Source of the DNA: a virus
Taxonomy: Duplodnaviria > Caudoviricetes
Length of the DNA: 64,000 nt
Reading direction: 5' to 3' (one strand)
Virus record (IMG/VR): IMGVR_UViG_3300021963_000022
In this document: positions 1 through 64,000 of the stretch, piece by piece
Layout: every line of letters begins with the position of its first letter
How positions within the stretch are numbered: position 1 is the stretch's first letter
Made by a program: the position numbers and the translations under genes
Notes under the pieces: model-generated
Databases searched by the model: none
What the model saw: the letters and a program-made list of their open reading frames with translations, nothing else
Told to the model about the DNA's origin: nothing

Positions 1-96
1 TGGGATGATGATTCTGAATTACCCGATCATATTACTAAACGACTAGAACAAATTAGAGACCAAGCTCTACAAAAATATAGAGAAGTTATGTTATAA
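1..96 (+). CDS. 3' end of hypothetical protein (partial)
   Basis: Open frame WDDDSELPDH...YREVML ending TAA 94-96. Confidence 0.6.
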   Translation, partial: WDDDSELPDHITKRLEQIRDQALQKYREVML

Positions 97-181
97 TCTA
101 TATACAAGTGATAAATACTTGTGAAGTTAGGGGTTCTTCATAAAAACCCACTTTTAAACACACACATATAGGAGATATAAA

Positions 182-469
182 ATGTTTAACACAGCAACTT
201 ACGCCCTTATTGACGGCGTTTCAGACTTCAAAAAGAAATTCGTAGAATCAACAGTTCAACACGATGGCATCAAAACAGCATTGAATGGTTTTATTGATGC
301 ACAAACAAAATACACTAAAGCAGCCGCAGACGCAGGAATGCAATCAGCAATGGCTTTAGGCATGATTTTCACAAGTAAAGATTTTTACACAGAATTAGCA
401 GACCAGTATAAAGCAATGGTTCCTGCTTTCAATAGTATTAAGTCTGCAAAATCTACAAAGGCTAAGTAA
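182..469 (+). CDS. Phasin-like helical protein
   Basis: 95 aa Ala-rich amphipathic helical sequence (LNGFIDAQTKYTKAAADA); GGAGA RBS; TAAATA upstream at ~111. Confidence 0.4.
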   Translation: MFNTATYALIDGVSDFKKKFVESTVQHDGIKTALNGFIDAQTKYTKAAADAGMQSAMALGMIFTSKDFYTELADQYKAMVPAFNSIKSAKSTKAK

Positions 470-470
470 T

Positions 471-638
471 ATGAAGAAAATTCTAGGAATGCTAGTAGTG
501 TTCCTAGGTTTCTCTACAGACACCTATGGCACTGAGTTAGAAAAATATATAGTCGGCCGAAATCCACAAGATATAGGCGACATTGAGCGATTGACCTACG
601 AGTTCCATCGCAAACAATCAGATTGGAGATTTCTATGA
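471..638 (+). CDS. Small protein, DUF3563-like
   Basis: MKKILGMLVVFLGFSTDTYGTELEKYIVGRNPQDIGDIERLTYEFHRKQSDWRFL; not in ORF track; ends in ATGA overlap. Confidence 0.55.
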   Translation: MKKILGMLVVFLGFSTDTYGTELEKYIVGRNPQDIGDIERLTYEFHRKQSDWRFL

Positions 639-718
639 ACACACTTAAAAAACTATTTCAAAGCCTATTAGAGGCAATTCAGTCTATCAAAGACTACAAA
701 GCGAGTAAGATGAAATGA
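635..718 (+). CDS. 27 aa mini-ORF
   Basis: MNTLKKLFQSLLEAIQSIKDYKASKMK; ATGA overlaps at both ends, GGAG upstream. Confidence 0.5.
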   Translation: MNTLKKLFQSLLEAIQSIKDYKASKMK

Positions 719-813
719 ATTTCATTAACGACCTAATTATGCTAATTAAATGGGCTAAAGAAGGTTGGGAAGTTCATCCAATCATTGACAATGAATTTAA
801 GGGTTGGATATGA
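715..813 (+). CDS. 32 aa mini-ORF
   Basis: MNFINDLIMLIKWAKEGWEVHPIIDNEFKGWI; ATGA-coupled to the previous ORF. Confidence 0.5.
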   Translation: MNFINDLIMLIKWAKEGWEVHPIIDNEFKGWI

Positions 814-870
814 TTAATTGGTGGCCTGTATCAGATGAAGAATGGGAGCAATTAAATTTTCCCGAAAGAT

Positions 871-899
871 TTGAACAACCTAAAAAAATGTCATATACT
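871..899 (+). promoter_or_regulatory. sigma70-type promoter
   Basis: TTGAAC-17-TATACT upstream of 930. Confidence 0.5.
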
Positions 900-929
900 A
901 TATGAACATTAACACACAAAGGAAATATA

Positions 930-1202
930 ATGTCAGACTTTACACCAAAACTACCCGAAGTTAAATTCAATAAAAATGGCTACGAAATTCGTACCGATAT
1001 TTTATCAATGGCTAAAGACCTAGTAGGTCAAGAGTATCATGCTAAATATATGGGATGGGAAGTCAGTGCCGAGCGTGATAAAAAAACTGGACAAATTGTT
1101 AACAAAGTGAACATGCCGGAGTTTCCAGGTCTAGACAAAATCCTAGAAACTGCTGAAAAAATGTACGGTTTTGTTAATCAAAGTACTAATACTAAAAAGT
1201 AA
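930..1202 (+). CDS. Hypothetical protein
   Basis: AAGGA RBS, 90 aa, followed by terminator. Confidence 0.8.
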   Translation: MSDFTPKLPEVKFNKNGYEIRTDILSMAKDLVGQEYHAKYMGWEVSAERDKKTGQIVNKVNMPEFPGLDKILETAEKMYGFVNQSTNTKK

Positions 1203-1216
1203 TACTTTTAGTTCTC

Positions 1217-1247
1217 AAAAAATGCCCCGTTTTTGGGGCTTTTTTTT
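1217..1247 (+). terminator. Intrinsic terminator
   Basis: GCCCC-loop-GGGGC stem followed by T8. Confidence 0.75.
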
Positions 1248-1256
1248 ACCCAAAAT

Positions 1257-1317
1257 TTGACAATAAATGGATCTTCTGCTACAATAGAATCTTAGACAGT
1301 TAGATAAAGGAAACGAA
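1257..1317 (+). promoter_or_regulatory. Early promoter/RBS repeat, copy 1
   Basis: TTGACA 1257-62, 17 bp, TACAAT 1280-85, then AGAATCTTAGACAGTTAGATAAAGGA. Confidence 0.9.
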
Positions 1318-1653
1318 ATGACTACATTCATCAAAGGCAATTTCTACGGTACTGAGTACGTTGATTACACAAACCCAGTTGACGGTACTACAAAGTTTGT
1401 AGCCCGTTTCAAATATGTTCGTGGTACTAAAGCAAGTTTCCTTACATTCCTTACAAAGAACTTTACAGTTGAGGAATACTTTGGTCGCTTAGAAAAGGGT
1501 GAAGCACCCCTTGAAATCGTTGGATCCAAGGGTTTTATTCAACCCCATATCAAAAAGATGTTGAAAGCACAGGGTTACCCAGTTTCCAAAGCAGGATTTG
1601 AGCAATTAGTCCAAGATAATGTTGCAAAAACGCAACAAAGATTGGCCGCTTAA
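1318..1653 (+). CDS. Hypothetical early protein
   Basis: Lies between promoter repeats; RBS AAAGGA. Confidence 0.85.
   Translation: MTTFIKGNFYGTEYVDYTNPVDGTTKFVARFKYVRGTKASFLTFLTKNFTVEEYFGRLEKGEAPLEIVGSKGFIQPHIKKMLKAQGYPVSKAGFEQLVQDNVAKTQQRLAA
1620..1637. promoter_or_regulatory. Palindromic operator-like site TGTTGC-AAAAAC-GCAACA
   Basis: Identical 18-mer at 17280-17297; both lie just upstream of a promoter repeat. Confidence 0.55.
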
Positions 1654-1655
1654 AT

Positions 1656-1716
1656 TTGACAATAAATGGATTTGGGTATATAATAGAATCTTAGACAGTT
1701 AGATAAAGGAAACAAA
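1656..1716 (+). promoter_or_regulatory. Early promoter/RBS repeat, copy 2
   Basis: TTGACA-17-TATAAT-AGAATCTTAGACAGTTAGATAAAGGA. Confidence 0.9.
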
Positions 1717-1929
1717 ATGTCATACGGAATGTTTAGCGAAGAAGGCAACAAACAAATTGCCGATATCATTGAATTCCACAAAAATTACAAAAGCGACTGG
1801 GCCACAGTCTACCAAAATTTGCGTGACCTGGCTGATAGTGACTACGAGAAATTTGGCGAAGCAATGGATACTGAAGTCCGTGAAATTGTCTACACAAAAT
1901 TGGGTTTTAAGTCAGATTTCTATATTTGA
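1717..1929 (+). CDS. Hypothetical early protein
   Basis: Cassette gene; its TGA stop lies inside the next TTGACA. Confidence 0.85.
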   Translation: MSYGMFSEEGNKQIADIIEFHKNYKSDWATVYQNLRDLADSDYEKFGEAMDTEVREIVYTKLGFKSDFYI

Positions 1930-1988
1930 CAATAAATGGTTTCGGGTGTATAATAGAATCTTAAACAGTTAAACAACAGGAGTTAGAA
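1926..1988 (+). promoter_or_regulatory. Early promoter/RBS repeat, copy 3
   Basis: TTGACA-17-TATAAT-AGAATCTTAAACAGTT...AGGAG. Confidence 0.9.
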
Positions 1989-2255
1989 ATGAAAGCATTG
2001 CAAAAATTCATTGACCAGAAGAATCACTGGAATAGTATTTTCAAAGGTGAGCAGTACGAAATCACCACTCATGCTGGTCGTCAGCGTGTTGCGGACATGA
2101 TTGATTCGGCTCTTAGCCCAGAGAATCTTACATGTGATGGTGAATTGCCCCGTGCAGAAGTTAACCGTCGCTGGAAAGAGTTGATGACTGCCGCTAAACA
2201 ATTGAAACAGTTGGACCCGTCTGTTAAGTTTTACGAATACGAATCTGAAATTTAA
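1989..2255 (+). CDS. Hypothetical early protein
   Basis: AGGAG RBS; cassette gene. Confidence 0.85.
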   Translation: MKALQKFIDQKNHWNSIFKGEQYEITTHAGRQRVADMIDSALSPENLTCDGELPRAEVNRRWKELMTAAKQLKQLDPSVKFYEYESEI

Positions 2256-2265
2256 GGAGAAGACA

Positions 2266-3009
2266 ATGCCTGGATTTGCTAATGTAACAAACATGACTAG
2301 CCGTCAAATTCAACGCATGGGTCATGCAGATGATACCGGTAGTGATTACTATCGTATCAAAACTAAAACACAAAAAGTTTCGGTAAATCATAATGCCGAT
2401 GATGTATGGAGTGCGGCATGTGCGGCACAACGTATCAACGGTAGTTATATCAAGTTAAGTAGAATTTCAGAAACACCGGATGTTACTAAGTTATCCAATC
2501 GTATGATTGTTGAACAACTGTTAGCTGATCCATTCATCATGACCGATGAGGATCGTGAGCAAGGTAAAAAGGTTCGTGCATTCTATCAGGCATTGACTTT
2601 CAAAATCTTGCAAGGTAAACAACTAAATGAGTTTGATAACAATGCAATGTTGATTGCCAATCGTGATATTATTACTAGCACCTATGATATTGCAGTTATT
2701 GCTAGTTTGCCATCATGCTATGAGCGTGGTGTTGAACGTCAATCAGTAGACCAGCGTGTCAATTTTGCACGTGGCGGATATATTAGTACTGTTGGTAACA
2801 AGATATCACTTACTGTTGAAGTATTGAAATCAATCTATTCACAAAAGTGGATGACACATTACATTACCGGTATTACTAGTGATGACCAAGTAGTGTTCTT
2901 TGCTTATAAAAGTGAATTGCCAGCTGGTAAGATGTTTGAAATTTATGGTACTGTTAAAAGTCATAGAGATAACACTACTCAACTTAATCGTGTGAAGGTT
3001 AATGTATGA
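2266..3009 (+). CDS. Hypothetical protein, possible C-terminal OB-fold
   Basis: AAGGAG RBS; C-terminus GxVKSH...TQLNRVK has an OB-like pattern. Confidence 0.6.
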   Translation: MPGFANVTNMTSRQIQRMGHADDTGSDYYRIKTKTQKVSVNHNADDVWSAACAAQRINGSYIKLSRISETPDVTKLSNRMIVEQLLADPFIMTDEDREQGKKVRAFYQALTFKILQGKQLNEFDNNAMLIANRDIITSTYDIAVIASLPSCYERGVERQSVDQRVNFARGGYISTVGNKISLTVEVLKSIYSQKWMTHYITGITSDDQVVFFAYKSELPAGKMFEIYGTVKSHRDNTTQLNRVKVNV

Positions 3010-3230
3010 ATATTCTATTTAAAGAATTTGCCGAAAAAGCTGATATTGTGTTTGGTGTTGACAAGAATGGTGATCCAGAGGTAATATGTGCTACAACTGA
3101 TATTGAAAAATTCGCACAATTGATTGTTCAGGAATGCAATCGTTATGCATGTAGTGCATGGGAACATGGTCCGTTGTTAGGTAGAGATTTGTTAATACAT
3201 TTTGGAATGGTGGAGTTGAATGATGAATAA
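3006..3230 (+). CDS. Hypothetical protein (EKFAxLIVxEC family)
   Basis: Motif EKFAQLIVQEC shared with 6035..6298. Confidence 0.7.
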   Translation: MNILFKEFAEKADIVFGVDKNGDPEVICATTDIEKFAQLIVQECNRYACSAWEHGPLLGRDLLIHFGMVELNDE

Positions 3231-3453
3231 TGATGTTGAAAAACTTTTTAAACAAGCCAAGGGTTATGTTGAAGTAGACGGTGAAGGTAATCGTTCTACA
3301 TATACATATGATTTTGATCCTGATCAATTTGTTAGTTTGATTATAGAAAATTGTATTCAAACACTAGTCAATCATGGCTATACAGATGCGGCAACTCTGT
3401 TAAAAACAGAGAATGCTGAGGATTGGAAAAAATACGAATTTCCAAATATTTAA
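3220..3453 (+). CDS. Hypothetical protein
   Basis: Overlapping operon gene; DQFVSLIIENC. Confidence 0.7.
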   Translation: MMNNDVEKLFKQAKGYVEVDGEGNRSTYTYDFDPDQFVSLIIENCIQTLVNHGYTDAATLLKTENAEDWKKYEFPNI

Positions 3454-3468
3454 TTAACGGAGAGTAAA

Positions 3469-3897
3469 ATGGGACTTGATATGTATGCTTATGTTGCCAG
3501 CAAGAAAGGTCAACAAAATGAGTATTATGACACTGCAGAGTTTGATCAAACAGTTAATGAATTTGTAAGTACAACTGTTACTAAGCCATACGAGATTGCT
3601 TATTGGCGTAAGCATCCTAACTTGCATGGTTGGATGGAACAGCTTTGGCGAAGCAAGGGTATGCCAGGTACAGGTAATAAAGATGCTACATTTAATGGCA
3701 TTGAGTTAGAACTAACTTGGGATGATTTGGATAAACTTGAACAAGCTATTCGTCATGGTCAACTTCCGAATACAACGGGTTTCTTCTTTGGCAATCCTGC
3801 AGACAATCATTACTATGAACAAGACCTTGAGTTTGTGAACAACGCTAAGGCAGAAGTGTTCTTAGGATTAAAAGTATTTTATAACAGTAGCTGGTAA
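3469..3897 (+). CDS. Hypothetical phage protein (MGLDMY type)
   Basis: GGAG RBS; YWRKHPNLHGWM motif. Confidence 0.8.
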   Translation: MGLDMYAYVASKKGQQNEYYDTAEFDQTVNEFVSTTVTKPYEIAYWRKHPNLHGWMEQLWRSKGMPGTGNKDATFNGIELELTWDDLDKLEQAIRHGQLPNTTGFFFGNPADNHYYEQDLEFVNNAKAEVFLGLKVFYNSSW

Positions 3898-4010
3898 TGT
3901 ATATTACAAACAAATATCAGTCAGTGAGGTTACCATATAGCCCTGAGATGTTAGAGTGGCTATTGGTAACTTACCCTCATTCTAAATACTACATTGTAGA
4001 AGGAAAATAA
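3897..4010 (+). CDS. 37 aa small protein
   Basis: TAATG-coupled; MYITNKYQSVRLPYSPEMLEWLLVTYPHSKYYIVEGK fills the gap exactly. Confidence 0.55.
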   Translation: MYITNKYQSVRLPYSPEMLEWLLVTYPHSKYYIVEGK

Positions 4011-4011
4011 A

Positions 4012-4536
4012 ATGGCAATACTATATCGTATTAAACCAGCAGATAAAAAATCAGTAGAAGCATTCTATGATGTTTATAAAAAAATGCCTGATGGCATTAT
4101 CCGTGGTTGGAGTGTAACCGAACTATATCGTTGGGGTCAAGGGTTTGTAGAAGATGAATCCGAGTTACCATATAGCGATGATCGGTATCATTCTGTCGAT
4201 CCTACAATTGGTTGGGGTTGTGAACTCGAGGACCTTTGTGCAGTAGACTTTGAGTTTGATGAATCCTTCACCGATGAAGAAAAAGAAGAAATTGAAGAAC
4301 TTTGGGCAAATGGCGACCCGAATGATGAATATGAACGTAGTGGTGCGGCATGGCTATATGACTATAGTGATTGGGAAGTAGAAGAAGATACTATTACTAT
4401 TTTGGGTCCGTTTGTTGTTGACAAAATTGATGAGGACGTGTATAATGAGAGCATAGAAACACTAGAACTTAAACCCCGTCCACCTTTTGTCGCAACAACA
4501 GCGTGGCCCTTTTCAACAGCACAGAAAGAAGATTAA
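4012..4536 (+). CDS. Acidic hypothetical protein
   Basis: AAGGA RBS; D/E-rich; C-terminal AWPF. Confidence 0.8.
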   Translation: MAILYRIKPADKKSVEAFYDVYKKMPDGIIRGWSVTELYRWGQGFVEDESELPYSDDRYHSVDPTIGWGCELEDLCAVDFEFDESFTDEEKEEIEELWANGDPNDEYERSGAAWLYDYSDWEVEEDTITILGPFVVDKIDEDVYNESIETLELKPRPPFVATTAWPFSTAQKED

Positions 4537-5871
4537 ATGTCCGCTTCATGGATTAACAAACTGAATGAATCAGATAGTCGCCTGCACAAGGAAGATGTTA
4601 TTAAACAAGCATTAGAGGCAAGTGTCCTCGGTAGCACAAATGCTCAGATTTTTTTGGGTCTGACTAAGGCTTGTTACAATCCCTACGTTACATTTGGTGT
4701 ACGTAAAGTCCCTGATACTGTAGGCATTATTGATGCTGAAAATCCTTGGAGTGATTTTAATACATTGCTTACACTATTGTCACACCGTGATTTGTCAGGC
4801 AATGCCGCACTTGATGCTATCAATGAAATGAGTGAACGATTTGATAGTAGTGAATGGAATACATTTTGTGCCCCTATCATTCGTAGGGATTTACGTGCTG
4901 GAGTATCTGAAAAAACAATCAATAAAATCTGTAAAAAAACAGAATACGAGATTCCTGTATTTGGTTGTCAACTAGCAACTAATAGTGAAGGTCGTCCTGA
5001 GATGAAGGGCACTAAACGTTTAGAGCCTAAGTTAGATGGTGTGCGTGTATTGATGTTTGTAATACCCGGAGCAAGTGAGGGTGTCACTACTGTTTGTTAT
5101 AGCCGTAATGGTAAAGTGTTTGATAACTTTACACACATTGAAGAACAAATTAGTAGTAACTGGATTAAAATTGCTAGAGGTCATCAGAACGCATTGATTA
5201 ACGGATTTGTATTAGATGGCGAAGTGATCGGTAATACATTCCAAGAACTAATGCGACAAGCACGCCGTAAGACTGATGTACAAGCAGATGATAGTGTGTT
5301 TAATATCTTTGATATTATTCCTTTAAGTGATTTCCGTGAAGGACATTGGAATGCTCAACTACGTAAACGTATTGCTATACTTGAACACATTCGCCACGTA
5401 GTTGACACTATGCCTAACGTTGAACTACTACCACACATTATGGTTGACTTAGATACAGCCGCAGGTAAGGATCAACTTGAACGTTATGCTAAAGACAATG
5501 TGAACGCAGGGTTTGAAGGCATTATGATTAAAGAATTAGAAGCTCCATATATCTGTAAGCGTAGTACTGACTGGATGAAGTGGAAGCCAACGTTAACTGT
5601 AGACTTGGAGGTCGTAGGTGTTGAAGAAGGTACTGGTAGAAACTTAGGAAGACTTGGAGCATTAGTTTGTCATGGAGTTGACGACGGGAAAGAAATTACA
5701 GTCAATGTAGGTAGTGGCTTTAGTGATGGTGATAGGGATGACTATTGGACTAATCGTAATCTGGTCATTGGTCGAACTGCTGAAGTCTTATGTGATGTAA
5801 TTACACAGAACCAAGATGGTACTTACAGTTTGCGTTTCCCTCGCTTTGTTCGTTTTAGGGATGACAAATGA
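4537..5871 (+). CDS. ATP-dependent DNA ligase
   Basis: EPKLDGVR (KxDG), LDGEV, EGIMIK, WMKWK, C-terminal OB domain LRFPRF. Confidence 0.95.
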   Translation: MSASWINKLNESDSRLHKEDVIKQALEASVLGSTNAQIFLGLTKACYNPYVTFGVRKVPDTVGIIDAENPWSDFNTLLTLLSHRDLSGNAALDAINEMSERFDSSEWNTFCAPIIRRDLRAGVSEKTINKICKKTEYEIPVFGCQLATNSEGRPEMKGTKRLEPKLDGVRVLMFVIPGASEGVTTVCYSRNGKVFDNFTHIEEQISSNWIKIARGHQNALINGFVLDGEVIGNTFQELMRQARRKTDVQADDSVFNIFDIIPLSDFREGHWNAQLRKRIAILEHIRHVVDTMPNVELLPHIMVDLDTAAGKDQLERYAKDNVNAGFEGIMIKELEAPYICKRSTDWMKWKPTLTVDLEVVGVEEGTGRNLGRLGALVCHGVDDGKEITVNVGSGFSDGDRDDYWTNRNLVIGRTAEVLCDVITQNQDGTYSLRFPRFVRFRDDK

Positions 5872-6050
5872 ATGAACTAGAAACTGCATTAAAAGACCAT
5901 AACTGGGGTCATGAAGGATACACTACAAGACCTAAAGTAGACCAGTTAATGAAAAGTCACAGTGATCCTGCTGAGGCTAAACAACTTTGGGAGCAATATT
6001 GCCCTTGGAGTAATACTAATGGTGGCTATGTCAAATGGACGAAGAAATGA
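5868..6050 (+). CDS. Hypothetical protein
   Basis: ATGA-coupled to ligase. Confidence 0.65.
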   Translation: MNELETALKDHNWGHEGYTTRPKVDQLMKSHSDPAEAKQLWEQYCPWSNTNGGYVKWTKK

Positions 6051-6298
6051 ATGATTTAAAATTTACAACTGCAAGCGATTATATGAATATCGGTACTAAA
6101 TTTGATGATCTAATGTATCATGCAGGACTAACCGCACAGGGTTGCTGGGATGAAATGGATGAATATGACCGTAATGCTATACAAAAGTTCGCCGAGTTGA
6201 TTGTTCGGGAATGTGTTGAAATTAACAAGCAAGAACTGTCATTTAATGCATTTGAACGATTGATGAATAAATACCAAGATCATTTCGGAGTTGAATAA
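6035..6298 (+). CDS. Hypothetical protein (KFAELIVREC family)
   Basis: QKFAELIVREC motif. Confidence 0.7.
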   Translation: MDEEMNDLKFTTASDYMNIGTKFDDLMYHAGLTAQGCWDEMDEYDRNAIQKFAELIVRECVEINKQELSFNAFERLMNKYQDHFGVE

Positions 6299-6537
6299 TG
6301 GCAAGTCTATCAGAATATTTTAAGATACATCGATATCAATCAAAATACAATATCGGTGATCGTGTTACAGGCAAATGGAACAAGATTCCTTTTGTGGGTA
6401 CAGTGGGCAATGATACTGAAATCAATCAGATTGAAGGCCCTCGTATTAGTGTGCATTTAGATTTACCAATCAAGTATCAGAACAAATTTCATACAATTAT
6501 ATTTGTTAAGCATAAGGATGTTAAATATTTCAAATGA
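6298..6537 (+). CDS. Hypothetical protein, SH3/KOW-like
   Basis: YNIGDRV...FVGTV pattern; coupled start. Confidence 0.6.
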   Translation: MASLSEYFKIHRYQSKYNIGDRVTGKWNKIPFVGTVGNDTEINQIEGPRISVHLDLPIKYQNKFHTIIFVKHKDVKYFK

Positions 6538-7379
6538 TACGACATGATTGGACACAACCATTACCAAAATCTGAGATTTTAGATTTGTCCAATAATGTAT
6601 GCTATGATAAGTTTTTAGACAGAAACGTTGAACATAGCGTATCTACCTATCCGGATGATGCAGAAGCATATAGATTGTTATCTCAATACTATAGTATTTC
6701 TCCTTATAACATAGCTATAGGTTATGGGTCATCTGATATAATACTACGTATCTTAAAATTATATCAAGGTAACTCTTTAAAGATTGTTAGCCCAACTTGG
6801 CAACTGGCTCAACTATATGCACATCATATAGGGTATGAGATTAAAGATGATGCAGATATTTTATACATAGCAAACCCTAACGGCTTGACCGGTAAAGCCT
6901 TATCTAAAAATGAAATCTTGTCCCTATTACCCACTTACAAGTTAGTCATAGTAGATGAAGCCTATTGTGATTTTAGTGATTGCTCTGTACTGGATACTTC
7001 TATTACTGCTGACAATTTAATTGTAGTGAAAACACTAAGCAAAACGATAGCATCTCCTGGATTAAGATTTGGATACTGCTTTTCTAATTCAGATATAATT
7101 AATAGAATACAAAACGTAAGACCAGGCTATGTAACTACAAATGCTACTATACCTGCTCTTAACAAACTGTTACCTCAAATAGGTATGCATATTAGTCGTA
7201 TGTTAGAAACTAGAAACTACATTGAGGATAAGTATGATGTAGTACCTTCTGAAGGAAATTATGTATTGTTTAAAACTAGATATAGTTTACCTGTTAAGAT
7301 GAAGGAAGTTAACGAGTTGTTTAGAATGTCGTTAACTGATATTGATACATTCAAGAAATTCGAAAATGAACTCAGATGA
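6534..7379 (+). CDS. PLP-dependent aminotransferase/decarboxylase, HisC/CobD-like (short)
   Basis: ANPNGLTG, VDEAY, KTLSKT..PGLRFGY. Confidence 0.85.
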   Translation: MIRHDWTQPLPKSEILDLSNNVCYDKFLDRNVEHSVSTYPDDAEAYRLLSQYYSISPYNIAIGYGSSDIILRILKLYQGNSLKIVSPTWQLAQLYAHHIGYEIKDDADILYIANPNGLTGKALSKNEILSLLPTYKLVIVDEAYCDFSDCSVLDTSITADNLIVVKTLSKTIASPGLRFGYCFSNSDIINRIQNVRPGYVTTNATIPALNKLLPQIGMHISRMLETRNYIEDKYDVVPSEGNYVLFKTRYSLPVKMKEVNELFRMSLTDIDTFKKFENELR

Positions 7380-8169
7380 GTTAAGACGCCTGCAAGAACA
7401 GGGTGCGGTTGATTTATATTCTGCATTACGTAGTGTAGAAATCAATCCTACGGAACTATGTAACAGAGCCTGTTCCTTCTGTCCTCGAGTTGATCCTAAT
7501 ATCTACAAGAATCAGAAAAAACATATTGATCCCGATCTATGTACACTATTAGGTGAGCAGTTATCAACATTTGGGTTTGATGGCAGGATAGGCTTTGTGG
7601 GTTTTGGTGAACCATTGTTACATCCTAATATAGCAGAATGTGTGCGTAATATCAAACAATCATGCCCAACAGCTAAATGGATAGAGATTAATACAAACGG
7701 TGATTTGTTAACTAGAGACATTGCTATTGATCTTGCTAATGCAGGATGTACTACTATAACAGTTAGTATGTATGACACAGATGCTACTACTTATTTTATT
7801 GAAATGTTAGATGGTGTAAAGATAGAGCTAGTGTTAAAACATCAATATGATATTGCTAACATAAAAATAATTAATAGGATAGATATCATACAACAGACCA
7901 AGGTACTAAACATATCTCGTCCTTGTTACATCCCGTTTTATAAAATATTTGTTGATTGGAATGGAGATTACTTACTATGCCAACAAGATTGGGGCAAAAC
8001 TACCAATGTGTATAACATAAAGAATACCCCGGTCATTGACTATTGGTTATCCAAATTGACTGAGTATAGAACGAATCTATCAATGGGTAATAGGATACAA
8101 AATCCATGTGACAAATGTGACATTGACGGGACTGTATATGGGAAATCTAGTTTTGATTTGTTCGTATAA
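7366..8169 (+). CDS. Radical SAM protein with SPASM/twitch domain
   Basis: CNRACSFC (CX3CX2C), GFGEP, NTNG, C-terminal CQQDW...CDKC; ATG 7366 preferred over 7342. Confidence 0.9.
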   Translation: MNSDELRRLQEQGAVDLYSALRSVEINPTELCNRACSFCPRVDPNIYKNQKKHIDPDLCTLLGEQLSTFGFDGRIGFVGFGEPLLHPNIAECVRNIKQSCPTAKWIEINTNGDLLTRDIAIDLANAGCTTITVSMYDTDATTYFIEMLDGVKIELVLKHQYDIANIKIINRIDIIQQTKVLNISRPCYIPFYKIFVDWNGDYLLCQQDWGKTTNVYNIKNTPVIDYWLSKLTEYRTNLSMGNRIQNPCDKCDIDGTVYGKSSFDLFV

Positions 8170-8233
8170 TGTGTGTCCAAACTAGTAGATGTTATACCAC
8201 AGTTGAGTTATAATAGATTCTAGAGGAATAAAA

Positions 8234-8365
8234 ATGACTTTAAACGAAGGCATATATTTTATCGCCGGTATATATTTGGGTGGATGGTTAGTTCGTCCAC
8301 TAGTAGATATAGTTAAGAAAATTTACCAGAACGCTAAGGAGGCACAAAATGGTAACAATAGTTAA
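8234..8365 (+). CDS. Small single-TM protein
   Basis: GAGGA RBS; MTLNEGIYFIAGIYLGGWLVRPLVDIVKK...; 43 aa. Confidence 0.55.
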   Translation: MTLNEGIYFIAGIYLGGWLVRPLVDIVKKIYQNAKEAQNGNNS

Positions 8366-9848
8366 ACACGAATGGCATCAACATGATCGTCAATATGCTA
8401 TTGAAATTGATGAAGCACTATTAAGTGAAATCTATCCTGACAAGGAAGAAGATGAGATTAAAGTAATACTAGATGGTATTAGTGATGGTACATATGATTA
8501 TGAAGATGTTATTAATGATGCCTACGAGAATGATGTAGAGATTGAATGGGAGTTTCAATATGATGATTGTTGGACTGACCGTAAAGGTGGATACGATGTT
8601 ACCTACGAACTAGGTGATGAGTCTAGTTGGGTAATTGAGCCTGAACCGGCGCCACACACTCACAAATGCACTAAGTGTAAGTGGACTGGTTACAGTTATG
8701 ATGCTGACTGGGAATGGCCAGAAGATGATGAGACAGGAAAACTAGAAGCTAAGAAAGTATGCCCATACTGTGAGAGCGATACCTCTTTAACAGAAGCCGG
8801 TGTTGCAGACGAAGTAGCACGTAAAGAACGTGAAGCACGTTGGTCTAAGGAAGCGGCAGAGGAAGAAATTCCTTGTTTTAGTTGCGGTGCTATGCACAAA
8901 GAAAGTGAACTACCTGAAATCAAAGAGAGTGGTTACTATTGTCCTGATTGCAATGAAAGTTGGATTATGATGGAAGATCGGCCGACAGATGAAGAACCAG
9001 TTGATGAAGCTGATTTAGAAGCTGACTTGGAAGAGTTAAAACGAGAATTTGAACAACTAACAGTAGATAATCCTCCTGCTAAATGGCCATTTGAAAATTC
9101 TACATTGGAAGAAGATGAAAAAGATAGTAATCCTCCTGCACACTGGCCCACACCAAATAGTGATTTTGTAGAGACTGCTAAGTGGCCCTTTGAAAACGAC
9201 ACAGAAGATAACGACTCATTAAAAGAAAGTTATCCTGAAGATAGTTACACTATTCGTATCTGGGGTCGCACACGTGAGATTGGCGTACACAAGATTAAGA
9301 AACAACAATATGATTATTGGAGTGATGAGGATCACGAAGATGATTTAAGTGATGCTCTTAATGAGAGCTACGATTACGATGAAAATAATACTCCTAAAGC
9401 GGCACGATTTGATAGTCCTTACTATGAGTATCAGGACAAGATTTCATTCTGGGGCTTTGACCAAGATGATACTCACATGACTATTGAGAATAGTGAGGGT
9501 GAGATAATCTACGAAGGTGATTTGGAATCATTTGTTAGTGAAGCAAATGATGAAGATAGTTATTATGATGCTGTAGAAGAACAAGAAGAACTATATCCAC
9601 ATTACTTAGGTAAAGGTTATTGGTTGTATTGGACTCAAGGTGGTAAAGGCAGTTGTATTCAAACAACTATTGAGGGTGTGTTTGAGCCTAAGAAACTTAA
9701 AGTGTTGAACTGGGATGTTGAAGGTACTAGTGTTGTTACACGGTTAGTTTATAATGGTGTAGAACTTAATGACGAGGGTATGGATAGTGAACATGATAAC
9801 TGGCGTGGCCAGTGGAGTACATTTAGTGTACACCACAACACAAAATAA
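8349..9848 (+). CDS. Acidic protein with two zinc ribbons and WP(F) repeats
   Basis: AAGGAGG RBS; CTKC/CPYC and CFSC/CPDC pairs; PPAKWPFEN repeats. Confidence 0.8.
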   Translation: MVTIVKHEWHQHDRQYAIEIDEALLSEIYPDKEEDEIKVILDGISDGTYDYEDVINDAYENDVEIEWEFQYDDCWTDRKGGYDVTYELGDESSWVIEPEPAPHTHKCTKCKWTGYSYDADWEWPEDDETGKLEAKKVCPYCESDTSLTEAGVADEVARKEREARWSKEAAEEEIPCFSCGAMHKESELPEIKESGYYCPDCNESWIMMEDRPTDEEPVDEADLEADLEELKREFEQLTVDNPPAKWPFENSTLEEDEKDSNPPAHWPTPNSDFVETAKWPFENDTEDNDSLKESYPEDSYTIRIWGRTREIGVHKIKKQQYDYWSDEDHEDDLSDALNESYDYDENNTPKAARFDSPYYEYQDKISFWGFDQDDTHMTIENSEGEIIYEGDLESFVSEANDEDSYYDAVEEQEELYPHYLGKGYWLYWTQGGKGSCIQTTIEGVFEPKKLKVLNWDVEGTSVVTRLVYNGVELNDEGMDSEHDNWRGQWSTFSVHHNTK

Positions 9849-9850
9849 TT

Positions 9851-10075
9851 ATGACACATGATTTAGTAGGTAAGAAGTATACGTTTGATGATGGTAATGT
9901 CATTGAAGTAATTCAAGTCAAAGAACGTAATATCAATGAAGACGGTGCTGTGTTATATGTTACATATTACATATATCAAGGTAGAAGCCTTCCTAGAAAA
10001 CTAGTAATGCATATGCCCGAGTTTGTTAACACATACGGGCACTTGTTTGGTTATCCCAATGAATACAATCAGTAG
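9851..10075 (+). CDS. Hypothetical protein
   Basis: Operon position. Confidence 0.7.
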   Translation: MTHDLVGKKYTFDDGNVIEVIQVKERNINEDGAVLYVTYYIYQGRSLPRKLVMHMPEFVNTYGHLFGYPNEYNQ

Positions 10076-10087
10076 ACATATTTTAGA

Positions 10088-10093
10088 TAAATA
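10088..10093 (+). promoter_or_regulatory. Late-type promoter TAAATA (representative)
   Basis: TAAATA 5 nt before ATG 10099; recurs at 15041, 43801, 55548 (+) and 51557, 54699, 55498, 62713, 63896 (-). Confidence 0.65.
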
Positions 10094-10098
10094 CTAGG

Positions 10099-11589
10099 AT
10101 GTATAAAAAATATTTGTCCCTATCTTCCCTAACACTGTTAGTAGCACTAGCATTAAGTACAGTAGCAGCCTACTATAGTATTATTGGTTTAACTGCTATC
10201 TTTGCTGGTGCGGTTATTCCTGTTATTATAATGGGAGGTATACTAGAAATAGGCAAGATTACTACTACGGTATGGTTACGAAAATATTGGAATCGTTGTG
10301 GCTTCCTACTTAAACTCTATCTTGTACCTGCTGTTATTGCATTAGCATTACTTACTAGCATGGGTATATTTGGCTTCCTAAGTAAAGCACATATGGATCA
10401 AGGAATTACAACAGGGGATATACAAGCCAAAATTGCAATCTACGATGAGAAGATTAAAGTATCACAGGACACTATAGATGTTAATCGCAAAGCACTTAAA
10501 CAACTTGATGAGGCAGTGGACCAAGTTATGGGCCGCTCGACTTCAGAAGCGGGTGCAGATAAAGCCGTTGCTATACGCAAAACTCAAGCAAAGGAAAGGA
10601 CTAGACTCCTTACGGAAATTGCGTCCGAACAGAAAACAATTACTAGAATACGAGAAGAACGAGCGCCCATTGCGGCTGAAGTACGCAAGGTCGAAGCGGA
10701 AGTTGGCCCTATCAAATACATTGCCGCATTGATTTACGGAGACAATGCCGACAATAATATGTTAGAGTCGGCCGTACGTTGGGTTATTATTTTACTTGTA
10801 ATTGTATTTGACCCACTTGCTATCGCTTTAGTATTAGCTGCCAATGCAAGTAGAGAATGGGATAAAGAGGAGGGTGACAGCCCTCTAGGGACCGAAACAC
10901 CAACGACTCCCACTGTCACTGAACCAGCATATGAGCCTGATGATGGGCCTTTAACAGAAGAACAAATTGAAGAAATACAAGATTCTGCGGAACCACCTAT
11001 AGGCGAGGTAGTAACTAAAGACGAATTGTTTCCTGAAGAATCTGTCTTAGACAAACATCCTTACCTAGCCAAACCGTTTGTTCATTTTGAAAATCTAGAA
11101 CCTATTGTAGGAAAAAAAGAACCTGAACCAAAGAAATTTGACATAGATAATATAACAGTTGATTCTACTGAGATAATTGTTGCTACTATAAAAGAACCTG
11201 ATATTGTGACAACTGAATATTCAGTTACAGGAGATTACATCGAAGTTGAAGGTAAACAGATGCACAAAAGGATAGCAGGAGACTTATATCCCGACATGTT
11301 AAAAATTGTAGTAGATGGTGAGAATTCAATTAGTGTTAATTTTGGTACTGCATTCCCTAAATATGCAAAGCGAGGTGACCTGTTTACCCGTGTAGATTCA
11401 TTACCAAATCGTGTATACAAATTTGACGGATCACGTTGGTTAGAAGTTAACAAAGAAAATAGCATATCATATCTGACACAAACTAAGTATGTTGAATATC
11501 TTATCAACAAAATTGCAACAGGTGAATATGATCCTGAGTTATTAACTGACGCAGAAAATCAAGCCATCACAGAATTCATAAAAAAATAA
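10099..11589 (+). CDS. Membrane protein with coiled coil and acidic tail
   Basis: N-terminal TM helices, heptad coiled coil, further TM, acidic Pro-rich C-half. Confidence 0.8.
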   Translation: MYKKYLSLSSLTLLVALALSTVAAYYSIIGLTAIFAGAVIPVIIMGGILEIGKITTTVWLRKYWNRCGFLLKLYLVPAVIALALLTSMGIFGFLSKAHMDQGITTGDIQAKIAIYDEKIKVSQDTIDVNRKALKQLDEAVDQVMGRSTSEAGADKAVAIRKTQAKERTRLLTEIASEQKTITRIREERAPIAAEVRKVEAEVGPIKYIAALIYGDNADNNMLESAVRWVIILLVIVFDPLAIALVLAANASREWDKEEGDSPLGTETPTTPTVTEPAYEPDDGPLTEEQIEEIQDSAEPPIGEVVTKDELFPEESVLDKHPYLAKPFVHFENLEPIVGKKEPEPKKFDIDNITVDSTEIIVATIKEPDIVTTEYSVTGDYIEVEGKQMHKRIAGDLYPDMLKIVVDGENSISVNFGTAFPKYAKRGDLFTRVDSLPNRVYKFDGSRWLEVNKENSISYLTQTKYVEYLINKIATGEYDPELLTDAENQAITEFIKK

Positions 11590-11632
11590 CACATGATATA
11601 CTTTGATAAGTATTTCATATCTACCTTAAATA

Positions 11633-12832
11633 ATGACAGAAGAAACCAAATTAAAACATTGTAGCTTTTGCGGCAACAGTAAAGAAGCAGTTAAAAAATT
11701 AGTTGTAGGTGAGAATGTAGCTATATGTAGTGATTGTGTAGAGCTATGTCAAGACCTTATTGCTGATGAAGTAGGCGACACCAAAGAAGAATTACAACCC
11801 GAATATGATGCTGAAACTATTAAAAAGTTTTTAGATGAGCATGTTATTGGGCAAGATTCAGCTAAGATGGTTATGAGTGTTGCTATTGCAAATCACTATA
11901 AACGTATTACTAATCCTCCAAAGAACTTAGAGATTCAAAAGGGAAATGTTCTTATAGTAGGACCTACGGGTTCAGGTAAAACATTATTAGCTAAAACAGC
12001 TGCCAAGTATCTAAACGTCCCTTTCATAGTAGCTGACGCAACTAGCTTAACAGAAGCAGGTTATGTCGGTGATGATGTAGAATCAATGATTAGTATGCTA
12101 TTGAATGCCGCCGGTGGTGACAAAGACTTAGCAGAACGTGGAATCGTATTTGTTGATGAAATTGACAAGATTGCACGTAAGGGTGAAAGTACTAGTATTA
12201 CCCGTGACGTATCCGGAGAGGGAGTTCAACAAGCATTACTAAAGTTAGTTGAAGGTACTGTATGTCGTATTCCTAATAGTGGTGGAAGAAAACATCCTGG
12301 ATCTGATATGTCTGAGATTAATACTAAAAATATCTTATTCATTGCAGGTGGTGCGTTTGTTGGATTAAAAGAACTTATCACCAATCGTGTTAATGGTACA
12401 AGCATTGGATTTAATGCTAGTGTTAAAGACACTAGAATTGAAGGTGACATGCGTGATGTTCGCCCGGATGATTTAACTAAATTTGGTATGATTCCTGAAT
12501 TTATTGGACGTTTTACTACTACTGTCAGCATTGACAATCTTAATAAAGAACAATTAATAAGGGTCTTAACTGACGTTAAGAACAATTACATTAGCCAATA
12601 TAAATATCTATTTGAGTTAGATAATATTACACTAGAATTTACTGACAATGCGTTGGATCAAATTGCAGAAAACACTATCTCTCTTAAAACAGGGGCACGT
12701 GGACTTCATACTGAGATTGAAAGAGTATTGATGCCACATATGTTTAAAGTAAGAACGTATGCTAAAAACGGGATTAAAACACTAAATATAGATAGAGTTG
12801 ATGTAATTACACCAAAACCATTGTATGAGTAA
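11633..12832 (+). CDS. clpX: ATP-dependent Clp protease ATPase ClpX
   Basis: C4 zinc finger CSFC...CSDC, GPTGSGKT, DEIDK, RDVSGEGVQQALLK, IGF loop, GARGL. Confidence 0.97.
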   Translation: MTEETKLKHCSFCGNSKEAVKKLVVGENVAICSDCVELCQDLIADEVGDTKEELQPEYDAETIKKFLDEHVIGQDSAKMVMSVAIANHYKRITNPPKNLEIQKGNVLIVGPTGSGKTLLAKTAAKYLNVPFIVADATSLTEAGYVGDDVESMISMLLNAAGGDKDLAERGIVFVDEIDKIARKGESTSITRDVSGEGVQQALLKLVEGTVCRIPNSGGRKHPGSDMSEINTKNILFIAGGAFVGLKELITNRVNGTSIGFNASVKDTRIEGDMRDVRPDDLTKFGMIPEFIGRFTTTVSIDNLNKEQLIRVLTDVKNNYISQYKYLFELDNITLEFTDNALDQIAENTISLKTGARGLHTEIERVLMPHMFKVRTYAKNGIKTLNIDRVDVITPKPLYE

Positions 12833-13046
12833 AAAAGGCAGACGAATTTTTGTTACAGACGGAAATGTAGATAAAGCTCTACGCAAGTTTAAGAAAAAGA
12901 TAACCGAATTAGGTTTACTTCAAGAAGTCCGTGACCGCCAAGAATTTGTCAAACCTACTGTCAAACGTAAAATAGCAAAAAGCCAAGCTGTTCGCAGGTG
13001 GAAAAAGCACTTGCGTGACCAATCATTACCACCAAAACAGTTTTAA
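12825..13046 (+). CDS. rpsU: 30S ribosomal protein S21
   Basis: NVDKALRKFKKK...EVRDRQEFVKPTVKRK. Confidence 0.9.
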   Translation: MSKKGRRIFVTDGNVDKALRKFKKKITELGLLQEVRDRQEFVKPTVKRKIAKSQAVRRWKKHLRDQSLPPKQF

Positions 13047-13095
13047 CCTAAATACTATATTTTTTTACGTATTTGTGTTATAATAAATACATATT

Positions 13096-13153
13096 GTAGA
13101 TGCCGATGGTCGGGTCTACACATAGTCATCTTGCTTAATAGGAGAAAAACATG
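13096..13153 (+). promoter_or_regulatory. ROSE-like RNA thermometer in sHSP 5' UTR
   Basis: GTAGA/TCTAC hairpin, then TCTTGCT-TAAT-AGGAGA hairpin pairing the SD with a bulged G. Confidence 0.75.
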
Positions 13154-13588
13154 ACAAAAACTTTAACCCTTCGTTCCCTCGACATTCCGTCAATTCACAA
13201 ATTTGGTATCGGTTTCGATAATATGTTTGATGAACTAATGCGAATTAACAATCAACAATCACTTAACTATCCCCCATACAACATTATAAAAACATCAGAA
13301 GATACCTTTTATATTGAAGTAGCAGTGGCTGGTTTCGGTGAAGGTGAAGTTGAAATTAACATTGACAATCAAGTGTTAGTTATCAAAGGTAAAAAAGAAG
13401 CAGAAATTATTGCTGAATATTTACATCAAGGGATCAGTAACAGGGACTTCATGCGTGAATTTACTTTAGCAGAACATGTTGAAGTAGTTAATGCTGTCAA
13501 TATGAATGGTATTCTTACTATCTATTTGGAGCGCAAACTCCCTGAAGAAAAGAAACCCAAGTCTATTGCAATTTCTTACACTAAATAA
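13151..13588 (+). CDS. ibpA: Small heat shock protein (IbpA/Hsp20)
   Basis: IGFDNMF, NYPPYNI, AVAGF, YLHQGIS.RDF.REFTL, NGIL. Confidence 0.95.
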   Translation: MTKTLTLRSLDIPSIHKFGIGFDNMFDELMRINNQQSLNYPPYNIIKTSEDTFYIEVAVAGFGEGEVEINIDNQVLVIKGKKEAEIIAEYLHQGISNRDFMREFTLAEHVEVVNAVNMNGILTIYLERKLPEEKKPKSIAISYTK

Positions 13589-13612
13589 TATAATAGTGTT
13601 TCGTTAAATAAA

Positions 13613-13636
13613 AGTGTGCGAGGAAACTTGCACACT
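13613..13636 (+). other. GNRA-capped intergenic hairpin
   Basis: AGTGTGCGAG-GAAA-CTTGCACACT; no U-tract. Confidence 0.5.
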
Positions 13637-13653
13637 ACTTCAAGGTATAAATC

Positions 13654-13959
13654 ATGGCACAGACCGAATCAAAAATTAAAATTAAACCTAATCTTAAATT
13701 ACCAGAACCATCTATGTTCAAGGTAATTTATATGAATGATGAACATACTAGTATGGATTTCGTAGTGCGTAGTTTAGTAGATCATTTCGGTCACAATACT
13801 GATACTGCCGCACATATTACTACAGGTATACATGAGCAGGGCAGTGCTGTCGTAGCAGTTCTACCGTATGAAATTGCAGAACAAAAGGGTATTGAGGTAA
13901 CACTTGATGCACGTAACGAGGGATTTCCGTTACAAGTAAAGATTGAGCCAGAAGTTTAA
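13654..13959 (+). CDS. clpS: Clp protease adaptor ClpS
   Basis: FKVIYMNDEHTSMDFVV...IHEQGSAVV...FPLQVKIEP. Confidence 0.92.
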   Translation: MAQTESKIKIKPNLKLPEPSMFKVIYMNDEHTSMDFVVRSLVDHFGHNTDTAAHITTGIHEQGSAVVAVLPYEIAEQKGIEVTLDARNEGFPLQVKIEPEV

Positions 13960-14651
13960 ACTTCTATTTCTATTCGTTTTGGCCAATATGGATTTTTGTT
14001 AAAACAAGCGTTATTAACATAGTTGATACCGTTAATATTGGTATCAACCATTTTGTTTGAGTTACCATATATCCAAGTAACTATCTTGTTTTCTGTATCA
14101 TTAATTAGAGCAGAGTTCAATCCAACGTAATCAGGTAAATTAGGTTCTTCCCCGTAGAATAAGTCAGCACAGGGAACACAACTAGACACAATTACAATCT
14201 TTTTTACATCCACGTGTAATTGCAATTTTTCTATAGTTGTGTGTAGATAGTCTTGATCACCGTGTGAGTGATACCCAAGACGTATTTCATCGTCGGGATC
14301 TATCGGGGTATAGTTGCCATACCAACCGTTAACTGCAACTAATGCTATACCATCTACGATAACAACATTGTTATGAAGATATACAACATTTTTTATTTTA
14401 CTGGCTATCTTAGCTATTTGGTCTATCCTAGATGCTTGTAACATTAATGACCCTATCTCCATAGAACCGTCAATGAAGAATACTCCATGATACTGGGCAC
14501 TTAAATGTTCTAAAGTTTCTTCTAAAACTTTAAAATCATCGGTTATATTGCCTGCTACAATACAAAATAAACTAGTTGGTTTTCCTTCCCAATCTAGTTT
14601 ATATTTGTAAGATAGTTCTAGGTCGCTAATTATATCGAAACCTACCACCAT
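13956..14651 (-). CDS. Metallophosphoesterase-fold protein with degenerate active site
   Basis: SDLE/AGN/GSME/SSCVP/YGNSN align to SDLH/GD/GNHE/HHxP/GHxH. Confidence 0.6.
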   Translation of the reverse strand: MVVGFDIISDLELSYKYKLDWEGKPTSLFCIVAGNITDDFKVLEETLEHLSAQYHGVFFIDGSMEIGSLMLQASRIDQIAKIASKIKNVVYLHNNVVIVDGIALVAVNGWYGNYTPIDPDDEIRLGYHSHGDQDYLHTTIEKLQLHVDVKKIVIVSSCVPCADLFYGEEPNLPDYVGLNSALINDTENKIVTWIYGNSNKMVDTNINGINYVNNACFNKNPYWPKRIEIEV

Positions 14652-14659
14652 GCAGTTTA

Positions 14660-14980
14660 TTACTGGGTAGCTTTTGGTGCTTTGGGTTTTGCTGGGGCTT
14701 TTTTAGCAACAGCTGGGGCTTTTGGCTTTGCTGGGGCTTTTGGCTTTGCTGGGGCTTTTGGCTTTTTAGATATCGGTGCTTGCTCAACTACCCCTGCAGG
14801 TACTACAGCTTCTGGAACAACTACAACGGTTTCAACAGCTGGTGCAGAATTGACAACCAAAGGAATTGGTGTAGTAGCTGCCGGCTCCGGTACTTTGTAC
14901 GGGGCTGACACGTTTGCCTCAGTTGTTTCTACAGGTTTGGCTTCAGGAACACCAAATAATTTTTTCAAAAAGTTTAACAT
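14660..14980 (-). CDS. Ala/Pro/Lys-rich protein with histone H1-like tail
   Basis: AAGGAG RBS before ATG 14980; KAPAKP repeats. Confidence 0.7.
   Translation of the reverse strand: MLNFLKKLFGVPEAKPVETTEANVSAPYKVPEPAATTPIPLVVNSAPAVETVVVVPEAVVPAGVVEQAPISKKPKAPAKPKAPAKPKAPAVAKKAPAKPKAPKATQ
14712..14765. repeat. 18 bp tandem repeat x3
   Basis: GCTGGGGCTTTTGGCTTT, three perfect copies. Confidence 0.9.
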
Positions 14981-15054
14981 AATTTTCTCCTTATACATCT
15001 ATTTACTCTAGGAAAACCATAAAGATAAAATTTATAATCATAAATACAAGTACT

Positions 15055-15546
15055 ATGTTTCACGGATCACCTACTCTAAAAGAACTAATGGCTTTGCCAT
15101 TACCCACTATGCGTGAGCAAAAACGTCTAATGTTTAGGCCCTCACAATGGCAAGTTTCACACGTTTATACACTGATAAACGATAATGTTTTTCATAATAT
15201 GTTAAAAAAACCGGAACTCATACTAAAATCAAGATGTAGAAAATATTGGGGAATGTGTATAGGATCACATGACAAGTTAAAAAACGGTAGTTATTGTAAG
15301 ATTGAACTTATGGACAAGTGGATTAGTCCACAATGGATGATAGCTACATTGGCACATGAAATGGTTCATCAATATCAATGGGATATAGCAGGGCCTGAAC
15401 GTGAGGCAGAGGGATTAAATGCTATTATGAGTCATGGTCCAAGTTTCTTTCAGTTTCGTGATTTATTAAAAGAACACAATATCCCATTAAAAACGGCGCA
15501 TTCTCAGCGCCGTTGGTATAAGCATCAAAGCTTGTTCAAATGCTAA
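15055..15546 (+). CDS. SprT-like metallopeptidase
   Basis: TLAHEMVH plus downstream HG..F. Confidence 0.8.
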   Translation: MFHGSPTLKELMALPLPTMREQKRLMFRPSQWQVSHVYTLINDNVFHNMLKKPELILKSRCRKYWGMCIGSHDKLKNGSYCKIELMDKWISPQWMIATLAHEMVHQYQWDIAGPEREAEGLNAIMSHGPSFFQFRDLLKEHNIPLKTAHSQRRWYKHQSLFKC

Positions 15547-16626
15547 TTACTTTTTGATATTAGGATTGTCTACTACATTCCCGTTAACATCAACAAGAAT
15601 AACATCTTTAGTACCCTTCTTACCGATAGCACGATTCAATACAGATGCCATTGGTCTGATACCTCGAATACCCAAAGCCTTACTTAAACGACCTTTGTTA
15701 TTACGTAATAACCAAACCATCATGTGACTTGTAGGGATATCTTCTTTACGAGTAATAACAGCATGACATTCAATACTAATGTTGTTCTCCACCTGATGAT
15801 AATGTTTAGGCTCAAAGTCTTGGATAACAATGCCACCATGAGGATTAATGTCACTACCAAAAATAGCACTCATTGCTTCTTCTTCAGTAGGTTCAATAAC
15901 AATCTCTTTACTTAGGAAATAACTTTTACCGTCAGGTTGTAATATAAGTTTAACTACTTTATCTTTTACTAATTTATCAATTATTTCACGTGCTTTGGCC
16001 CCAAACAATGAATCAGCAGATTCCCATGTTTCAGCACTTAGTTCTTTGATAGATACAGGTAATCTGCTCTTAGAGCTAGCTAATACAATATCTGCTTTCT
16101 TACGTTCAGCAACGTCAGAACCAGTTGGATATACTTGGTCAACGTTCTTAATTGTCATTGTTTTTCCACGTGGGTCTTTAAAAGTAACATTGATTAGTCC
16201 ATACTTCTCAACCATACTTGCTAAGTATGAAGCAATTTCAGCTTCATTGCCTACACCAGCACTCTTTTCACCCTGTTGACCTGCATCTTTAATAATAACT
16301 TGTACAGGGCTACCGTCACCAAAAACGACACCACCTAAGCTACTCTTGGCCGCTGCCGAATACTCTGGACCTGCATCTGGTAAATACTTTTTCAATATAG
16401 CCAAAACATCTTGTAGCAACGATGACCTAAACTCACCCTTTTTAGCACCGTCTGGTATCTGTGTAACTACGCCGATTACATTACCATTAGGTTTTAAGTC
16501 TTCATACCCTGCTTGACGTAATACTTGTTCAACCTGTGCCTTTGTAACGGGCGATGGTTCTTGCGAGTTCACTACTGTCGGGGCTTTTGCTTCAACCAAA
16601 GTGTTTGCAAATTCAATGTATCTCAT
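15547..16626 (-). CDS. Hypothetical protein, possible PD-(D/E)xK nuclease fold
   Basis: E...KADIVL...VSIK motif; N-terminus MRYIEF; TAAATA upstream. Confidence 0.45.
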   Translation of the reverse strand: MRYIEFANTLVEAKAPTVVNSQEPSPVTKAQVEQVLRQAGYEDLKPNGNVIGVVTQIPDGAKKGEFRSSLLQDVLAILKKYLPDAGPEYSAAAKSSLGGVVFGDGSPVQVIIKDAGQQGEKSAGVGNEAEIASYLASMVEKYGLINVTFKDPRGKTMTIKNVDQVYPTGSDVAERKKADIVLASSKSRLPVSIKELSAETWESADSLFGAKAREIIDKLVKDKVVKLILQPDGKSYFLSKEIVIEPTEEEAMSAIFGSDINPHGGIVIQDFEPKHYHQVENNISIECHAVITRKEDIPTSHMMVWLLRNNKGRLSKALGIRGIRPMASVLNRAIGKKGTKDVILVDVNGNVVDNPNIKK

Positions 16627-16708
16627 ATATAATATCTCAAATAGTTGATGAAGTGCTAATTATAGCACCGATTTAGTATTTATCGCAAATTTTTAATAAA
16701 GGAAAGAT

Positions 16709-17305
16709 ATGAGTTTAGTGCCTATCGTTGTTGAGACTACAAGTAAAGGTGAACGTAGTTACGACATTTATTCACGTTTGATGCGTGACCGTGTAATTTT
16801 GCTTGAAGGCGAAGTACATGACCAAATGGCAAATTTAATTGTTGCCCAACTATTGTTCTTAGAAAGTGAAGATAGTCATAAAGATATTTCAATGTATATC
16901 AATAGTCCAGGTGGTTCAGTTACTGCTGGTATGGCAATCTATGATTGTATGCAATTTGTTAGCCCTGATGTACAAACAATTGTTATGGGTCAAGCCTGTT
17001 CAATGGGTAGTTTGCTTGGTCAAGCAGGAGCTAAAGGTAAGCGTTTTATCCTGCCCAATGCACGACATATGATTCACCAGCCCTCAGGTGGCGCACGTGG
17101 TCAAGCTACTGATATGGAAATTCAGGTTAAAGAGATTTTAGCCATGAAAAAGACATTGACACAAATCTATGTAGACCATAATAGTGCAGGAAAATCGTTT
17201 GAGGAGCTTGCAAAAGACATGGAACGTGACTATTTTATGAGTGCAAGTGAGGCCGTAGCATATGGCCTAGCTGATAAAGTGTTGCAAAAACGCAACATGT
17301 CCTAA
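16709..17305 (+). CDS. clpP: Clp protease proteolytic subunit ClpP
   Basis: [27 protein letters not shown]. Confidence 0.97.
17280..17297. promoter_or_regulatory. Palindromic operator-like site, second copy
   Basis: Identical to 1620-1637; lies in the clpP 3' end in a different reading frame. Confidence 0.55.
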
Positions 17306-17307
17306 AT

Positions 17308-17368
17308 TTGACAATAAATGGGTTTGGGTATACAATAGAATCTTAGACAGTTAAATAAAGGACAGTAA
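17308..17368 (+). promoter_or_regulatory. Early promoter/RBS repeat, copy 4
   Basis: TTGACA-17-TACAAT-AGAATCTTAGACAGTTAAATAAAGGA. Confidence 0.9.
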
Positions 17369-17635
17369 ATGACTAAGAAAATTTCTATCAAAGTATTTGG
17401 TGACCCAGGACACGCTTGGGCACGTTTCCCCAAAGCTAAGTTGGTTAGTCTTGGTATTGCCGACAAGATTACTCCCTACAGCTATCAAAATGGTACTAAT
17501 GCTTTCCTTGAGGAAGACTGTGACCTGTCAACATTGTTGGCGGCTCTTAAAGCCAAGGGTTATGAAATAAAATTCAACGAAAGCTTTACCAATAAACAAA
17601 GCAAAATCCGTGGTTATTGCTCATACAGAATTTGA
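17369..17635 (+). CDS. Hypothetical early protein
   Basis: DPGHAW...FLEEDCD; stop inside next TTGACA. Confidence 0.85.
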   Translation: MTKKISIKVFGDPGHAWARFPKAKLVSLGIADKITPYSYQNGTNAFLEEDCDLSTLLAALKAKGYEIKFNESFTNKQSKIRGYCSYRI

Positions 17636-17690
17636 CAATAAATGGTTTTGGGTCTATAATAGAGTCTTATTCAGTCAAAAGGAGTTAGCA
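17632..17690 (+). promoter_or_regulatory. Early promoter/RBS repeat, copy 5
   Basis: TTGACA-17-TATAAT-AGAGTCTTATTCAGTCAAAAGGAG. Confidence 0.9.
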
Positions 17691-17978
17691 ATGGGTTTAC
17701 GATACGATACACTGGGCGAAATGATTACTCTAAATGAGCAAGAAAAACGTCAAGTCCGCATGTATGGCGTTACCGAAGCAGGTATGCGTCAGGCTGTAGA
17801 ACAAAGTATTACTTTTCGTCATTCTGGTCCTGCTATGATGGCCGCTAGTCTCATGTCCGATGCACAGGAAATGATTAATACCGAGTACGGTGACATTGAC
17901 TATATGCGAGCCGAAGACGCCCGGCAAGCCCTGAACCGTGCAAAATGGATACTTTTTGAGTATTGCGACAAACGTTAA
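17691..17978 (+). CDS. Hypothetical early protein
   Basis: Start placed at ATG 17691 after AAGGAG. Confidence 0.85.
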   Translation: MGLRYDTLGEMITLNEQEKRQVRMYGVTEAGMRQAVEQSITFRHSGPAMMAASLMSDAQEMINTEYGDIDYMRAEDARQALNRAKWILFEYCDKR

Positions 17979-17981
17979 AAT

Positions 17982-18041
17982 TTGACAATAAATGATTTTG
18001 GGTATATAATAGAATCTTAAACAGTCAACTAAAGGACACAA
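17982..18041 (+). promoter_or_regulatory. Early promoter/RBS repeat, copy 6
   Basis: TTGACA-17-TATAAT-AGAATCTTAAACAG. Confidence 0.9.
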
Positions 18042-18302
18042 ATGAAACAAGTTACAGCAATCAAAGTTATCCAAAAAGATGCAGAATTTTTGGGTATGAG
18101 TTTTATCTCAATGGTTAAGTTTATTGAAACTAACCCATTAGCACAAACCGCTAAGACTTTGGAAGCCTTCAAGGTTCTTAACCCTGGCTTTGTTTTTCCC
18201 AAGAAAACCGTCAAAAACTTGATGACCGGCAAACTTGTTCAAATTGATGCGGATACCCCCAACTGTTGCAACCCCGCTAGCGAGACTTACTGGTCTATGT
18301 AA
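18042..18302 (+). CDS. Hypothetical early protein
   Basis: Cassette gene; C-terminal CCNPASETYWSM. Confidence 0.85.
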   Translation: MKQVTAIKVIQKDAEFLGMSFISMVKFIETNPLAQTAKTLEAFKVLNPGFVFPKKTVKNLMTGKLVQIDADTPNCCNPASETYWSM

Positions 18303-18303
18303 T

Positions 18304-18364
18304 TTGACAATAAATGGGCATTGTGCTATAATAGAATCTTAGACAGTAAAGAAAAGGACTACAA
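18304..18364 (+). promoter_or_regulatory. Early promoter/RBS repeat, copy 7
   Basis: TTGACA-17-TATAAT-AGAATCTTAGACAG. Confidence 0.9.
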
Positions 18365-18637
18365 ATGCGTACACCAACTATCATCGACGGATTCAAAAAC
18401 TCACAGAAATTCCGTGTAATTTTTAAGGGTGACGGATCCGAAAACGATATCGGTATGTATATGACCATCAAGCAAATGACCGAGCAATTTGCTACTGTTA
18501 CGGCCCGTACAGTTTGCTGGGAAGCATTGCTGAAATTGTCTTACATGCGTTACATGGAAAAGAAACATGGCGGACTTGTGCCCGTAGGTCTGTGTGCTAC
18601 TATTCGTGGCAAACAGGTTCAAGTTGATTTAGTTTAA
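18365..18637 (+). CDS. Hypothetical early protein
   Basis: Cassette gene, AAGGA RBS. Confidence 0.8.
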   Translation: MRTPTIIDGFKNSQKFRVIFKGDGSENDIGMYMTIKQMTEQFATVTARTVCWEALLKLSYMRYMEKKHGGLVPVGLCATIRGKQVQVDLV

Positions 18638-18645
18638 GGATTTAT

Positions 18646-18849
18646 ATGGCGTATACTGTTTTCAAACACAATAAAGAATTCGGGCCACGTAAAGGTCTCG
18701 AAGGACCCTTTCACTACCCAAATGGTCAAGTGTTGTATTATGACAACAAACAAGGTGAGTATTACGACCCACTGACCGACTTCTACGTACCGGACGAGGA
18801 CGTGGCCCAGCTTCAAAATATGATTTTTGATGCACTACGAAAAGGTTGA
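18646..18849 (+). CDS. Hypothetical protein
   Basis: GLEGPF...YYDP.TDFY; stop inside next TTGACA. Confidence 0.8.
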   Translation: MAYTVFKHNKEFGPRKGLEGPFHYPNGQVLYYDNKQGEYYDPLTDFYVPDEDVAQLQNMIFDALRKG

Positions 18850-18908
18850 CAATAAATCACTTTGGGTATATAATAGAATCTTAAACAGTTAAATAAAGGA
18901 CTTACAAA
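18846..18908 (+). promoter_or_regulatory. Early promoter/RBS repeat, copy 8
   Basis: TTGACA-17-TATAAT-AGAATCTTAAACAGTTAAATAAAGGA. Confidence 0.9.
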
Positions 18909-19406
18909 ATGGCTACTCGTTCTACAATCGCATTAGAATTCGCTGATGGTACTATCGGTCAGGTATATTGTCACTGGGATGGTTACTTGGCTCACAACGG
19001 TAAAATGTTGATGGAGTACTATTCTAATCCCTTTATCTTGCGTGACTTGATTGACCTCGGTGACTTGTCAAGTTTGCGTCCACAAATTGGTACAAAACAT
19101 CCCTTCAGTCACTATGATGTGGAAGACATGACATTGGTTGAATATTCTCATTTGTATAAAGACATGACTACATTCTATGGTCGTGATCGTGGTGAAGTAG
19201 CTTGCGAGGCTCGCTATTACAATGATATCAATGATTATTTTAATAAGTGCGAACATCAGGAATATGACTATATCCTGCGCAACATTGATGGCAAAGCTGT
19301 TTGGTTTGTTTGTGACCACGACGGAGCCTTTGTTACGTTAGAGTCCGCAATTAAAGACGAAGAAGATCGTATTGCACAAGAAGAAACAGACGAGGTAGCT
19401 TATTAA
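18909..19406 (+). CDS. Hypothetical phage protein (YCHWDGY family)
   Basis: MATRSTI...VYCHWDGY. Confidence 0.8.
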   Translation: MATRSTIALEFADGTIGQVYCHWDGYLAHNGKMLMEYYSNPFILRDLIDLGDLSSLRPQIGTKHPFSHYDVEDMTLVEYSHLYKDMTTFYGRDRGEVACEARYYNDINDYFNKCEHQEYDYILRNIDGKAVWFVCDHDGAFVTLESAIKDEEDRIAQEETDEVAY

Positions 19407-19407
19407 T

Positions 19408-19737
19408 ATGGAAGCAGTAGTAGAAACAACAGTATGGAATGATAGCAACAATGCTAATCATACTTACTTGCTCGACGGTAGCAAAATGGTTGCATACATC
19501 AAGGTTGGTTCTACTACTCCTGTATATTTTAAAAACCCGATCACAATCGACAAGCGTGGTCGTAAGTTTGTAACAGCTAAACCCAATCCTTTCAAGGCAG
19601 TTAAAGAAAAGAGTACAATTATCAAAGTGACCGGCAGTAAAGGTAATATATATTCTATTGACACCGAAGATAAAACATGCACATGCCCTGGATTTATGTA
19701 TCGTGGTAATTGTAAACATATTATGGAGTTAGTATGA
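19408..19737 (+). CDS. SWIM zinc-finger protein
   Basis: CTCPGFMYRGNCKH. Confidence 0.8.
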   Translation: MEAVVETTVWNDSNNANHTYLLDGSKMVAYIKVGSTTPVYFKNPITIDKRGRKFVTAKPNPFKAVKEKSTIIKVTGSKGNIYSIDTEDKTCTCPGFMYRGNCKHIMELV

Positions 19738-19871
19738 AATACATTATCAATTGGTCACAAAGTTATACATCATGGGTGACACATGCTGAAAAACTTTTAG
19801 AGTTAAGAATTGAACTAAGTGGTCTAAAAGACGCAAAAAAAGTAATTGAGAATATTAAAAAGAATTTATGA
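19734..19871 (+). CDS. 45 aa small protein
   Basis: ATGA-coupled at both ends; MKYIINWSQSYTSW... Confidence 0.55.
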   Translation: MKYIINWSQSYTSWVTHAEKLLELRIELSGLKDAKKVIENIKKNL

Positions 19872-20716
19872 AGATAGCATTGTGTAGTGACTTACACTTA
19901 GAATTCGAAGATATCAACCTCATCAATATAGAAAATGCTGAGGTTCTTATCCTTTCAGGTGACATTATGTTAGCGGAAGATTTACATAATCATCCTCCTA
20001 CTGTAGTTAGCCCATACGAATCTTATACTGAATTAGGTACAAGACAAAAAGCCGCACAACGATTCCGTAATTTTCTCAGTAGAGTAAGCAATGAGTTCCC
20101 TCATGTTGTTTATGTTGCAGGTAACCATGAATTCTATCACGGCAGATGGAATCAAAGTTTAGAACATCTACGTACTGAATGTGCCAGATATCCTAACGTT
20201 TACTTTTTGGAACGTGAGATTAAGGTTATCAATGAAGTGTCCTTTATTGGTGCTACACTATGGACTGATTGTAATAAAAGTGACCCATTAACATTACATG
20301 CATTATCCGACATGATGAATGATTACCGTGTCATTCGTAATGATGATTTAAATTACAGTAAATTACGTCCTGCACATACTGTAAAACGTCACCAAGAAAC
20401 ACTAGGTTATTTGAAAGCAGTTCTTCCTGATATTAAATACAATAAGATTGTATTTGTTGGGCATCATGCTCCCAGTGCAATGAGTACCCATGATAGATAT
20501 AAACACAACGTTCATTCTATAATGAATGGTGGTTATCATAGTGAATTGAGTGAGTTCATTTTAAATCATCCTGAGATTGTATTATGGACACACGGTCACA
20601 TGCATGACCCATTTGATTACATGATTGGAACAACAAGAGTGGTTTGTAATCCACGCGGGTATTTAGGGGCTGACCCGCAAGCAGAAGTTTTTAAATTAAA
20701 ATTTATTGATATATGA
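19868..20716 (+). CDS. Calcineurin-like metallophosphoesterase
   Basis: SDLH, SGD, GNHE, GHH, HGHMH all intact. Confidence 0.92.
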   Translation: MKIALCSDLHLEFEDINLINIENAEVLILSGDIMLAEDLHNHPPTVVSPYESYTELGTRQKAAQRFRNFLSRVSNEFPHVVYVAGNHEFYHGRWNQSLEHLRTECARYPNVYFLEREIKVINEVSFIGATLWTDCNKSDPLTLHALSDMMNDYRVIRNDDLNYSKLRPAHTVKRHQETLGYLKAVLPDIKYNKIVFVGHHAPSAMSTHDRYKHNVHSIMNGGYHSELSEFILNHPEIVLWTHGHMHDPFDYMIGTTRVVCNPRGYLGADPQAEVFKLKFIDI

Positions 20717-21420
20717 ACCATTTATTTGTTATTAGTAGTGCAATTAACACAAAGTTTGGTGTGTTTGATAGTAACCAAAGATTGCTTCAAACTTACCGAA
20801 CCTTTAAGTCGGTGTATGACAGAGTGCCAGGTGCTAGATTAGCAGTGATTGAGTCTAGCGGCTACCCTTTAGACAAGGAAATTGTTGACGCATTACACGG
20901 AGTAGTACATTGCTTAGTCGATATGAGCAAGAGCCCTGAGGTATACAGGATTCATAGCAGTACACCTAATTGGGATATTGTAAAAAACGCATGTGAGATT
21001 ATGTGTTTTAGTGAGGGGTTTAAGCTGATGGATAAAACCGGAGTGCTTGACGGTATTGATAGGATACATAAGTTGTCAGGAAGATACTTATTGACTGATG
21101 ATTTTGACCTATCTGTGTATGAGAAGTATCCAGATAAAATTATCATTACAGAAAAACTTCCCACACCATTTGGGGAACGTGTTAATATTCCACATCAATA
21201 TGTATCTAGATTATGGTCATGGCCTGTTCAACACCATGAACGAATTAAACAGTTTTATTTTGATGCTATCATTGAGTTAAAGGATCGTATTACCAACGGA
21301 AAATATGCTGATATTGAGCACCTTATGTACCTTCTGATTCCTCAGGACCTTATACAAGAGATTCCTGTAATAGGTGTTGAAGGATTGATCGGTGGAAATA
21401 GACGTTATGTTAGAAATTAA
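20713..21420 (+). CDS. Hypothetical protein (KLSGRY, glycosyltransferase-fold-like)
   Basis: Coupled ORF; HKLSGRY...DIEH. Confidence 0.5.
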   Translation: MNHLFVISSAINTKFGVFDSNQRLLQTYRTFKSVYDRVPGARLAVIESSGYPLDKEIVDALHGVVHCLVDMSKSPEVYRIHSSTPNWDIVKNACEIMCFSEGFKLMDKTGVLDGIDRIHKLSGRYLLTDDFDLSVYEKYPDKIIITEKLPTPFGERVNIPHQYVSRLWSWPVQHHERIKQFYFDAIIELKDRITNGKYADIEHLMYLLIPQDLIQEIPVIGVEGLIGGNRRYVRN

Positions 21421-21443
21421 TGGCTATATTGCTAACAAAAATC

Positions 21444-21518
21444 GGTTACCTAGGTAACCATATATCTTGAGATTTATTCGTAGTAGTGTTATAATTCATG
21501 TACGTTGTGAAAACAACG
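21444..21518 (+). promoter_or_regulatory. Promoter flanked by two palindromes
   Basis: GGTTACCTAGGTAACC 21444-59; TTGAGA-17-TATAAT 21467-95; CGTTGT-GAAA-ACAACG 21503-18. Confidence 0.6.
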
Positions 21519-21538
21519 AAATATTTAAAAGGAAAAAT

Positions 21539-21781
21539 ATGATGATTACTAAAAGCGAACGCCTAGTACAGGCACTTTCAAAAGGTGAGCAACTCACCGC
21601 AGCCCAAATTAAGTCACGATTTGGTATTGCTAATCCAACTGCTACTGTGAGCGATTTACGCTTGCGTGGTGGATTTGCAGTCTATGCAAACGAGACTAAA
21701 GGTACTGTGAAGTATCGTTTGGGTACTCCTAGTCGTGCAGTGGTTGCTGCCGGCTATCGTGCATTGTCACAAACTGTTTAA
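21539..21781 (+). CDS. Small helix-turn-helix DNA-binding protein
   Basis: LTAAQIKSRFGIANPTATVSDLR; start at 21539 after AAGGA. Confidence 0.7.
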   Translation: MMITKSERLVQALSKGEQLTAAQIKSRFGIANPTATVSDLRLRGGFAVYANETKGTVKYRLGTPSRAVVAAGYRALSQTV

Positions 21782-21851
21782 TCAACAGTAAAAGGTTTAG
21801 CGGGCACCTGAAGCCCGTTCAAAATTTTTAATATCTGTCTAAGGAGTTTCT

Positions 21852-22364
21852 ATGAGTTTGTTTCACAAGATTATGAATAAGTTAGGCAGATACCGCCTTA
21901 TCCCAGATCGTAGAACAGGTGCTGACTATATGCACCGTTATTATCTTTTTCTCAAAGACCGTATTTGTTTCCCCTTTAATGTCACATTACACAAGATTGT
22001 TCGTAGTGATGATCCTATTATGCATGATCATCCCTGGGCTTACATAACTATTATATTGAAAGGTGGTTATTGGGAGCATACACCTGTGTTTAATAATGAT
22101 GGCAAAATTCTTACAGAATTTCAAACATGGCGTGGTCCTGGTAGTATCATTAAACGTAGTGCAGGTGAATATCACTGGCTTGAACTTGATGAAAATGTAG
22201 GTCCTGTAACAACACTATTTTTTATGGGGAAGCAACAACGTGAATGGGGATTTTTAGTACAAACTAAAAAAGGCATACATCGTTGGATTAAACATACGGA
22301 CTATCTAAGTGATTGGAAATCCTATCACGAAAAATATGTAGTAGCTAAGTCAAAGAAAATATAA
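21852..22364 (+). CDS. Cupin-like protein
   Basis: LH...HDHPW...GGYWE...YH. Confidence 0.6.
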   Translation: MSLFHKIMNKLGRYRLIPDRRTGADYMHRYYLFLKDRICFPFNVTLHKIVRSDDPIMHDHPWAYITIILKGGYWEHTPVFNNDGKILTEFQTWRGPGSIIKRSAGEYHWLELDENVGPVTTLFFMGKQQREWGFLVQTKKGIHRWIKHTDYLSDWKSYHEKYVVAKSKKI

Positions 22365-22594
22365 TGTTCATATCACTAACAAATGCTAACGAAGCACACA
22401 AAGGCAATAAAATTGCAATAAACATTGACCTAATTGCTACTGTTTATAACACGGCCAATCTTGTTAAAAAACAAGATGGTATTATTGAAAACGTTACTTA
22501 CGTATTTTGCCCTCCTCATGGTACATGGGAAGTAGAAGAAACAGTTGAAGAAGTAATTTCAGAATTAAATAACTATCGATGGAATAAAAAATGA
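22364..22594 (+). CDS. Hypothetical protein (FlbD-like pattern)
   Basis: ISLT...IAINIDLI...VEETVEEV. Confidence 0.5.
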   Translation: MFISLTNANEAHKGNKIAINIDLIATVYNTANLVKKQDGIIENVTYVFCPPHGTWEVEETVEEVISELNNYRWNKK

Positions 22595-22872
22595 ATGAAG
22601 AAACTAGAGAAGTATTATTGATTCTACAGGAAGAATGTGCGGAAGTAGCTCAAGCTATTAGTAAATGTTTTCGTTTTGGACCCGATCAAATGAAACCAGG
22701 TAAAGATTTTACAAACATAAATATGCTAGAAGAAGAAATTGGAGATCTATTTGCTATGGTAGAGTTGTTAACTGATTTGAACATTGGTGTGACAGTTACG
22801 GGAGTTCAAACAGCTAAGATGAAAAAGTTTGAAAAACTAAAGCAGTGGTCTAATCTGGAGATTAACAAATGA
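22591..22872 (+). CDS. MazG-like NTP pyrophosphohydrolase
   Basis: LQEECAEV...LEEEIGDL. Confidence 0.8.
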   Translation: MNEETREVLLILQEECAEVAQAISKCFRFGPDQMKPGKDFTNINMLEEEIGDLFAMVELLTDLNIGVTVTGVQTAKMKKFEKLKQWSNLEINK

Positions 22873-23213
22873 TTGAGATTATAGTGTGTTTGGTTGTAGG
22901 ATATATTATCGGCAATGTGCATACAATCTGGAAGTTACGTAAGATACTAAAAGATGAAAGAATTGATATTTTACCTACTTCTATTGAATTAGAAAAATCA
23001 AAAACTCTAGTACGTAAACTGAATATAGAAGAAATAGATAACATGCTATATCTATACGATAAAGAAACGGATGATTTTATTTGTCAAGCAAATTCTATTG
23101 AAGATTTAGCAAAGTCTTGTAATGAATATAAGAACATTACTGTTGCTACGGTAATACACGACACTAAAATTTTTATCTTTACTAACGGAAAGTATCAAGA
23201 GTATAACGGATGA
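22869..23213 (+). CDS. Hypothetical protein, N-terminal TM
   Basis: ATGA-coupled. Confidence 0.7.
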   Translation: MIEIIVCLVVGYIIGNVHTIWKLRKILKDERIDILPTSIELEKSKTLVRKLNIEEIDNMLYLYDKETDDFICQANSIEDLAKSCNEYKNITVATVIHDTKIFIFTNGKYQEYNG

Positions 23214-23749
23214 AAGTTAATATTAAACCTTTTCCCAAGAAAGGTGGTCGCAGAAAAATCAATGTTCAAATTGAACGACATGATACATGGAGCTTAGACC
23301 ACACTCTTGCAATTATAATCTATCCTGCATTAATTCAGCTTAAAGCTACTAAGCATGGTGTTCCTAGTGGCTTAGTAGATGATGTAGGTGGGGAAGATTG
23401 GAGTCAACAAGAATGTTTTGATTTCTATAAAGAAACACACAATGAATCATGGGAAATCGCTGCCAAACGCTGGGACGAAATACTAGACAAAATGATCTGG
23501 TCATTTCAGCAATTAGCCGAAGATGATTACTCAAAATTCTATCATCACGGTAAGGGTGAATATGATTGGTTGAAGACTGATAAACTATATCCAAACCCTA
23601 TTACAGGTAAGGATGAAGCAACTTGGCAAATGGTTGACAAGAATCCCAATGAACATTGGTATGACCATGTTGGTCATCAATTGCATGAGACACGTATCCA
23701 AGAAGGTTTAGAACTATTTGGTAAGTATTACAGAAGTTTGTGGGATTAA
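23210..23749 (+). CDS. Hypothetical phage protein
   Basis: DTWSLDHTL...GLELFGKYYRSLWD. Confidence 0.8.
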   Translation: MKVNIKPFPKKGGRRKINVQIERHDTWSLDHTLAIIIYPALIQLKATKHGVPSGLVDDVGGEDWSQQECFDFYKETHNESWEIAAKRWDEILDKMIWSFQQLAEDDYSKFYHHGKGEYDWLKTDKLYPNPITGKDEATWQMVDKNPNEHWYDHVGHQLHETRIQEGLELFGKYYRSLWD

Positions 23750-23750
23750 G

Positions 23751-23990
23751 ATGTTTGATAAAATGGTAGATCAATTAAGAATACAGACATTAGGTAAAGG
23801 TAAAAAAGATTTTAAGATTAGTAAACAAGAGTTTGCTGATTTTTGCAAAGAGTTTCTATTTGAACAGATTAAAGGTGAGTACAAATTAGGTGAAGCTTTT
23901 TGTAAAAAATATGACGAACCAAATTATGTACTAAGTATTTTACCCGATCATAGTGCGAAGGCACATATTAAAAAATTCTACGTTAAATGA
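23751..23990 (+). CDS. Hypothetical protein
   Basis: Start placed at ATG 23751. Confidence 0.7.
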   Translation: MFDKMVDQLRIQTLGKGKKDFKISKQEFADFCKEFLFEQIKGEYKLGEAFCKKYDEPNYVLSILPDHSAKAHIKKFYVK

Positions 23991-24487
23991 AACAAAAATT
24001 TATAGACTATTATATGGATATAGCTGACCTAACTAGTAAGCTAAGTTCAGCTATCAGATTAAATGTAGGTGCTGTAATCGTTAAAGGCAATAAGATTCTA
24101 GGTACAGGTTACAACGGTATGCCAACTGGATGGACTAACGAATGTGAATATAAAGAATACATGCCGGGTGATACTTGGGATGGACAATTATATCCATTTG
24201 AAGAATATGATAGTTCTGTAGAAAGTAATCGTAGATATCGTTTAGTTACTAAGGATGAGGTATTACATGCAGAAATGAATGCAATTGCTAAAGTGTCCGC
24301 AAGTACAGAATCTAGCGAAGATGCTACATTGTTTGTTACACATGCACCATGCATACATTGTGCAAAAGCTATCTATCAATCTGGTATCAAAAATGTGTTT
24401 TATAGAGAAGCATACAGAGATACTAAAGGACTAGAGTTTCTTGAACAAGGTGGAGTAATTGTTAACAGATACCCAACACAAGATTGA
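23987..24487 (+). CDS. dCMP deaminase
   Basis: GYNG, HAEMNAI, PCIHC. Confidence 0.92.
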   Translation: MKQKFIDYYMDIADLTSKLSSAIRLNVGAVIVKGNKILGTGYNGMPTGWTNECEYKEYMPGDTWDGQLYPFEEYDSSVESNRRYRLVTKDEVLHAEMNAIAKVSASTESSEDATLFVTHAPCIHCAKAIYQSGIKNVFYREAYRDTKGLEFLEQGGVIVNRYPTQD

Positions 24488-24659
24488 TCTCAATATAGGG
24501 TACGGTGGTCTTGGTCCTATAGTGGAATGGGCTAAAGAAAACTGTACAAATAATTGGAACTATGAGATAATAGAATCAGCTGGTAAAGATGCCGGTATCT
24601 ATCGTTTTTACTTTGTAGAAGAAATAGATTACATAAAATTTACATTATGGAAAACATGA
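24459..24659 (+). CDS. Hypothetical protein (start uncertain)
   Basis: Fills operon gap; YRFYF..FTLW pattern. Confidence 0.55.
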   Translation: MLTDTQHKIDLNIGYGGLGPIVEWAKENCTNNWNYEIIESAGKDAGIYRFYFVEEIDYIKFTLWKT

Positions 24660-24895
24660 GATACATAACTTTCTTCAGACAAAATAACGACTTTACTGAT
24701 ATAATAGCCGACCCCACTATTAAAAAAGCAATAGACGAAAAGATATCATTCCTTAATCATTTGATTTTAGGTATAACTGATGATGATAAAATATTCAGCT
24801 ACATTACATTAAAATACGGTGATAACATAGTCACTAACAATATTAAAGACTACAGACCTATACCACATGTAGACTATACACCCATACGTAGATGA
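24647..24895 (+). CDS. Hypothetical protein
   Basis: Operon position. Confidence 0.65.
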   Translation: MENMRYITFFRQNNDFTDIIADPTIKKAIDEKISFLNHLILGITDDDKIFSYITLKYGDNIVTNNIKDYRPIPHVDYTPIRR

Positions 24896-25263
24896 AAATG
24901 GAAACAGTAATTCTTCAACTTCTTATCTTACTTTATATCAAACACTGGTACATTGATTTTGTTAATCAGAACGATGCTGAGATAGCTAGTAAAGGTATCT
25001 ATGGTGACAAACTAGGTATATTACATAGTGCCAAGCATGGCATTCTCACAGCACTATGTGTATTTTTTGTCACTGGATATATGTATTTGATTTACGCAAT
25101 CATTTTAGGTGTGATTGACTTTGTTGCACATTATCATATTGATTGGGTCAAATCAAATTATGGTAACAATAACATCAAAACTAAAGAGTTTTGGAATCAT
25201 TTAGGATTAGACCAACTAGCTCACCAATTGGTTTATCTATTCATTGCTTACATGATAAGTTAA
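24892..25263 (+). CDS. DUF3307-like membrane protein
   Basis: KHWYIDF...HSAKHG...HYHIDWVK...DQLAH. Confidence 0.75.
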   Translation: MKMETVILQLLILLYIKHWYIDFVNQNDAEIASKGIYGDKLGILHSAKHGILTALCVFFVTGYMYLIYAIILGVIDFVAHYHIDWVKSNYGNNNIKTKEFWNHLGLDQLAHQLVYLFIAYMIS

Positions 25264-25571
25264 GTACTTGGTTTTCTAGTATAATCAACTAAATTAAAAT
25301 CTTCGCCAGAACCCACTAAACAAGTGATATCACCTTTAGTAGTGATTATAGACCAAGATTTAGTATTTGGATTAATCCACAAAGACATTATACTACGAGC
25401 TTGGTCTGCTGTTTTGCCAATCAACAGTGGGCTCTCTCTGTATTTCTCTTTGAGTTTACCTACAATTTCTTTTGTATCTGAACAATAAAGTTCAGCGGTA
25501 ATCATCTCTCCGGCGTTACTTTGTAGTGGCACGATAGACGCCATCCCAATCAGTAGGTAAATTGTTTTCAC
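25260..25571 (-). CDS. Small secreted protein
   Basis: Signal-like N-terminus, two Cys; AGGAG RBS before GTG. Confidence 0.7.
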   Translation of the reverse strand: MKTIYLLIGMASIVPLQSNAGEMITAELYCSDTKEIVGKLKEKYRESPLLIGKTADQARSIMSLWINPNTKSWSIITTKGDITCLVGSGEDFNLVDYTRKPST

Positions 25572-27567
25572 GTAGTTCTCCTATTCTTTCTATCATTATA
25601 TCATAATAGTCATCCATATGCGAATCAAATTCACCCTTTAGTTGGTCTATCATATGCAATGCCTGATCCCATTTCTGTTCACGGTAATAATCTATCATCA
25701 AATCATGTATCTCACGTGCTGATAGATATTCTGTAATAGTACTAGGATCAGTCTTTAATGGTGTGTAGATATTCAATCCAATTGTCTTACCCTTTACAGC
25801 AATACAATCTAACTCTAATGTAAAGATTTCATCTTTAACTTGCTCATTAGTATTAGGACCAATGATACATAACACACCATATCCTTTAGTCTGGCCTTCT
25901 AGCCTAGCCGCAGTAGATACACTATCACCTAATACGTCATAACCAAACTTAGTTTTAGCACCAATGTTACCGATCAATGTTTCACCTGTGTTAACACCGG
26001 CACCCATACCAACTGGTGGACGACCACTCGCTGTTAACTCTTTATTGAATTCTTCAATAGCATCAATCATTTGCATTGCAGTTATAACCGCTGTTACTGC
26101 ATGTTTAGGATCGTCTAATGGTGCACCATGTACATGTAAACTTGCATCACCGATGAACTTAATTAATGTACCATCGTTCTTTAATACAGGAACACTTAAT
26201 GCAGTCATGTAGTCATTCATAATCTGTGTCAAGCCTTCAACGTCATCTCCGAATGACTCGCCTAAACTAGTGAATCCACGCAAATCAGTCATAACAATAG
26301 ATAATTCTCTACGTTCTCCTCCTAACTTAATTAGTGAAGGATCTTTCTGTAATCTTTCAACTATAGTTGGATTGACATAACTTCCAAACTGTTTCTTAAT
26401 TTGTTGTTTCTGTAAGAATTCACTTACAAACTTGACAGTATAAGCATGAAGATAAACCAAACCAATCCCAGTAACAGGGGCGGTAATATCATAGAGCCAT
26501 AGATTGGATGTGAATAGATACGATGCAATAAAATGACTAGAACCAAGAACAATAATAACTGGAATAAAAGCATATGTCCACCTTGATAATAATATAACTA
26601 ATAAACCTAAAGCTAGTATAGCGATAAGTTCCACACCATCAGCATAATCAGGACGCACAATAACAACATTGTTAAGCATCGTTCCTATTATACTAGCTTG
26701 AACATCATGTGGCCATACTGATCCTTTACTTGTCGGTACAGGATTGTTTAATCCACTCGCAGTTAAGCCCACTATAACAATAGCACCACCAAAGTCTTTT
26801 GGTAGATCCATTAAACTTACTGGTTTGCTTTGTTGACTGTAATCAATCCAAATACGTCCTAAATTATCAGTAATAATAGTACCAAACTTTGGTATACGCA
26901 TTTTTTCTACACCATTCTCGTTAAGCTTAACTTGGAATGTTGTATCTCCTGCGGCCACTCTTAGTACTTCCATACTTAAACTTGGGTAGAGTTTACCATC
27001 TACACTAGCAATCAATGGGATACGTCTATTGACACCATCTATCTCTGGTAATGTATTAGCTGTACCTACACCATATGCACTGTTTTCTAATAGAGGAACG
27101 TTAGCAATGATTCCTGGATACTGAACTATTCTATCTAACCATTCAGGAGCTAATACTGCTGCACCTGGATTACGTGGAATATTCTTTGTTTTGTCACTAG
27201 GTATATTAGGAAGAATAACAGGATACTGTTTCATAATATATGCTAACTTACCATCTTGACCACTTCTATCACTATCAGGCATTAGTACGTTGAATACAAC
27301 AAGACCTGCATTACGTTTGTATAAGTCTTCTATTATTTTAGCGTATTCGTTGCGTGGTAATGGCCACTGACCATACTTGTCCAATGTTGCTTCATCTACA
27401 TTGACTGTGTAGATGTTGTTTTCTGTTGGAGCTTTATTAGTGATAAGAGTATCAAAATATCTTAATCTAACTGATTCTATGAATTGAGAATCTGCTACAC
27501 GAACCGAAAGAACTAGTACTAGCGTTAGTAGCGCCGACCAGGGACTGAGAATTATTTTTTTAATCAT
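25516..27567 (-). CDS. CHASE2-domain class III adenylate cyclase
   Basis: GQWPLPR CHASE2, three TM helices, DLRGFT, KFIGDA, YDVLGDSVSTAARLE. Confidence 0.93.
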   Translation of the reverse strand: MIKKIILSPWSALLTLVLVLSVRVADSQFIESVRLRYFDTLITNKAPTENNIYTVNVDEATLDKYGQWPLPRNEYAKIIEDLYKRNAGLVVFNVLMPDSDRSGQDGKLAYIMKQYPVILPNIPSDKTKNIPRNPGAAVLAPEWLDRIVQYPGIIANVPLLENSAYGVGTANTLPEIDGVNRRIPLIASVDGKLYPSLSMEVLRVAAGDTTFQVKLNENGVEKMRIPKFGTIITDNLGRIWIDYSQQSKPVSLMDLPKDFGGAIVIVGLTASGLNNPVPTSKGSVWPHDVQASIIGTMLNNVVIVRPDYADGVELIAILALGLLVILLSRWTYAFIPVIIVLGSSHFIASYLFTSNLWLYDITAPVTGIGLVYLHAYTVKFVSEFLQKQQIKKQFGSYVNPTIVERLQKDPSLIKLGGERRELSIVMTDLRGFTSLGESFGDDVEGLTQIMNDYMTALSVPVLKNDGTLIKFIGDASLHVHGAPLDDPKHAVTAVITAMQMIDAIEEFNKELTASGRPPVGMGAGVNTGETLIGNIGAKTKFGYDVLGDSVSTAARLEGQTKGYGVLCIIGPNTNEQVKDEIFTLELDCIAVKGKTIGLNIYTPLKTDPSTITEYLSAREIHDLMIDYYREQKWDQALHMIDQLKGEFDSHMDDYYDIMIERIGELRENNLPTDWDGVYRATTK

Positions 27568-27628
27568 ATGTTAGAATGTTTTCTAAGTCTGTCATTTTGT
27601 TTCCTTTGTAATAAATGTGTTTATTATT

Positions 27629-28500
27629 TTAAGTTGATGAATAACCTGCGGCTGCTAATTCAAATCTAGCAGTACCAACACCTGCAGTATCACCGGCTAC
27701 GACACCTGTATTACTTACTTTGTTGGTTATTGATGTTAGGCCAAGACCATATCCAAATATAGCTTTATCAGAGCCATAACCTGCGGCTGCTAAATTAGCC
27801 CTAGCAGTGCCTACACCGGTAGTATCAGTAGCTACAACTCCTGTGTTTGATACTTTGTTGGTTATTGATACATAAGCACCTGACGGTACTGTTACATGAC
27901 CATATCCAAATATAGCCTTGTCAGTACCATAACCTGCGGCTGCTAATCCACTTCTAGCAGTCCCTACACCTGAGGTATCAGTAGCAACTACACCGGTATT
28001 TGATACTAGGTTGGTTATTGAAGTGGACGGGCTGAACCCATATCCAAATATAGCTTTATCAGTACCATAACCTGCGGCTGCTAATAAAGTTCTTGCAGTA
28101 CCAACACCTGCGGTATCAGTTGCCACTACACCTGTGCTTGATACTAGATTGGTCATTGACACGTATTCGAAGGTTTCGCCATATCCAAAAATAGCTTTAT
28201 TACCACCATAACCTGCGGCTGCAAGACGATGCCTAGCAGTACCAACACCTGTTGTATTACTAGCAACCACGCCTGTATTTGATACTAGATTGGTTATTGA
28301 TTGATTCAAGGCAGAGTTATTACCACCATATCCAAATATAGCTTTATCACCACCATAACTTGCTGCCGCCAATCCATATCTACCAGTACCAACACCAGTA
28401 GTGTCTGTAGCAACTACACCGGTGTTTGATACTAGATTGGTCATTGAGACACCATCACCAGCAGACCCATATCCAAATATAGCTCTTTGAGTAGGAAGAG
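27629..28500 (-). repeat. About six ~46-47 aa repeats (AAAGYGxDKAIFGYG...TNxVSNTGVVATDTxGVGTAR)
   Basis: Visible in both protein and DNA. Confidence 0.85.
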
Positions 28501-31500
28501 AAGCCGTACTAGTATCATTAATCGTCACAGTACTACTTGTGGCAACTATGGTACCACTGGTACTATCGGTTCTTAATGACACTGTAAATGTTTCTGCTCC
28601 TTCTGTTGTTGCATCATCTGTTGTAGTTACAGTAAATGAACCGGCATTAGAGGTTATTGTAAATGAACCTGAACTGGCTGAAAAATCATTTGCCGCAGTT
28701 GAGATATTATTAATTGACCAGTAATATGTTCCATTAATAATATTTGTTCCACCAACATTAAATGTCAATGTACTTACCTCATTAACACTTGAAGATGCCG
28801 GTGTTATGGTGTAAGTAGGTGTCAAACTAATATCATTAATTGTCACCGGAATACTTGTGGCAACTATATCACCACTAACACTACCGATTCGTAACGACAC
28901 CGTAAATGTTTCTGCTCCTTCAGTTAATTGATCGGCTGTCGGTGTTACTGTAAATGAACCGGCATTAGATGTAATTGTAAAAGATCCAGAGCTTGTTTCA
29001 AAATCACCGACATTTGAATTTATTGTCCAGTAATATGTTCCATTGATAATACCTATTCCACCTGCATTAAATGTCAATGCTGAACCTTCATTAACACTTA
29101 AAGATAGCGGTGTTATAACATAAATAGGCGGGTCCGATGTAGTAAATGTTATTGAGCCTGAGCTTGTAAATGTATAATATCTATATCCGTCACGTTGTAT
29201 TGTTGATACTGTACCGGTCGTTACTGATGCCGGTGCATATGAGTCCAAGTATCGAAGGACAACAGCTCCGGCAGCTCCGTTGAAACCATCGTAAGGTGCA
29301 CCGCCAGAACGTCCGCCGCCTCCGCCGCCACCGCTATTAGGAGACCCTGAACATCCTAATATAGTACCAGTATTGATATGAAAAATAGTAGCTTGACCAC
29401 CTCCGCCAATTCCACCGAGACCTGTTCCAGTACTAGTATTAGATTGTGCTCCACCACCGCCACCGCCGTAATATTTACCATCAAAGGCCTGCAATCCTGG
29501 ACCACCGTTGCCGGTGCCATCAAGAGGAGTGCCAGTACTATCCGATCCTGCCCCGCCCGCTCCACCACCGCCTCCGGTATCAACAGTCTGACCGGTGCCG
29601 CCATCATATCCTTGACCAATAGTGCCGGCACCGCCAGCTGCATAACCACTAACAGACGAGCCGCCACCGCCTGAACCACCTGCGCTTCCACTTTGGATAC
29701 TACCACCTCCACCTCCCCCTATAGCAGTAATAGATCCAAATACAGAATTGGATCCATTATTGCCAGGTTGAGTTGAATCTACTGACCCAGTACCACCTTC
29801 ACCAACTATCACTGTAATAGGTACACCGGGTGTAATGCTATATCCTGTTCCCGTCAAGAAGCCACCACCACCACCGCCACCGCCACCGCCGTAGCCACCA
29901 CCACCACCGCCGGCTACAACTACATAATCAATTGTTGTTGGTATTGTAGTTGATGTAACGACAGAAACTGAATTACTAGGAACACTAGTGCCTATACTAT
30001 TAGTAGCAGTTACTGTAAATGTATAAGTTGTGTCAAGGGTCAAATCACTAAACACTGTGCTACCACCATCTATACAATTGACAGTATTAATAATCCCTAA
30101 CGGATATTGAACATTGCCGGGAAGACGAGTTATACTATATGTAGTGATCGGTGAATTTCCATTACTGATTGGAGCAAGAAAATCAACTGTAGCTGTAGTA
30201 GCATTAATTAATGTTGCACTTAATATGATAGGAGCAGAAGGAGCAGTAGTAGTTCCTGCTATCGCCCCTACTACATCCCTAGCTGGAGAAGCTGGTAATA
30301 CATTTACCCAATTAGTACCACTACCTATTTGAGTTGGACTACTACGAGGGATGATATTGCTTAATCCCAGTATACCACCAGAATTAGAGCCCCAACTCCA
30401 CAATGTGCCGTCAGATTTAACACCTACAACAGAAGAATATCCTGCATTTACAATAGACCAATTGGTGTCGCTACCTATCTGAGTTGGACTACTTCTTTCG
30501 ATAGAAATTGAATTCAATCCGGTTTGGCCATGCCTAGAATCCCCACATACCCACAACGTACCGTCTGTTTTTATTAAAAAATTAGTATCTGATCCAGTCG
30601 ACTGGGTTTTAGATATTCTAGCCCATGTAGTTAATGAGCCAACTTGTACTGGACTACTTCTAGAGATTGTAGTATTATCACCTAAGGTACCAAATGTATT
30701 ATCTCCCCAAGACCATAATGTACCGTTTGTTTTAATTGCCAATACATTCTGCGTATTACCACCTATACTGATCCAATCAGTATCAGCACCGACTTGAACT
30801 GGACTACTTCTAGCTATTGTATTGTTTGTACCCAACTGACCAGCAGAATTATCTCCCCATGCCCATAATGTTCCATTTGTTTTTAGTGCAAAAGTAGAAT
30901 ATGGACCACTAAACACACTAGACCAATTTGTGTCAGACCCTAATTGCACTGGGCTACTTTTGTTTGTACTATTTGAGTTGCTTATTCCGGATATAGATAT
31001 AGGCTCGCCCCATACCCATAATGTACCATCTGTTTTAACAGCAAGTGAAACTGCGTCCTGACTTACTGCTGTCGCAGAAACTACTCTCCAATTAGTCAAG
31101 CTGCCAACTTGTACTGGACTACTTCTAGTCACATTATCGTTAACACCTAATTGACCAACACCATTGGGACCCCATGCCCACAATGTACCATCTTTTTTCG
31201 TTGCTAACACATGTTTATATCCTACACTAATAGTAGACCAAGTACTAGCACTACCGACTTGAACTGGACTACTTCTAGCTATTATATTATTTGTACCCAT
31301 TTGTCCGTTTGCATTCAGTCCCCAAGTATACAATTCGGTAGTGGGTATATTAGTTGTAACACTATTACTTGCACTACTAGGTAAGCTTTCACCGACACTA
31401 TTTGTTGCAGTAACTGTAAATGTATAAGTTGATTGTGGATTTAATCCAACTACAGTAATTGGTCCGAGCACAGTTGAGTAAGCTTTGATATTATCCGGAG

Positions 31501-34471
31501 TACTTGTTACCGTATATTGTACGATATCACTCCCGTTATCAGATAATGGTCTAGTAAATGATACACTGACTGTACTTATACCTGTAACTGTTGCGACTAC
31601 ATTTGTAGGAGCTGATGGTTTAGCTGCGGTACCTTTAATAAGCATTGCGGTACCTCCTGTGAATTCAGAACTAGCTCTTAACCAGTTAGTGTCACTACCA
31701 ATTTGTACCGGACTACTTCTGCTAACTACATCACCGAGTCCTAATTGACCAACACCATTGGGACCCCATGACCATATTGTACCATCAGTCTTGATGGCTT
31801 TTGTTGTACGGCCGGCACTAACCACAGTCCAGCTACTTGTACCAAGTTGAGTCGGGCTACTACGATGCACTGTATCATTTAATCCCAATACTCCGAATGC
31901 ATTCTCCCCCCATGTCCATAATGAACCATTATTTTTAATAGCGGCTGCATTGTATCTTCCTCTTGATATTTTTACCCACGTAGTTTCTGAACCTATTTGC
32001 ACAGGACTACTGCGAGTTACTACATCGTTTAGTCCTAACTGTCCGTAACTATTAGAGCCCCATGCCCACAATGTGCCATCTATTTTTTTAGCAAAAACAC
32101 TACTACTAGCAACATCATCGCCACCTGTGCTAACATAATCCCAATTAGTATCAGTACCAATCTGGGTCGGACTTGATCGAGATACAGTAGAGATCAAACC
32201 TAAAGGCGGTCCGCCATAGCCTGTAACCCATAGTGTACCATTTGTTTTAACAATGTACATGTTAACAATACCTGCTCTTAAATTTCTCCAGTCAGTATTA
32301 CTACCAATTTGAGTTGGGCTACTACGATACACTTGATCGTTTAGTCCTAACTGTCCCCATGCATTGCTACCCCAGGTCCATAAACTACCATCTTTCTTGA
32401 TTGCCGCGGCGTAGATGCCGGCCGACACAGTAATAGCTTCCCAATCAGAACCATTTCCTATTTGCACAGGGGCACTACGGTATATCGTATCACCCAAACC
32501 CAGTTGACCTGAATCATTAGGACCCCAAGCCCATAATGTACCGTCAGTTAAAAGTCCTAATGACATAGCTTGTGTAGCATTTGGCCCGCCGCTTAATACA
32601 GTTTTCCAACTTCTAAGCTGACCGACTTGTACCGGACTAGACCTGTTGATAGTGGAGTTTATACCTAGTTGCCCTTCTTGATTAGCACCTACTGAATATA
32701 AATATAATTCAGGATTAGGAGTATCTACAGGTATAACACTATCACTTGCGCTACTTGGTGCACTAGTACCTATACTATTAGTTGCTGTTACTGTAAATGT
32801 ATAACTTGTGCCTGGTATTAAGTTATTAACAATAATACCGCCACCACCTGACTTGTTAGATAGTGTACCTGTATATCCACCCGGTGTGCTTGTTGCAGTA
32901 TATGTTACATAACTATATGTACCTGTAACAATTGGAGCCGCAAAGCTAACACGTACGCTAGTAGATGATACTGCTTCTACAGCTAATATAGTTGGTGCAC
33001 TTGGTGCAGTTTTACTACCATTAAGAGCCATGACATAATTTTCACCTGAACCAACACTATTAACCCAAGTTGTAGAACTACCCACTTGTACTGGACTACT
33101 ACGATATACTAAATCATTTTGTCCTAGTTCTCCTGTTTGATTTCCGCCCCAACTCCACAATGTGCCATCTGTTCTGTTTGCAATAGTAAATTGAGTAGAG
33201 GTAGTAGTTACTACTTTTCCGGCAGTAGTTATATTATTCCAGTTAGTATCTGTTCCTATTTGTACTGGACTACTTCTGTTAATAACAGTATTGTCACCCA
33301 CACTACCAAACTGATTATTACCCCAGCCCCATAGTGTACCATTAGTTTTTGTAGCAAATACACTAGTTTGTGTTGTAAAAAATCCACTAGACGATTTAAC
33401 AATCTTATACCAATTAGTTAGTCCTCCAATTTGTACTGGACTACTACGTAATATTACAGAATTAATACCTAACTCTCCGTTGCTGTTGTTACCCCAAGAC
33501 CAAAGTGTTCCGTTAGTACGAGTTGCCAATGCATTGTATGCCCCCCCACCTATATTAACCCAATCAGTATCATTTCCAACTTGTATAGGGCTATTGGCAC
33601 CAATTGGTGAATTTGTACCTAGTTGTCCATACGTATTATCACCCCATGCCCATAGAGAGTTATCTGTTTTTATGCCCAAACCAAAACTTTGAGTTTGAAA
33701 TATATCAACCCAATCAGTGTCTGATCCAATTAATACCGGACTAGATACTCCAAATAATAGTCCTATTGACGCTCCATTCAACGGTCCACTTCCAAATTGA
33801 CCCCATGACCAAAGAGTACCATCAGTTTTTATTGCAGTAGATGTATAGTAACCTACACCAACGTTATTCCATGTAGTTAATGCCCCAACTTGAATAGGGG
33901 AACTTACATAACTTACACCACTACCTAATCCAAATCCGCCATTATCAGCACGTCCACCCACAGCCCATAAAGTGCCATTATTTTTTGTTGCTAATGTATA
34001 TCTGTATCCTACAGCTAGCGTACTCCAATCTCCAGTTGATCCTATTTGTGTAGGACTACTTCTAGGTACGGTATCACTTAACGCTAATTGATAATATTGA
34101 TTTGTACCCCATGAATAAGGATTTATAGCAGGAGCACTTGTTGTAATGCTATTACTTGCACTACTTAAAGAACCACTACCTATACTGTTTGTTGCATATA
34201 CAGTAAATGTATAACTTGTGCTTGGTACTAATCCGTTTACTGTGATAGTACCAGAATCACTTTGTACTAATGTACCTGTGATATTGCCCGGTGTACTTAT
34301 TGCTGTATAGCTAATGATAGTACTATTACCGTTACTTGCAGGGGCAGTAAATGCTACCGTAGCACTATTTGCACCTGTTGCAGTTGCTGTACCTATAGTA
34401 GGTGCATCTGGCACATTAGTAGTAGGTAATGCGTTAAATCCGCCTGTAATCGTTATTCCGGTAAAATCCAT
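27629..34471 (-). CDS. 2280 aa FN3/RCC1-repeat virion-surface or adhesin-like protein
   Basis: Four FN3-like domains (YTFTVTATNSIG), three blocks of RCC1 repeats (DGTLW.WG.N..GQLG...SSPVQ), Gly-rich segment, two EGAETFTVSL domains, C-terminal repeats. Confidence 0.85.
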   Translation of the reverse strand: MDFTGITITGGFNALPTTNVPDAPTIGTATATGANSATVAFTAPASNGNSTIISYTAISTPGNITGTLVQSDSGTITVNGLVPSTSYTFTVYATNSIGSGSLSSASNSITTSAPAINPYSWGTNQYYQLALSDTVPRSSPTQIGSTGDWSTLAVGYRYTLATKNNGTLWAVGGRADNGGFGLGSGVSYVSSPIQVGALTTWNNVGVGYYTSTAIKTDGTLWSWGQFGSGPLNGASIGLLFGVSSPVLIGSDTDWVDIFQTQSFGLGIKTDNSLWAWGDNTYGQLGTNSPIGANSPIQVGNDTDWVNIGGGAYNALATRTNGTLWSWGNNSNGELGINSVILRSSPVQIGGLTNWYKIVKSSSGFFTTQTSVFATKTNGTLWGWGNNQFGSVGDNTVINRSSPVQIGTDTNWNNITTAGKVVTTTSTQFTIANRTDGTLWSWGGNQTGELGQNDLVYRSSPVQVGSSTTWVNSVGSGENYVMALNGSKTAPSAPTILAVEAVSSTSVRVSFAAPIVTGTYSYVTYTATSTPGGYTGTLSNKSGGGGIIVNNLIPGTSYTFTVTATNSIGTSAPSSASDSVIPVDTPNPELYLYSVGANQEGQLGINSTINRSSPVQVGQLRSWKTVLSGGPNATQAMSLGLLTDGTLWAWGPNDSGQLGLGDTIYRSAPVQIGNGSDWEAITVSAGIYAAAIKKDGSLWTWGSNAWGQLGLNDQVYRSSPTQIGSNTDWRNLRAGIVNMYIVKTNGTLWVTGYGGPPLGLISTVSRSSPTQIGTDTNWDYVSTGGDDVASSSVFAKKIDGTLWAWGSNSYGQLGLNDVVTRSSPVQIGSETTWVKISRGRYNAAAIKNNGSLWTWGENAFGVLGLNDTVHRSSPTQLGTSSWTVVSAGRTTKAIKTDGTIWSWGPNGVGQLGLGDVVSRSSPVQIGSDTNWLRASSEFTGGTAMLIKGTAAKPSAPTNVVATVTGISTVSVSFTRPLSDNGSDIVQYTVTSTPDNIKAYSTVLGPITVVGLNPQSTYTFTVTATNSVGESLPSSASNSVTTNIPTTELYTWGLNANGQMGTNNIIARSSPVQVGSASTWSTISVGYKHVLATKKDGTLWAWGPNGVGQLGVNDNVTRSSPVQVGSLTNWRVVSATAVSQDAVSLAVKTDGTLWVWGEPISISGISNSNSTNKSSPVQLGSDTNWSSVFSGPYSTFALKTNGTLWAWGDNSAGQLGTNNTIARSSPVQVGADTDWISIGGNTQNVLAIKTNGTLWSWGDNTFGTLGDNTTISRSSPVQVGSLTTWARISKTQSTGSDTNFLIKTDGTLWVCGDSRHGQTGLNSISIERSSPTQIGSDTNWSIVNAGYSSVVGVKSDGTLWSWGSNSGGILGLSNIIPRSSPTQIGSGTNWVNVLPASPARDVVGAIAGTTTAPSAPIILSATLINATTATVDFLAPISNGNSPITTYSITRLPGNVQYPLGIINTVNCIDGGSTVFSDLTLDTTYTFTVTATNSIGTSVPSNSVSVVTSTTIPTTIDYVVVAGGGGGGYGGGGGGGGGGFLTGTGYSITPGVPITVIVGEGGTGSVDSTQPGNNGSNSVFGSITAIGGGGGGSIQSGSAGGSGGGGSSVSGYAAGGAGTIGQGYDGGTGQTVDTGGGGGAGGAGSDSTGTPLDGTGNGGPGLQAFDGKYYGGGGGGAQSNTSTGTGLGGIGGGGQATIFHINTGTILGCSGSPNSGGGGGGGRSGGAPYDGFNGAAGAVVLRYLDSYAPASVTTGTVSTIQRDGYRYYTFTSSGSITFTTSDPPIYVITPLSLSVNEGSALTFNAGGIGIINGTYYWTINSNVGDFETSSGSFTITSNAGSFTVTPTADQLTEGAETFTVSLRIGSVSGDIVATSIPVTINDISLTPTYTITPASSSVNEVSTLTFNVGGTNIINGTYYWSINNISTAANDFSASSGSFTITSNAGSFTVTTTDDATTEGAETFTVSLRTDSTSGTIVATSSTVTINDTSTASLPTQRAIFGYGSAGDGVSMTNLVSNTGVVATDTTGVGTGRYGLAAASYGGDKAIFGYGGNNSALNQSITNLVSNTGVVASNTTGVGTARHRLAAAGYGGNKAIFGYGETFEYVSMTNLVSSTGVVATDTAGVGTARTLLAAAGYGTDKAIFGYGFSPSTSITNLVSNTGVVATDTSGVGTARSGLAAAGYGTDKAIFGYGHVTVPSGAYVSITNKVSNTGVVATDTTGVGTARANLAAAGYGSDKAIFGYGLGLTSITNKVSNTGVVAGDTAGVGTARFELAAAGYSST

Positions 34472-34587
34472 ATGTGTTTATTCTATTAAAGAGTATTTAT
34501 CTCACTTAGGATTATATATTTGTATAGTAATCTTAGTTTAGCCTCATTATCTTGTATTTAGTTTAAGAAATAACGAGAGTTGAAATA

Positions 34588-35076
34588 TTATCTAAAAACA
34601 ATAGTTACTGTTGCTAACATCACAGGCACACCCATAGCCATACAACTTAGACCTATCAATACACGGTCAATCATATCAGCATGTGCCTTAGCAATTGTTT
34701 CTTTGCGTTTTTTCTCGGCTGCGGCACGTTCTTTATACATACGGACACGTTCAGCCATCATTTCATCCCATACATCTTTATTGCCAGACCATATTAATAA
34801 GTCTTTCAAATCTTTCTCTGCTTCTCTAAGTGCTTTACTATGCATAGCAATCTGCAAAGCGTGTGCTCGTATCTGACCATCAGTTAACATTGAATTATCA
34901 ATTTTTTCTTTTAAATCTGTACTAGCAGAATGCACTGTATCACAGTTTATAAAAAAACTACTAAATTGTTTATAAAGACTATTAACATCTTTACCCAAAG
35001 CTACAGCTTGTTTAATGTAGCCTACTGTTTTCTGTGCAGTTGCAAAAGCAATACCAATTGTGATAGGGTCAAGCAT
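34588..35076 (-). CDS. Hypothetical protein with C-terminal TM
   Basis: MLDPITIG... coiled coil plus TM. Confidence 0.75.
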   Translation of the reverse strand: MLDPITIGIAFATAQKTVGYIKQAVALGKDVNSLYKQFSSFFINCDTVHSASTDLKEKIDNSMLTDGQIRAHALQIAMHSKALREAEKDLKDLLIWSGNKDVWDEMMAERVRMYKERAAAEKKRKETIAKAHADMIDRVLIGLSCMAMGVPVMLATVTIVFR

Positions 35077-35230
35077 TTTTCTTAGGCTCCTTATTTTTTG
35101 GAGGAGGTTTATCCCATTCTAAACACACAACTCTACGGTTGTATACATCGCCAGTCCAAGTCCATCTTATACAACGAGGCTCTTTGGCTAGCATTCCTAC
35201 TAGCATCATTGAAGCAATAGCATTAACCAT
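35069..35230 (-). CDS. 53 aa small protein
   Basis: MVNAIASMMLVGMLAKEPRCIRWTWTGDVYNRRVVCLEW...; coupled at both ends. Confidence 0.55.
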   Translation of the reverse strand: MVNAIASMMLVGMLAKEPRCIRWTWTGDVYNRRVVCLEWDKPPPKNKEPKKNA

Positions 35231-35231
35231 G

Positions 35232-36350
35232 TTATTGGCCCTGTGTTACTGTGATTTTAGCGCACCCACCTACTGTCGCACAGTTGAAATTGATTGAATA
35301 GAAGTTCTGAGTAGAACCACTCTGACTTAAACTTAAATCTGTAGTAGTACCTGATAATGTAACTTTAGCCATGTGACTAGCACTACCTTGTTGAAGTATG
35401 TCTACGTTTTTGCTTCCACCAAATAGACTAACATCAGCATAATGACTTCCGCTATCTTTCTGTTGAATTAACAATGTGTTATTATTGTTATTCACTGTAG
35501 CAAATATACCTTTGCCTCCACCGGTGCTTTGTTGTTGTAAATTTACATTGTTACTATTGCCAACGACTGAAGCATCTATATAATTTGCTTGTGTATTACT
35601 ATTACCTGATTGAGTAATTGTAATAGTATTACTACTACCATTACTGTAATATTTTGTATAGTTGTTTTTTGTACCTGTTTGATTGACAGTAATTGTATTT
35701 TGATTACCAAGTTGTTCTATATAAACCTGACTGTCTTGTGTTGTACGATTAATAAATGCTTGAACTTTTGCAGTATTATTAGGATCAGCACTAAATGCAG
35801 TAGAACTACCACCGCAACATAGACTCGGTGCAGCCGGTGCGGCTGTTTGTCCTGCGGCTAAAGGTTCAGTAGAATATGTTGCATTAGCATATGCATCTGC
35901 TTGTGCTATAGTAGGGTTCAATGTTCCAGTCCAAGATACACCACTAGTATTTGCCATTCCAGAACTACCACTAAACAATTGACCTGTATTGTTATCACTA
36001 CCTACAAAGAAAAAATAGTCAGGTCCCATGTTAACAATCTTACCGCTACCTAATGTAGCTTTTAGACTCCCTGCACTATTATATTGTTTTGCTGTATAGG
36101 GAAATGATGCATTGCCACTTAATTCAAACTTAACATAATCACCAGTAGCCCATTGCACTTGTCCACTAGTCCATGGTATCTTGTATGCGACACCGGGTTG
36201 TTTACTATATATTTGACAGGTAGTTGTATATAAACAAGCACTTACATTCCATTGACTATCAGCGATTTGGTATCTGCCAAATTTAACATCTGTTAAACTA
36301 GCAAAAGCATTACTACACAAAAATAATAGTAATAAGAATATCTTTTTCAT
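35232..36350 (-). CDS. Secreted protein with C-terminal curlin-like repeats
   Basis: Signal peptide; VYIEQLGNQNTITVNQTG-type Q/G/N repeats. Confidence 0.75.
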   Translation of the reverse strand: MKKIFLLLLFLCSNAFASLTDVKFGRYQIADSQWNVSACLYTTTCQIYSKQPGVAYKIPWTSGQVQWATGDYVKFELSGNASFPYTAKQYNSAGSLKATLGSGKIVNMGPDYFFFVGSDNNTGQLFSGSSGMANTSGVSWTGTLNPTIAQADAYANATYSTEPLAAGQTAAPAAPSLCCGGSSTAFSADPNNTAKVQAFINRTTQDSQVYIEQLGNQNTITVNQTGTKNNYTKYYSNGSSNTITITQSGNSNTQANYIDASVVGNSNNVNLQQQSTGGGKGIFATVNNNNNTLLIQQKDSGSHYADVSLFGGSKNVDILQQGSASHMAKVTLSGTTTDLSLSQSGSTQNFYSINFNCATVGGCAKITVTQGQ

Positions 36351-36520
36351 TTGTTGTTTTTAACAAACCAATAATGTTTCTGTAACTCTCTAAGTACTTC
36401 GCTTTCCGGCTGCTTGAACTGTCTTGCCGCCATTTCAACAAAGTCTAACCATCTAAAATCATATTGTTCATTACCCTGGCACCATTGCTGATACATTAAT
36501 TGTAATTCTCTTCCCGTCAT
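36347..36520 (-). CDS. 57 aa small protein
   Basis: MTGRELQLMYQQWCQG...; ATGA-coupled at both ends. Confidence 0.6.
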   Translation of the reverse strand: MTGRELQLMYQQWCQGNEQYDFRWLDFVEMAARQFKQPESEVLRELQKHYWFVKNNK

Positions 36521-37611
36521 CTTTTTCTTATTCCTGAATTCTGTTTGATAAAGACCATATTACCTCCCGGTGATCCATCACCAATAAGTTCCGATGCTAA
36601 TGTATCGTTATGAATAATAGTAACTAATGTGTTTGAACTGTATCCCAGTGTTTTTACTTCAGCATAATGTTCATTCTCTGTATTACGATATGCCACACCC
36701 TTACCCCTACTTTGTATCTCTGATTCATTTTTTTCCCAGATGACGCAGACATTTGTAGCAGAATTACAATTCTTGTTTACAAACCCAGTAGTAAGATTTA
36801 ATATCCTTGCTTGTGTCTCATCACTATCTTTTTGTATAGCTTCATTTAACTTACGTGCTTGCTCTTGTTCTTCTTGTTCTTGTTCCATTTCTTTTTTGCT
36901 CTTACCATTTTGATTGTTAATAGCTTTAATAATTTCCAATGGCTTTGCAATAATCAAGTTGTTTGATATTTTTCTCTCAGTTATATTCATTACAACTGGT
37001 ATAGTAGGTGCTATATTATTACTTGTAACAAATGTACCATGAAATGCTTGATCCAATACAACTTTGCCAACCAATGTCTCTACTTCAATACTACCTACAC
37101 GGCATTTGTTTTCTTCTAATTCGTAATCTTTCACTTTTTCATCTTCTTTACAGCTAGGAACTAATACGATTAAGCTCTGTCCTGCTTCATCTACTGTCAT
37201 AGTGAAGTCAGTACCACGTACTGCAATACTTGCTGTTGGAGTTTTGATTGCTACTTGTTGACTATTTGTTTTAGCAATTTGTCCTGATGCATAGCGTACT
37301 GTACCCATACCAACTTTAAGTGCTAGTTTTCCTGCATCACTTTTATTGGGGTCAAACACAAAATCGTCTATAAGTAAACGACTATTCTCGGTTACTTTGA
37401 CTTTAGTATCATCTTTGAAAATTAATTGTACTGTGCCGTTTTTAGTAGAATAGATATCATTACTTTCGATACCAACACCTTTATTGCCTACAACTTTGTT
37501 TTTTCCACGAGTAATTTCACCAGGAGCACCTGTAAATTCCGATACGTTACCTATGTTAGCATTTGCTGTTATACATAATAGCAAAGACAACAATATGAAT
37601 AACTTACGCAT
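36517..37611 (-). CDS. FecR-domain secreted protein
   Basis: Signal peptide; F.DDT.V.V.ENSRL, GTVRY, IKTPTASIAVRGTDF. Confidence 0.85.
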   Translation of the reverse strand: MRKLFILLSLLLCITANANIGNVSEFTGAPGEITRGKNKVVGNKGVGIESNDIYSTKNGTVQLIFKDDTKVKVTENSRLLIDDFVFDPNKSDAGKLALKVGMGTVRYASGQIAKTNSQQVAIKTPTASIAVRGTDFTMTVDEAGQSLIVLVPSCKEDEKVKDYELEENKCRVGSIEVETLVGKVVLDQAFHGTFVTSNNIAPTIPVVMNITERKISNNLIIAKPLEIIKAINNQNGKSKKEMEQEQEEQEQARKLNEAIQKDSDETQARILNLTTGFVNKNCNSATNVCVIWEKNESEIQSRGKGVAYRNTENEHYAEVKTLGYSSNTLVTIIHNDTLASELIGDGSPGGNMVFIKQNSGIRKR

Positions 37612-37613
37612 TA

Positions 37614-38411
37614 TTATCTCGGTACTGCTGTTCTTGGTGTTGATATTGTACTTGCGCTACTAGTTCTCACAGTAATAGTATTGTGATCACCCGTAGTTTT
37701 AATGTCAACAGTTGTATCATTTGTACCTTGTTGTTGAGTAATAATACTATTGTAGTTACCTGCAATAACTTGTTTCAAGTTATGGCCATTTGCACCACTA
37801 GCATCAAATTGTTCAATGTCAAGTTTGTTATTACTACCGGTGATACTGATATCACTTATACCAAAACTACTTTTTAAATCTTTAGTAATTTCATTAGTGC
37901 TACCTGTAATTAATAATGTGCTTTGAATATCACTACCAATTAAGTTTTGAATAACAGTATTATCGTTACCAGTAATTGTTTCAGTAATGATGTTACGTAA
38001 ATTACTTGCATTTTGTACATCACCAACTGTTAGTTTGGTCTTATTGTTGTTTCCAGTAACTGTACTAGTGTAGTCGTTGTTATTACCTTTAATGTTATAT
38101 TGACCTAAATTGTTGTCACCTTTTTGAATCATAGTAATAGTGTTGCTATTACCACTAATAGTGGCATAGTTAGTATTACTAGGTGTGGCATTATCTACCC
38201 CACCGATGTTGTTAGTTCCACCTGTTTGTTCAAGTGTGACTGTGTTGGTATTACCAACTTGTTCAATATAAACTTTATTAGGGCCTGTAGCGGCAGTTTG
38301 TACCTGCGCCATACTAGTTCCTGTTAGCAATGATAATGCTAATGCTGAAAGCACCGTCTTATAGTTTTTATAATGCTTCATTAAAATACAGTAATCAGTT
38401 GTCCTGATCAC
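37614..38411 (-). CDS. Curlin-repeat (CsgA/B-like) secreted protein
   Basis: Signal peptide; ~23 aa repeats xxQxGxxNxxxxxQxG; start may be 38381. Confidence 0.8.
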   Translation of the reverse strand: MIRTTDYCILMKHYKNYKTVLSALALSLLTGTSMAQVQTAATGPNKVYIEQVGNTNTVTLEQTGGTNNIGGVDNATPSNTNYATISGNSNTITMIQKGDNNLGQYNIKGNNNDYTSTVTGNNNKTKLTVGDVQNASNLRNIITETITGNDNTVIQNLIGSDIQSTLLITGSTNEITKDLKSSFGISDISITGSNNKLDIEQFDASGANGHNLKQVIAGNYNSIITQQQGTNDTTVDIKTTGDHNTITVRTSSASTISTPRTAVPR

Positions 38412-38498
38412 GCTCCTTGGGTTTTACCCTTATTTTTATTACCTACTTCTTTTTAGATATTTGATAGACTGTAGGCTTTTTGGTCTACCAAACATTGT

Positions 38499-39497
38499 TT
38501 ATTCTTTTACTTCTTCTTTCTTTTTACTGAATTTGAATATGTTTGTGAATCCTTCTGAGACCTTATTCCAGAAACTTCTAATTTCGTTTCCTTTAATATC
38601 TTTTCCGTTGTCGGGCTTAGATGGTGCGGTTGTAATTTTGGGGGTGTCTTTAGGTGAGGCTTTCTCTTGAACCAACTCATTTTTTTTCTCCTCTTTTTTA
38701 AAATTCCAATGTCCCTTACGAGCACCTTCACGTATTGTATCTATGACGGCTGCTTGTATGGCCATACTTGTAGCCTTGTTAATGCTTTCATTAATACTAA
38801 CACCAACTTCAGCTTCAATACTACTTGTACCTTCACTAGCAAAACGTAATACGCCTGCTTTGTCCATATAACTTAATACGGTTTTAGTAACTGTTACACT
38901 AGTTAATACTTCGCCTGTGCTAACGCTTACTGTTCTTAAATTGATAGTTACTGTGTCTGACTGATATTGTGTGCTAGTCCCAATACCTAATACTCTGACA
39001 CCTGAACCACCTGTTAATGTGTTGCTATCATAACCAACAATACCACCTTCAACCAATACACCGGCAAACATCATTGGGGGTAATGGTTTAGCATCACGTC
39101 CTTGATATTGTTCACGCATCTGACGTATCATTTGACGTTCTTTGATTAAGTTATCTAATCCAACACGTTCTAATACAACAAACCACTTGCTCTCACCTAC
39201 ATCTTGTAATGCTTTAATCAAGTAGCTTTCTGCACCCTGTGTAACTGCTGAACTTAAGCTAGCAATATTCTGTGTACTTTTACGTTGTCCTGTTTTATCT
39301 GAAAACCCATAGACAGCAATAGTAATAGGACCATCATTTGGTGGCAGTAACTTATTGTTATCTTTTTTCATATAAACGTTTTGTTCTATAACAGGCTCAT
39401 CAAATTGTTTACCCGTGATTGCATTTCTAGTACTGCTACTGATGGCACAACCAGAAAGGATAAGCACGACCGATAATAATAGTAATAGTTTTTTCAT
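38499..39497 (-). CDS. csgG: Curli secretion channel CsgG-like lipoprotein
   Basis: Lipobox LSGC; IAVYGFSDKTGQRK, VTQGA, FVVLER..L..ERQMIR, GGIVGYD. Confidence 0.92.
   Translation of the reverse strand: MKKLLLLLSVVLILSGCAISSSTRNAITGKQFDEPVIEQNVYMKKDNNKLLPPNDGPITIAVYGFSDKTGQRKSTQNIASLSSAVTQGAESYLIKALQDVGESKWFVVLERVGLDNLIKERQMIRQMREQYQGRDAKPLPPMMFAGVLVEGGIVGYDSNTLTGGSGVRVLGIGTSTQYQSDTVTINLRTVSVSTGEVLTSVTVTKTVLSYMDKAGVLRFASEGTSSIEAEVGVSINESINKATSMAIQAAVIDTIREGARKGHWNFKKEEKKNELVQEKASPKDTPKITTAPSKPDNGKDIKGNEIRSFWNKVSEGFTNIFKFSKKKEEVKE
38507..38680 (-). CDS. 57 aa basic protein nested in csgG 3' end (alternate frame)
   Basis: GAGGAG RBS 8 nt before ATG 38680; MSWFKRKP... Confidence 0.45.
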   Translation of the reverse strand: MSWFKRKPHLKTPPKLQPHHLSPTTEKILKETKLEVSGIRSQKDSQTYSNSVKRKKK

Positions 39498-39979
39498 TAG
39501 AAGTAAAATGTCCCCGCTGGTACCTTCATTGTTGTTGTTTGTGATGGGTTAGCATTGTTAACAATAGTGATAATGATTAAACCATTATCTGCTCCATCAC
39601 CTAATTTCCAACTGATAGTATTGCCACCTAAATCAGGAATAGTTCCACAAATTACACCTTTTGTAGTGCAAGTTGATCCTTCACCGAACATACTATCAGT
39701 CAACTGTTTGGCTAGTTGACTATAAATTCTTGACTCTAAATTAGCTAAAAATCTAGCTTGAGGTGTATTAAGGGCATCACTCTCTACCTTTGCTTTTAAT
39801 GCATCGGCTAATGCCTTATTCTTGTCTTTTTGTAGGTCTTCTAACTGTTTTAACGTTAGTACATGGCTACTATAACCCTGTCCGCTGAAACTAGGGCTAT
39901 TAAACTGATGCGTTAATTCAGCCGAATAGGCTAACACAGCGAGCATCATTAGGGTACTTACTGTTATACCTCTTATCAT
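39497..39979 (-). CDS. csgF: Curli assembly factor CsgF-like
   Basis: Signal peptide + AELTHQFNSPSFSG...F.ANLESRIY.QL. Confidence 0.85.
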   Translation of the reverse strand: MIRGITVSTLMMLAVLAYSAELTHQFNSPSFSGQGYSSHVLTLKQLEDLQKDKNKALADALKAKVESDALNTPQARFLANLESRIYSQLAKQLTDSMFGEGSTCTTKGVICGTIPDLGGNTISWKLGDGADNGLIIITIVNNANPSQTTTMKVPAGTFYF

Positions 39980-40065
39980 TATCTGCTCCGATCCGATAAA
40001 TATTATATATATATATTTAGTTGATTTACATCAAAAGATATAGTGTAATACATAAAAGGATATTT

Positions 40066-40347
40066 ATGGGAGATATATTTAAGATTATAGGTGACTTAGG
40101 GTTTCCAATTGCGGTTGCCCTTGCCGGTGGTTACTTTGTTTATTTGACTATCAAACTACTATTACAGGGTGTTCTAGGGTCAATCAAAGGTATGGCCGGC
40201 ATCATTACTGCACTTGATAATCGTGTAAAAACTATGAACCATGATGTTATTCGCATTGATACCATTGTTAGTAATGCTCTAGGTTTACGTCCAGATGCGG
40301 AACGTATAGCCCGTGCTGATGGTAAAACTGATGCTCGGAGGGATTAA
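40066..40347 (+). CDS. Single-TM coiled-coil protein
   Basis: LGFPIAVAL...LDNRVKTMNHDVIR; paralogue of 41531..41851. Confidence 0.7.
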   Translation: MGDIFKIIGDLGFPIAVALAGGYFVYLTIKLLLQGVLGSIKGMAGIITALDNRVKTMNHDVIRIDTIVSNALGLRPDAERIARADGKTDARRD

Positions 40348-40559
40348 TGATTCAATATTGCGTTTATACTAGAGATGACAAATTTTTAGAAGTTGCTAGT
40401 TGGATATCAACTAACAATATAAAGTTTGAACCTCACTTAAATCGTACAAGATTTTGGATTCCGGATGGTGTATTAATGACAGAATTTTTATTAAAGTATG
40501 GTGACATTTGTCCTAGAGTTATGGAGTCTTCGGAGGGATACACATATGCTACATTATGA
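40347..40559 (+). CDS. Hypothetical protein
   Basis: Coupled start. Confidence 0.7.
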   Translation: MIQYCVYTRDDKFLEVASWISTNNIKFEPHLNRTRFWIPDGVLMTEFLLKYGDICPRVMESSEGYTYATL

Positions 40560-40734
40560 TTACACATGGGATCTAAATCCGAATAGTTTAATTTTTGATA
40601 AAGAATTAGACGTAGATCGATTTGGATGGGAAGAAGGTGACTACTTTAAGCTAGTAGAAGATAGAGAACTAGGTATTAAAAAGTTAGTCAAAGTTGATGT
40701 ATTAGAAAAATTTATCCTACAGGGAAAAAAATGA
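40546..40734 (+). CDS. Hypothetical protein
   Basis: GGAGG RBS; start placed at 40546. Confidence 0.65.
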   Translation: MLHYDYTWDLNPNSLIFDKELDVDRFGWEEGDYFKLVEDRELGIKKLVKVDVLEKFILQGKK

Positions 40735-40979
40735 TTATCACTATAGACCTATCTTGGTTATTAAACATAGGACCAAGTTTATATGAATTACTACCGTATT
40801 TCTTATTAGGTCTAGGATTTGGTATGGCATTTTATTATATGTTCTATGATAAAAATTCAATGACCGATTTAGCTCGAAAAAAACACGACTTAGAAGTAAA
40901 AAAAGAATGGTTTCGTATGTTAGCCGAACAGCAAAAAGAGAAGGCTAAAAAAGAAAAATGGAAGAAAAGTTATTATTAA
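40731..40979 (+). CDS. Small TM protein
   Basis: Hydrophobic segment plus basic tail. Confidence 0.65.
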   Translation: MIITIDLSWLLNIGPSLYELLPYFLLGLGFGMAFYYMFYDKNSMTDLARKKHDLEVKKEWFRMLAEQQKEKAKKEKWKKSYY

Positions 40980-40992
40980 AAGGAGAATAAAA

Positions 40993-41529
40993 ATGGCAGA
41001 AGTAAAAACATTATCACGTTCAGAACGTGAAGCACAGCTTAAAGATAGAGCAGGATGGGTCATTACCGTCATTGCACTACTATTAGCAATTACAACTTAC
41101 ATGGCTAGTGGATTTAGTAGCAAAATATTATCTAACACTATTAAAGCGAATGATACTTGGAATTTTTATCAGGCTAAGTCAATTAAGCAATCTATTGCTG
41201 AGGGTCAATTAGAAGCCACCGCAGATCCAAAACGTAGGGAACAACTACAAGCTAAGATTGACAGGTATGAATCCGAGCCTGATAAAGGTGAGGGTAAGAA
41301 AGAGTTGATGGCTAAAGCATTAAAGATTGAAGCAGAACGTGATGAAGCCAAAAAACATTCACCTTGGTTAACATTTGCGGCAATGGCATTTCAGTTAGCT
41401 ATTGTGCTATTATCAGCTAGTATTTTAGCTGTTGATAAACGTATGTTTTGGGGTAGTATTGGTGTTAGTATATTTGGTTCATTACTATTAGCCCAAGGAG
41501 TTTGGCTTTTAGTCCCGTTGGTGATATAA
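40993..41529 (+). CDS. DUF4337-like membrane protein
   Basis: ANDTWNFYQAKSIKQ flanked by TM helices. Confidence 0.8.
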   Translation: MAEVKTLSRSEREAQLKDRAGWVITVIALLLAITTYMASGFSSKILSNTIKANDTWNFYQAKSIKQSIAEGQLEATADPKRREQLQAKIDRYESEPDKGEGKKELMAKALKIEAERDEAKKHSPWLTFAAMAFQLAIVLLSASILAVDKRMFWGSIGVSIFGSLLLAQGVWLLVPLVI

Positions 41530-41530
41530 T

Positions 41531-41851
41531 ATGGATGTAGTAGAACTAATTAATAAATATGGCTTCCCGATTGTTATGGCAGTTGGGATGGGCTTCATTA
41601 TCAAATATGTTTGGGAATGGGCCACAAAAGAAGTTAAGCCAGTTATTAGTGATGCTAACACTGTTCTTATTGCATTGATTGACCGTATCAGGATGTTAGA
41701 TAATGACTTGATACGTTTAAATCAAAAAGTTAATACTGTACTTCATTTACGTGGTAAAACAATTGAGTTTGAACGTGTAGAAGCAGAAAAGCAAATTAAC
41801 AATATTAAAAAAACTGAAGATGATAAGGCTGCAAGTAGCGGAGAAGGTTAA
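41531..41851 (+). CDS. Single-TM coiled-coil protein
   Basis: YGFPIVMAV...LIDRIRMLDNDLIR. Confidence 0.7.
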   Translation: MDVVELINKYGFPIVMAVGMGFIIKYVWEWATKEVKPVISDANTVLIALIDRIRMLDNDLIRLNQKVNTVLHLRGKTIEFERVEAEKQINNIKKTEDDKAASSGEG

Positions 41852-42414
41852 TGAAAATTATTGAAGACACAACTAAAAAAATTCCCCATCTATACCTAGA
41901 TATGGATGGAGTACAGGCTGACTTTTTTGGTGCTTGGGCAGATAAGCACGGTGTCTCTCATTGGAAAGCTATACAAGATAAAGAAGGCGAGATTGAAGAT
42001 TTAGCCAATAGTACAGCCGAACAAGTATATGATTTTTTCCGTAAACTCAAACCACTTAGTGGTGGTATGGAAGTTGTTCGTTGGGCACAGCAACACAATA
42101 TTCCATATACAGTCTTATCAGCTCCATTACGTGGACCATTTGCTGATGCAAGTAAACAAGCAAAAAAAGATTGGTTAGACACATATCATCCTGGTTCTAG
42201 TAGTAATGCAATCTTTACGTCAGCTAAGTTTAAATATGCAGTTAGTGATGGTGTAGCAAATGTATTAGTAGATGACTTTGGTCCATACATTCAGAAATGG
42301 ACTGATGCCGGTGGTATACCAGTTAAGCATGAAGATGAGTCAGAGGTATCAAGTGCGGCACAAGATACTATTAATAGACTAGAAAAAATCTACTCACCTT
42401 TTCTGACTAAATAG
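41851..42414 (+). CDS. HAD 5'(3')-deoxyribonucleotidase
   Basis: LDMDGV, LSAP, KxxWL, LVDD. Confidence 0.88.
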   Translation: MKIIEDTTKKIPHLYLDMDGVQADFFGAWADKHGVSHWKAIQDKEGEIEDLANSTAEQVYDFFRKLKPLSGGMEVVRWAQQHNIPYTVLSAPLRGPFADASKQAKKDWLDTYHPGSSSNAIFTSAKFKYAVSDGVANVLVDDFGPYIQKWTDAGGIPVKHEDESEVSSAAQDTINRLEKIYSPFLTK

Positions 42415-42479
42415 TATGTTGGTAAACTAATTTGCCCAATAAACTTTTAATAATACAAACTAACCTGCTATAATATTAC

Positions 42480-42662
42480 ATGGGCAAAAAATACGACAAT
42501 TCTAGGTATGAGGTCATTACTCAGGAAGATCCTGACTCGGGTGACTTAATGGTACCATTACCACCTGAGCTACTTAAACAGTTAGGTTGGATAGAAGGGG
42601 ATACTATCGATTTTTCAATTGATGATAAGGGTCGTTATGTTCTAAAGAAAATATCTAAATGA
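42480..42662 (+). CDS. AbrB/SpoVT-like DNA-binding protein
   Basis: DLMVPLPPELLKQLGWIEGDTIDF. Confidence 0.75.
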   Translation: MGKKYDNSRYEVITQEDPDSGDLMVPLPPELLKQLGWIEGDTIDFSIDDKGRYVLKKISK

Positions 42663-43102
42663 TAAATCCAAACGACTTATTCAACACAATGATGGGTAAT
42701 GTAACTGACACTACAACCATCACTTCCACTAGCCCAACATTTTCAATTACTGATAATACAGTCTCTAGTGGTCTATATTGGGGATTAAACGGGACGAGTG
42801 CTATCCCCGGACAAGTATTAACCACAGACAATACTTGGGGAAATATATCATTGGCTAATCCTAACTTAAACGGTGCAACACTTAGTGTTAAAGGTAATGC
42901 TGATTTTGAAGGTGAAGTAACTATTAAGGGAAAAAACCTATCTGATATGTTTCAAAAGATTGAAGAACGATTAGCTATTCTTCACCCAAACCCTGAACTA
43001 GAAGATAAATGGGATGAGTTAAAAGAATTGGGTAAACGCTATAAAGAACTTGAAGCCGAAATCATTGAAAAAGAGAAGATTTGGTCAATACTAAAGAAAT
43101 AA
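42659..43102 (+). CDS. Hypothetical protein
   Basis: ATGA-coupled; C-terminal coiled coil. Confidence 0.75.
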   Translation: MINPNDLFNTMMGNVTDTTTITSTSPTFSITDNTVSSGLYWGLNGTSAIPGQVLTTDNTWGNISLANPNLNGATLSVKGNADFEGEVTIKGKNLSDMFQKIEERLAILHPNPELEDKWDELKELGKRYKELEAEIIEKEKIWSILKK

Positions 43103-43105
43103 GAT

Positions 43106-43134
43106 TTGACAAATAATCCATATTACGCTATAAT
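43106..43134 (+). promoter_or_regulatory. sigma70 promoter
   Basis: TTGACA-17-TATAAT. Confidence 0.85.
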
Positions 43135-43166
43135 AGAAACTGTTTACTAACTATGATCCTTACATT

Positions 43167-43562
43167 ATGACAATGCATCTAGCACATCCCGCACTAACTA
43201 TGGGCGGTAAACGCAAAGGCAAGATTAAATTCCGCAATAGTGCAGAAGCACAAAAAGCACGCCAACTTGATACTGAGTGGAAAGAACTACAGGCTAAGTG
43301 GGGTGTTGATGCAGAAGAAAAGAAACGCAAACGGGCATTAGCGGCAGAACCGTTATCATATACATTATCCGCACCTGCAGGTCGTGAGACCAAACGTATT
43401 GCTAGTTTAGATACTGGTCATTCGGGTGCTGTACGTACAAAAGATATCCCACAATATACCGGTACCAAGATTCTTGGTATTGGTACAATGCACAAAAGTA
43501 ACGCTGTCCCTATTTTCTCCGATGAGGAAGCTAAGGCAATCAGCACTATGCGTAGGAATTAA
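43167..43562 (+). CDS. Hypothetical phage protein
   Basis: YTGTKILGIGTMHKSNAVP. Confidence 0.8.
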   Translation: MTMHLAHPALTMGGKRKGKIKFRNSAEAQKARQLDTEWKELQAKWGVDAEEKKRKRALAAEPLSYTLSAPAGRETKRIASLDTGHSGAVRTKDIPQYTGTKILGIGTMHKSNAVPIFSDEEAKAISTMRRN

Positions 43563-43583
43563 AAGGAGCTTAAAGCAAAACAC

Positions 43584-43799
43584 ATGGCAAAAGAAGAAGG
43601 TATTAAGATGGATGGTAGGGTAATCGATGTATTACCCAATGCCGTCTTTAGAGTCACTCTTACCAGTGGGCCCACTGTCACTGGTTACATATCAGGTAAA
43701 ATGCGTAAGCATGATATTAAAATTCTACTAGGTGATACAGTAGAGGTAGAATTCAGCCCATATGATTTGACAAAAGGTCGCATCACTCGCCGACGTTGA
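43584..43799 (+). CDS. infA: Translation initiation factor IF-1
   Basis: MAKEE...LPNA.FRV...ISGKMR...[18 protein letters not shown]. Confidence 0.97.
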
Positions 43800-43813
43800 C
43801 TAAATACTCTACT

Positions 43814-44365
43814 ATGTATGACGTTGTAGAGAAGATCACTGAATCCCAAAAAAGAAAAATAGAGATTGTATCACTCTCTTATTCCAGCACCGACCTCAAC
43901 CCTGTACTAAGCAAAAAGACAATGGACTATCACTACGGTGATTTAGCACATAAGTATGCTGAGAGATACAACAAGGGTGAGGGTGATAAAGACTTTAACT
44001 ATGCTGGTGCATTTTTACACAACATCTATTTCAGTCAATTCAGAAAGCCACAAGATAGTGGCACACCAAACGGTCCTGTACTTAATCTAATAAAACGTAA
44101 GTATGGCTGGTGGAAAGACTTCAAAGAACAATTCAAACTAGAAGCTATGAAGATACAAGGAAGTGGATGGATTTACATGTCCTTTTCCGGAGAAATAAAA
44201 ACTATACAAAATCATGAGGTACGTGATGATATATTGATATTAGTTGACTGGTGGGAACATGCCTGGGCACTTGACTACCAGGCTGACAAAAAGAAATATT
44301 TAGAGAACATTTGGAAAATAATGAATTGGAATGTCATTAATACCCGATGGGGTAAAAATTTATGA
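43814..44365 (+). CDS. Fe/Mn superoxide dismutase
   Basis: DYHY..LAH, FLHN, GSGW, DWWEHA; metal specificity not determinable. Confidence 0.88.
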   Translation: MYDVVEKITESQKRKIEIVSLSYSSTDLNPVLSKKTMDYHYGDLAHKYAERYNKGEGDKDFNYAGAFLHNIYFSQFRKPQDSGTPNGPVLNLIKRKYGWWKDFKEQFKLEAMKIQGSGWIYMSFSGEIKTIQNHEVRDDILILVDWWEHAWALDYQADKKKYLENIWKIMNWNVINTRWGKNL

Positions 44366-44380
44366 GAATAAGGAAACAAT

Positions 44381-44764
44381 ATGGCATACTCACAACAAGT
44401 TATAGATCACTATGAAAATCCCAGGAATGTTGGATCTTTTGACAAGACTGATACTGATATTGGTACTGGTATGGTTGGCGCGCCTGCATGCGGCGATGTT
44501 ATGAAATTACAAATAAAGGTTGACAATGTTACAGGTATTATTACAGATGCGAAATTTAAAACGTATGGCTGCGGATCGGCTATTGCGAGTTCAAGCCTCA
44601 TTACAGAATGGGTCAAAGGAAAAACACTTGACGAAGCCGGATCAATCAAAAACTCCGAAATCGCCGAAGAACTAGCATTGCCTCCGGTAAAGATACATTG
44701 TAGCATATTAGCTGAAGATGCCATCAAAGCCGCTGTAGAAGACTATAGAAAAAAAATAAAATGA
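44381..44764 (+). CDS. iscU: Fe-S scaffold IscU
   Basis: DHYENPRNVG, GAPACGDVM, YGCGSAIASSS, KIHCS. Confidence 0.97.
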   Translation: MAYSQQVIDHYENPRNVGSFDKTDTDIGTGMVGAPACGDVMKLQIKVDNVTGIITDAKFKTYGCGSAIASSSLITEWVKGKTLDEAGSIKNSEIAEELALPPVKIHCSILAEDAIKAAVEDYRKKIK

Positions 44765-45087
44765 TAACTCTTACTGAAAAAGCATATGATAAAGTAAAAA
44801 ATCAACTTAAAAAACGAGGTAAAGGAGTTGGGATTAGACTAGGTGTAAGGACTACTGGTTGCAGTGGGTTAGCATATACAATGGAATATGTTGATAATTA
44901 TGAAGCAGAAGTAGGAGTAATTAACTATTCACAAAAAGATTTTGTGATATTAGTGGATTTGAAAAGTGATGTGTACCTTAGGGGTCTCACAATGGATTGG
45001 GTTCGTAATGGACTTAATGAGGGATTTGATTTCAAAAACCCTAATGAAAAAGACCGCTGTGGTTGCGGGGAAAGTTTTAGAGTATGA
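44761..45087 (+). CDS. iscA: A-type Fe-S carrier IscA
   Basis: [19 protein letters not shown]. Confidence 0.93.
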
Positions 45088-45407
45088 TAACAATAACAGA
45101 ATCAGCAAAAATAAAAATATTGGATCTTCTAGCTGAAGAAGGTAATCCCGATTTAAAATTACGTACATTCGTACAAGGTGGCGGGTGTTCAGGGTTTAGT
45201 TATGGTTTTACATTTGATGAGATAATGAATGAAGATGATTTTGAAATGCCGTTAGGTGACTCCAAAGTTCTAATCGATGCCATGAGTATGCAATATTTAC
45301 AAGGTGCAAGCATAGATTATAAAGAAGACCTACAAGGATCAGAATTTAAAATAACTAATCCAAATGCACAATCCACATGTGGATGCGGTAGCTCTTTTTC
45401 TGTTTAG
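45084..45407 (+). CDS. erpA: A-type Fe-S carrier ErpA
   Basis: [35 protein letters not shown]. Confidence 0.9.
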
Positions 45408-45422
45408 ATGAGGTAATAGTGT

Positions 45423-45831
45423 ATGAAGTCTAGAGAATTCATTACAGAAAAAATAAACCCAGACATACTTACTCTTAATTTTTACCATGAGCAAGAGATA
45501 GATGGCAAAGTATATAGTGCAAAGACAGTAAAAGAAGGTTGGAATAAACGCAACAAAGAGTTATATCTAAGCATAGAATGCAAAGATAATAACAAGATTA
45601 TTGCAGGTGCGCTTTTTCCTAATATTAAATATTAGGTCTAATCAGTGGTTAGAAAGTGTGGATACGTGGGTTAATGATGCATATAAACAATCCGGAATCG
45701 CTAGAACAATGTATGCTTATGCTAAAATGCTAGGAAATGATGTCCGTCCCAGTACTGTACAGACTCCTGACGGACAGGCTATGTGGAAGGCATGGAAAAA
45801 GTCCGGAGAAGCTAAACACCTTATAAGGTAG
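45423..45831 (+). pseudogene. GNAT-like protein split by a +1 frameshift near 45613
   Basis: ORF 45423..45635 continues in another frame into V.DAYKQSGIARTMY...QTPDGQAMW. Confidence 0.6.
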
Positions 45832-45869
45832 GACACTTTGCGATAAATACAAGATAAGGAAGATTAATC

Positions 45870-47339
45870 ATGGCAATCTCAGGACAAGAGACATTACAAA
45901 TAGGCGCACAAAATAGCCCCACTAATAGCGATTCATTGTGGGTAGCGTTTAATAAAACACAGAATAACTTTAGCACACTTTTTAGTCAGGCTAGTCCATA
46001 TGACATTTTTACTAGTCAAGCAGGTATATCAGTAACGTCTAACGCATCGACTGGTACAGTCACTATTACAAATACAGGTGTTCTTAATTTAATACAAGGT
46101 ACCGGCATCACATTATCGGGTGCAAATGGTAATATCGTTGTATCAGCTACAGGTGGAAACGGGACAAGTGGAGTAACGAGCGTAGGTATTAGTTCAAATT
46201 CACTATCAATAACAAATACTCCAATAGTAAGTTCCGGTGTCATTAGTGTTGATCTACCGGTTCAAACTAATATATTAGCAGGTAATTATATTGCGCCAAC
46301 TGTAACAATTGACCAATATGGTAGAATTACTAATATTGCAAATGCATCTTCATTCGGTACTGTAACAAGTGTAGCAGTTTCCGGTAGTGATGGTATTAGC
46401 GTAAGTGGTGGTCCTATAACTAGTAATGGAACTATTACTCTTACTAATACTGGTGTCACACGACTTACAGCTGGATCGGGTATTGTTTTAACTAGCAACA
46501 CAGGTAATATTACTATTACTTCTACCGCGGCAGGCGGAAGTGTGAATGCCGCGGGTAACACAAGTGAAATTCAATTTAACTTAACAGGAACATTTAGTTC
46601 TAGTGCTAATTTGACATATGATTCAAGTAATAACATATTACGTGTAGGTAATTTAGAATCTACCGGCGATTTATTACCTTCAGCTAATATTACATATGAT
46701 TTAGGTAGCCCAACAAAACGTTGGAAGGATCTATACCTAAGCAATAATTCTATTCTATTAGGTGAAAGTACAATAAGCGTTGATGATGGTGCATTGAAAG
46801 TTAATGGTAACCCACCTGATGCTGTATTTGAGTCATTACCGTTCGGAGAAGGTTCAGGTGTTAGTTGGGTTGCATGGGAAGGCGCCAATTTAACTGTACG
46901 TGGACCAAATGCTAGTATATTATCTACATTACAAAAAGTTGGTGTAGGTATGAAAATTAAACTACTAACACCACCAGCAGTAGCAGGTAACACTTTAACT
47001 ACTACAAGTAGATTAGAATTAACCAGTAATGCTACTCCTGGCTTTTATGAATATACATTTAATGTAGCAGAATCATCAGCTAATTTAGTATATATATACA
47101 GTGCCGAGATTGCATATACTAATACAGTATCTGTTGCATCAGATGGTAACATTGTGTTACCTGGATCAGATTCATCTATTACTTACATCGATGGGTCATT
47201 GGCTGCGCCACAAATTATCGGTGTACCTGCTAATGCTACGGCAAACGGAGTGCCCGGACAGACAGCGTTTGATTCTAATTACATATATATTTGTACTGCC
47301 GCAAATACATGGAAACGAGCGGCAATCGCTACGTGGTAA
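45870..47339 (+). CDS. Fibre-like virion protein
   Basis: TAAATA promoter; GVTSV/G.GITL repeats; C-terminal DSNYIYIC...WKR. Confidence 0.75.
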   Translation: MAISGQETLQIGAQNSPTNSDSLWVAFNKTQNNFSTLFSQASPYDIFTSQAGISVTSNASTGTVTITNTGVLNLIQGTGITLSGANGNIVVSATGGNGTSGVTSVGISSNSLSITNTPIVSSGVISVDLPVQTNILAGNYIAPTVTIDQYGRITNIANASSFGTVTSVAVSGSDGISVSGGPITSNGTITLTNTGVTRLTAGSGIVLTSNTGNITITSTAAGGSVNAAGNTSEIQFNLTGTFSSSANLTYDSSNNILRVGNLESTGDLLPSANITYDLGSPTKRWKDLYLSNNSILLGESTISVDDGALKVNGNPPDAVFESLPFGEGSGVSWVAWEGANLTVRGPNASILSTLQKVGVGMKIKLLTPPAVAGNTLTTTSRLELTSNATPGFYEYTFNVAESSANLVYIYSAEIAYTNTVSVASDGNIVLPGSDSSITYIDGSLAAPQIIGVPANATANGVPGQTAFDSNYIYICTAANTWKRAAIATW

Positions 47340-47362
47340 AAAAAGCCCCTAGGGGCTTTTTT
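47338..47362. terminator. Bidirectional terminator
   Basis: A-tract-GCCCCTAGGGGC-T-tract between convergent genes. Confidence 0.8.
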
Positions 47363-47369
47363 ATTTAAA

Positions 47370-47591
47370 TTAACTTTTTCGAGTTTTTATTGTACGTTCA
47401 AGCATGAAGTCAGTAAACTTACTAGCGCACATTGCAGGAACATCAATGAACGGATCCTCAAGATAGAATGGGCAACCACTTTTCCATTTACCTTTATCCT
47501 TAAAATATTTCAATTCTATCAAATCCTCATTTCTAGCTGGATTGAATTCTCTACGTGGAGAAAACGTTCTTCGAAAAGTATTAAGTAACAT
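47370..47591 (-). CDS. Hypothetical protein
   Basis: RREFNP...CPFYLE. Confidence 0.7.
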   Translation of the reverse strand: MLLNTFRRTFSPRREFNPARNEDLIELKYFKDKGKWKSGCPFYLEDPFIDVPAMCASKFTDFMLERTIKTRKS

Positions 47592-47592
47592 A

Positions 47593-47781
47593 TTAGGTTC
47601 GTGGCATTTTAGAGGCTTCTGAGATAACTACAAATACATCATCTAATGTATTGCACATTACCTTGGCTGTTTTCCAGTCATCATTTGAGTCATTACCGGA
47701 CACTTCAACCATGAAGCCATTGTCGTAAAAATTAACAGTCAAGCTGTCATTACATTTTGATAGTTTATCTGATAGTTGCAT
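47593..47781 (-). CDS. Hypothetical protein
   Basis: YDNGFMVEV. Confidence 0.7.
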   Translation of the reverse strand: MQLSDKLSKCNDSLTVNFYDNGFMVEVSGNDSNDDWKTAKVMCNTLDDVFVVISEASKMPRT

Positions 47782-47809
47782 ATATTGTATAGGGCCGTAG
47801 CCCTATTAA

Positions 47810-48193
47810 TTAGTTAGTGCTATTAACTGCTTCGAGCACTTGCTCGGCAGTAACTTCTTTTTTCTTGCCACGTGCTTTGATAGATTCCAAGCTTGGCTTA
47901 GCACTTTTAGAAGTCTTAACTTTGACTTCTCCCTTATTGGACTCTTTAGTGCGGTCCTCAATTGCATCACCAATCAATGATTGATCGGATGCTGACTGGA
48001 AATCTGCGTGAGTTTCCAAATACTTGAGTGCTTCAAGTTTAGTCATTTCTGTAGGCAACTCTACCAAGTCAATACGACTTGCGCCACCTTTAGAGAATTG
48101 TTTGATACGGCGTACCATGTCATCAGTAAAACGCACTTTAGCGTTACCGTTGTGAATAGTAATACCGGCGACTTTGAAAGTTTGATTAGCCAT
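47810..48193 (-). CDS. Hypothetical protein
   Basis: AAGGA RBS. Confidence 0.75.
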   Translation of the reverse strand: MANQTFKVAGITIHNGNAKVRFTDDMVRRIKQFSKGGASRIDLVELPTEMTKLEALKYLETHADFQSASDQSLIGDAIEDRTKESNKGEVKVKTSKSAKPSLESIKARGKKKEVTAEQVLEAVNSTN

Positions 48194-48257
48194 TTGAGTT
48201 TCCTTTGAAGTTTAAGCTAAGTTTAAAAATGTACTGATATTGCTCAGTACTGTTATA

Positions 48258-48286
48258 ATGATAACACAAATGGAGTTTATTGTCAA
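48258..48286 (-). promoter_or_regulatory. sigma70 promoter
   Basis: TTGACA-ATAAAC...-TATCAT, 17 bp spacer. Confidence 0.7.
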
Positions 48287-48304
48287 CCATGTGTGTTACC
48301 AAAA

Positions 48305-48451
48305 TTAGTATGACTCACCCAATAATTGAGCACGTCCGATCGGGCTCATACCACGACCTAGGTTTTCCGCATCCCAGCAGGTATAGCCGGGAAGTTCAAT
48401 ATCATTCCAACGACTCTCTGATAAGAAAAGGCGCACACGAAACATTTTCAT
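48305..48451 (-). CDS. 48 aa protein
   Basis: GGAGA RBS; start placed at 48451. Confidence 0.6.
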   Translation of the reverse strand: MKMFRVRLFLSESRWNDIELPGYTCWDAENLGRGMSPIGRAQLLGESY

Positions 48452-48452
48452 T

Positions 48453-48869
48453 TTATTTCTCCAAGATATAAGGTTTATCCCATTTGCCGATGTTAACATC
48501 AACATAGTAGGCAGTGTTGAAATAATCGGTCATTGCATCCGATTCGTCATACCAATCGGCAGCTTTTAATGCCTTGAATGCTTCGGTCAAGAATGCCTTA
48601 GCCTTGCCATCATAGTGATCTTGGAACCAGTAAGGGTTAACTTGATCATAGCCATTAGTATTGGGCTTGAATCCACGAGCTACTTGATAGTGGTCATTGC
48701 CACAAACACGATTGCTGTTACCGATAAAGTCAATAGCACCGGATTTGAGGGTTAAAACAATAGTCATGTGACTACGGACACTCAAGGATCCTTTAACTTT
48801 ATACTTAGCCAAGATTGGCTTGAGTGCTTGTGCAATCTTTGCTTTGCGTTCTTGATTCATGTAAGCCAT
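48453..48869 (-). CDS. Hypothetical early protein
   Basis: Follows promoter repeat; DAMTDYF...YY. Confidence 0.8.
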   Translation of the reverse strand: MAYMNQERKAKIAQALKPILAKYKVKGSLSVRSHMTIVLTLKSGAIDFIGNSNRVCGNDHYQVARGFKPNTNGYDQVNPYWFQDHYDGKAKAFLTEAFKALKAADWYDESDAMTDYFNTAYYVDVNIGKWDKPYILEK

Positions 48870-48931
48870 TTCGTATTCCTTTGTTTAACTGTTTAAGATT
48901 CTATTGTAGCACAATGCCCATTTATTGTCAA
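48870..48931 (-). promoter_or_regulatory. Early promoter/RBS repeat, copy 9
   Basis: Reverse complement TTGACAATAAATGGGCATTGTGCTACAATAGAATCTTAAACAGTT; near-identical to copy 7. Confidence 0.9.
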
Positions 48932-48932
48932 A

Positions 48933-49064
48933 TTATTGTTCCATCGGATCACCAAGAAAATACTCGGTTACATAGGTGACAACAATGTCTTTGCCGGAAT
49001 GAATACGCAAGTACTCACCTAGAGCTTCTACATTGCGGAACAAATAACCATTTGCTTTGTACAT
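48933..49064 (-). CDS. 43 aa early cassette protein
   Basis: MYKANGYLFRNVEALGEYLRIHSGKDIVVTYVTEYFLGDPMEQ between two promoters; GAGGA RBS. Confidence 0.7.
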   Translation of the reverse strand: MYKANGYLFRNVEALGEYLRIHSGKDIVVTYVTEYFLGDPMEQ

Positions 49065-49126
49065 TTCTTAGTCCTCTTTATCAGTTTCAATACAAGTATT
49101 GTAGCACAGGATCCATTTATTGTCAA
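49065..49126 (-). promoter_or_regulatory. Early promoter repeat, copy 10
   Basis: TTGACAATAAATGG-...-TACAAT. Confidence 0.85.
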
Positions 49127-49255
49127 ATTTCACTAAATTCGCTAGAACTGTATCAGTATAGATTCCTGAGAATCCTAGCGATTTTGAAGCACCGGGACGG
49201 TGAAAATGAGTACTTTTGTATGCAAAAAAGTACTACGAAAGTACTAAAATTAGGG

Positions 49256-49423
49256 TCAACTATTGACGGTATTGTACGGGGTATAATCTTCTTCTAGGTC
49301 ATAAACCGCAGCCTGATACACCCAAGAAACCGGGATTTCTAGCATCCTAGCAATTGTTACAGGGTTAGTACCCACTAACAATAGGTTGCGGATTTCAATA
49401 TCCAAGTCTGCCATTTTACTCAT
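49256..49423 (-). CDS. 55 aa protein, HTH-like
   Basis: MSKMADLDIEIRNLLLVGTNPVTIARMLEIPVSWVY...; TAATG-coupled. Confidence 0.6.
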   Translation of the reverse strand: MSKMADLDIEIRNLLLVGTNPVTIARMLEIPVSWVYQAAVYDLEEDYTPYNTVNS

Positions 49424-49698
49424 TACAAAACCTCCAACATGTTAGCGGGCACTTTCCAACTACGGAAGTTAGCCGGCTCATCTACAATAATAAATTTACG
49501 ATTGATTTTCTTTACAACACCGGAGATTGCACCGCGCTTTGAACTAGAGAATTTAACATTAGATCCAACTGTCAATGCCGATTTGTTACGCACCACTAAT
49601 TGGGCACGGGCAAAACGCATTGCATCACCGATGCTATTCAATTCTTCGTTAGTGAAGTCACCCTGCATGATAGCAGTATTAATTTGCTTGATGTTCAT
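49423..49698 (-). CDS. Hypothetical early protein, SH3-like C-terminus
   Basis: AAGGAG RBS within promoter repeat. Confidence 0.8.
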   Translation of the reverse strand: MNIKQINTAIMQGDFTNEELNSIGDAMRFARAQLVVRNKSALTVGSNVKFSSSKRGAISGVVKKINRKFIIVDEPANFRSWKVPANMLEVL

Positions 49699-49756
49699 TT
49701 GAACTCCTTTTGACTGAATAAGACTCTATTATATACCCAAACCGATTTATTGTCAA
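49699..49756 (-). promoter_or_regulatory. Early promoter/RBS repeat, copy 11
   Basis: TATAATAGAGTCTTATTCAGTCAAAAGGAG identical to copy 5. Confidence 0.9.
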
Positions 49757-49760
49757 CCTT

Positions 49761-50000
49761 TTATTGTTTGATGTTTTTCATTGCATTTTCCATGTCTTCC
49801 AGATGCTTGCGATACTGGATACGGCCAAGATTGATATTGTACATCACATAGACTAGTATTGCAATACAAAATGAGATTCCGATATATGGAATCGCTGTTG
49901 CGGGAATGAGGGTAAGCAAATAAACTGTAGCACACCCTGCTATTGCGGCGAGTGCAATTTCTTTTGCAGTTTGTGCGACTGCTTGTGTTTTATCTGACAT
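49761..50000 (-). CDS. Two-TM small protein
   Basis: Hydrophobic segments; AAGGA RBS. Confidence 0.7.
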   Translation of the reverse strand: MSDKTQAVAQTAKEIALAAIAGCATVYLLTLIPATAIPYIGISFCIAILVYVMYNINLGRIQYRKHLEDMENAMKNIKQ

Positions 50001-50032
50001 GTTGAATTTCCTTTCTAAATTTCAATGCAAAT

Positions 50033-50061
50033 ATTATAGCACCAAAAGGATTTAATGTCAA
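50033..50061 (-). promoter_or_regulatory. sigma70 promoter
   Basis: TTGACA-17-TATAAT; upstream gene's TGA inside the -35. Confidence 0.85.
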
Positions 50062-50267
50062 CCTTTTAGTTTATGAATTAGTTCATTGTAATAAGATCCG
50101 GGTAATTCTTGTAGTGCATCTAGGAGCAATGCTTCAATCCTTCCGGTAACATACAATGCCGCATCTATTCTATTGCCTGGACGGCGATCCAAACAAGACT
50201 TAAACTGCCTAGATATAAATTCATCTACCAGTTGTTTGTGTAGTTCTTTTTTGGTAACGTCTTTCAT
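50058..50267 (-). CDS. Hypothetical protein
   Basis: GAGG RBS; coupled. Confidence 0.7.
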   Translation of the reverse strand: MKDVTKKELHKQLVDEFISRQFKSCLDRRPGNRIDAALYVTGRIEALLLDALQELPGSYYNELIHKLKG

Positions 50268-50422
50268 ACAAGTACCTCTCGGTTTGGATGTTTGTCTTTA
50301 CGACGGTATTGTACTTTGGATTGTACAACCTTAGGTTTGAACGGAGTGTTGCTACAAAACAACACTTTGTGGGCCCGATGTTTGGGCTGTTCAATAGTGA
50401 ATGATATAGTTCTTCGTTTCAT
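50264..50422 (-). CDS. 52 aa ArfA-like basic peptide
   Basis: PFKPKVVQSKVQYRRKDKHPNR resembles ArfA PLFRQRV...YMRKGKHGNR (ArfA recalled from memory). Confidence 0.5.
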   Translation of the reverse strand: MKRRTISFTIEQPKHRAHKVLFCSNTPFKPKVVQSKVQYRRKDKHPNREVLV

Positions 50423-50429
50423 AATGCGT

Positions 50430-50458
50430 ATTATAGCATAGAAACATATTTATGTCAA
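50430..50458 (-). promoter_or_regulatory. sigma70 promoter, probably leaderless transcript
   Basis: TTGACA-17-TATAAT, ATG 7 nt downstream. Confidence 0.8.
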
Positions 50459-51552
50459 CTTTCGGAAATACCTTGGTAGTTCTGTAGTAGTTTTTGTATT
50501 GCTGAATTTGCATCAGTACCATTACGTAGAGCCTCTGCTACATCATCAATGAATTCTGTTTGGAAGTCTTGTTTTGTTTCTGGACTTAAGCTACGATATT
50601 TTGCGGCTACTGCACTATTTGCTGTCATATGTTTGTTCCACAATTCTTGTGCATGACCACTACTTTGTGACATTTGACTTTGTTGTTGCTGTTGTTGAGC
50701 CTGTTGTTCCTTATCCTGTTTTACTTTGTTTGCACGTTGAATATACTTAAAGCGATTAGGATCCTTCTTCTTCAAGTCAGTGCGGCTAGCATGGTACTTA
50801 TCTGTTACAGGTCTAAACTGCCCACCATATGGATTGAACAATAAGAACTCTGCATCCTCATCACTTAGATTGCCTATCCCCTTTTGTACATCACTTTGTA
50901 GTTGCTTGATGCCTTTATTATATGCATCATAGTCTGCACCTGTTAATGTATTTGCAGGGAAATCATTATCCATATCAATTTGTGGATAGTTGGCTGAATC
51001 TTTGCTATGTAAGTAGTTCATACCTTTAGCAGTAAATTGGTCTAGTATAAAAGCTCCCTTACCCGGACGTAAAAAGTATAATACCTTTGTAAAGAAACTT
51101 ACACCTAACCCAGGAAGTAATTGTAGTTTACGCAATCTTTGAATCAGGTCAAATGCTTGTGCATTTGTTAGATCACCAAAACGTATTTCGTTTAATGCAT
51201 TGTTGACTTGTCGTCTTGCTTCTTTGTCGTTCTTTAATTTCTTGTACAGTAGTTTGGGGTTGTTAGCACGATTGACCATACCGCCCCAGGCCATAATATA
51301 GAATAACAATTTTAAACTACTATTAGCTTTATCGGCAACCATTGCTTTAACTTCAGGCTTACTGTTTGTAGTAGTTGGATAGTTTTGTGGATTGTTCATT
51401 CCAGAAACAGATGCTAAACGACTAGGGTTATACTTTGCAGGTCCCCTGGCATCCATATATTTGTTACCTTGTGGATCGCTTTGTTGAAGCATTTTCCACT
51501 CGGCTTTTAATAATTTTAAATCTTGTTTGTCAAGCACTTCATTAATACGCAT
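50455..51552 (-). CDS. OGG-like HhH DNA glycosylase-domain protein
   Basis: IMAWGG, LPGLGVSFFTKVLYF, ILDQF; N-terminus MRINEVL; Q-rich tail. Confidence 0.6.
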   Translation of the reverse strand: MRINEVLDKQDLKLLKAEWKMLQQSDPQGNKYMDARGPAKYNPSRLASVSGMNNPQNYPTTTNSKPEVKAMVADKANSSLKLLFYIMAWGGMVNRANNPKLLYKKLKNDKEARRQVNNALNEIRFGDLTNAQAFDLIQRLRKLQLLPGLGVSFFTKVLYFLRPGKGAFILDQFTAKGMNYLHSKDSANYPQIDMDNDFPANTLTGADYDAYNKGIKQLQSDVQKGIGNLSDEDAEFLLFNPYGGQFRPVTDKYHASRTDLKKKDPNRFKYIQRANKVKQDKEQQAQQQQQQSQMSQSSGHAQELWNKHMTANSAVAAKYRSLSPETKQDFQTEFIDDVAEALRNGTDANSAIQKLLQNYQGISES

Positions 51553-51580
51553 ATAGTATTTATTCTACTATGTATTAATC

Positions 51581-51865
51581 CTATAGTAGTCTGAATAGGG
51601 CAACACTGTCTATGGTTGTAAGTAACAAATAATTTGCCAACATACCAAAACTGTTACGTGACCAAGCCGCCCAAGCATACATACCACAACTAGCAATAGT
51701 TAGTGTAAGATACCATATAAAAGGAACAGCAGGTACAGAACTTGCAAACCAAATTGCTGCACCTATGCTCATGGACCAAGCTAAGGTTTCTATTACAAAT
51801 CTAATTGGATTACTTTTCCAATCCTCTTTGATCCAATTAACTGTACCAGATAATATATTGGTCAT
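51581..51865 (-). CDS. Small multi-TM protein
   Basis: Three hydrophobic helices. Confidence 0.7.
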   Translation of the reverse strand: MTNILSGTVNWIKEDWKSNPIRFVIETLAWSMSIGAAIWFASSVPAVPFIWYLTLTIASCGMYAWAAWSRNSFGMLANYLLLTTIDSVALFRLL

Positions 51866-52161
51866 TGACTACAGGTTCGTTCTCTGTATAAACGACCATC
51901 TGCTGTTTGAATCTCTTTCCACTCAGTACAAATTAATGGCTGAGGTGATTGTTGAATGACAACAGGTTGTTGGACAACTATTGGTTGTTGACGTCCTAAT
52001 TCATAACTTATGGCACCAATTACTATAGGTGCTACCCACCAACCCATGCCCGGTCCACGATGATAGCCACCATGGTGACCGTGATGACGGAATCCATGAT
52101 GTTGTGCTACTGCTGAACCTGCTAATACTAATAGTGATATTGCTACTATAATTTTTTTCAT
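51862..52161 (-). CDS. Secreted His/Gly-rich protein
   Basis: Signal peptide, HHGFRHHGHHGG, CxxW...RTC. Confidence 0.7.
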   Translation of the reverse strand: MKKIIVAISLLVLAGSAVAQHHGFRHHGHHGGYHRGPGMGWWVAPIVIGAISYELGRQQPIVVQQPVVIQQSPQPLICTEWKEIQTADGRLYRERTCSQ

Positions 52162-52188
52162 AGTATTCTCCTATATATGTATAACGTA

Positions 52189-52365
52189 TTACTCAAGTGT
52201 TCCGTTGACTTTGTGTAAGTCAATTGCTTCTTGTAATACAAGTTCTACCATTTTATTTAGCGTAATGTCACGCTTGTGTGCTTCCATAGCTAACTGATAG
52301 ATGTCATGTTCATCTAAATTCAATTCGATTTCGACTCTATTATCTTCTTTTACTGGTTCTGTCAT
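52189..52365 (-). CDS. Small ribbon-helix-helix-like protein
   Basis: LAMEAHKRDITLNKMVELVL; start placed at 52365. Confidence 0.55.
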   Translation of the reverse strand: MTEPVKEDNRVEIELNLDEHDIYQLAMEAHKRDITLNKMVELVLQEAIDLHKVNGTLE

Positions 52366-52582
52366 TTTTCTTCCTTGATTTTTTTGCAACCTCTACTAAA
52401 GGAGCAATGTTGTTGTCATAAATTTGAGCCATAGTTCTATATAACCCTGTGCGTTCTTGGGGCGTCATTCCAGCACACCAAGGTGGGTCATTCGGATCCC
52501 TGTCTAATCCATAATCATGTCTATATGTTAGACACATATCATGGATAATTTTCTCACGGTTATTGGAATCTATATTAATCAC
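52340..52582 (-). CDS. Hypothetical protein
   Basis: IHDMCLTYRHDYGL. Confidence 0.7.
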   Translation of the reverse strand: MINIDSNNREKIIHDMCLTYRHDYGLDRDPNDPPWCAGMTPQERTGLYRTMAQIYDNNIAPLVEVAKKSRKKNDRTSKRR

Positions 52583-52682
52583 AATTTATGTAAAGCTAAG
52601 ATAACAAGTAGTGCCACCGTACAAATTATACTTTCAGGAACATACACACTTTTAATTATCATTTTCTTCTTTCATTTAAATT

Positions 52683-52711
52683 ATTATACACATAAACTAA
52701 TATATTGTCAA
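52683..52711 (-). promoter_or_regulatory. sigma70 promoter
   Basis: TTGACA-17-TATAAT abutting the upstream TAG stop. Confidence 0.8.
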
Positions 52712-52957
52712 CTAGTTTAACAATCTTTTGGGCATATTAGGATTTTCATCTTCTTCCAAAGCTTGGGCTAAAGTTTCCAAATCCTCATCTCCCAACTCAT
52801 CCAAATCAATTTCTAATGCTTCATCCATGAGTTCACCGGACTCAACTAGTCTAGTAAGTTCAGAAACAAGGTCGTCTAGTTCTTCCTGTGTTCCATCAAA
52901 GTTATCAAAGCACCCGGGTGCAAATTCAATCTTAAGAGGTTTCTTTTCTTCTGTCAT
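52712..52957 (-). CDS. Acidic hypothetical protein
   Basis: FAPGCFD.FDGTQEELD. Confidence 0.75.
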   Translation of the reverse strand: MTEEKKPLKIEFAPGCFDNFDGTQEELDDLVSELTRLVESGELMDEALEIDLDELGDEDLETLAQALEEDENPNMPKRLLN

Positions 52958-52964
52958 AATCTAA

Positions 52965-53192
52965 TTATCTCCATGCGTTAAATAAACCTAATAAACAAGT
53001 GACAATAGCCACAATATTTACTACTAATTGTGGACGATTCTTTACACGTATAGTCCATATCATAAACATAATTGTACCTAATGTAAATGCTACAATGTTG
53101 TAGGGATAAACACTAGGTCCAATTGAATTACATACATGCCCAGCAATAATGAATACTGCACCTATCCATTGCAGGGTATCGTTTAATTTCAT
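52965..53192 (-). CDS. Small three-TM protein
   Basis: Hydrophobic. Confidence 0.7.
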   Translation of the reverse strand: MKLNDTLQWIGAVFIIAGHVCNSIGPSVYPYNIVAFTLGTIMFMIWTIRVKNRPQLVVNIVAIVTCLLGLFNAWR

Positions 53193-53407
53193 TCTTCAAT
53201 GCCTAAAATTTCTATAACTTCATCAATCTCTAACAGTTCAATATCATAATATTCAGTGGTAAAATTTGACTCCACGTCTGAATATAATTTCTTAGTCATT
53301 TCATTGCGGTACATTTCTAATGCATCTCTAATAATATTGCGGTTAGATACTGACAAGGTTATGTTTTTATAATCTTGTAATTCAAAAGAATATTGTGCTA
53401 TGTTCAT
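53189..53407 (-). CDS. Hypothetical protein
   Basis: Coupled at both ends. Confidence 0.65.
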   Translation of the reverse strand: MNIAQYSFELQDYKNITLSVSNRNIIRDALEMYRNEMTKKLYSDVESNFTTEYYDIELLEIDEVIEILGIEE

Positions 53408-53745
53408 TATTTTACTCCAAAAGTGTTTAATGCAGGTTGCATTGTGTTAATTAATTCTGTCTCACGGCTATGTGCTGGCTTCTTACCACGCACAACCTCG
53501 ATGACTCCAAATATAAAACTCTCGGCACCACGTTCACATAGGGCACGTGACAAACCCCAGTTTTTGTTCTCAGTCAAGGCACGTTGCATATGTTTTTGCA
53601 TACGACGGCGTAGTGTCAAAAACACATTGCCTTTATATGACAATGCAGTTAAGCCGATATAATACTCAAATGTTACAACATCTTGGATGTAGTAAATCAC
53701 TTGGTTACGATCGGTCCTACGTTTGCGGGTGCTTTTTGAGTTCAT
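53407..53745 (-). CDS. GIY-YIG family protein
   Basis: VIYYI...YYIG.T...R...H...E.ELI. Confidence 0.75.
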   Translation of the reverse strand: MNSKSTRKRRTDRNQVIYYIQDVVTFEYYIGLTALSYKGNVFLTLRRRMQKHMQRALTENKNWGLSRALCERGAESFIFGVIEVVRGKKPAHSRETELINTMQPALNTFGVK

Positions 53746-53751
53746 GTATGT

Positions 53752-53780
53752 ATTGTAGCACCATTACGAATTATTGTCAA
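53752..53780 (-). promoter_or_regulatory. sigma70 promoter, probably leaderless transcript
   Basis: TTGACA-17-TACAAT, ATG 6 nt downstream. Confidence 0.8.
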
Positions 53781-53781
53781 G

Positions 53782-54219
53782 TTAGTGGTGGCCAACTAAT
53801 TCCAATGCTTCTTTGAAGATTTTTTGTTGTCTATTTACAACATCTAATTCCCATGGTAGATTCTGATATTCCTCATAACTCATTTCTTCCGGAAGTTTCT
53901 TAGTATAGGGAATACCATGCCAATAACACATACCATTTTGTGCTATTCTCAATTTACCAGTATGTTTCTGATTAATATGTATTAACTCATGGGTTAATAC
54001 TTTAGGTAATGATTCATAACTAATATTATAGTTAATACCCAATCTATTATCTTTAAACTTATCTATTCCACCATATACATTATGTTCTAATGGATATAAA
54101 CAAACTTCTAATGATTCAGGTAATTCTATTATCTTTGATATTGCAGTAGCAAACGAGGTTATAATAACTTCGTGTTTATAGCTTTGCTGATTGTTTTTGT
54201 AAAAGAATCTAATATACAC
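53782..54219 (-). CDS. HExxH metallopeptidase-like protein
   Basis: LTHELIHINQ...LPWE. Confidence 0.7.
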   Translation of the reverse strand: MYIRFFYKNNQQSYKHEVIITSFATAISKIIELPESLEVCLYPLEHNVYGGIDKFKDNRLGINYNISYESLPKVLTHELIHINQKHTGKLRIAQNGMCYWHGIPYTKKLPEEMSYEEYQNLPWELDVVNRQQKIFKEALELVGHH

Positions 54220-54222
54220 AGA

Positions 54223-54690
54223 TTAGTTAGTATCTTCTGTTACTTTAAATCGGTTTGAATATTCATAGTTAACTGTATCTAGATTCTCACGGAAAACAAT
54301 AGCCCCATTACGTAAGTGAAATCTTCTAGCCATTTCAGTTTTAGGACTTAATGTAACAAATCTAGTAACACTAGGATATTCACGTTGAATGCCTTTTACT
54401 GCTTCAATTAATAACTCTTGACCTTTACCTGCTTTATAACTCCATATTGTGTAGAATACTGCAGTGGTCGGGACTGTTGCAGTAGTCTGCAAATCTGTAG
54501 TGTCTTGTGGTACAAAATCATGGAAACTAACACAAACCATCGCTTCTGGATTGTCTGCATTATCGTCGGTTAGTGCGGCAACCATTCTGCCGTTGCTGAC
54601 TCTAAAGTCAGTTGGTATTTCAGGCCGAACGGGATCGTCCTTAATGAAATCAAGTAGTTTATTAGTGAGGTCTTTGATGAAGTGGAGCAT
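54223..54690 (-). CDS. Hypothetical protein, GNAT-like C-terminus
   Basis: FYTIWSY..G.G...VTLSP...A.RFH..NGA. Confidence 0.55.
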   Translation of the reverse strand: MLHFIKDLTNKLLDFIKDDPVRPEIPTDFRVSNGRMVAALTDDNADNPEAMVCVSFHDFVPQDTTDLQTTATVPTTAVFYTIWSYKAGKGQELLIEAVKGIQREYPSVTRFVTLSPKTEMARRFHLRNGAIVFRENLDTVNYEYSNRFKVTEDTN

Positions 54691-54728
54691 AGTAAATGTA
54701 TTTAGTCATAGCGCATAAAATACATATA

Positions 54729-55493
54729 TTATGCACTATAAATTGTGTTTAAGAATTTTTCAACGATAATTTGTCGTTCTTTTTTAGTTTTAGCACCAAG
54801 CACAGTTATGTTATAAAGTTGGTTGTTTGATGTGACTAACAAAGTGATGCAGAATCCCGCTGCCTTAGTAAAGCCAGTTTTGATGGTGACAATACCCTCA
54901 CGTCCAGAGAATGTGCTAGTAGAATTGCTAGTAATCTTTAGTTGTTTCTTTCCCTTTGTAGTGTAAGCTGTAACTGATTTAACTTTTGCGGCATCTTTGA
55001 CTATATCGAACTCATATACTGCTTTGGTCAACAATACAATATCATTGATAGAACTATAGTTCATAGGACTTAACCCTGTAGGTTCAACAAATCTAGTATT
55101 GACCATGTTTAACTCTACTGTATGCTGATTCATTCTATTTATAAAATAGCTATATCCATACACAAAGTTTTCTGCTAGTGTTTGTGCCGCTAAGTTATCA
55201 CTTCCCACAAGTGCTAGATTAATCAAATCTAGTCTGGATAACGCTATTCCCTTGACTAATTTAGTATTGGGTGTAGTTTTACCAGTTACTGTAAGCTTTT
55301 CATGTAGGTCTTGATTCTCTTTAAGAACAGTATAAACCGTCATTAACTTGCTAATACTAGCAATACTCAGTTCATCATGGTCTAATGACCCTTCCACAAC
55401 ACGGTTGTTTGTTACGTCATACATCACCTTTGTAGTTGCGGAAAACGCAAATACGGGCAATAGTAAGAATAATGCTAGAATGATTTTGTTCAT
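54729..55493 (-). CDS. D-Ala-D-Ala peptidase S11 (PBP7/PbpG-like)
   Basis: Signal peptide; SISK (SxxK), SDN (SxN), KTG; start placed at 55493. Confidence 0.88.
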   Translation of the reverse strand: MNKIILALFLLLPVFAFSATTKVMYDVTNNRVVEGSLDHDELSIASISKLMTVYTVLKENQDLHEKLTVTGKTTPNTKLVKGIALSRLDLINLALVGSDNLAAQTLAENFVYGYSYFINRMNQHTVELNMVNTRFVEPTGLSPMNYSSINDIVLLTKAVYEFDIVKDAAKVKSVTAYTTKGKKQLKITSNSTSTFSGREGIVTIKTGFTKAAGFCITLLVTSNNQLYNITVLGAKTKKERQIIVEKFLNTIYSA

Positions 55494-55558
55494 AATATAT
55501 TTAGTGTATCTTATTAAGTGCGAATTGTCAATAGATAAGGTTAAGAATAAATACATAT

Positions 55559-56458
55559 ATGAACAATTATGAGCATTTTTCAAAGCTATGTGAGAGCATA
55601 GTAACAGAGGTTAGTACTGCTATGGCTGAGTTTAAAGGGCCCGGGGCACAGGAAGTACTAAAGTATCTACATCAAAGTCAAGCTTTTGGGCATGATGTTG
55701 ATATCAGACCATTAGCTAGACCAAAGTGGGCAGACCTTAGAAGTCCAGACTATGCTGATTCATGGTTTTTAATTTCAGGTACTAAAGGGTTTGTAGCGGC
55801 AAAATTTGCAAAAGGATCTTATCGTAATACTGGGACATTTATGATATTTGCTAGTAATGGTACACCTGATCCTGAAGAGGGTAACATAGTATATTCTACT
55901 ACAATAGATTCAGCGGTAGAGGCTAACAATTATGTCAAGTCTTTTATCGGTGATGCTAAAAAATATTATATAGCCCGATCAGAATATTCAACAACTTTGC
56001 GTAATACACGAAAAGCAAATAAACCCACAGAGATAAGCGATATGCATGTGGTCAGTAACAAGCTAGTGCAAAGATTCAAGCCGTTGTTTAACAAAATATT
56101 AGTTGCATCTAGGGCTGATGTTAACGGTGTCATTAGTTCTATGGTAAAGAATGATGCACATCATCGTGCAGAAAAGAAGATTGAGCATTTAAATCTAATA
56201 GATAGAAGTATTGATGAATTACAAGACGGGCAAATATCAGATTTTCTTAAAGATGCTGTAGGTAATAGTTTAATGATGACAGCAAGATACTACTACCCCG
56301 ATAAAACAGGTAACATTAGTAGCTCATATGGATATCGCAATTATGCATACTCATCTGAAAGTTCCGAAGGTGTTAAACAAGTATTAAAAGACATTCAATC
56401 TGGTGATAGACAAAAACTAAGTGCCGTACTTGCCTATCTAAAGAGGAGTTTAATATAA
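55559..56458 (+). CDS. Hypothetical late protein
   Basis: TAAATA 5 nt upstream. Confidence 0.75.
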   Translation: MNNYEHFSKLCESIVTEVSTAMAEFKGPGAQEVLKYLHQSQAFGHDVDIRPLARPKWADLRSPDYADSWFLISGTKGFVAAKFAKGSYRNTGTFMIFASNGTPDPEEGNIVYSTTIDSAVEANNYVKSFIGDAKKYYIARSEYSTTLRNTRKANKPTEISDMHVVSNKLVQRFKPLFNKILVASRADVNGVISSMVKNDAHHRAEKKIEHLNLIDRSIDELQDGQISDFLKDAVGNSLMMTARYYYPDKTGNISSSYGYRNYAYSSESSEGVKQVLKDIQSGDRQKLSAVLAYLKRSLI

Positions 56459-57678
56459 TGAGAGCATTAGACTTTCTAAAAGAATCTATTGATGGGACTA
56501 CTATATTAAAGGATCCCAAAGTAGCAAAAATGTTAGCTATTGCTATCAGGCACGATAAATCATTCCCTAGGAATGATGTAGCAGATATGGGTCCTAGACC
56601 AACTGTTGGTGATTATGTTGGTGCATGGACTAGGTTAGTTAATAACACACTAGCTTCAAACAAGTACGGTGATCTAAGTAAAGACGGTAAGTTTGATAAT
56701 TGGTTATTAAGACTATATATGAATCATAGTTTAGACTATGAGGATTTAAACGGTGAGGGCGGTGATGCACTAGGTGCTTGGAAGGCATTAAGCACTAGAG
56801 GATTATTACAACCTAAGGATCAAGATTTTAACAAATTCTCTACATTACGTTCATTACAGCAGGCAATGCAGAAAAGAGAATATCGTAATACATTACAACG
56901 AATCAAAGATGCCGAAGAACTAGAAAAACACAAACGAACTAGAAAAGAAATTGTATTGATTGACAACAATAGATTTTATGTTATTATACCTTTAAACTAT
57001 GGTGCTTGTTATACATTTAATAATCAAACAGGACATATGAGTCAGTTCTGTACCGGTGGCTCTGGCGGATACAATTGGTTTAACAATTATGCACCACGTG
57101 GTCCTATCATTAGTATTGTTGACAAAAAGAATATGGATGACAAGGATGGTAAGTGGCAAATGCATGCCCCTACCAATCAGCTAGTAAACAGCACACAAGA
57201 CCAGCGTTATGCTAGAGGTGCAGGTGATCAAGATTTTGCGAAATTATTCCCTGGCTTAATGAAAGAAATTGTTAAGGGTATGCTATTAAAAGCAGACGAA
57301 ATAAGAACAGGAAGTAAAGAAATTGATCCTCCCAATGGATATGATGTTAGAGAAGCGGCTAAAGATATTGTAAGAACTTTCCCCATAAGCTATAAATCTC
57401 AACCCAGCGATAAAGTTATTGACATGCCAAGTAACACAACACCTGATAATGTATTTGTAAATCAACCACCACCAGAGCCTGTAGGTCCACCTCAACCAGC
57501 TGGTCCGTTAATAGATAACTGGTATATGTATGTTGCAGGTAGAAACTTGGGTATTGTACAAAATAAAACTAAAGATCAAGCACAACAATACTTGCAAAGT
57601 TATATACAAAAGAATAGAATTCCTCGAGGTCGTGCTTATATGAAGTCCGAGGGCAATGACACAATAGTTAGATTGTAA
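56458..57678 (+). CDS. Hypothetical late protein
   Basis: MRALDFLKE N-terminus; TAATG-coupled. Confidence 0.75.
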   Translation: MRALDFLKESIDGTTILKDPKVAKMLAIAIRHDKSFPRNDVADMGPRPTVGDYVGAWTRLVNNTLASNKYGDLSKDGKFDNWLLRLYMNHSLDYEDLNGEGGDALGAWKALSTRGLLQPKDQDFNKFSTLRSLQQAMQKREYRNTLQRIKDAEELEKHKRTRKEIVLIDNNRFYVIIPLNYGACYTFNNQTGHMSQFCTGGSGGYNWFNNYAPRGPIISIVDKKNMDDKDGKWQMHAPTNQLVNSTQDQRYARGAGDQDFAKLFPGLMKEIVKGMLLKADEIRTGSKEIDPPNGYDVREAAKDIVRTFPISYKSQPSDKVIDMPSNTTPDNVFVNQPPPEPVGPPQPAGPLIDNWYMYVAGRNLGIVQNKTKDQAQQYLQSYIQKNRIPRGRAYMKSEGNDTIVRL

Positions 57679-57681
57679 TAG

Positions 57682-57707
57682 AAATAGACCCCGAAGGGTC
57701 TATTTTT
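57682..57707. terminator. Bidirectional terminator
   Basis: AATAGACCC-CGAA-GGGTCTATT between convergent genes. Confidence 0.8.
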
Positions 57708-58281
57708 ACATTGCGGGTCCGTTCCCGTTTTTGAATCCTACTTCTCCACCTTCATCTTTGATTCGTTTAATAACATCTTCAAACAATATAGGTTTATAAT
57801 CAGTATGCTCAACACATACACAATGATAGCGAGGATCAATTACATGATCACCCCATACTTCAGTCATTACTCTATTAGCATGTAGGTGACCATGAATGTT
57901 AACACCAAATCTACCCAATGATTCAGTATGAATAGGTATATGACTTAATATCATACCATTCATCACGTGATAGGCACGTAGTTCACGGAAGTGTTCTCTA
58001 TACTCATTATCACGGAAGATATCATGGTTGCCACGAATCAATACTTTGTCACCGTTTAACCGACTCATAATCTTTAATGCTTTACGGTTGATAACAACAT
58101 CACCTAAGTGATATACTTTATCGTTTGGTCGTACTGTTTCGTTCCAACGCTTAACCATTTCTTCATCCATCTCATCGGCATTATCCCATGGGCGAAGTTT
58201 AGTCACTCCATCATTACGAGTGAATCTACATACTCCGGTATGTCCGAAGTGTGTGTCCGAAACTAAAAATACTGCTGGCAT
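57706..58281 (-). CDS. Calcineurin-like metallophosphoesterase
   Basis: SDTHFGH, HLGD, GNHD, SHIP, HGHLH; start placed at 58281. Confidence 0.9.
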   Translation of the reverse strand: MPAVFLVSDTHFGHTGVCRFTRNDGVTKLRPWDNADEMDEEMVKRWNETVRPNDKVYHLGDVVINRKALKIMSRLNGDKVLIRGNHDIFRDNEYREHFRELRAYHVMNGMILSHIPIHTESLGRFGVNIHGHLHANRVMTEVWGDHVIDPRYHCVCVEHTDYKPILFEDVIKRIKDEGGEVGFKNGNGPAM

Positions 58282-58282
58282 A

Positions 58283-58480
58283 TTATACTCCGTTTTTTCT
58301 TGATATCCAACCATTGTAGTTAGGGTCTGTTACTTCATCAACCCCGAATCTACCCACAATCTCTGTTGTTCCATCTGTTATAGAGACAAACTCATTAACA
58401 AGTTTTGCCATTTCCATAGCAATAATCAGGTCTTTATTTTCACCCCTGACATGACCATTACTATCTTTTACTAACCACAT
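58283..58480 (-). CDS. Hypothetical protein
   Basis: AAGGA RBS. Confidence 0.7.
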   Translation of the reverse strand: MWLVKDSNGHVRGENKDLIIAMEMAKLVNEFVSITDGTTEIVGRFGVDEVTDPNYNGWISRKNGV

Positions 58481-58489
58481 AATAATCCT

Positions 58490-58801
58490 TCAAGCTGTTA
58501 GCCAACCTATTTCATCTTTTGTTTCAACAGATTCGGCTCCGTCATACTCATTGATTTTAAACTCAGTGCCTTCAGGTACCCAAGCAACTTCTAAGTCCAT
58601 CATACCACCATCATATATTGCAGGGTACTTCAATGCCACATATGTTTGTAGTTCGTCAAATTTTTCGTCCAATACAAATTGTGCGATAGCAGGTTCAAAA
58701 ATAAGTTCAGGCATAGTAGGGTTCCAAGTGAACCATCCTGCACCAAAGCCAGGACTATATAATACAGCTACTTTCCCATTTCTAATTAGTTTGTTCATCA
58801 T
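58490..58801 (-). CDS. Hypothetical phage protein
   Basis: VAVLYSPGFGAGW...INEYDGAES. Confidence 0.8.
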   Translation of the reverse strand: MMNKLIRNGKVAVLYSPGFGAGWFTWNPTMPELIFEPAIAQFVLDEKFDELQTYVALKYPAIYDGGMMDLEVAWVPEGTEFKINEYDGAESVETKDEIGWLTA

Positions 58802-58818
58802 ATTTTACCTCTGTGTGT

Positions 58819-58847
58819 ATTATACATCTTTTGGGAATTATTGTCAA
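58819..58847 (-). promoter_or_regulatory. sigma70 promoter
   Basis: TTGACA-17-TATAAT. Confidence 0.85.
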
Positions 58848-58859
58848 GCGCAGTAAAAC

Positions 58860-59170
58860 ACACCCTAGATGCGCTAAATGTATATTATAGTATTAAGATA
58901 AAGGAACGAGTCATTATGACTGTATGCGGTTGTTTGGCTAGGGGTGCAAGACTATTTAGCTTATAAATTTAGTGTGTCAGCTACTAGCACTACCAAGCCC
59001 TGACATGGGTTTAAGGTTCCGTCCTACATATCTACATTTAGACAGTTATGCTCTGCCTTAGTGATTTCTCAAATTGCCCCTAAATTGAAGCCTTGCAGTA
59101 GATCCTAAGCACTGTGCAGTTATCGTTACCGCAATTACGCCTTCGTTAACGGAGAAGAGTAACCCGAGTG
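58860..59170. ncRNA. Candidate structured non-coding RNA (family and strand unknown)
   Basis: ORF-free ~300 nt region with several long-range complementary segments. Confidence 0.45.
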
Positions 59171-59176
59171 TTCTTA

Positions 59177-59968
59177 TTATAGTATAAATTGTCTTTGTTG
59201 TCTACTGTTTTTGGGCAAACTGTTATCTATATCTATATCAAAAATCCAACAGTCCATGACTTCATTTCGCATGTATTCAAAGGGCATGTAGCAGTATCCG
59301 TTAAGTCCCCAGTATTTTCCAAAACTATTTCTAACTAAAAATAATTTTTTGTTCAGGTCATAACCGACAAACGTCATAGCATGTGCTCCTAATAGAGCTT
59401 CATTTTTTTCTGGCATTTTTATAGTATTACCAGAATCATATAGGTCATCAAATGAGTTGTATACATGCATACTAAAAACTACAGGGTATTCTTTATTTAG
59501 TGCGTCTAATGTATCTTCTAGGGTAGAGATACGATAGTAATTTTTAATGGTTCTATTTTTAGCATCTTCATAGCATCTAACACTAGGAGGAACTGAAAAA
59601 TCTTCTATTAAGTATGGCCACAAATCTTCTTTGCATACACCATATTGTTGTACAGCTTTGATGGCATCACGCACGTATGCACCTACATCTTCACTAACAA
59701 CATCTTCAATCATTCGTGCATTGTAATACACAAACAATCTACTTAGGTCGACAAACTTACTAGGGTCTTGTTTGTTCATCATTAACTCATATGCACCCAC
59801 AACTGCTTGACCAGTACAACTTCCCAAATGACCTTGACTTTCAATAGGACTAGCCCATTTACGTAAGTCAACTACATCACGTAATGGTTCCCTTTTAAAG
59901 GTGTAAGGCAAGTCACGCCAATCGCTTGGGTCTTGCCTTACACGGTACTTAGATTTAAGTACTAGCAT
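59177..59968 (-). CDS. Papain-like (C1A) cysteine peptidase
   Basis: QGHLGSCTG, GAHAM, RNSFG..WG. Confidence 0.88.
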   Translation of the reverse strand: MLVLKSKYRVRQDPSDWRDLPYTFKREPLRDVVDLRKWASPIESQGHLGSCTGQAVVGAYELMMNKQDPSKFVDLSRLFVYYNARMIEDVVSEDVGAYVRDAIKAVQQYGVCKEDLWPYLIEDFSVPPSVRCYEDAKNRTIKNYYRISTLEDTLDALNKEYPVVFSMHVYNSFDDLYDSGNTIKMPEKNEALLGAHAMTFVGYDLNKKLFLVRNSFGKYWGLNGYCYMPFEYMRNEVMDCWIFDIDIDNSLPKNSRQQRQFIL

Positions 59969-59974
59969 GTTTAA

Positions 59975-60319
59975 TTAAATTATACGCCATTGTCCTGCAC
60001 GGAAGACCACTGTTAAACTTGCGTTAGCAGTCAACTGCTTGAAAGGGCTACCATCAATAGTTTCAGCACCAGTACCTTGCACGTTTACTTTACCAGTACC
60101 GTTGCCACGTTCTTCTTTAATGATATACTGTCTGCCTGTTATACCTATGGGCAATGTAACAGTTACTAAACTAGTGCTATTTACTCCGATATATTCGTCT
60201 GTGGCTGTAGCAGTATAATTACTATACATCATGCAAGAATTACAGCAGCCTGTATCCTCACAAAACTCAGCATCATATCTTAATACTAACTCTCTACTTT
60301 TACTTATTGACTGATTCAC
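59975..60319 (-). CDS. Hypothetical protein, fibre-domain-like
   Basis: VTLP...GRQYIIK...ETIDG. Confidence 0.55.
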   Translation of the reverse strand: MNQSISKSRELVLRYDAEFCEDTGCCNSCMMYSNYTATATDEYIGVNSTSLVTVTLPIGITGRQYIIKEERGNGTGKVNVQGTGAETIDGSPFKQLTANASLTVVFRAGQWRII

Positions 60320-60460
60320 AATATTTTCCCATTAATTAGTAGTACTAGTACTACCGTATATACTTACAAAATTGATAATTAAATTATCGCACAATTGTCT
60401 TTTTACATAAAGATATTAGGTTAAGAACTTACAACATATATTACCACAGTGGATATGGAA

Positions 60461-60490
60461 AAAGGTTAGAGTTTTTACACTCTAACCTTT
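60461..60490 (-). terminator. Intrinsic terminator after rpoZ
   Basis: Perfect 12 bp stem AAAGGTTAGAGT/ACTCTAACCTTT plus U-tract. Confidence 0.8.
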
Positions 60491-60505
60491 ATTAAAACTT
60501 ATAAG

Positions 60506-60739
60506 TTATTTGTTTGGACGTAGATTTTCTCTAACTCTTTTTAAGTATTCACGACCAACTAATCCTGCTTCAATTTCTTGTAATGCAGTTACAGTTGGAC
60601 CTGCTTTAGTGTTAAGTGTAGAACGATGTCCACGTTTCAATTCTCTTACCCTTTGTGAGGCAATGAGAACTAAATCGAATCGATTGCCGATCATACTGGC
60701 GGCTTCTTCACTTGAATATCTTGCTCTAGATTCTGACAT
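60506..60739 (-). CDS. rpoZ: RNA polymerase omega subunit
   Basis: NRFDLVLIASQRVREL...PTVTALQEI. Confidence 0.88.
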   Translation of the reverse strand: MSESRARYSSEEAASMIGNRFDLVLIASQRVRELKRGHRSTLNTKAGPTVTALQEIEAGLVGREYLKRVRENLRPNK

Positions 60740-60741
60740 AT

Positions 60742-61278
60742 TTACCTTTTAATTCCATAAAAATACAAATCACAATGAGGTGAACCCACTTCAAATGTGT
60801 GCGAACTAAACATCTTATCAATGTCTAGGTTATCCCTGAAATCTTTTTCAGTTAGATTCTTGTAGTAGTCCCAACCTTTGTCTATAGTCAATGGACTATC
60901 GCTAGGTGATGTACGTGTAGTACCATGCTCGGGTCTACCTGTTGTAGCACATGTCATAAATATCAATCCACCTGGCTTTGTCATACGATGCATGTTTACA
61001 AATGTTTCTACCCAATAAGGATTGTGTTCAAAACATTCACAGCTACCCACTGTATCATATGTATTATCAGGATGATCTAAGGTTTGACCTTCACATACTA
61101 AATCAACATCTCTACCCTGTCCAACGTCAATACCTAAGTATTGGCAATGACTAAAAAACATTCGTATTGAGCCATTGATATTGAGACTACCTACTTCAAG
61201 TACATTGACATTAAAAAAATGTGTAGGGTACAGAAGTTTTAGTTTTTGTATATAGTTAAATTGTTGTTGATGTGCCAT
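60742..61278 (-). CDS. Class I SAM-dependent methyltransferase
   Basis: VLEVGS, GIDV, ECFEH, KPGG. Confidence 0.85.
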   Translation of the reverse strand: MAHQQQFNYIQKLKLLYPTHFFNVNVLEVGSLNINGSIRMFFSHCQYLGIDVGQGRDVDLVCEGQTLDHPDNTYDTVGSCECFEHNPYWVETFVNMHRMTKPGGLIFMTCATTGRPEHGTTRTSPSDSPLTIDKGWDYYKNLTEKDFRDNLDIDKMFSSHTFEVGSPHCDLYFYGIKR

Positions 61279-61288
61279 TAAAATTCCT

Positions 61289-61364
61289 TGGAGCGGGCGA
61301 AGAGGCTCGAACTCTCGACATTTACCTTGGCAAGGTAATGCTCTACCAACTGAGCTACGCCCGC
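61289..61364 (-). tRNA. tRNA-Gly(GCC)
   Basis: GCGGGCGTAGCTCAG...TTGCCAA...TTCGAG...TCCA. Confidence 0.95.
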
Positions 61365-61365
61365 A

Positions 61366-61515
61366 TTAACTTGGAATAACATGTGGTATATATGGTACAT
61401 TACGTGGTCCATGTCGTTGTTCAAAAAGCTTTTTAGCTTCTTGTACGGTCGGTGCATACACACGATCTTTAGTATCACCTTGTGGTGTTCTAACTGTTGT
61501 TTCATACATTGGCAT
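61366..61515 (-). CDS. 49 aa protein between tRNAs
   Basis: AGGA RBS; MPMYETTVRTPQG... Confidence 0.6.
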   Translation of the reverse strand: MPMYETTVRTPQGDTKDRVYAPTVQEAKKLFEQRHGPRNVPYIPHVIPS

Positions 61516-61529
61516 ATATTATTCCTATT

Positions 61530-61604
61530 TGGTACATCGACACGGTTTCGAACCGCGGACCCTCTCCGTGTAAAGGAGACGCTCTACCCCTGAGCTATCG
61601 ATGC
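61530..61604 (-). tRNA. tRNA-Val(TAC)
   Basis: TCTCC-TTTACAC-GGAGA anticodon arm; CCA. Confidence 0.93.
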
Positions 61605-61614
61605 CTTATTCTAT

Positions 61615-61794
61615 TTAACCACCCTGTGTGCTATCTTTAACTTTTGTTTCACTAACAATACGTTCAAATTCATCATCTTCGTTTTTGTGATCCTCAACAA
61701 TTCTTGGATCAGGCTTACGAAAGATTAAGTCAAAGTTACTATCAAATGTCTTTAATGGGACACTAAATGGTCTTGGACTAGAACCCTTACTCAT
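61615..61794 (-). CDS. 59 aa protein
   Basis: MSKGSSPRPFSV...; ATGA-coupled. Confidence 0.6.
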   Translation of the reverse strand: MSKGSSPRPFSVPLKTFDSNFDLIFRKPDPRIVEDHKNEDDEFERIVSETKVKDSTQGG

Positions 61795-61955
61795 TTGTTA
61801 TTAGTCTTTCCAGAACCACGTGAATTACTTTGTTCAATCACAGCAAAACTGCGAATGAATGCACCACGTTCATGTGCGTCACGAATTTTTGCCGCGGCAC
61901 GTTTAACTGTCTTTGAAACTTTCACTGCTTTCGCATCATATCCTCTGCATGTCAT
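61791..61955 (-). CDS. 54 aa basic protein
   Basis: AAGGA RBS; MTCRGYDAKAVKVSKTVKR. Confidence 0.6.
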   Translation of the reverse strand: MTCRGYDAKAVKVSKTVKRAAAKIRDAHERGAFIRSFAVIEQSNSRGSGKTNNK

Positions 61956-61977
61956 AATATTTCCTTTTTAATTAAAT

Positions 61978-62055
61978 TGGTCGGAATGGTGGGATTCGAA
62001 CTCACGACCCTCTGCTCCCAAAGCAGATGCGCTAACCAGACTGCGCTACACTCCG
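61978..62055 (-). tRNA. tRNA-Pro(TGG)
   Basis: CGGAGTGTAGCGCAG...TTTGGGA...CCA. Confidence 0.95.
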
Positions 62056-62062
62056 AATATTC

Positions 62063-62383
62063 TTACCAGTAGTACCAGTGTGGCTTACGGCTCACACTAG
62101 GGTAATCAATGATATCCAAATCATTGATATCTACATTCAATACAATTTTCTCCCACTGACGACCTTTTGCTCGTTGTGGTTGATTCATCATTTCACGAAC
62201 CCACCACATGGGAGTGCTCATCCAGTGATACTCTGTATCAACTTTTTTTTTCTTTTTTGTTAAAACCCCGGGGTATTGTAAATAGTCAATATACTTACGA
62301 TTACCAATGAGGTAATATTTGTAATCCCAATCTTCTTCAGGGAATCTGAGTTTACTGGGACGATCTTTGTACGTTCTAGACAT
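62063..62383 (-). CDS. Hypothetical protein
   Basis: AAGGAG RBS; MSRTYKD...W..TP.WW. Confidence 0.75.
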   Translation of the reverse strand: MSRTYKDRPSKLRFPEEDWDYKYYLIGNRKYIDYLQYPGVLTKKKKKVDTEYHWMSTPMWWVREMMNQPQRAKGRQWEKIVLNVDINDLDIIDYPSVSRKPHWYYW

Positions 62384-62432
62384 AAAGTTCTCCTTATCTA
62401 AAATCGCATATTGACCTCGCTTTCTTAATGGT

Positions 62433-62507
62433 TGGTTGCGGGGGACGGATTCGCACCGCCGATCTTCAGCTTATGAGACTGATGAGTTACTACTTCTCCA
62501 CCCCACG
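62433..62507 (-). tRNA. tRNA-Met(CAT), initiator-like but atypical
   Basis: C1.A72, A11:U24, anticodon loop CTCATAA; lacks the three G:C pairs. Confidence 0.85.
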
Positions 62508-62530
62508 GTATATATTGTTATGATGTGAAT

Positions 62531-62707
62531 TTATGCTACAATAGGACGAAACTCAACCTTGAGTCCGTCTTCAACGTTGAAGTCTGATAGCAAACCGTTT
62601 GCTTTGGCAATATTTATTTCTTGCCAATAGTCTTTGGGTTGATAGCTATCACCCGTAACAGTTATTGTTTTATAAATTTTATCATTTATTAAAATTTTTA
62701 CTCGCAT
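62531..62707 (-). CDS. Hypothetical protein
   Basis: TAAATA 5 nt before ATG 62707. Confidence 0.6.
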   Translation of the reverse strand: MRVKILINDKIYKTITVTGDSYQPKDYWQEINIAKANGLLSDFNVEDGLKVEFRPIVA

Positions 62708-62725
62708 AATACTATTTATCATATC

Positions 62726-62801
62726 TGGTGGAGGATACAGGGATCGAACCTGCGACCTATTGCTTGCAAAGCAACCGCTCTCCCAACTGAGCTAATCCCC
62801 C
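62726..62801 (-). tRNA. tRNA-Ala(TGC)
   Basis: G3:U70, TTTGCAA loop, CCA. Confidence 0.95.
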
Positions 62802-62806
62802 TAATT

Positions 62807-62891
62807 TGGTACGAGTGGCCGGAATCGAACCGGCACACCTTTCGGCGAGAGATTTTAAGTCTCTTGTGTCTACCTATTTCACCACACTCGC
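62807..62891 (-). tRNA. tRNA-Leu(TAA)
   Basis: Long variable arm; CTTAAAA loop; CCA. Confidence 0.93.
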
Positions 62892-62892
62892 A

Positions 62893-63057
62893 TTATCTCA
62901 CAAATGCCTGAAAGTAATATGTAGTTGGGTTTAATGCATACCAACTACGAACCACACTGACACCACCTTGCGGTTGCCAGCCTTCAGACAATAATTCTGC
63001 TACTAGTTTATGAAATTCATCATAACTAGCATTTATAACCTTATACTCTGTTATCAT
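62893..63057 (-). CDS. DUF1737-like small protein
   Basis: YKVI...V..LL.EGWQPQGGVS; start placed at 63057. Confidence 0.6.
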   Translation of the reverse strand: MITEYKVINASYDEFHKLVAELLSEGWQPQGGVSVVRSWYALNPTTYYFQAFVR

Positions 63058-63062
63058 AACTT

Positions 63063-63147
63063 TGGTGCTCCAGGTCGGACTCGAACCGACACGCCTTTCG
63101 GCACTGGCTTCTAAGACCAGCGTGGCTACCAATTACACCACCAGAGC
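63063..63147 (-). tRNA. tRNA-Leu(TAG)
   Basis: Long variable arm; CTTAGAA loop; CCA. Confidence 0.93.
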
Positions 63148-63173
63148 AATTAAACTTTTTAAAGAACATACAT

Positions 63174-63202
63174 AGTATATAACAATAATCATATACTGTC
63201 AA
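63174..63202 (-). promoter_or_regulatory. sigma70 promoter for tRNA cluster
   Basis: TTGACA-17-TATACT. Confidence 0.75.
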
Positions 63203-63279
63203 ACATTTTGGGTTAGAAGAACTCAGACGTATAATAATCATTTACCGGTTAGTTATCACAGAGGTCCAAGCCTTGTTAT

Positions 63280-63355
63280 TGGAGCGGGAGGCGAGAGTCG
63301 AACTCGTCTATTTCTGCTTGGAAGGCAGACGTGTAACCAAAAACACTTCACCCGC
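63280..63355 (-). tRNA. tRNA-Gly(TCC), atypical
   Basis: TCTGC-CTTCCAA-GCAGA arm, U73, CCA; A8, U6.U67 and A.C mismatches. Confidence 0.8.
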
Positions 63356-63890
63356 GTTGATCCTTTTCTTGCCATTTTTTCTTAATAGCATCTGATATCT
63401 TTCTTTTATGTTCTTCTGACTTTGGTGGTCTTGATTTATATTTTGTACCTAATTTAGATTCTGAAATATTCATACGAACTTCATCGGTCATTTTAGGTGC
63501 TGTACCATTCTTACGTCTTGCAATCAAGACTTCTGACAACCTATCTCTGGTTTCTTGACTATGGTGTTTACCTAACATCTTAGGCATACCCGACTTGTTT
63601 ATATAATCGAAGCCACCAAAACCACCTCTACGAATATTGTAAACATCTTCCCTTAATAGGAATTCATCATTTACAAGTTCTTTTTCCCTAGCAAACATTT
63701 CTTCTGCTGTATCAAAATATTCTAAAATATCTTTTTTAAAATTTTCAATTCCATATTTGTCTTTTGCATAATTTAAGATTTTACCGGATCCCATGTAACC
63801 ATCATTTAAATTCTTAGTTTTATGAGTGCCTATATAAATTTTGTTGTCTAACAAATTAGTAATTTGGTATATGTAATAATAGTATTTCAT
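63348..63890 (-). mobile_element. Seg-like GIY-YIG homing endonuclease with NUMOD3-like repeats
   Basis: YIYQITN...YIG.H...YMGSG; HSQETRDRLS, SEEHKRKIS; start placed at 63890. Confidence 0.88.
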
Positions 63891-63924
63891 ACATTTATTT
63901 ATCAATAATGTGTAATCTGCTGTT

Positions 63925-63944
63925 TTACCACTATACGAACCCCG
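63925..63944 (-). pseudogene. 5' remnant of a tRNA-Gly
   Basis: GCGGGTTCGTATAGTGGTAA with no anticodon or T arm. Confidence 0.5.
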
Positions 63945-64000
63945 CTCATAAATACTTTATGCATACATATGACGCTATCACAGCTACGGGATTATTGATA

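Follow-up and report, generated by a model that had tools for sequence, protein, structure and literature searches.

In phage T4 the late box TATAAATA spans positions -13 to -6 and late transcription involves the gp55 sigma, the gp33 co-activator and the gp45 clamp (PMC2988020), so that position +1 falls five bases after the box. Start codons placed close behind a promoter are known from lambda cI-type leaderless mRNAs and from the '-10 region adjacent to ORFs' design of Deinococcus-Thermus, which share with the locus described here a -10 element 5-8 nt before an AUG, the absence of a Shine-Dalgarno sequence and a strong preference for AUG (PMC9031893, PMC12340547). They differ from it in that here mainly a phage late sigma would be used, in a genome otherwise furnished with AGGA-type leaders. 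In vitro, leaderless translation gains from IF1 and IF2 and is held back by IF3, and extra fMet-tRNA strongly enhances it with canonical translation barely affected (PMC9031893). A review's summary of the Thermus phage phiYS40 (PMC3594737) describes middle and late transcripts as mostly leaderless, with host IF2 up and IF3 down. By that summary phiYS40 resembles the phage studied here in its size, in its leaderless later genes (here predicted) and in the altered availability of initiation factors; however, it is an unrelated phage, leaderless genes are common in its host phylum (PMC12340547), it changes host factor levels whereas our phage carries its own IF-1 and initiator tRNA, and its transcript ends were mapped while ours are predicted from sequence. 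A literature search for leaderless T4-type or cyanophage late genes returned no description of such a layout in T4-like phages.

We analysed a stretch of viral DNA of 64,000 nucleotides (the window), which appears to be a piece of an uncultured freshwater (lake) giant T4-related phage of about 350 kb and gave no match among deposited phages by megablast or blastn. An earlier note on this DNA had named nine genes at which TAAATA shortly precedes the ATG; reading the sequence directly, we found [A/C]TAAATA 4-8 nt 5' of the ATG (hereafter a fused box) at every one of them. On the plus strand ATAAATA lies 5 nt before ATG 10099 of a 496-aa protein (10087..10101), 8 nt, ending in ACT, before ATG 15055 of an SprT-like protein (15040..15057) and 5 nt before ATG 55559 of a 299-aa protein (55547..55561), and CTAAATA lies 7 nt before ATG 43814 of an Fe/Mn superoxide dismutase (43800..43816). 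On the minus strand ATAAATA lies 4 nt before ATG 51552 of a 365-aa OGG-like protein (51550..51563), 5 nt before ATG 62707 of a 58-aa ORF (62705..62719) that stops 24 nt short of an initiator-like tRNA, and 5 nt before ATG 63890 of a GIY-YIG homing endonuclease (63888..63902). Also on the minus strand, CTAAATA lies 8 nt, ending in ACT, before ATG 54690 of a 155-aa protein (54688..54705) and 4 nt before ATG 55493 of an S11 D-Ala-D-Ala carboxypeptidase with a signal peptide (55491..55531); at this last site a second, sigma70-like promoter, TTGACA-N17-TACACT, overlaps the late box.

Two sigma70 promoters of the form TTGACA-N17-TAnAAT had also been proposed to abut start codons, and both are where they were said to be: TTGACA-N17-TATAAT ends 7 nt before ATG 50422 of a 52-aa protein (50420..50458, minus strand) and TTGACA-N17-TACAAT 6 nt before ATG 53745 of a GIY-YIG protein (53743..53780, minus strand). 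Besides the overlapping promoter at 55493, the earlier list had not included an ATAAATA 4 nt before ATG 63959 (63948..63961, plus strand), which opens an ORF running past the window end and is the divergent partner of 63890, an extended -10 element, TGCTATAAT, 5 nt before ATG 42480 of a 60-aa protein (42466..42482, plus strand), and a weaker promoter-fused site at 6534. In all, two or three host-type sigma70 promoters appear to be placed like the late boxes, 5-7 nt before an ATG. Little or no Shine-Dalgarno had been noted at these starts, and the space is too short for one at any promoter-fused site; an in-frame stop 9-30 nt upstream leaves no alternative start codon at 10099 (15 nt), 51552, 54690, 55559, 50422, 53745 and 42480 (9 nt). 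The promoter-fused genes of the window encode accessory enzymes and homing endonucleases, not classical late structural genes; with mostly accessory genes in the set, the label late denotes the promoter type.

To measure enrichment, we counted TAAATA boxes followed at 4-8 nt by an ATG that opens an ORF of at least 50 codons, with 13 hexamers of the same composition as the control set. The event was found at 10/67 TAAATA boxes of the window versus 26/1272 control hexamers (odds ratio 8.4, p 4.5e-6), and the same test gave p 2.5e-16, 2.5e-24 and 2.9e-8 in the relatives G001, G002 and G004, respectively, and p 5e-7 in HTVC008M, in which the fused layout is thus present. It is absent from Melnitz, and fused boxes in T4 (3/225) and Syn9 (0/132) did not differ from permuted-hexamer controls. 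With the same-composition hexamers as control, chance or AT-richness is ruled out as the cause of the layout. The genome-wide distance from TAAATA to ATG, which had been suggested as a check, falls into two classes: a narrow peak at 4-5 nt and a wide one at 12-27 nt. The narrow peak is seen in two complete 350-kb relatives with about 40 fused genes each. Near and distant boxes do not differ in their flanking preferences (G/A, A/C, TAAATA, C), and sigma70 promoters likewise have a minor peak, 6-7 nt before the ATG. Fused genes lack a Shine-Dalgarno sequence, begin with 95 ATG, 6 TTG and 3 GTG codons versus 98 ATG, 51 TTG and 9 GTG in the background, and have a weaker predicted 5' fold (-1.19 vs -2.30 kcal/mol, p 2.6e-5), that is, they have the features of leaderless mRNAs: no Shine-Dalgarno, a strong preference for AUG and a little structured 5' end.

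The layout is also conserved in orthologues at 46-90% identity, where box and spacing are kept and the upstream sequence has diverged. At 10099 the box, 4-7 nt and the ATG are kept in about 50 of 54 IMG/VR orthologues (46-90% identity); box and ATG are 4 nt apart in the 15055 orthologues of G001 and G002, the 43814 orthologue of G001 has ATAAATA plus 5 nt, and that of 51552 in L002 and G004 (85-87% identity) has an identical box and spacing behind unrelated upstream sequence. Box, spacer and ATG of 55559 recur unchanged in G001, G004 and L002 at a protein identity of 56-58%. The sigma70 promoter of 50422 is kept in G001, G004 and L002, with a spacing of 9 nt in G002, and that of 53745 is kept with unchanged spacing in G001, G002, G004, L002 and L058. 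The box at 54690 lies 22-27 nt upstream in the orthologues of G001, G002, G004 and L002, with a GAGG Shine-Dalgarno between box and ATG in G001, G004 and L002, indicating that the box works at variable distance. The divergent pair 55493/55559 is separated by a 65-nt gap and a divergent fused pair of G001 (181825/181847) by 21 nt, which leaves insufficient space for leaders. Among the fused genes of G001 are those for the large terminase and a virion protein.

[A/C]TAAATA, with conserved flanks, precedes the fused genes of the window as a T4-like late box would. Like T4 late promoters, these sites have the same core box without a -35 element, often followed by C, and occur in units on both strands, and the clade encodes a gp55-type sigma: the relatives G001, G002 and G004, though not the window itself, yielded a gp55-like late sigma (E 1e-12 to 1e-14), and the relatives' protein matches the PHROG 'sigma factor for late transcription' (1.6e-70). 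They differ from those of T4 in having a 7-bp box with A or C at -12, in that about one box in two is fused to an ATG while T4 and Syn9 stay at control level, and in that gp33 and a gp45-type clamp gave no match in G001 and G002 with the Melnitz gp33/gp45 queries and PF09116, which are perhaps too distant.

Together, these data make it likely, in our judgement, that fused late promoters, and a few sigma70 promoters, give rise to leaderless messages in this ~350-kb T4-related phage. The late promoter would be the 7-bp [A/C]TAAATA, equivalent to -12 to -6 of T4 TATAAATA and read by the gp55-type sigma, and in about half of the window's candidate late units it would lie 4-8 nt before the ATG, so that RNA polymerase should start at or just before the AUG. 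With a spacing of 4-5 transcription would start on the A of the AUG; since the canonical +1 would fall on the U at spacing 4, the start site must there be assumed to be shifted by one base. At spacing 7-8 the start would lie 2-3 nt before the AUG, and such sites all end in ACT-ATG. About a dozen genes begin 4-8 bases after a promoter, hence their messages probably lack a leader for ribosome binding, and as they carry no Shine-Dalgarno they would need to be translated in the leaderless manner, a ribosome carrying fMet-tRNA engaging the 5'-terminal AUG. Internal genes, like most early genes, retain ordinary AGGA-type leaders. The earlier reading of these sites as T4-type late promoters set for starts at, or about 3 nt before, the AUG is therefore upheld by the statistics, the bimodal spacing, the orthologues and the relatives' sigma, while the transcription start sites and leaderless translation are probable from promoter geometry.

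The same boxes could be promoters and protein could still come mostly from upstream transcripts that read through them, by coupling or 70S scanning, with leaderless messages a minor species. Several fused sites (10099, 43814 and 51552) do have a same-strand gene upstream, and a contig of 9970-10129 from an RNA library crosses the 10099 ATG; the RNA runs containing the phage were estuary metatranscriptomes only, as assembled contigs (short, of low depth, with possible DNA admixture), so this contig does not show transcript ends and may reflect DNA carry-over. Against read-through, the divergent pairs 55493/55559, 63890/63959 and 181825/181847 of G001 and sites directly after tRNAs or terminators lack a same-strand upstream gene, and read-through gives no reason for a strictly conserved spacing of 4-5 nt; we consider it improbable. 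Far less probable still is that TAAATA-N4/5-ATG acts in the RNA, as an A/U-rich translation signal that replaces the Shine-Dalgarno and is no promoter. A/U-rich upstream tracts can enhance initiation, and the position of the box is fixed relative to the ATG. Genes with their own Shine-Dalgarno nevertheless have this box and its flanks 12-27 nt upstream, orthologues of 54690 switch between the fused and the led layout, the box fits the T4-family late consensus for which the clade encodes a matching sigma, and sigma70 promoters share the minor peak at 6-7 nt.

The IF-1 and initiator-type tRNA of the phage might boost the yield from leaderless messages. The IF-1, S21 and initiator-like tRNA reported earlier are all present, the two proteins by Pfam matches and the tRNA as read from the sequence. 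IF-1 (43584..43799, plus strand) matches PF01176 over residues 7-70 with 79.8 bits (cut-off 30.2) and has a Shine-Dalgarno leader behind a TATAAT-type (sigma70-type) promoter near 43125. Its stop codon is the TAA inside the CTAAATA box of the superoxide dismutase gene at 43814. It is 90% identical to IF-1 of G002 and 75% to that of G001, while the nearest bacterial homologues (60-69% identity) are scattered among Clostridia, Campylobacterota, Rhodospirillaceae and others; judged by these sequence comparisons, it is an old gene of the phage lineage and not a recent host capture. The bS21 gene (12825..13046, plus strand; PF01165, 57.6 bits, cut-off 27) overlaps the end of clpX inside the unit that begins at 10099, and S21 is also found in G001, G002, Melnitz and HTVC008M. 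The initiator-type tRNA(CAU) (62433..62507, minus strand; Rfam tRNA model, 53.7 bits) has the CAU anticodon, C1xA72 mismatch and A11:U24 pair of bacterial initiator tRNA-fMet. Its anticodon stem reads A29:U41, G30:C40, U31.G39, so that the three consecutive G:C pairs said to be lacking are indeed not there, one of the three being retained. The stems of the relatives read A:U, G:C, G:C in G001 and G004 and G:C, G:C, U.G in G002, with one G:C pair missing from each at differing positions. Unconventional initiator tRNAs without the full set of three G:C pairs were reportedly described by Samhita et al. in PNAS in 2012; these tRNAs likewise keep the 1x72 mismatch and A11:U24 with one or two stem G:C pairs, but the one described here is phage-encoded, and in each of four related phages a G:C pair is missing, at differing positions. 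All three translation parts are conserved in the clade.

Mizuno et al. (2019) and Al-Shayeb et al. (2020) reportedly dealt with bS21 carried by phages and with huge-phage translation genes, and the occurrence of IF-1 and many tRNAs in very large phages is a point of likeness. Phage bS21 systems resemble this one in that the S21 unit lies behind a late-type box (here predicted late) and in that a bias of ribosomes to phage late messages has been proposed, but their hosts are Bacteroidetes, which do not use Shine-Dalgarno sequences (PMC9723584). Neither the bS21 nor the huge-phage studies are known to have drawn a link to promoter-fused start codons.

That IF-1, bS21 and the tRNA form a dedicated kit shifting host initiation to the leaderless late messages of the phage is plausible but unproven, and on balance we rate it as rather unlikely. 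In its favour, IF1 and extra fMet-tRNA stimulate leaderless translation and IF3 inhibits it (PMC9031893), IF-1 and the tRNA are conserved in complete relatives, where searches for IF3, deformylase and formyltransferase found none, IF-1 is probably old in the phage lineage, the S21 and tRNA genes follow fused late boxes, and phiYS40, as summarised in a review (PMC3594737), offers a precedent for initiation factors tuned in favour of leaderless mRNAs. On the other hand, HTVC008M shows the layout while neither IF-1 nor an initiator tRNA was found in it, Melnitz carries S21 without the layout, the review of leaderless translation mentions no role of S21 in leaderless initiation (PMC9031893), and the IF-1 gene has a Shine-Dalgarno leader of its own and a sigma70-type promoter. 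Of 50,697 deposited phage records only 35 contain IF-1, most of them huge phages with unrelated hosts, as would be expected if translation genes generally accumulate with genome size. Moreover, co-occurrence of the parts counts as one evolutionary event, the genomes compared giving about one independent contrast. We regard as improbable the stronger version, a private initiation channel in which late and some early messages would be AUG-first and the phage tRNA with its weakened stem, together with IF-1 and without IF3, would load 70S ribosomes on 5'-terminal AUGs, escaping or outcompeting IF3 proofreading and favouring phage over Shine-Dalgarno-led host messages late in infection.

If transcripts do start on the AUG, T4-related phages of a large, widespread aquatic clade express about a tenth of their genes through a 12-base signal, a 7-bp promoter and 5 spacer bases followed by the ATG. 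No gene-expression unit known in the T4-related family would be more compact, and the mobility of accessory genes and homing endonucleases as self-sufficient cassettes would be explained. For gene callers, the layout supplies a start-site rule in such genomes. It also provides a natural setting in which to ask if IF-1, initiator tRNA and S21 of viral origin tilt ribosomes towards leaderless or led messages, a question that dates from the discovery of translation genes in huge phages.

Inspecting the sequence, we found that all eleven sites of the earlier note, at which a promoter was said to lie only a few nucleotides before an ATG, read as written. The T4-type late box [A/C]TAAATA, probably read by a gp55-type sigma factor, stands 5 nt before the ATGs at 10099, 55559, 62707 and 63890, 4 nt before those at 51552 and 55493, 7 nt before 43814, and 8 nt before 15055 and 54690, while a sigma70 promoter ends 7 nt before the ATG at 50422 (TTGACA-N17-TATAAT) and 6 nt before that at 53745 (TTGACA-N17-TACAAT). 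To these we added TGCTATAAT followed by 5 nt and the ATG at 42480, a late box 4 nt before the ATG at 63959, whose gene diverges from that at 63890, a weak example at 6534, and, over the late box of 55493, a sigma70-like promoter. Seven sites have an in-frame stop codon 9-30 nt upstream and no alternative start codon between, leaving the ATG as the sole possible start. The tRNA array at 61289-63905 (minus strand) is interleaved with small ORFs and a GIY-YIG endonuclease gene that bear late boxes, and in it an initiator-like tRNA sits 24 nt after a late-box ORF of 58 aa. Scoring TAAATA for an ATG 4-8 nt downstream that opens an ORF of 50 codons or more, with 13 hexamers of identical base composition as control, we found 10 of 67 TAAATA fused to an ATG in the window versus 26 of 1272 control hexamers (odds ratio 8.4, p 4.5e-6), ruling out AT-richness or chance as the cause of the pairing; the refuting condition of the earlier note, that TAAATA be no more frequent before starts than AT-rich DNA predicts, thus does not hold.

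The window (64 kb, 37% G+C) had no DNA match among deposited phages in a DNA similarity search; near-identical DNA is contained in runs of 15 studies, mostly of lake and other freshwater metagenomes. Its distant protein kin are the T4-like marine myophages Methylophilales phage Melnitz and Pelagibacter phage HTVC008M, and its closer protein kin are IMG/VR contigs, two of them complete by CheckV (G001 and G002; 349 and 352 kb). A late sigma factor of the gp55 type is encoded by these two and by G004, a closer contig of 97 kb; the G001 protein matches the PHROG family 'sigma factor for late transcription' at 1.6e-70. At box-ATG spacings of 4-6 nt, boxes were fused to an ATG in G001 (39/466, p 2.5e-16), G002 (42/362, p 2.5e-24), G004 (13/141, p 2.9e-8) and HTVC008M (14/186, p 5e-7); the counts in Melnitz (3/113), T4 (3/225) and Syn9 (0/132) were not significant. 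The box-ATG distances form two peaks, a narrow one at 4-5 nt and a broad one at 12-27 nt, the latter with an intervening Shine-Dalgarno sequence, and both classes share the flanking preferences G/A, A/C, TAAATA, C. The sigma70-like promoters likewise fall into two distance classes, a minor one at 6-7 nt and a main one at 27-34 nt, the latter reflecting a conserved early leader. A module of early promoter and leader, TGnTATAAT, then AGAATCTTAGACAGT..AAAGGA..ATG, keeps the -10 element and the ATG a constant 32 nt or so apart and is repeated before many small genes (plus strand: 1290-1317, 17340-17368, 18013-18041, 18336-18364 and 18880-18908; minus strand: 48870-48900, 49065-49095 and 49699-49730), reminiscent of the promoter-early stem-loop cassettes of T4.

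The layout is conserved. Orthologues of the gene at 10099 (496 aa) occur in 54 viral contigs at 46-90% identity, and about 50 keep the box, 4-7 nt and the ATG, the sequence farther upstream being unrelated. Relatives retain identical spacing at 51552, 55559, 50422 and 53745, and at 15055 and 43814 they are fused as well, but with a spacing of 4-5 nt there versus 7-8 nt in the window. The gene at 54690 is fused in the window (54688-54705), whereas in four relatives (G001, G002, G004 and a further contig, L002) the box lies 22-27 nt upstream, with a GAGG Shine-Dalgarno sequence in all of these except G002. Given that the box thus acts at variable distance, it behaves as a promoter rather than as a signal for ribosome binding. 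The led form in the relatives and the fused form in the window look like the natural states before and after loss of a leader. Directly abutting the clpX start of the window is TTAAATA (11624-11635; spacing 0); clpX of G001 and G002 has ATAAGTA, 5 nt and ATG, possibly a variant late box.

The late box of T4 occupies -13 to -6 (PMC2988020), which places +1 five bases after its final A. At a spacing of 5 nt, +1 would therefore be the A of the AUG, and at 4 nt the start would have to move by one base, onto a purine. All three sites with a spacing of 7-8 nt end in ACT-ATG, predicting a 3-nt leader that begins on the A of ACT. At the sigma70 sites, with their gap of 6-7 nt, the A of the ATG would be base seven or eight after the -10 element, where transcription from sigma70 promoters usually starts. 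The divergent genes at 55493 and 55559 are separated by 65 nt, and two divergent genes of G001 (181804-181868), both starting ATGCAATAC, are 21 nt from each other, so close that each has its late box within the first codons of its partner; such pairs offer no space for leaders. The predicted fold of the first 36 nt is weaker in fused than in led genes (-1.19 versus -2.30 kcal/mol, p 2.6e-5), and the fused genes start with 95 ATG, 6 TTG and 3 GTG versus 98, 51 and 9 in the background, in agreement with the dependence of leaderless initiation on AUG (PMC9031893). Weak 5' folding and ATG bias are independent hints of leaderless translation. The RNA-library material for this phage consists of contigs assembled from estuary metatranscriptomes, which cannot reveal transcript ends, and we therefore inferred the start sites of the fused genes; one such contig spans the ATG at 10099, where DNA carry-over is possible. 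The Hsp20 gene (13151-13588; 13047-13588 with upstream region), behind two TAAATAC boxes (13049 and 13084), had the top RNA-library contig depth within the 20 kb examined (14-19 versus about 1-2).

Profile matches identify the IF-1 (PF01176) and bS21 (PF01165) encoded in the window as clear family members. The tRNA carries C1xA72 and A11:U24, which mark initiators; of three G:C pairs in the anticodon stem, all said to be lacking, one is kept and two are missing, and the initiator-like tRNAs of G001, G004 and G002 are each short of a single pair, at differing positions. IF-1 is 75-90% identical to the copies in G001 and G002, while its nearest bacterial homologues are taxonomically scattered and only 60-69% identical, indicating a long-resident phage gene. 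About 15 nt before its ATG lies AAGGAG (43562-43586), an unusually long spacing conserved in G001 and G002. IF3, deformylase and formyltransferase are absent from the complete relatives.

The proposal that IF-1, bS21 and the initiator-like tRNA form a dedicated kit favouring the phage's own leaderless messages is soundly based, since, according to a review, leaderless translation is stimulated by IF1 and IF2 and inhibited by IF3, and extra fMet-tRNA strongly increases it while barely changing canonical translation (PMC9031893), and the Thermus phage phiYS40 provides a precedent for combining leaderless late messages with shifted initiation factors (PMC3594737). We nevertheless consider it unlikely, given that HTVC008M shows the layout without IF-1 or initiator tRNA, Melnitz has S21 without the layout, and the co-occurrence of the genes with the layout amounts to about one evolutionary event. 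Moreover, among 50,697 deposited phage records 35 carry IF-1, most of them from huge phages whose hosts are unrelated, the same review reports no role of S21 in leaderless initiation (PMC9031893), and the IF-1 gene is itself Shine-Dalgarno-led, behind a sigma70-type promoter.

The window also encodes DNA ligase, ClpX, ClpS, Hsp20, IscU, two IscA-like proteins, superoxide dismutase, a curli/cyclase module, a 2280-aa repeat protein and eight tRNAs. Host-physiology genes cluster at 11633-13959 (ClpX, bS21, Hsp20, ClpS) and 43814-45407 (superoxide dismutase, IscU, two IscA/ErpA-like proteins). A module that the window has in common with Melnitz and HTVC008M (25516-39979, minus strand) holds an adenylate/guanylate-cyclase-like protein with 42% identity to its Melnitz counterpart, which adjoins the curli genes of that phage; in the window it is preceded by the 2280-aa protein with RCC1-like repeats. 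The products of the fused genes in the window are SprT-like, Fe/Mn superoxide dismutase, OGG-like and MCD-like proteins, a secreted S11 carboxypeptidase, two GIY-YIG endonucleases and several proteins without known function; structural genes are absent from the window set, and in G001 the large terminase and a virion protein are also among the fused genes. Late promoters of the T4 type, leaderless mRNAs and translation genes in phages are individually known, and a literature search found no description of a T4-related clade in which late boxes are routinely fused to start codons. We read the 7-bp promoter, which has no -35 element and is fused to the ATG, as a minimal, portable expression cassette, which would serve accessory genes, selfish genes and core late genes alike.

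Follow-up and report, generated by a model that had tools for sequence, protein, structure and literature searches.

A curli-type secretion module with a FecR-domain protein and a CHASE2 adenylate cyclase in a T4-like jumbo phage

Gene content of the locus

The locus consists of a single run of minus-strand genes within a window of 64,000 nucleotides, the whole stretch of phage DNA that was analysed. The order is csgF, csgG, a first curlin-repeat gene (curlin 1), fecR, a second curlin-repeat gene (curlin 2), several small ORFs, a giant gene encoding RCC1 and FN3 domains, a CHASE2 cyclase gene and a gene for a small exported protein. An initial annotation had proposed this run, and ORF and Pfam analysis finds each of its genes in place and on the minus strand, to which all coordinates below refer.

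The csgF-like gene (39497..39979; 160 aa; Pfam PF10614, 2.9e-8) encodes a protein that bears a signal peptide. An FQF..P.F.G-type motif in its N-terminal part aligns with the CsgG-inserting N-terminus of E. coli CsgF (chains 6l7a/6lqh). The csgG-like gene (38499..39497) encodes a 332-aa outer-membrane lipoprotein channel (PF03783, 3e-53; PDB CsgG, 5e-51). Its lipobox, already pointed out in the initial annotation, reads LSGC, and a C-terminal tail of ~55 aa is rich in Lys, Glu and Pro. In the alignment to PDB CsgG the E. coli constriction residues Y51, N55 and F56 correspond to T, S and L, and the phage channel may therefore pass something else. Related phage genomes yielded no CsgE gate.

The curlin 1 protein (37614..38381; PF07012, 1.5e-5) carries a signal peptide ending in SMA, followed by Q, and is probably the main fibre subunit. 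Its ORF extends to a GTG at 38411. Initiation at the ATG at 38381 is more likely; the GTG falls within a hairpin with a T-rich tail (38391..38411) between csgG and curlin 1. Possible roles of this hairpin are termination, attenuation or transcript stabilisation; sites of this kind are no commoner here than in shuffled sequence.

The fecR gene (36517..37611; PF04773, 7e-10) encodes a secreted protein of 364 aa. A signal peptide is followed by a FecR/PupR-type periplasmic domain (~20-216), then by a helix rich in Glu and Gln and, at the C-terminus, by a small β domain. Residues 49-216 of the structural model match the PupR CCSSD (6ovk; Z 15.2, rmsd 2.6 Å, 134 aligned) and BDI_1681 (4m0n; Z 14.2). 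A 57-aa ORF (36347..36520) without signal peptide or Pfam match is also kept after fecR in some relatives (L003, 91%; L026/L028, 44%).

The curlin 2 protein (35232..36350; 372 aa) consists of a signal peptide, a variable head (~20-160), a disordered linker with a CCGG motif that is invariant in the alignment of relatives, and a C-terminal β-solenoid (~205-372). Residues 205-372 are homologous to curlin 1 (BLASTP, 1e-8), and the model resembles both P. korlensis CsgA (8c50; Z 16.6, 24% identity) and the E. coli CsgA fibril (8enq; Z 15.1). Its earlier designation as a second curlin holds in homology and fold. However, the protein alone stays below the Pfam threshold (E 0.015), which its homologues pass, and its N-terminal ~180 residues are not curlin. 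Among relatives the heads are swapped: PA14, F5/8 type C (discoidin) and other types occur, and some proteins have none. Curlin 2 thus has a conserved solenoid, predicted to be CsgA-like, and exchangeable N-terminal heads. In two estuary RNA libraries short contigs are exact matches to csgG and to both curlin genes, a weak hint of expression; DNA carry-over in these libraries is possible.

Two further small ORFs, of 53 aa (35069..35230) and 162 aa (34588..35076), travel together in relatives (tblastn) and occur in either orientation relative to the module. The 162-aa protein is helical, has a membrane helix at its C-terminus and is a member of a family confined to viruses (atlas matches are to viral clusters only). 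Its homologues adjoin the cyclase in L007, L009, L019, L021-24, L037-39 and L053. The giant gene (27629..34471) encodes 2280 aa (RCC1, 7e-122; fn3, 3.5e-38) comprising several RCC1 β-propellers along with FN3 domains, a weak match to Calx-beta and, towards the C-terminus, Gly-rich repeats of ~45 aa; a signal peptide is absent. RCC1 proteins are also present in other phages.

The cyclase gene (25516..27567) encodes a class III adenylate cyclase of 683 aa (CHASE2, 5e-38; Guanylate_cyc, 1.8e-16). A first transmembrane helix is followed by a periplasmic CHASE2 domain (~24-310), three transmembrane helices and a cytoplasmic cyclase domain. Alignments including 2w01 and 3r5g show that the metal-binding Asp residues D428 and D474 are retained, as are the adenine pair K470 and D544 and the Arg R555. 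The canonical transition-state Asn is replaced by Ser551, and Ser takes the place of this catalytic Asn in 27 of 32 viral cyclase copies. In mammalian cyclase an Asn-to-Ser change at that position strongly lowers kcat; output of the phage enzyme could therefore be weak or altered. The final ORF (25260..25571; 103 aa) has a signal-peptide-like N-terminus and shares 56 nt with the end of the cyclase gene. An 81-aa form without the leader is the one chosen by gene callers. Homologues of the ORF, which align from residue 1 or 6, adjoin the cyclase before or after it in L003, L004, L005, L037-39 and L041, and its atlas matches are to viral clusters only.

The two TAAATA boxes of the initial annotation are both present. 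CTAAATA (40014..40020), which resembles a T4-type late promoter core, lies 35 nt upstream of csgF, and ATAAATA (34494..34500) lies 23 nt upstream of the giant gene. In the window 22 of 67 TAAATA copies occur no more than 60 nt upstream of a same-strand start (3.7 expected), a larger share than for any other permutation of this word. From these sequence data the boxes are plausible T4-type late promoter cores.

Conservation and genomic context

Conservation was assessed in 45 non-redundant viral loci, with denominators giving those for which enough sequence is available. All carry csgF (45/45), and the same is true of curlin 1 (42/42), FecR (37/37) and curlin 2 (36/36). In all 37 loci fecR is placed between curlin 1 and curlin 2. 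The cyclase is likewise present in 27/27, within 10 kb in 23 and farther downstream in 4. Its distance from csgG reaches about 18 kb with unrelated cargo in between, and in one locus (L031) it is on the opposite strand. A lack of co-occurrence of csg genes with FecR and cyclase in relatives had been named beforehand as one result that would refute the earlier proposal of a joint system; in these relatives the genes do co-occur.

An identical cyclase is found on a contig of 347,736 bp, and related contigs reach 353 kb. The carrier is a T4-like jumbo phage of about 350 kb, of a lineage different from that of the pelagiphages. Its DNA is found mostly in sequencing runs labelled freshwater, lake, drinking water or estuary.

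The slot between the curli genes and the cyclase is hypervariable, with a length of 0 to about 14 kb among relatives; in the present phage it holds the 6.8 kb giant gene and the small ORFs. The giant protein has no homologue in any of 54 related loci. In one strain whose cyclase is identical, a 973-aa fn3 and Gly_rich_2 protein stands in its place, and metagenome contigs break and rejoin at the giant gene. The giant gene is strain-variable cargo and not, as first suggested, a conserved part of the module. Other cargo in this slot includes a glycosyltransferase, a phosphoesterase, a peroxiredoxin-like protein and β-propeller proteins (SBBP in L003, PQQ/BamB-like in L045). Porins turn up often in the neighbouring slot; L035 has Porin_4 and Porin_O_P.

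In bacteria, a FecR ORF flanks 26 of 63 CHASE2-cyclase loci, within 500 nt in 13 of them, and none of these loci contains csg genes. FecR and the CHASE2 cyclase are a bacterial gene pair that exists without curli genes. A functional link between the two, proposed in the initial annotation, becomes more plausible because of this synteny.

Possible functions of the module

With moderate confidence, we infer that the locus encodes a surface amyloid adhesin together with an envelope-sensing cAMP unit, and that the giant gene is unrelated cargo in a hypervariable slot. Late in infection, CsgG and CsgF would form a channel in the host outer membrane. The two Sec-exported curlins would cross it and polymerise at the cell surface into a fibre or anchor with a CsgA-like β-solenoid structure. 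Curlin 2 would enter this fibre through its C-terminal solenoid and display its exchangeable head, in relatives a predicted PA14 or discoidin-type sugar-binding domain, and the infected cell would therefore gain a phage-specified adhesive or shielding surface. The secreted FecR protein and the CHASE2 cyclase would be a periplasmic sensing pair taken over from bacteria that reports envelope or secretion state as cytoplasmic cAMP. This cAMP would most likely act on host cAMP receptors, a target that fits the outcome of a search of five related phage records (one 98% complete), in which no cNMP-binding domain turned up. Of the earlier interpretation, the co-occurrence of the genes and the plausibility of a FecR-CHASE2 connection are retained, and the giant protein as a conserved component is not.

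It is also possible, although unlikely, that two merely linked units are present, a curli fibre or adhesin and a FecR-CHASE2 cyclase raising cAMP to reprogramme host metabolism, with no signalling between them. The bacterial pairs without csg genes are consistent with this, as are the distant and once inverted position of the cyclase and the podophage versions of the module, in which the cyclase is not always present (PMC9599517). However, fecR keeps its place between the curlin genes rather than beside the cyclase, and the cyclase is retained in all 27 loci with enough sequence despite the variable slot. Together these observations speak for selection acting on the set as a whole.

An import or sensing channel, raised before by Wittmers et al. 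(PMC9599517) and Zaragoza-Solas et al. (PMC7029224), seems improbable. Here an ungated CsgG/CsgF pore would admit a nutrient, cofactor or signal that FecR-CHASE2 detects and cAMP answers, with the curlins secondary. The missing CsgE gate, constriction residues smaller than those of E. coli and the frequent porins of the neighbouring slot are in keeping with such a role. However, CsgE is said, in work by Dueholm from 2012, to be missing also from ordinary non-gammaproteobacterial curli systems. Moreover, import would leave unexplained the two strictly conserved curlins with CsgA-like solenoids, the exchangeable lectin-like heads and the retained CsgF motif.

Buchholz et al. 2022 (PMC9004378) proposed a lysis-timing pore, in which CsgG/CsgF is repurposed as a gated secretin or pinholin that triggers lysis when it opens and cAMP acts as a timer. 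The late-type box ahead of csgF could be read in this way, and so could the 162-aa membrane-helix protein and its 53-aa partner that travel with the module. This role is nevertheless very improbable for the present locus: a channel in the outer membrane cannot depolarise the inner one, lysis timing gives no account of the conserved curlins, FecR or the lectin heads, and a Pfam scan of the run found no holin or endolysin family. Finally, the full machine of the initial annotation, with the giant protein as a working part of one trans-envelope apparatus with pore, curlins, FecR and cyclase, is hardly credible, for although curlin 2 and the cyclase stand on either side of the giant gene on one strand and relatives have other β-propeller proteins in the slot, the protein lacks a signal peptide, is without homologues in the 54 related loci, has its own ATAAATA box and is exchanged beside an identical cyclase, and the slot also holds clearly unrelated genes.

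Comparison with known systems

The module is of a known kind: a viral type VIII (curli-type) secretion module had already been described in marine pelagiphages, and this locus is another copy of it. Wittmers et al. (2022, PMC9599517) reported the arrangement csgF-csgG-csgA/B-FecR-csgA/B-adenylate cyclase from these phages. The initial annotation already mentioned csg-like genes in other T4-like aquatic phages but was unaware that the whole module, FecR and cyclase included, had been published. The same gene set in the same order occurs in HTVC008M (gp014-019) and Melnitz (gp99-104), and HTVC023P-type podophages also carry the module (PMC7029224, PMC9004378, PMC9599517). Identity to the pelagiphage proteins is 45-46% for CsgG, 37-42% for the cyclase and 44-46% for FecR, and CsgE is absent from both. 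However, the pelagiphage isolates are marine and 141-147 kb in size, whereas the present lineage reaches 353 kb with mainly freshwater, lake, drinking water or estuary labels. In the present phage, unlike in the pelagiphage module, a cargo slot separates curlin 2 from the cyclase and there is no histidine kinase upstream. Earlier proposals for its role comprise sibling capture, protection against superinfection, import and lysis timing (PMC7029224, PMC9004378, PMC9599517). Cells infected with Melnitz did not clump in the work of Buchholz et al. (PMC9004378), a point against the reading favoured here. The searched text of these three papers does not mention CHASE2, the bacterial FecR-CHASE2 pairing, the curlin-2 heads or the Asn-to-Ser replacement. 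The present analysis thus adds a different lineage, the cargo slot, the exchangeable curlin-2 heads, the bacterial FecR-CHASE2 pairing and the Asn-to-Ser cyclase.

The E. coli curli system (CsgA/B/C/D/E/F/G) has in common with the phage module the CsgG lipoprotein channel, the CsgF insertion motif and curlin-repeat subunits that are exported by Sec and have a β-solenoid fold, which is predicted in the phage. In contrast, the phage module lacks CsgE, CsgC and CsgD, has other constriction residues and a large non-curlin head on one subunit, contains an embedded FecR and cyclase, and is encoded by a lytic-type phage.

FecR and CHASE2 neighbours have been published (PMC5192318, PMC5498481), in agreement with the bacterial loci found here. 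Examples are the Burkholderia BiofilmReg LysM-FecR with a CHASE2 kinase, PA4035/PA4036, and S. meliloti smc02177 near the CHASE2 cyclase CyaD1. As in the phage, a periplasmic signal-peptide FecR protein is combined with a CHASE2 membrane sensor. However, the bacterial genes adjoin, whereas phage fecR lies apart from the cyclase, embedded between the curlin genes. No ECF sigma factor or TonB-dependent transducer is present in the run. Phage FecR shares the periplasmic domain fold of the FecR/PupR anti-sigma factors (6ovk, 4m0n), but a cleavable signal peptide replaces their cytoplasmic anti-sigma domain and membrane helix.

In the Caulobacter HfaA/HfaB/HfaD system, the CsgG-like HfaB exports curlin-like amyloid-forming proteins that anchor an adhesin and do not form a biofilm matrix (PMC6707917). 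Unlike the phage module, Hfa is a cellular system that anchors polysaccharide and has no FecR or cyclase. Likened by function and not by sequence, this holdfast anchor may be the closest analogy for a solenoid anchor displaying an adhesive head.

The gene run and its setting

The run consists of minus-strand ORFs from 39979 to 25260, all co-oriented and without a break; the genes on either side of it lie on the plus strand. The succession of curli, FecR and cyclase genes described in the initial annotation is borne out, with ORFs and Pfam families in their expected places on the minus strand. The first is csgF (39979-39497; CsgF PF10614, E = 2.9e-8), followed by csgG (39497-38499; PF03783, 3e-53), the first curlin-repeat protein, here curlin 1 (38411-37614; Curlin_rpt PF07012, 1.5e-5), and the FecR protein (37611-36517; PF04773, 7e-10). 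Downstream of the second curlin-repeat protein (curlin 2) are a giant protein of 2280 aa (34471-27629; RCC1 7e-122, fn3 3.5e-38) and an adenylate cyclase of 683 aa (27567-25516; CHASE2 5e-38, Guanylate_cyc 1.8e-16). Signal peptides can be read from the translations of CsgF, curlin 1, curlin 2, FecR and a 103-aa ORF that overlaps the end of the cyclase gene. Searches of Pfam (E <= 1) and the protein Atlas with this ORF and those of 162, 57 and 53 aa return virus-only clusters with no assigned function, and nothing else.

TAAATA boxes are present at 40014 and 34494, as first described. Across the window, 22 of 67 copies of TAAATA precede a start on their own strand by no more than 60 nt (3.7 expected), and no other permutation of these letters reaches as high a share. 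Scans of 25000-40300 for sigma-70 promoters and terminators gave counts not above those of shuffled sequence.

The window is phage DNA. Its context includes phage-family matches for a DNA ligase and a ClpP-type/head-maturation protease, eight tRNA genes, and relatives in IMG/VR. The ligase is ATP-dependent (4537-5871; phrog_114, 1.4e-88), and the protease (16709-17305) matches phage head-maturation families (phrog_94, 1.9e-50). The tRNA array lies at 61289-63355 on the minus strand and reads Gly-GCC, Val-TAC, Pro-TGG, Met-CAT, Ala-TGC, Leu-TAA, Leu-TAG and Gly-TCC. The opposite strand carries, immediately downstream of the cyclase, a nucleotide-metabolism cluster of dCMP deaminase, MazG, a metallophosphoesterase and DUF3307.

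Conservation in viral relatives

A scan of IMG/VR with CsgG identified 54 related loci (65-81% identity) on contigs of up to 353 kb, 45 of which remain after removal of duplicates. Among loci with enough contig, csgF is present in 45/45, curlin 1 in 42/42 and curlin 2 in 36/36. The cyclase lies within 10 kb in 23 of 27, and in the other four a CHASE2 gene occurs 10.7 to 18.5 kb downstream of csgG. The co-occurrence of FecR and cyclase with the csg genes, whose absence from relatives the initial annotation had named as grounds for refuting its proposal, thus holds throughout (fecR 37/37, cyclase 27/27). The 103-aa exported protein adjoins the cyclase in every case, either before or after it, and because of this constant position is a candidate partner of the CHASE2 domain.

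Curlin 2 and the cyclase are separated by anything from almost no sequence to about 14 kb, and the contents of this slot vary among relatives. They include porins (Porin_4, Porin_O_P), metallophosphoesterases, a GT4 glycosyltransferase, a peroxiredoxin-like protein, β-propellers (SBBP, PQQ/BamB-like) and exported proteins of 680-960 aa that belong to no family. Between them, three of the viral loci (L035:14252-17330, L045:13985-20771 and L050:13951-18387) hold in this slot porins of both families, a PQQ/BamB-like β-propeller and family-less exported proteins of ~680 aa. Such outer-membrane and periplasmic cargo could hint at the host group.

The giant gene was initially taken as a component of the module, and this part did not survive comparison. 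None of the 54 related loci contains a homologue of it, and in a strain with a letter-identical cyclase its place is taken by a 973-aa fn3 and Gly_rich_2 protein. Metagenome contigs break up and rejoin across it, it is preceded by an ATAAATA box of its own, and RCC1 proteins also occur in unrelated cyanophages and Clostridioides phages. For these reasons we read the giant gene as variable cargo outside the conserved machine. The protein has no signal peptide in its translation and is possibly a virion or surface fibre protein. Its C-terminal end (27629-28900) is formed of ~8 tandem Gly-rich repeats, each about 45 aa long and beginning with an AIFGYG-like sequence. Over this repeat end the metagenome contigs skip or join back many times, which suggests that the number of repeats varies in the population.

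CsgG, CsgF and the curlin-repeat proteins

By sequence, CsgG is a CsgG-family outer-membrane lipoprotein channel, with a strong PF03783 match and an LSGC lipobox, and E. coli CsgG structures match its residues 2-277 (5e-51). In the alignment the E. coli constriction residues Y51, N55 and F56 are replaced by the smaller T, S and L; these residues are a trait of E. coli CsgG and are not known to be a hallmark of the family as a whole. The last ~55 codons of csgG (38499-38665) encode a Lys/Glu/Pro-rich C-terminal extension, which is absent from E. coli CsgG and conserved only in part among relatives. The N-terminus of mature CsgF aligns to the FQFRNPNFGG segment by which E. coli CsgF inserts into CsgG, with a phmmer E-value of only 0.3. 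Pfam finds no CsgE, CsgC or CsgD in the run; these three are not known outside Gammaproteobacteria. Five related phage records, relatives rather than the genome of the window phage itself and one of them 98% complete, yielded no CsgE (PF10627) above the cut-off and a single sub-threshold match containing a stop codon.

Curlin 2 (372 aa) alone matches Curlin_rpt at E = 0.015, while its homologues pass the Pfam threshold and its C-terminal half is homologous to curlin 1 (1e-8). The AlphaFold model (pLDDT 73) shows a regular β-solenoid at residues 201-372. The best matches in a wide VIA-align search were the Pontibacter CsgA subunit 8c50 (Z 16.6; 164 residues aligned, 24% identical) and the E. 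coli CsgA fibril 8enq (Z 15.1). By itself this fold match is unspecific, since SufD and other β-solenoids score nearly as high (Z 14-16). Foldseek returned no match for the model in the PDB at E <= 0.001.

In the alignment of curlin 2 with its relatives, an invariant CCGG linker is followed by a conserved solenoid with two C-terminal cysteines. The N-terminal heads differ and show no mutual relation. The head type of the window occurs alone or together with an F5/8 type C (discoidin) domain (L005, L013), PA14 heads are found in L012 and L052, other types occur elsewhere, and the closest relative (L003) encodes a headless protein of 155 aa. As modules, PA14 and discoidin domains are typical of sugar-binding adhesins. 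Swappable heads of this kind on a conserved anchor fit a fibre-anchored adhesin, and speak for adhesion or decoy binding and against a bare pore. RNA-library contigs in Logan span small parts of csgG, curlin 1 and curlin 2; none lies over the cyclase, an absence that proves nothing. The depth of these contigs does not allow genes to be ranked.

FecR and the CHASE2 cyclase

The model of the phage FecR resembles the periplasmic signalling domain of PupR (6ovk; Z 15.2, rmsd 2.6 Å) and BDI_1681 (4m0n; Z 14.2). Its first ~95 mature residues also match a 76-residue 'cell surface anchoring domain' (5ix9; Z 10.1). An 18-residue signal peptide opens the protein, with the FecR domain starting at about residue 20. 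In contrast, FecR-type anti-sigma factors carry a cytoplasmic anti-sigma domain and a single membrane helix ahead of the FecR domain, both of which are absent here. The phage protein is therefore a FecR-domain protein and not an anti-sigma factor, and its signal peptide and lack of an anti-sigma domain indicate a soluble periplasmic or secreted protein.

The cyclase has the topology usual for CHASE2 proteins, with a first helix, then the periplasmic domain, three more helices and the cytoplasmic cyclase domain. CHASE2 (PF05226, 5e-38) covers residues 15-324, with hydrophobic stretches at ~8-22 and 311-378 ahead of the cyclase domain. Both metal-binding aspartates are kept, D428 (MTDLRGFT) and D474 (KFIGDA), and are invariant in the cyclase alignment. 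The adenine-specifying Lys/Asp pair (K470, D544), the phosphate-binding arginine (R555) and the KGK motif (K592-G593-K594) are also kept; R555 and G593 are invariant and K592 nearly so. The transition-state asparagine of GDxVNxAxR is Ser551 in the window, opposite the Asn of 2w01 and 3r5g. Among 32 viral copies, 27 combine Ser at this position with Asp at the specificity site, and the other five keep Asn and have Thr or Ser at the specificity site. That the two positions covary in a conserved way favours a working variant over decay. One viral copy (L005:16197-18197) has a gap at the segment holding the second metal-binding Asp; it is either inactive or misassembled. No cAMP receptor or cNMP-binding protein (PF00027) was found in the same five related phage records.

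A homologue search with the cyclase itself was saturated by near-identical viral copies. Bacterial neighbours were instead taken from a scan of species-representative genomes with the cyclase alignment, which gave 80 loci. Sixteen of these look like phage DNA within bins, six of which have most or all of the module in phage order. The 63 bacterial cyclase loci are mostly from Alphaproteobacteria and Desulfovibrionaceae (25-33% identity). A FecR-domain ORF lies in the fetched flank of 26 of them, within 500 nt in 13, and csgG, csgF and curlin genes occur in none (0/63). Ten FecR neighbours confirmed by Pfam, of 149 to 969 aa, carry the FecR domain just after the N-terminus. Published neighbours include a Burkholderia LysM-FecR protein beside a CHASE2 kinase, and smc02177 in the S. 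meliloti CHASE2 cyclase CyaD1/cAMP system (PMC5192318, PMC5498481). FecR and CHASE2 are, judging from these neighbourhoods, an old bacterial gene pair that occurs without curli genes, which opens it to study in tractable bacteria. A complex prediction for the CHASE2 periplasmic domain (24-310) and the FecR domain (19-215), run on our own alignments, scored 0.00, which is under the mark and bears neither way on binding.

Cyclases of 40-57% identity in bins labelled Chitinophagaceae, Rhodobacteraceae, Legionellales, Pirellulales and others were considered as bacterial curli-FecR-cyclase operons and dropped. Six such loci (L062, L063, L065, L066, L075 and L105) show phage gene order on short contigs in taxonomically inconsistent bins. 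These bins are named Rhodobacteraceae, Bacteroidetes, Legionellales and Pirellulales, and the module-bearing contigs in them are most likely phage contigs.

Proposed function

The reading we favour, with about even confidence, combines a surface amyloid anchor with a sensing pair. CsgG and CsgF would export the anchor, which would display an exchangeable adhesin head, and FecR and CHASE2 would form a periplasmic pair that sets cAMP to be read by host receptors. From homology and synteny we infer that fibres would form, that FecR would communicate with CHASE2, and that cAMP would be made.

The rivals rank in weight as follows. That the curli genes and the FecR-CHASE2 pair are two independent units, merely linked, is the strongest of them and yet rather unlikely; the pair occurs in bacteria away from curli genes, and in the viral relatives fecR and the cyclase accompany the csg genes throughout. 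An import or sensing channel, for which CsgG would supply the pore, is improbable, and a pore that times lysis is very unlikely; curlin 2 heads of the PA14 and discoidin type are hard to reconcile with any pore-only function. The single machine of the initial annotation, with the giant protein included, is the least probable by its variable cargo gene, which lacks a homologue in all 54 loci.

A further reading, a phage-built outside-in sensor, we consider improbable. The lectin-type heads of curlin 2 would bind a surface ligand such as another cell, a particle or a competing phage, or fibre export itself would load the CsgG channel. Secreted FecR, at the channel in the periplasmic place held by CsgE in E. 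coli, would then relay this state to the CHASE2 cyclase, and cAMP would inform the infected cell and the phage programme of contact or superinfection.

If the cyclase works, this would be a lytic phage that adjusts host cAMP to a periplasmic cue. The question of function is made easier to test by the swappable curlin 2 heads, by the bacterial FecR-CHASE2 pair and by the hotspot of envelope-related cargo that lies between the curli genes and the cyclase.

Relation to known viral modules

The run is, with near certainty, a member of the published viral T8SS-FecR-cyclase module. Among cultured phages, tblastn found CsgG (45-46% identity) and the cyclase (37-42%) only in two groups, Pelagibacter phage HTVC008M and the Melnitz group of Methylophilales phages. 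The annotated records of both have the order CsgF, CsgG, curlin, FecR, curlin, cyclase, as in the window. A megablast query with the whole run found nothing among 50,697 phage records; its relatives show up at protein level only.

A 'curli operon' of pelagimyophages was described by Zaragoza-Solas et al. 2020, who proposed 'sibling capture' (PMC7029224), and a lysis-timing pore was proposed by Buchholz et al. 2022 (PMC9004378). The module in full, with FecR, the second CsgA/B gene and the adenylate cyclase, was described in podo- and myo-pelagiphages by Wittmers et al. 2022, who reported an ocean-wide distribution as well as transcripts and discussed superinfection protection, aggregation and import (PMC9599517). 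The genome of the window phage carries these genes in that order: csgF, csgG, curlin, FecR, a second curlin and adenylate cyclase. Phages that equip their host with a complete amyloid secretion system and a second-messenger enzyme are unusual.

An identical cyclase is found on 22 metagenome contigs, the longest of 347,736 bp. Near-identical DNA occurs in runs from 12 studies, one of which may be the source of the window; freshwater, lake, drinking water and estuary account for most of the labels, and some runs are labelled marine or fungus metagenome. The window copy takes the published marine pelagiphage module into abundant jumbo phages of ~350 kb, mostly in freshwater-, lake- and estuary-labelled runs, which suggests that the trait may not be tied to SAR11 or OM43 hosts. 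The kind of system is already known from the literature; what is new here is the phage lineage, the habitat and some testable details.

What the first reader, a model, noticed from the sequence alone, without database searches (positions are those of the whole stretch)
58860..59170. ~300 nt ORF-free element with crossing long-range helices
Seen (plus coordinates): CTAAATGTA 58874 / TACATTTAG 59033; GGAAC 58903 / GTTCC 59016; TGTCAG 58975 / CTGACA 59000; TAGGGGTGCAA 58939 / TTGCCCCTA 59074 (one bulge); TGCGGT 58925 / ACCGCA 59128; alternative AATTTAG 58966 / CTAAATT 59080. The first and second sets cross, implying a pseudoknot or a switch. This is the largest gap in a dense genome. It does not look like tRNA, tmRNA, RNase P or a group I core to me.
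Basis: partly seen in the sequence, partly recalled or inferred. Interest (0 to 1): 0.68.

Follow-up and report, generated by a model that had tools for sequence, protein, structure and literature searches.

The report
New structured RNA in lake phage
The flagged gap holds a real gene for a folded, roughly 200-base non-coding RNA of an uncatalogued family that giant freshwater phages carry beside their tRNA genes, often right behind a Ro60-like RNA-binding protein gene; the rest of the gap is a recurring terminator/promoter cassette, and the RNA's job is untested.

Summary
The stretch also folds no better than shuffled sequence.

A structured RNA is nevertheless present, on the minus strand at 59171-58974 (about 198 nt). 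It starts 5-7 nt after a near-consensus sigma-70 promoter (59204-59176). I found 14 distinct homologues (49-83% identical) in uncultured phage contigs. They share seven local helices: 95% of cells are paired, 27 of 41 pairs show compensatory changes, and no shuffle reaches this. No Rfam family matches any member.

The remaining 58973-58812 is a separate, recurring stem-loop plus promoter cassette that resembles the PeSL cassettes of T4-type phages.

In relatives the RNA lies either between tRNA genes or 3-84 nt behind a DUF2828/DUF7788 gene. The predicted fold of that protein is Ro60 (TROVE plus vWA). So the most specific functional idea is a Y-RNA-like partner (about 30%). This window has no such gene, and the RNA lacks the defining Y-RNA features.

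No expression data cover the RNA.

The parts
59176..59220 (-). Promoter of the RNA gene: upstream motif GTTTGCCCAAAAACAG, -35 TAGACA (59204-59199), 17-nt spacer, -10 TATAAT (59181-59176). The stop codon of the peptidase gene (59179-59177) lies inside the -10 box.
   Evidence: 11 of 12 consensus matches with a 17-nt spacer. L102 has the same extended motif and a TATAAT at the same distance from its copy of the RNA; the extended motif occurs once in the window, with 0 expected by chance.
58974..59171 (-). Core structured RNA (model R1), about 198 nt. In window coordinates its helices are: P1 hairpin about 59162-59136; P2 59133-59129 with 59119-59115; P3 59114-59110 with 59100-59096; P4 59094-59088 with 59079-59071; P5 59058-59053 with 59045-59040; P6 59020-59019 with 59009-59008; P7 59005-58994 with 58987-58975. 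Candidate pseudoknot: CACU 59170-59167 with loop AGUG 58991-58988.
   Evidence: homologues found and aligned; 94-95% of cells paired, 19 and 27 of 41 pairs with compensatory change, 0 of 500 shuffles as high, slid controls give 3-8; 183.6 bits against the model; 63 G-U cells, 95.3% paired on this strand against 84.7% on the other; coordinates; the pseudoknot is weakly supported.
58848..58973 (-). Trailer plus conserved stem-loop part of a terminator/promoter cassette. It holds inverted arms CACCCCUAG (58946-58938) and CUAGGGUGUG (58868-58859) followed by UUUUA, an inner hairpin AGUCAUAAUGACU (58921-58909), and a hairpin GCGCA (58874-58870) with UGCGC (58852-58848) that abuts the -35 box.
   Evidence: the same module stands in at least 12 other phage loci, in front of different genes. 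GCGCA/UGCGC changes to GAGCA/UGCUC in L060 and L101; coordinates.
58819..58847 (-). Consensus sigma-70 promoter of the downstream 103-aa gene: TTGACA, 17-nt spacer, TATAAT.
   Evidence: 12 of 12 matches; conserved with the cassette in relatives.
58490..58801 (-). Downstream gene, 103 aa, no family. It is not part of the RNA.
   Evidence: about 28 IMG/VR contigs carry it at about 90% DNA identity, with unrelated flanks.
59177..59968 (-). Upstream gene, a papain-like cysteine peptidase (263 aa). In this phage it takes the place that a DUF2828/DUF7788 (Ro60-like) gene or rpoZ holds in relatives.
   Evidence: PF00112 at 1.1e-16; synteny.

Best explanation
Shown:
- Window 59171-58974 (minus strand) is a stand-alone gene for a structured non-coding RNA of about 198 nt. 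It belongs to a family (model R1) that Rfam 15 does not hold.
- The family has seven conserved local helices. The strand is set by its many G-U pairs.

Inferred from sequence:
- In this phage the RNA is transcribed from its own near-consensus sigma-70-type promoter (59204-59176). The start falls within the first three bases of the conserved block.
- Transcription runs into a conserved stem-loop cassette (58946-58848) that ends in a U-run and is followed at once by the promoter of the next gene. This is a PeSL-like terminator/promoter cassette.
- The mature RNA probably ends a few bases after helix P7 (about 58974). In relatives a tRNA gene or a promoter begins 5-9 nt after that point.

Context in relatives: the same RNA is delivered in other ways. 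It is cut out of tRNA operons (L022, L103, L107), or it is co-transcribed 3-84 nt behind a DUF2828/DUF7788 gene. That protein's predicted fold is Ro60 (TROVE ring plus vWA).

Inference: the RNA acts in trans as a stable, protein-binding RNA of the phage's tRNA / RNA-end-healing gene block (DSP phosphatase, AAA_33 kinase, metallophosphoesterase).

Most specific guess (about 30%): it is the Y-RNA-like partner of the Ro60-like protein, where that protein is present.
For: Homologues: a 19-base pattern from the invariant loop found 14 IMG/VR loci. Three further members came from contigs that encode DUF2828 proteins and from the model search.

Structure:
- With 11 sequences, 94.2% of cells are paired and 19 of 41 pairs carry compensatory changes, against 3-5 in slid controls; 0 of 500 shuffles reach this.
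- With 14 sequences, 95.3% are paired and 27 of 41 pairs covary.
- Strand: 63 G-U cells, and pairing drops to 84.7% on the other strand.
- Natural variants in Logan contigs keep P2, P4 and P7 through wobble or compensatory changes. Their homology stops at 59172 and at 58979, which are the RNA's ends.

Discrete unit:
- Homology to L060 begins exactly at ACACUCGG, 59171.
- What flanks the RNA differs from locus to locus.

Promoter: and the same extended promoter stands in L102.

Link to tRNAs: in L022 the RNA sits 2 nt after tRNA-Ala and 9 nt before tRNA-Met. In L103 and L107 it is 5-8 nt before a tRNA.

Link to DUF2828: L060, L097, L098, L100/L105, L101, L104/L108, L125/L126 and L127.

Ro60 fold: the AlphaFold model has pLDDT 92.5. 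The top 13 Foldseek PDB hits are all Ro60/TROVE structures, including the Ro60 of Thermus phage phiLo, with E 7.5e-9 to 8e-6 and TM about 0.6.

Precedent: Y RNAs are encoded next to Ro60 genes in bacteria and phages (PMC4201824, PMC12135203).

Cassette.

Not a known family.
Against: - No transcript data cover the RNA, so the promoter, the ends and the RNA's stability are all inferred.
- This sequence does not fold better than shuffles.

Against the Y-RNA idea:
- The 64-kb window has no DUF2828-like gene.
- Five other records that carry the RNA show none, although these are 2-31% fragments.
- In L106 the RNA follows rpoZ directly.
- Many DUF2828 loci lack the RNA. These include close ones at 78-87% identity and distant ones at 50-58%.
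- A complete 367-kb relative lacks it.
- The RNA has no 5'/3' terminal stem, no conserved GNCGAA(N)G motif and no tRNA-like domain, and the Rfam YrlA model does not match it.
- Adjacency may only reflect a shared slot in one phage lineage.
Confidence: 0.7

Rival explanations
1. The RNA is real, but it works independently of the Ro60-like protein. It would be a passenger of phage tRNA operons, like T4 RNA C/D or GOLLD. It could be a decoy or scaffold for host or phage tRNA-handling enzymes, or a regulator of another kind. Its place next to DUF2828 would then be only inherited gene order.
For: - The RNA occurs without any DUF2828 gene in the window, in L022's 110-kb record and in L103, L106 and L107.
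- In L022, L103 and L107 it is embedded between tRNAs.
- L103 carries GOLLD in the same array.
- The slot 'rpoZ ... RNA ... phosphatase/kinase/phosphoesterase' is kept whether or not DUF2828 is present.
- The RNA lacks Y-RNA hallmarks (PMC4201824).
Against: - In 8 of 14 distinct contexts the RNA starts 3-750 nt behind a DUF2828/DUF7788 gene on the same strand. These span protein clades of 58-97% identity.
- No alternative partner or target has been identified.
Confidence: 0.4
2. One reading: one element of about 300 nt (58860-59170) held together by crossing long-range helices, forming a pseudoknot or a two-state switch.
For: The complementary segments exist in this sequence. A weak 5'-end/loop pseudoknot is possible.
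Against: - Four of the six helices are not conserved in L060.
- In a natural variant, the sequence to the left of 58979 is replaced altogether while the core is kept.
- In 12 of 14 homologues the core is followed by unrelated sequence.
- The left part is an independent cassette found without the RNA in at least 8 loci.
- There is no thermodynamic excess.
Confidence: 0.04
3. A cis-acting leader (riboswitch or attenuator) that controls the downstream 103-aa gene, or a 3'-UTR element of the upstream gene.
For: It lies between two same-strand genes. A terminator-like hairpin with a U-run follows it.
Against: - A 12-of-12 consensus promoter sits between the RNA and the 103-aa gene.
- The same RNA is followed in relatives by tRNAs, promoters or an opposite-strand gene, and is preceded by four different kinds of neighbour.
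- The 103-aa gene occurs in about 28 contigs without the RNA.
Confidence: 0.05
4. Not an RNA gene: a decayed coding remnant, a replication origin or a protein-binding DNA region.
For: - The gap lies in a mosaic, indel-rich region.
- The cassette arms ACACCCTAG/CTAGGGTGT are invariant, as protein-binding sites would be.
Against: - Compensatory base changes occur in 27 of 41 pairs, and the strand-specific G-U pairs are RNA signatures.
- G+C is 0.40-0.415, not AT-rich.
- There are no iterons or tandem repeats among the repeats found.
- No ORF is conserved.
Confidence: 0.03

Closest known systems
Y RNAs / YrlA, the non-coding RNA partners of Ro60 (Rsr), including the phage cases (PMC4201824; Thermus phage phiLo Yrl1/Yrl2, PMC12135203; Rfam RF02553)
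   Same: - A small structured RNA encoded on the same strand directly beside a gene for a Ro60-fold protein (TROVE ring plus vWA with a MIDAS motif) in 8 of 14 contexts.
- It lies in a neighbourhood of RNA-repair-type enzymes and tRNAs.
- It occurs in large phages.
   Different: - No 5'/3' terminal stem.
- No conserved GNCGAA(N)G Ro-binding motif.
- No tRNA-like T/D-arm module, and no RF02553 match.
- About 200 nt rather than about 100-120 nt.
- The protein partner is the divergent DUF2828/DUF7788 family, not a Pfam TROVE hit.
- The RNA also occurs where no such gene is seen, this window included.
- Binding is untested.
Phage T4 small stable RNAs C and D (species 1 and 2) of the T4 tRNA cluster. 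This comes from my own knowledge and was also named as closest known by earlier notes e1-5389029, e1-5389045 and e1-5389030; I did not compare the sequences.
   Same: Stable-RNA-type genes of a T4-type phage that sit in or beside the tRNA gene cluster, are presumably released by tRNA-processing enzymes, and have no known function.
   Different: - No sequence or Rfam relation was tested or found.
- Here the gene has its own promoter, 2.1 kb from the tRNA array.
- The family is defined by seven covarying helices.
GOLLD RNA (Rfam RF02032)
   Same: A structured RNA of freshwater phages embedded in tRNA arrays, of unknown function. A GOLLD copy (222.8 bits) lies 1.2 kb from an R1 member in L103.
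   Different: GOLLD is more than 400 nt and ornate. R1 is about 200 nt and does not match the GOLLD model.
PeSL cassettes (composite terminator / early-promoter motifs) of T4-type phages (PMC2839356, PMC4122927)
   Same: This applies to 58946-58819 only. It is a short, conserved stem-loop plus consensus sigma-70 promoter that recurs at the borders of variable genes and marks where unrelated sequences are joined.
   Different: - The sequence is unrelated to published PeSLs, as far as I could check from abstracts only.
- The stem-loop is unusually wide, with 47-70 nt between the arms.
- A role in recombination is inferred only.

Membership tests
Any Rfam 15 family | Covariance-model match at or near the gathering score | tested here: not met
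   Nothing at E up to 10 on window 58700-59300. Nothing overlaps the RNA in L022, L097, L103 or L107 at E up to 1.
tRNA / tmRNA | Cloverleaf or tmRNA detected by ARAGORN or RF00005 | tested here: not met
   the only tRNAs lie at 61289-63355.
Y RNA / YrlA | Encoded next to a Ro60 (TROVE plus vWA) gene | tested here: inconclusive
   Met in 8 of 14 relatives. The neighbouring gene is DUF2828/DUF7788, whose model matches Ro60 structures. Not met in this window, nor in L022, L103, L106 and L107.
Y RNA / YrlA | Stem formed by the 5' and 3' ends that carries the Ro-binding site (GNCGAAN0-1G in YrlA; PMC4201824) | tested here: not met
   The consensus structure has no terminal stem. No conserved GNCGAA(N)G is visible in alignments A4 and A7.
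Y RNA / YrlA | tRNA-like domain (T arm, D arm) or a match to RF02553 | tested here: not met
   No RF02553 hit on any member. No T-loop or D-loop consensus in the alignment.
Y RNA / YrlA | Binds Ro60 | not testable with these tools
   Needs a gel-shift or co-purification experiment.
GOLLD (RF02032) | Match to the GOLLD model | tested here: not met
   GOLLD is found in L103:2601-3063, but not at any R1 copy.
PeSL-type terminator/promoter cassette (for 58946-58819 only) | Conserved stem-loop joined to an early sigma-70-type promoter | tested here: met
   Promoter with 12 of 12 matches. The stem-loop arms and the promoter are conserved in at least 12 loci.
PeSL-type terminator/promoter cassette (for 58946-58819 only) | Recurs at the junctions of otherwise unrelated genes in T4-type phages | tested here: met
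   The cassette precedes three different genes (MMNKL..., MPWIQ..., MSVYA...) and a tRNA. Homology of the 103-aa gene stops at its borders. That the phage is T4-type rests on earlier notes, which I did not test.
New family R1 (defined here) | Full-length match to model R1 with the seven helices | tested here: met
   Window 58974-59171 on the minus strand scores 183.6 bits, E 1e-63, covering model positions 1-200. Because the window sequence was used to build the model, the match is by construction. Independent members: L022 (53 bits), L125 and L127.

The most novel reading that the evidence does not exclude
R1 is the RNA subunit of a new kind of phage Ro60-type particle. In this reading it is a Y-RNA analogue with a wholly different architecture (seven hairpins and a 5'-end/loop pseudoknot, with no terminal stem). 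It would bind the DUF2828/DUF7788 TROVE-like ring protein and work with the neighbouring phosphatase, kinase and phosphoesterase to repair or shield tRNAs cut by host defence nucleases. Phages such as this one would keep the RNA alone and use another partner.
Probability: 0.25. Interest if true: 0.75.

Novelty: new variant of a known kind. Interest (0 to 1): 0.55.

Why it matters
- Large phages fill their tRNA regions with stable RNAs whose functions are almost all unknown. Here one more family is defined, with exact ends, a covariation-backed structure, a search model and a likely promoter, so it can be ordered and tested directly.
- The link to a Ro60-fold protein matters more. By tblastn that protein family (DUF2828/DUF7788) is present in 710 cultured phage records, including phages of Escherichia, Salmonella, Mycobacterium, Listeria and Staphylococcus.
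- If these proteins carry their own RNA partners, Ro/Y-type RNA surveillance or counter-defence would be a common and overlooked phage function.
- The finding also shows how terminator/promoter cassettes move an RNA gene between a tRNA operon, a 3'-UTR position and a free-standing unit.

Tried and rejected
Searches that found no homologue:
- blastn of the gap, and of the L097 copy, against 50,697 deposited phage records gave no match.
- The flanking-gene route failed. The 30 contigs with the 103-aa gene and the 3 with the peptidase do not carry the RNA.
- The pattern GGACGGAACCTTAAACCC gave one true hit (L060) and three chance hits.
- The two-block pattern found only L060 in IMG/VR.
- The loop pattern in 185,579 bacterial genomes gave 9 hits. 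All lie inside unrelated coding sequence, and about 4 were expected by chance.

Expression:
- The one RNA run that held part of the stretch (X20) covers only 58547-58750, inside the 103-aa gene, and nothing of the RNA. The other runs I laid are DNA contigs. Expression is therefore neither shown nor excluded.

Other negative searches:
- Model R1 found no copy in four relatives' records, among them a complete 367-kb genome. It found none in DUF2828 loci L118-L124, L128-L134, L136 and L137.
- I looked for a DUF2828 gene in the window by tblastn and with a profile HMM and found none.
- No whole genome is held for this window.

Structural ideas dropped:
- A closing helix ACUCGG/CCGGGU competes with P3, and L103 does not support it.
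- A kissing pair UUAAGG/CCUUAA is absent in L102 and L103.
- RNAalifold's G7-G8 with C172-C173 was replaced by the covarying pair 160-172.
- An all-against-all covariation listing was too noisy with 11 sequences.

Literature: a full-text search for 'DUF2828' gave nothing relevant.

Full report
**Setting.** The gap 58802-59176 lies between two minus-strand genes. One is a 103-aa ORF with no family (58490-58801). The other is a papain-like peptidase (59177-59968; PF00112, E 1e-16). The window belongs to an uncultured phage with a tRNA array at 61289-63355. It has no close relative among deposited phages. DNA runs from 15 studies, mostly freshwater, hold the stretch.

**Checking the observation.**
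- The motif ATTTAG/CTAAAT occurs five times in the stretch.
- The stretch folds no better than dinucleotide shuffles. The z-scores are +1.3 and +2.0 for 321 nt on the two strands, and +0.2 for the core.
- It is not the largest ORF-free gap in the window.
- Rfam gives nothing, even at E = 10.

**Promoters.** Two near-consensus sigma-70 promoters lie on the minus strand.
- TAGACA-17-TATAAT at 59204-59176 overlaps the stop codon of the peptidase gene.
- TTGACA-17-TATAAT at 58847-58819 stands in front of the 103-aa gene.

The gap is therefore framed as its own transcription unit.

**Finding relatives.**
- Flanking genes did not lead to homologues. The 103-aa gene is about 90% identical in DNA in about 28 contigs whose flanks are unrelated.
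- An 18-mer found L060, which aligns over the whole gap. The homology starts exactly at ACACUCGG, 59171.
- The loop that is invariant between the two sequences (GGCTTGGTAGTGCNAGTAGC) then found 14 IMG/VR loci.
- The same pattern in bacterial genomes hit only unrelated coding sequence.
- In all relatives the similarity ends a few bases after helix P7. What follows differs from locus to locus: a tRNA, a promoter, another element or an opposite-strand gene.
- Logan contigs show natural variants whose homology stops at 59172 and at 58979.
- The conserved unit is therefore 59171-58974, about 198 nt.

**Structure.**
- RNAalifold and a manual refinement give seven helices.
- On 11 distinct sequences, 94.2% of cells pair and 19 of 41 pairs have changes on both sides. 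Partners slid by 1-3 columns give 3-5 such pairs, and 0 of 500 shuffles reach the observed values.
- On 14 sequences aligned to model R1, 95.3% of cells pair and 27 of 41 pairs covary. This alignment is fitted to the model and so leans towards it.
- P2 is UGCGG/CUGCA here, and GGUUG/CAACC, GGCGG/CCGCC, GGCAG/CUGCC, GAUGG/CCAUC or UGAUA/UAUCA elsewhere.
- The pair 59020-59008 switches cleanly between G-C (6 sequences) and A-U (5 to 8 sequences).
- The 63 G-U cells fix the strand. Pairing falls to 84.7% on the opposite strand.
- Variants in Logan contigs change C41-G55 to U-G, G42-U54 to A-U and G-U to G-C in P4, and they insert a matching base pair in P7.
Four have no counterpart in L060.
- A 4-bp pseudoknot between CACU at the 5' end and AGUG in the P7 loop is possible. 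It rests on one compensatory change in L022, and 36 of 500 shuffles do as well.

**The left third of the flagged stretch.** Window 58946-58812 is homologous to a module in at least 12 other loci. The module consists of:
- ACACCCTAG, then 47-59 nt, then CTAGGGTGT and a T-run;
- a hairpin GCGCA/TGCGC, which becomes GAGCA/TGCTC in L060 and L101;
- TTGACA-17-TATAAT.

It stands in front of different genes or a tRNA. This matches the description of PeSL terminator/promoter cassettes of T4-type phages (PMC2839356, PMC4122927). It probably ends the RNA's transcript and starts the next one.

**Context in relatives.**
- In L022, the closest syntenic relative, a divergent member (53 bits) is wedged between tRNA-Ala and tRNA-Met. 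The same gap in this window holds unrelated sequence.
- In L103 and L107 the RNA ends 5-8 nt before a tRNA. L103 also carries GOLLD.
- In L060, L097, L098, L100, L101, L104, L125 and L127 it follows a 470-aa DUF2828/DUF7788 gene.
- I folded that protein with 83 diverse homologues (pLDDT 92.5). The best 13 PDB matches are all Ro60/TROVE structures, one of them from a phage.
- The wider gene order is conserved: tRNA-Val, tRNA-Gly, methyltransferase, rpoZ, then DUF2828 or nothing or 114 aa plus peptidase, then the RNA, then DSP phosphatase, AAA_33 kinase and metallophosphoesterase.

**Interpretation.**
- The core claim is well supported: this is a discrete, trans-acting structured RNA gene of a new family.
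- Its function is inferred only. Adjacency to a Ro60-fold gene parallels the rule by which bacterial and phage Y RNAs were found (PMC4201824, PMC12135203).
- Several facts count against that reading:
  - The RNA lacks the Y-RNA hallmarks.
  - The window has no DUF2828 gene.
  - Other carriers of the RNA show none.
  - Most DUF2828 loci lack the RNA.
  - A complete relative lacks it.
- I put the Y-RNA-like reading at about 30%, and a Ro-independent role in the tRNA/RNA-repair block at about 40%.
- No expression evidence could be obtained.

**Relation to earlier notes of the scan.** The scan had noted this stretch before (e1-5389035; its follow-up was withheld). It had also reported other unassigned RNAs in this genome's tRNA array. 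My results agree with that picture and add the family definition, the correct boundaries and the Ro60-like neighbour.

Noticed in passing
L060:5840-7258 and homologues (L098, L101, L125, L127 and others): The DUF2828+DUF7788 protein has a confidently predicted Ro60 fold (TROVE ring plus vWA, with a conserved DxSxS MIDAS motif). tblastn finds it in 710 cultured phage records, where it is mostly annotated as hypothetical and sometimes as 'RNA-binding protein'.
   Followed up: partly
L137:4371-4491 and L137:4501-4613 (Cronobacter phage S13, NC_028773): Right behind this phage's DUF2828 gene lie two tRNA-shaped RNAs of 121 and 113 nt. They share an inserted module of about 50 nt (ACGCAAACUGAYAAGUUUGUAUUCAGCA) where the anticodon loop should be. 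They are annotated as tRNA-Ser and tRNA-OTHER, and could be partner RNAs of the Ro60-like protein.
   Followed up: partly
L103:2601-3063: A full GOLLD RNA (222.8 bits) with an embedded tRNA-Lys lies in the same tRNA array as an R1 member (L103:1242-1443).
   Followed up: no
L096, L098, L127: the 110 nt just 3' of the R1 copy: A second conserved element follows R1 in three loci. It has a hairpin with a CCCA-starting loop whose stem changes (GGGC/GCCC, GGUC/GACC), followed by AAUYAAACUAAA ... UUACC. It may be another small RNA.
   Followed up: no
L100, L104, L127: about 70 nt just 5' of the R1 copy: A conserved element of about 65 nt, closed by CUAGG/CCUAG with an inner hairpin AAGUGU/ACACUU, lies between the DUF2828 gene and R1.
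   Followed up: no
L040, L042, L038, L052 and relatives: about 130 nt upstream of the cassette promoter: In DUF2828 loci that lack R1, the gene is followed by a terminator and then a hairpin CCAG-CCGAUAAGA-CUGG. The hairpin becomes CCUG...CAGG in L038 and L052, which is a compensatory change.
   Followed up: no
window 58490-58801: The 103-aa gene is about 90-92% identical in DNA in about 28 IMG/VR contigs, but the similarity stops at the gene's borders. It behaves like a shuffled gene cassette bounded by promoter cassettes.
   Followed up: partly
window 62508-62725: The gap between tRNA-Ala and tRNA-Met is AT-rich and unrelated to the R1-like RNA that fills the same gap in the syntenic relative L022.
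   Followed up: partly
window 470-929 and 50001-50454: Two ORF-free stretches (no ORF of 70 aa or more on either strand) that are longer than the flagged gap. Model R1 does not match them.
   Followed up: no
window 57706-58314 and 60506-60739: A metallophosphoesterase (phrog_547, E 7e-51) and an rpoZ-like gene (PF01192, E 2e-11) frame the region. In relatives the same frame also holds a DSP-type phosphatase and an AAA_33 kinase, which looks like an RNA-end-healing set. Both of those are missing here.
   Followed up: partly
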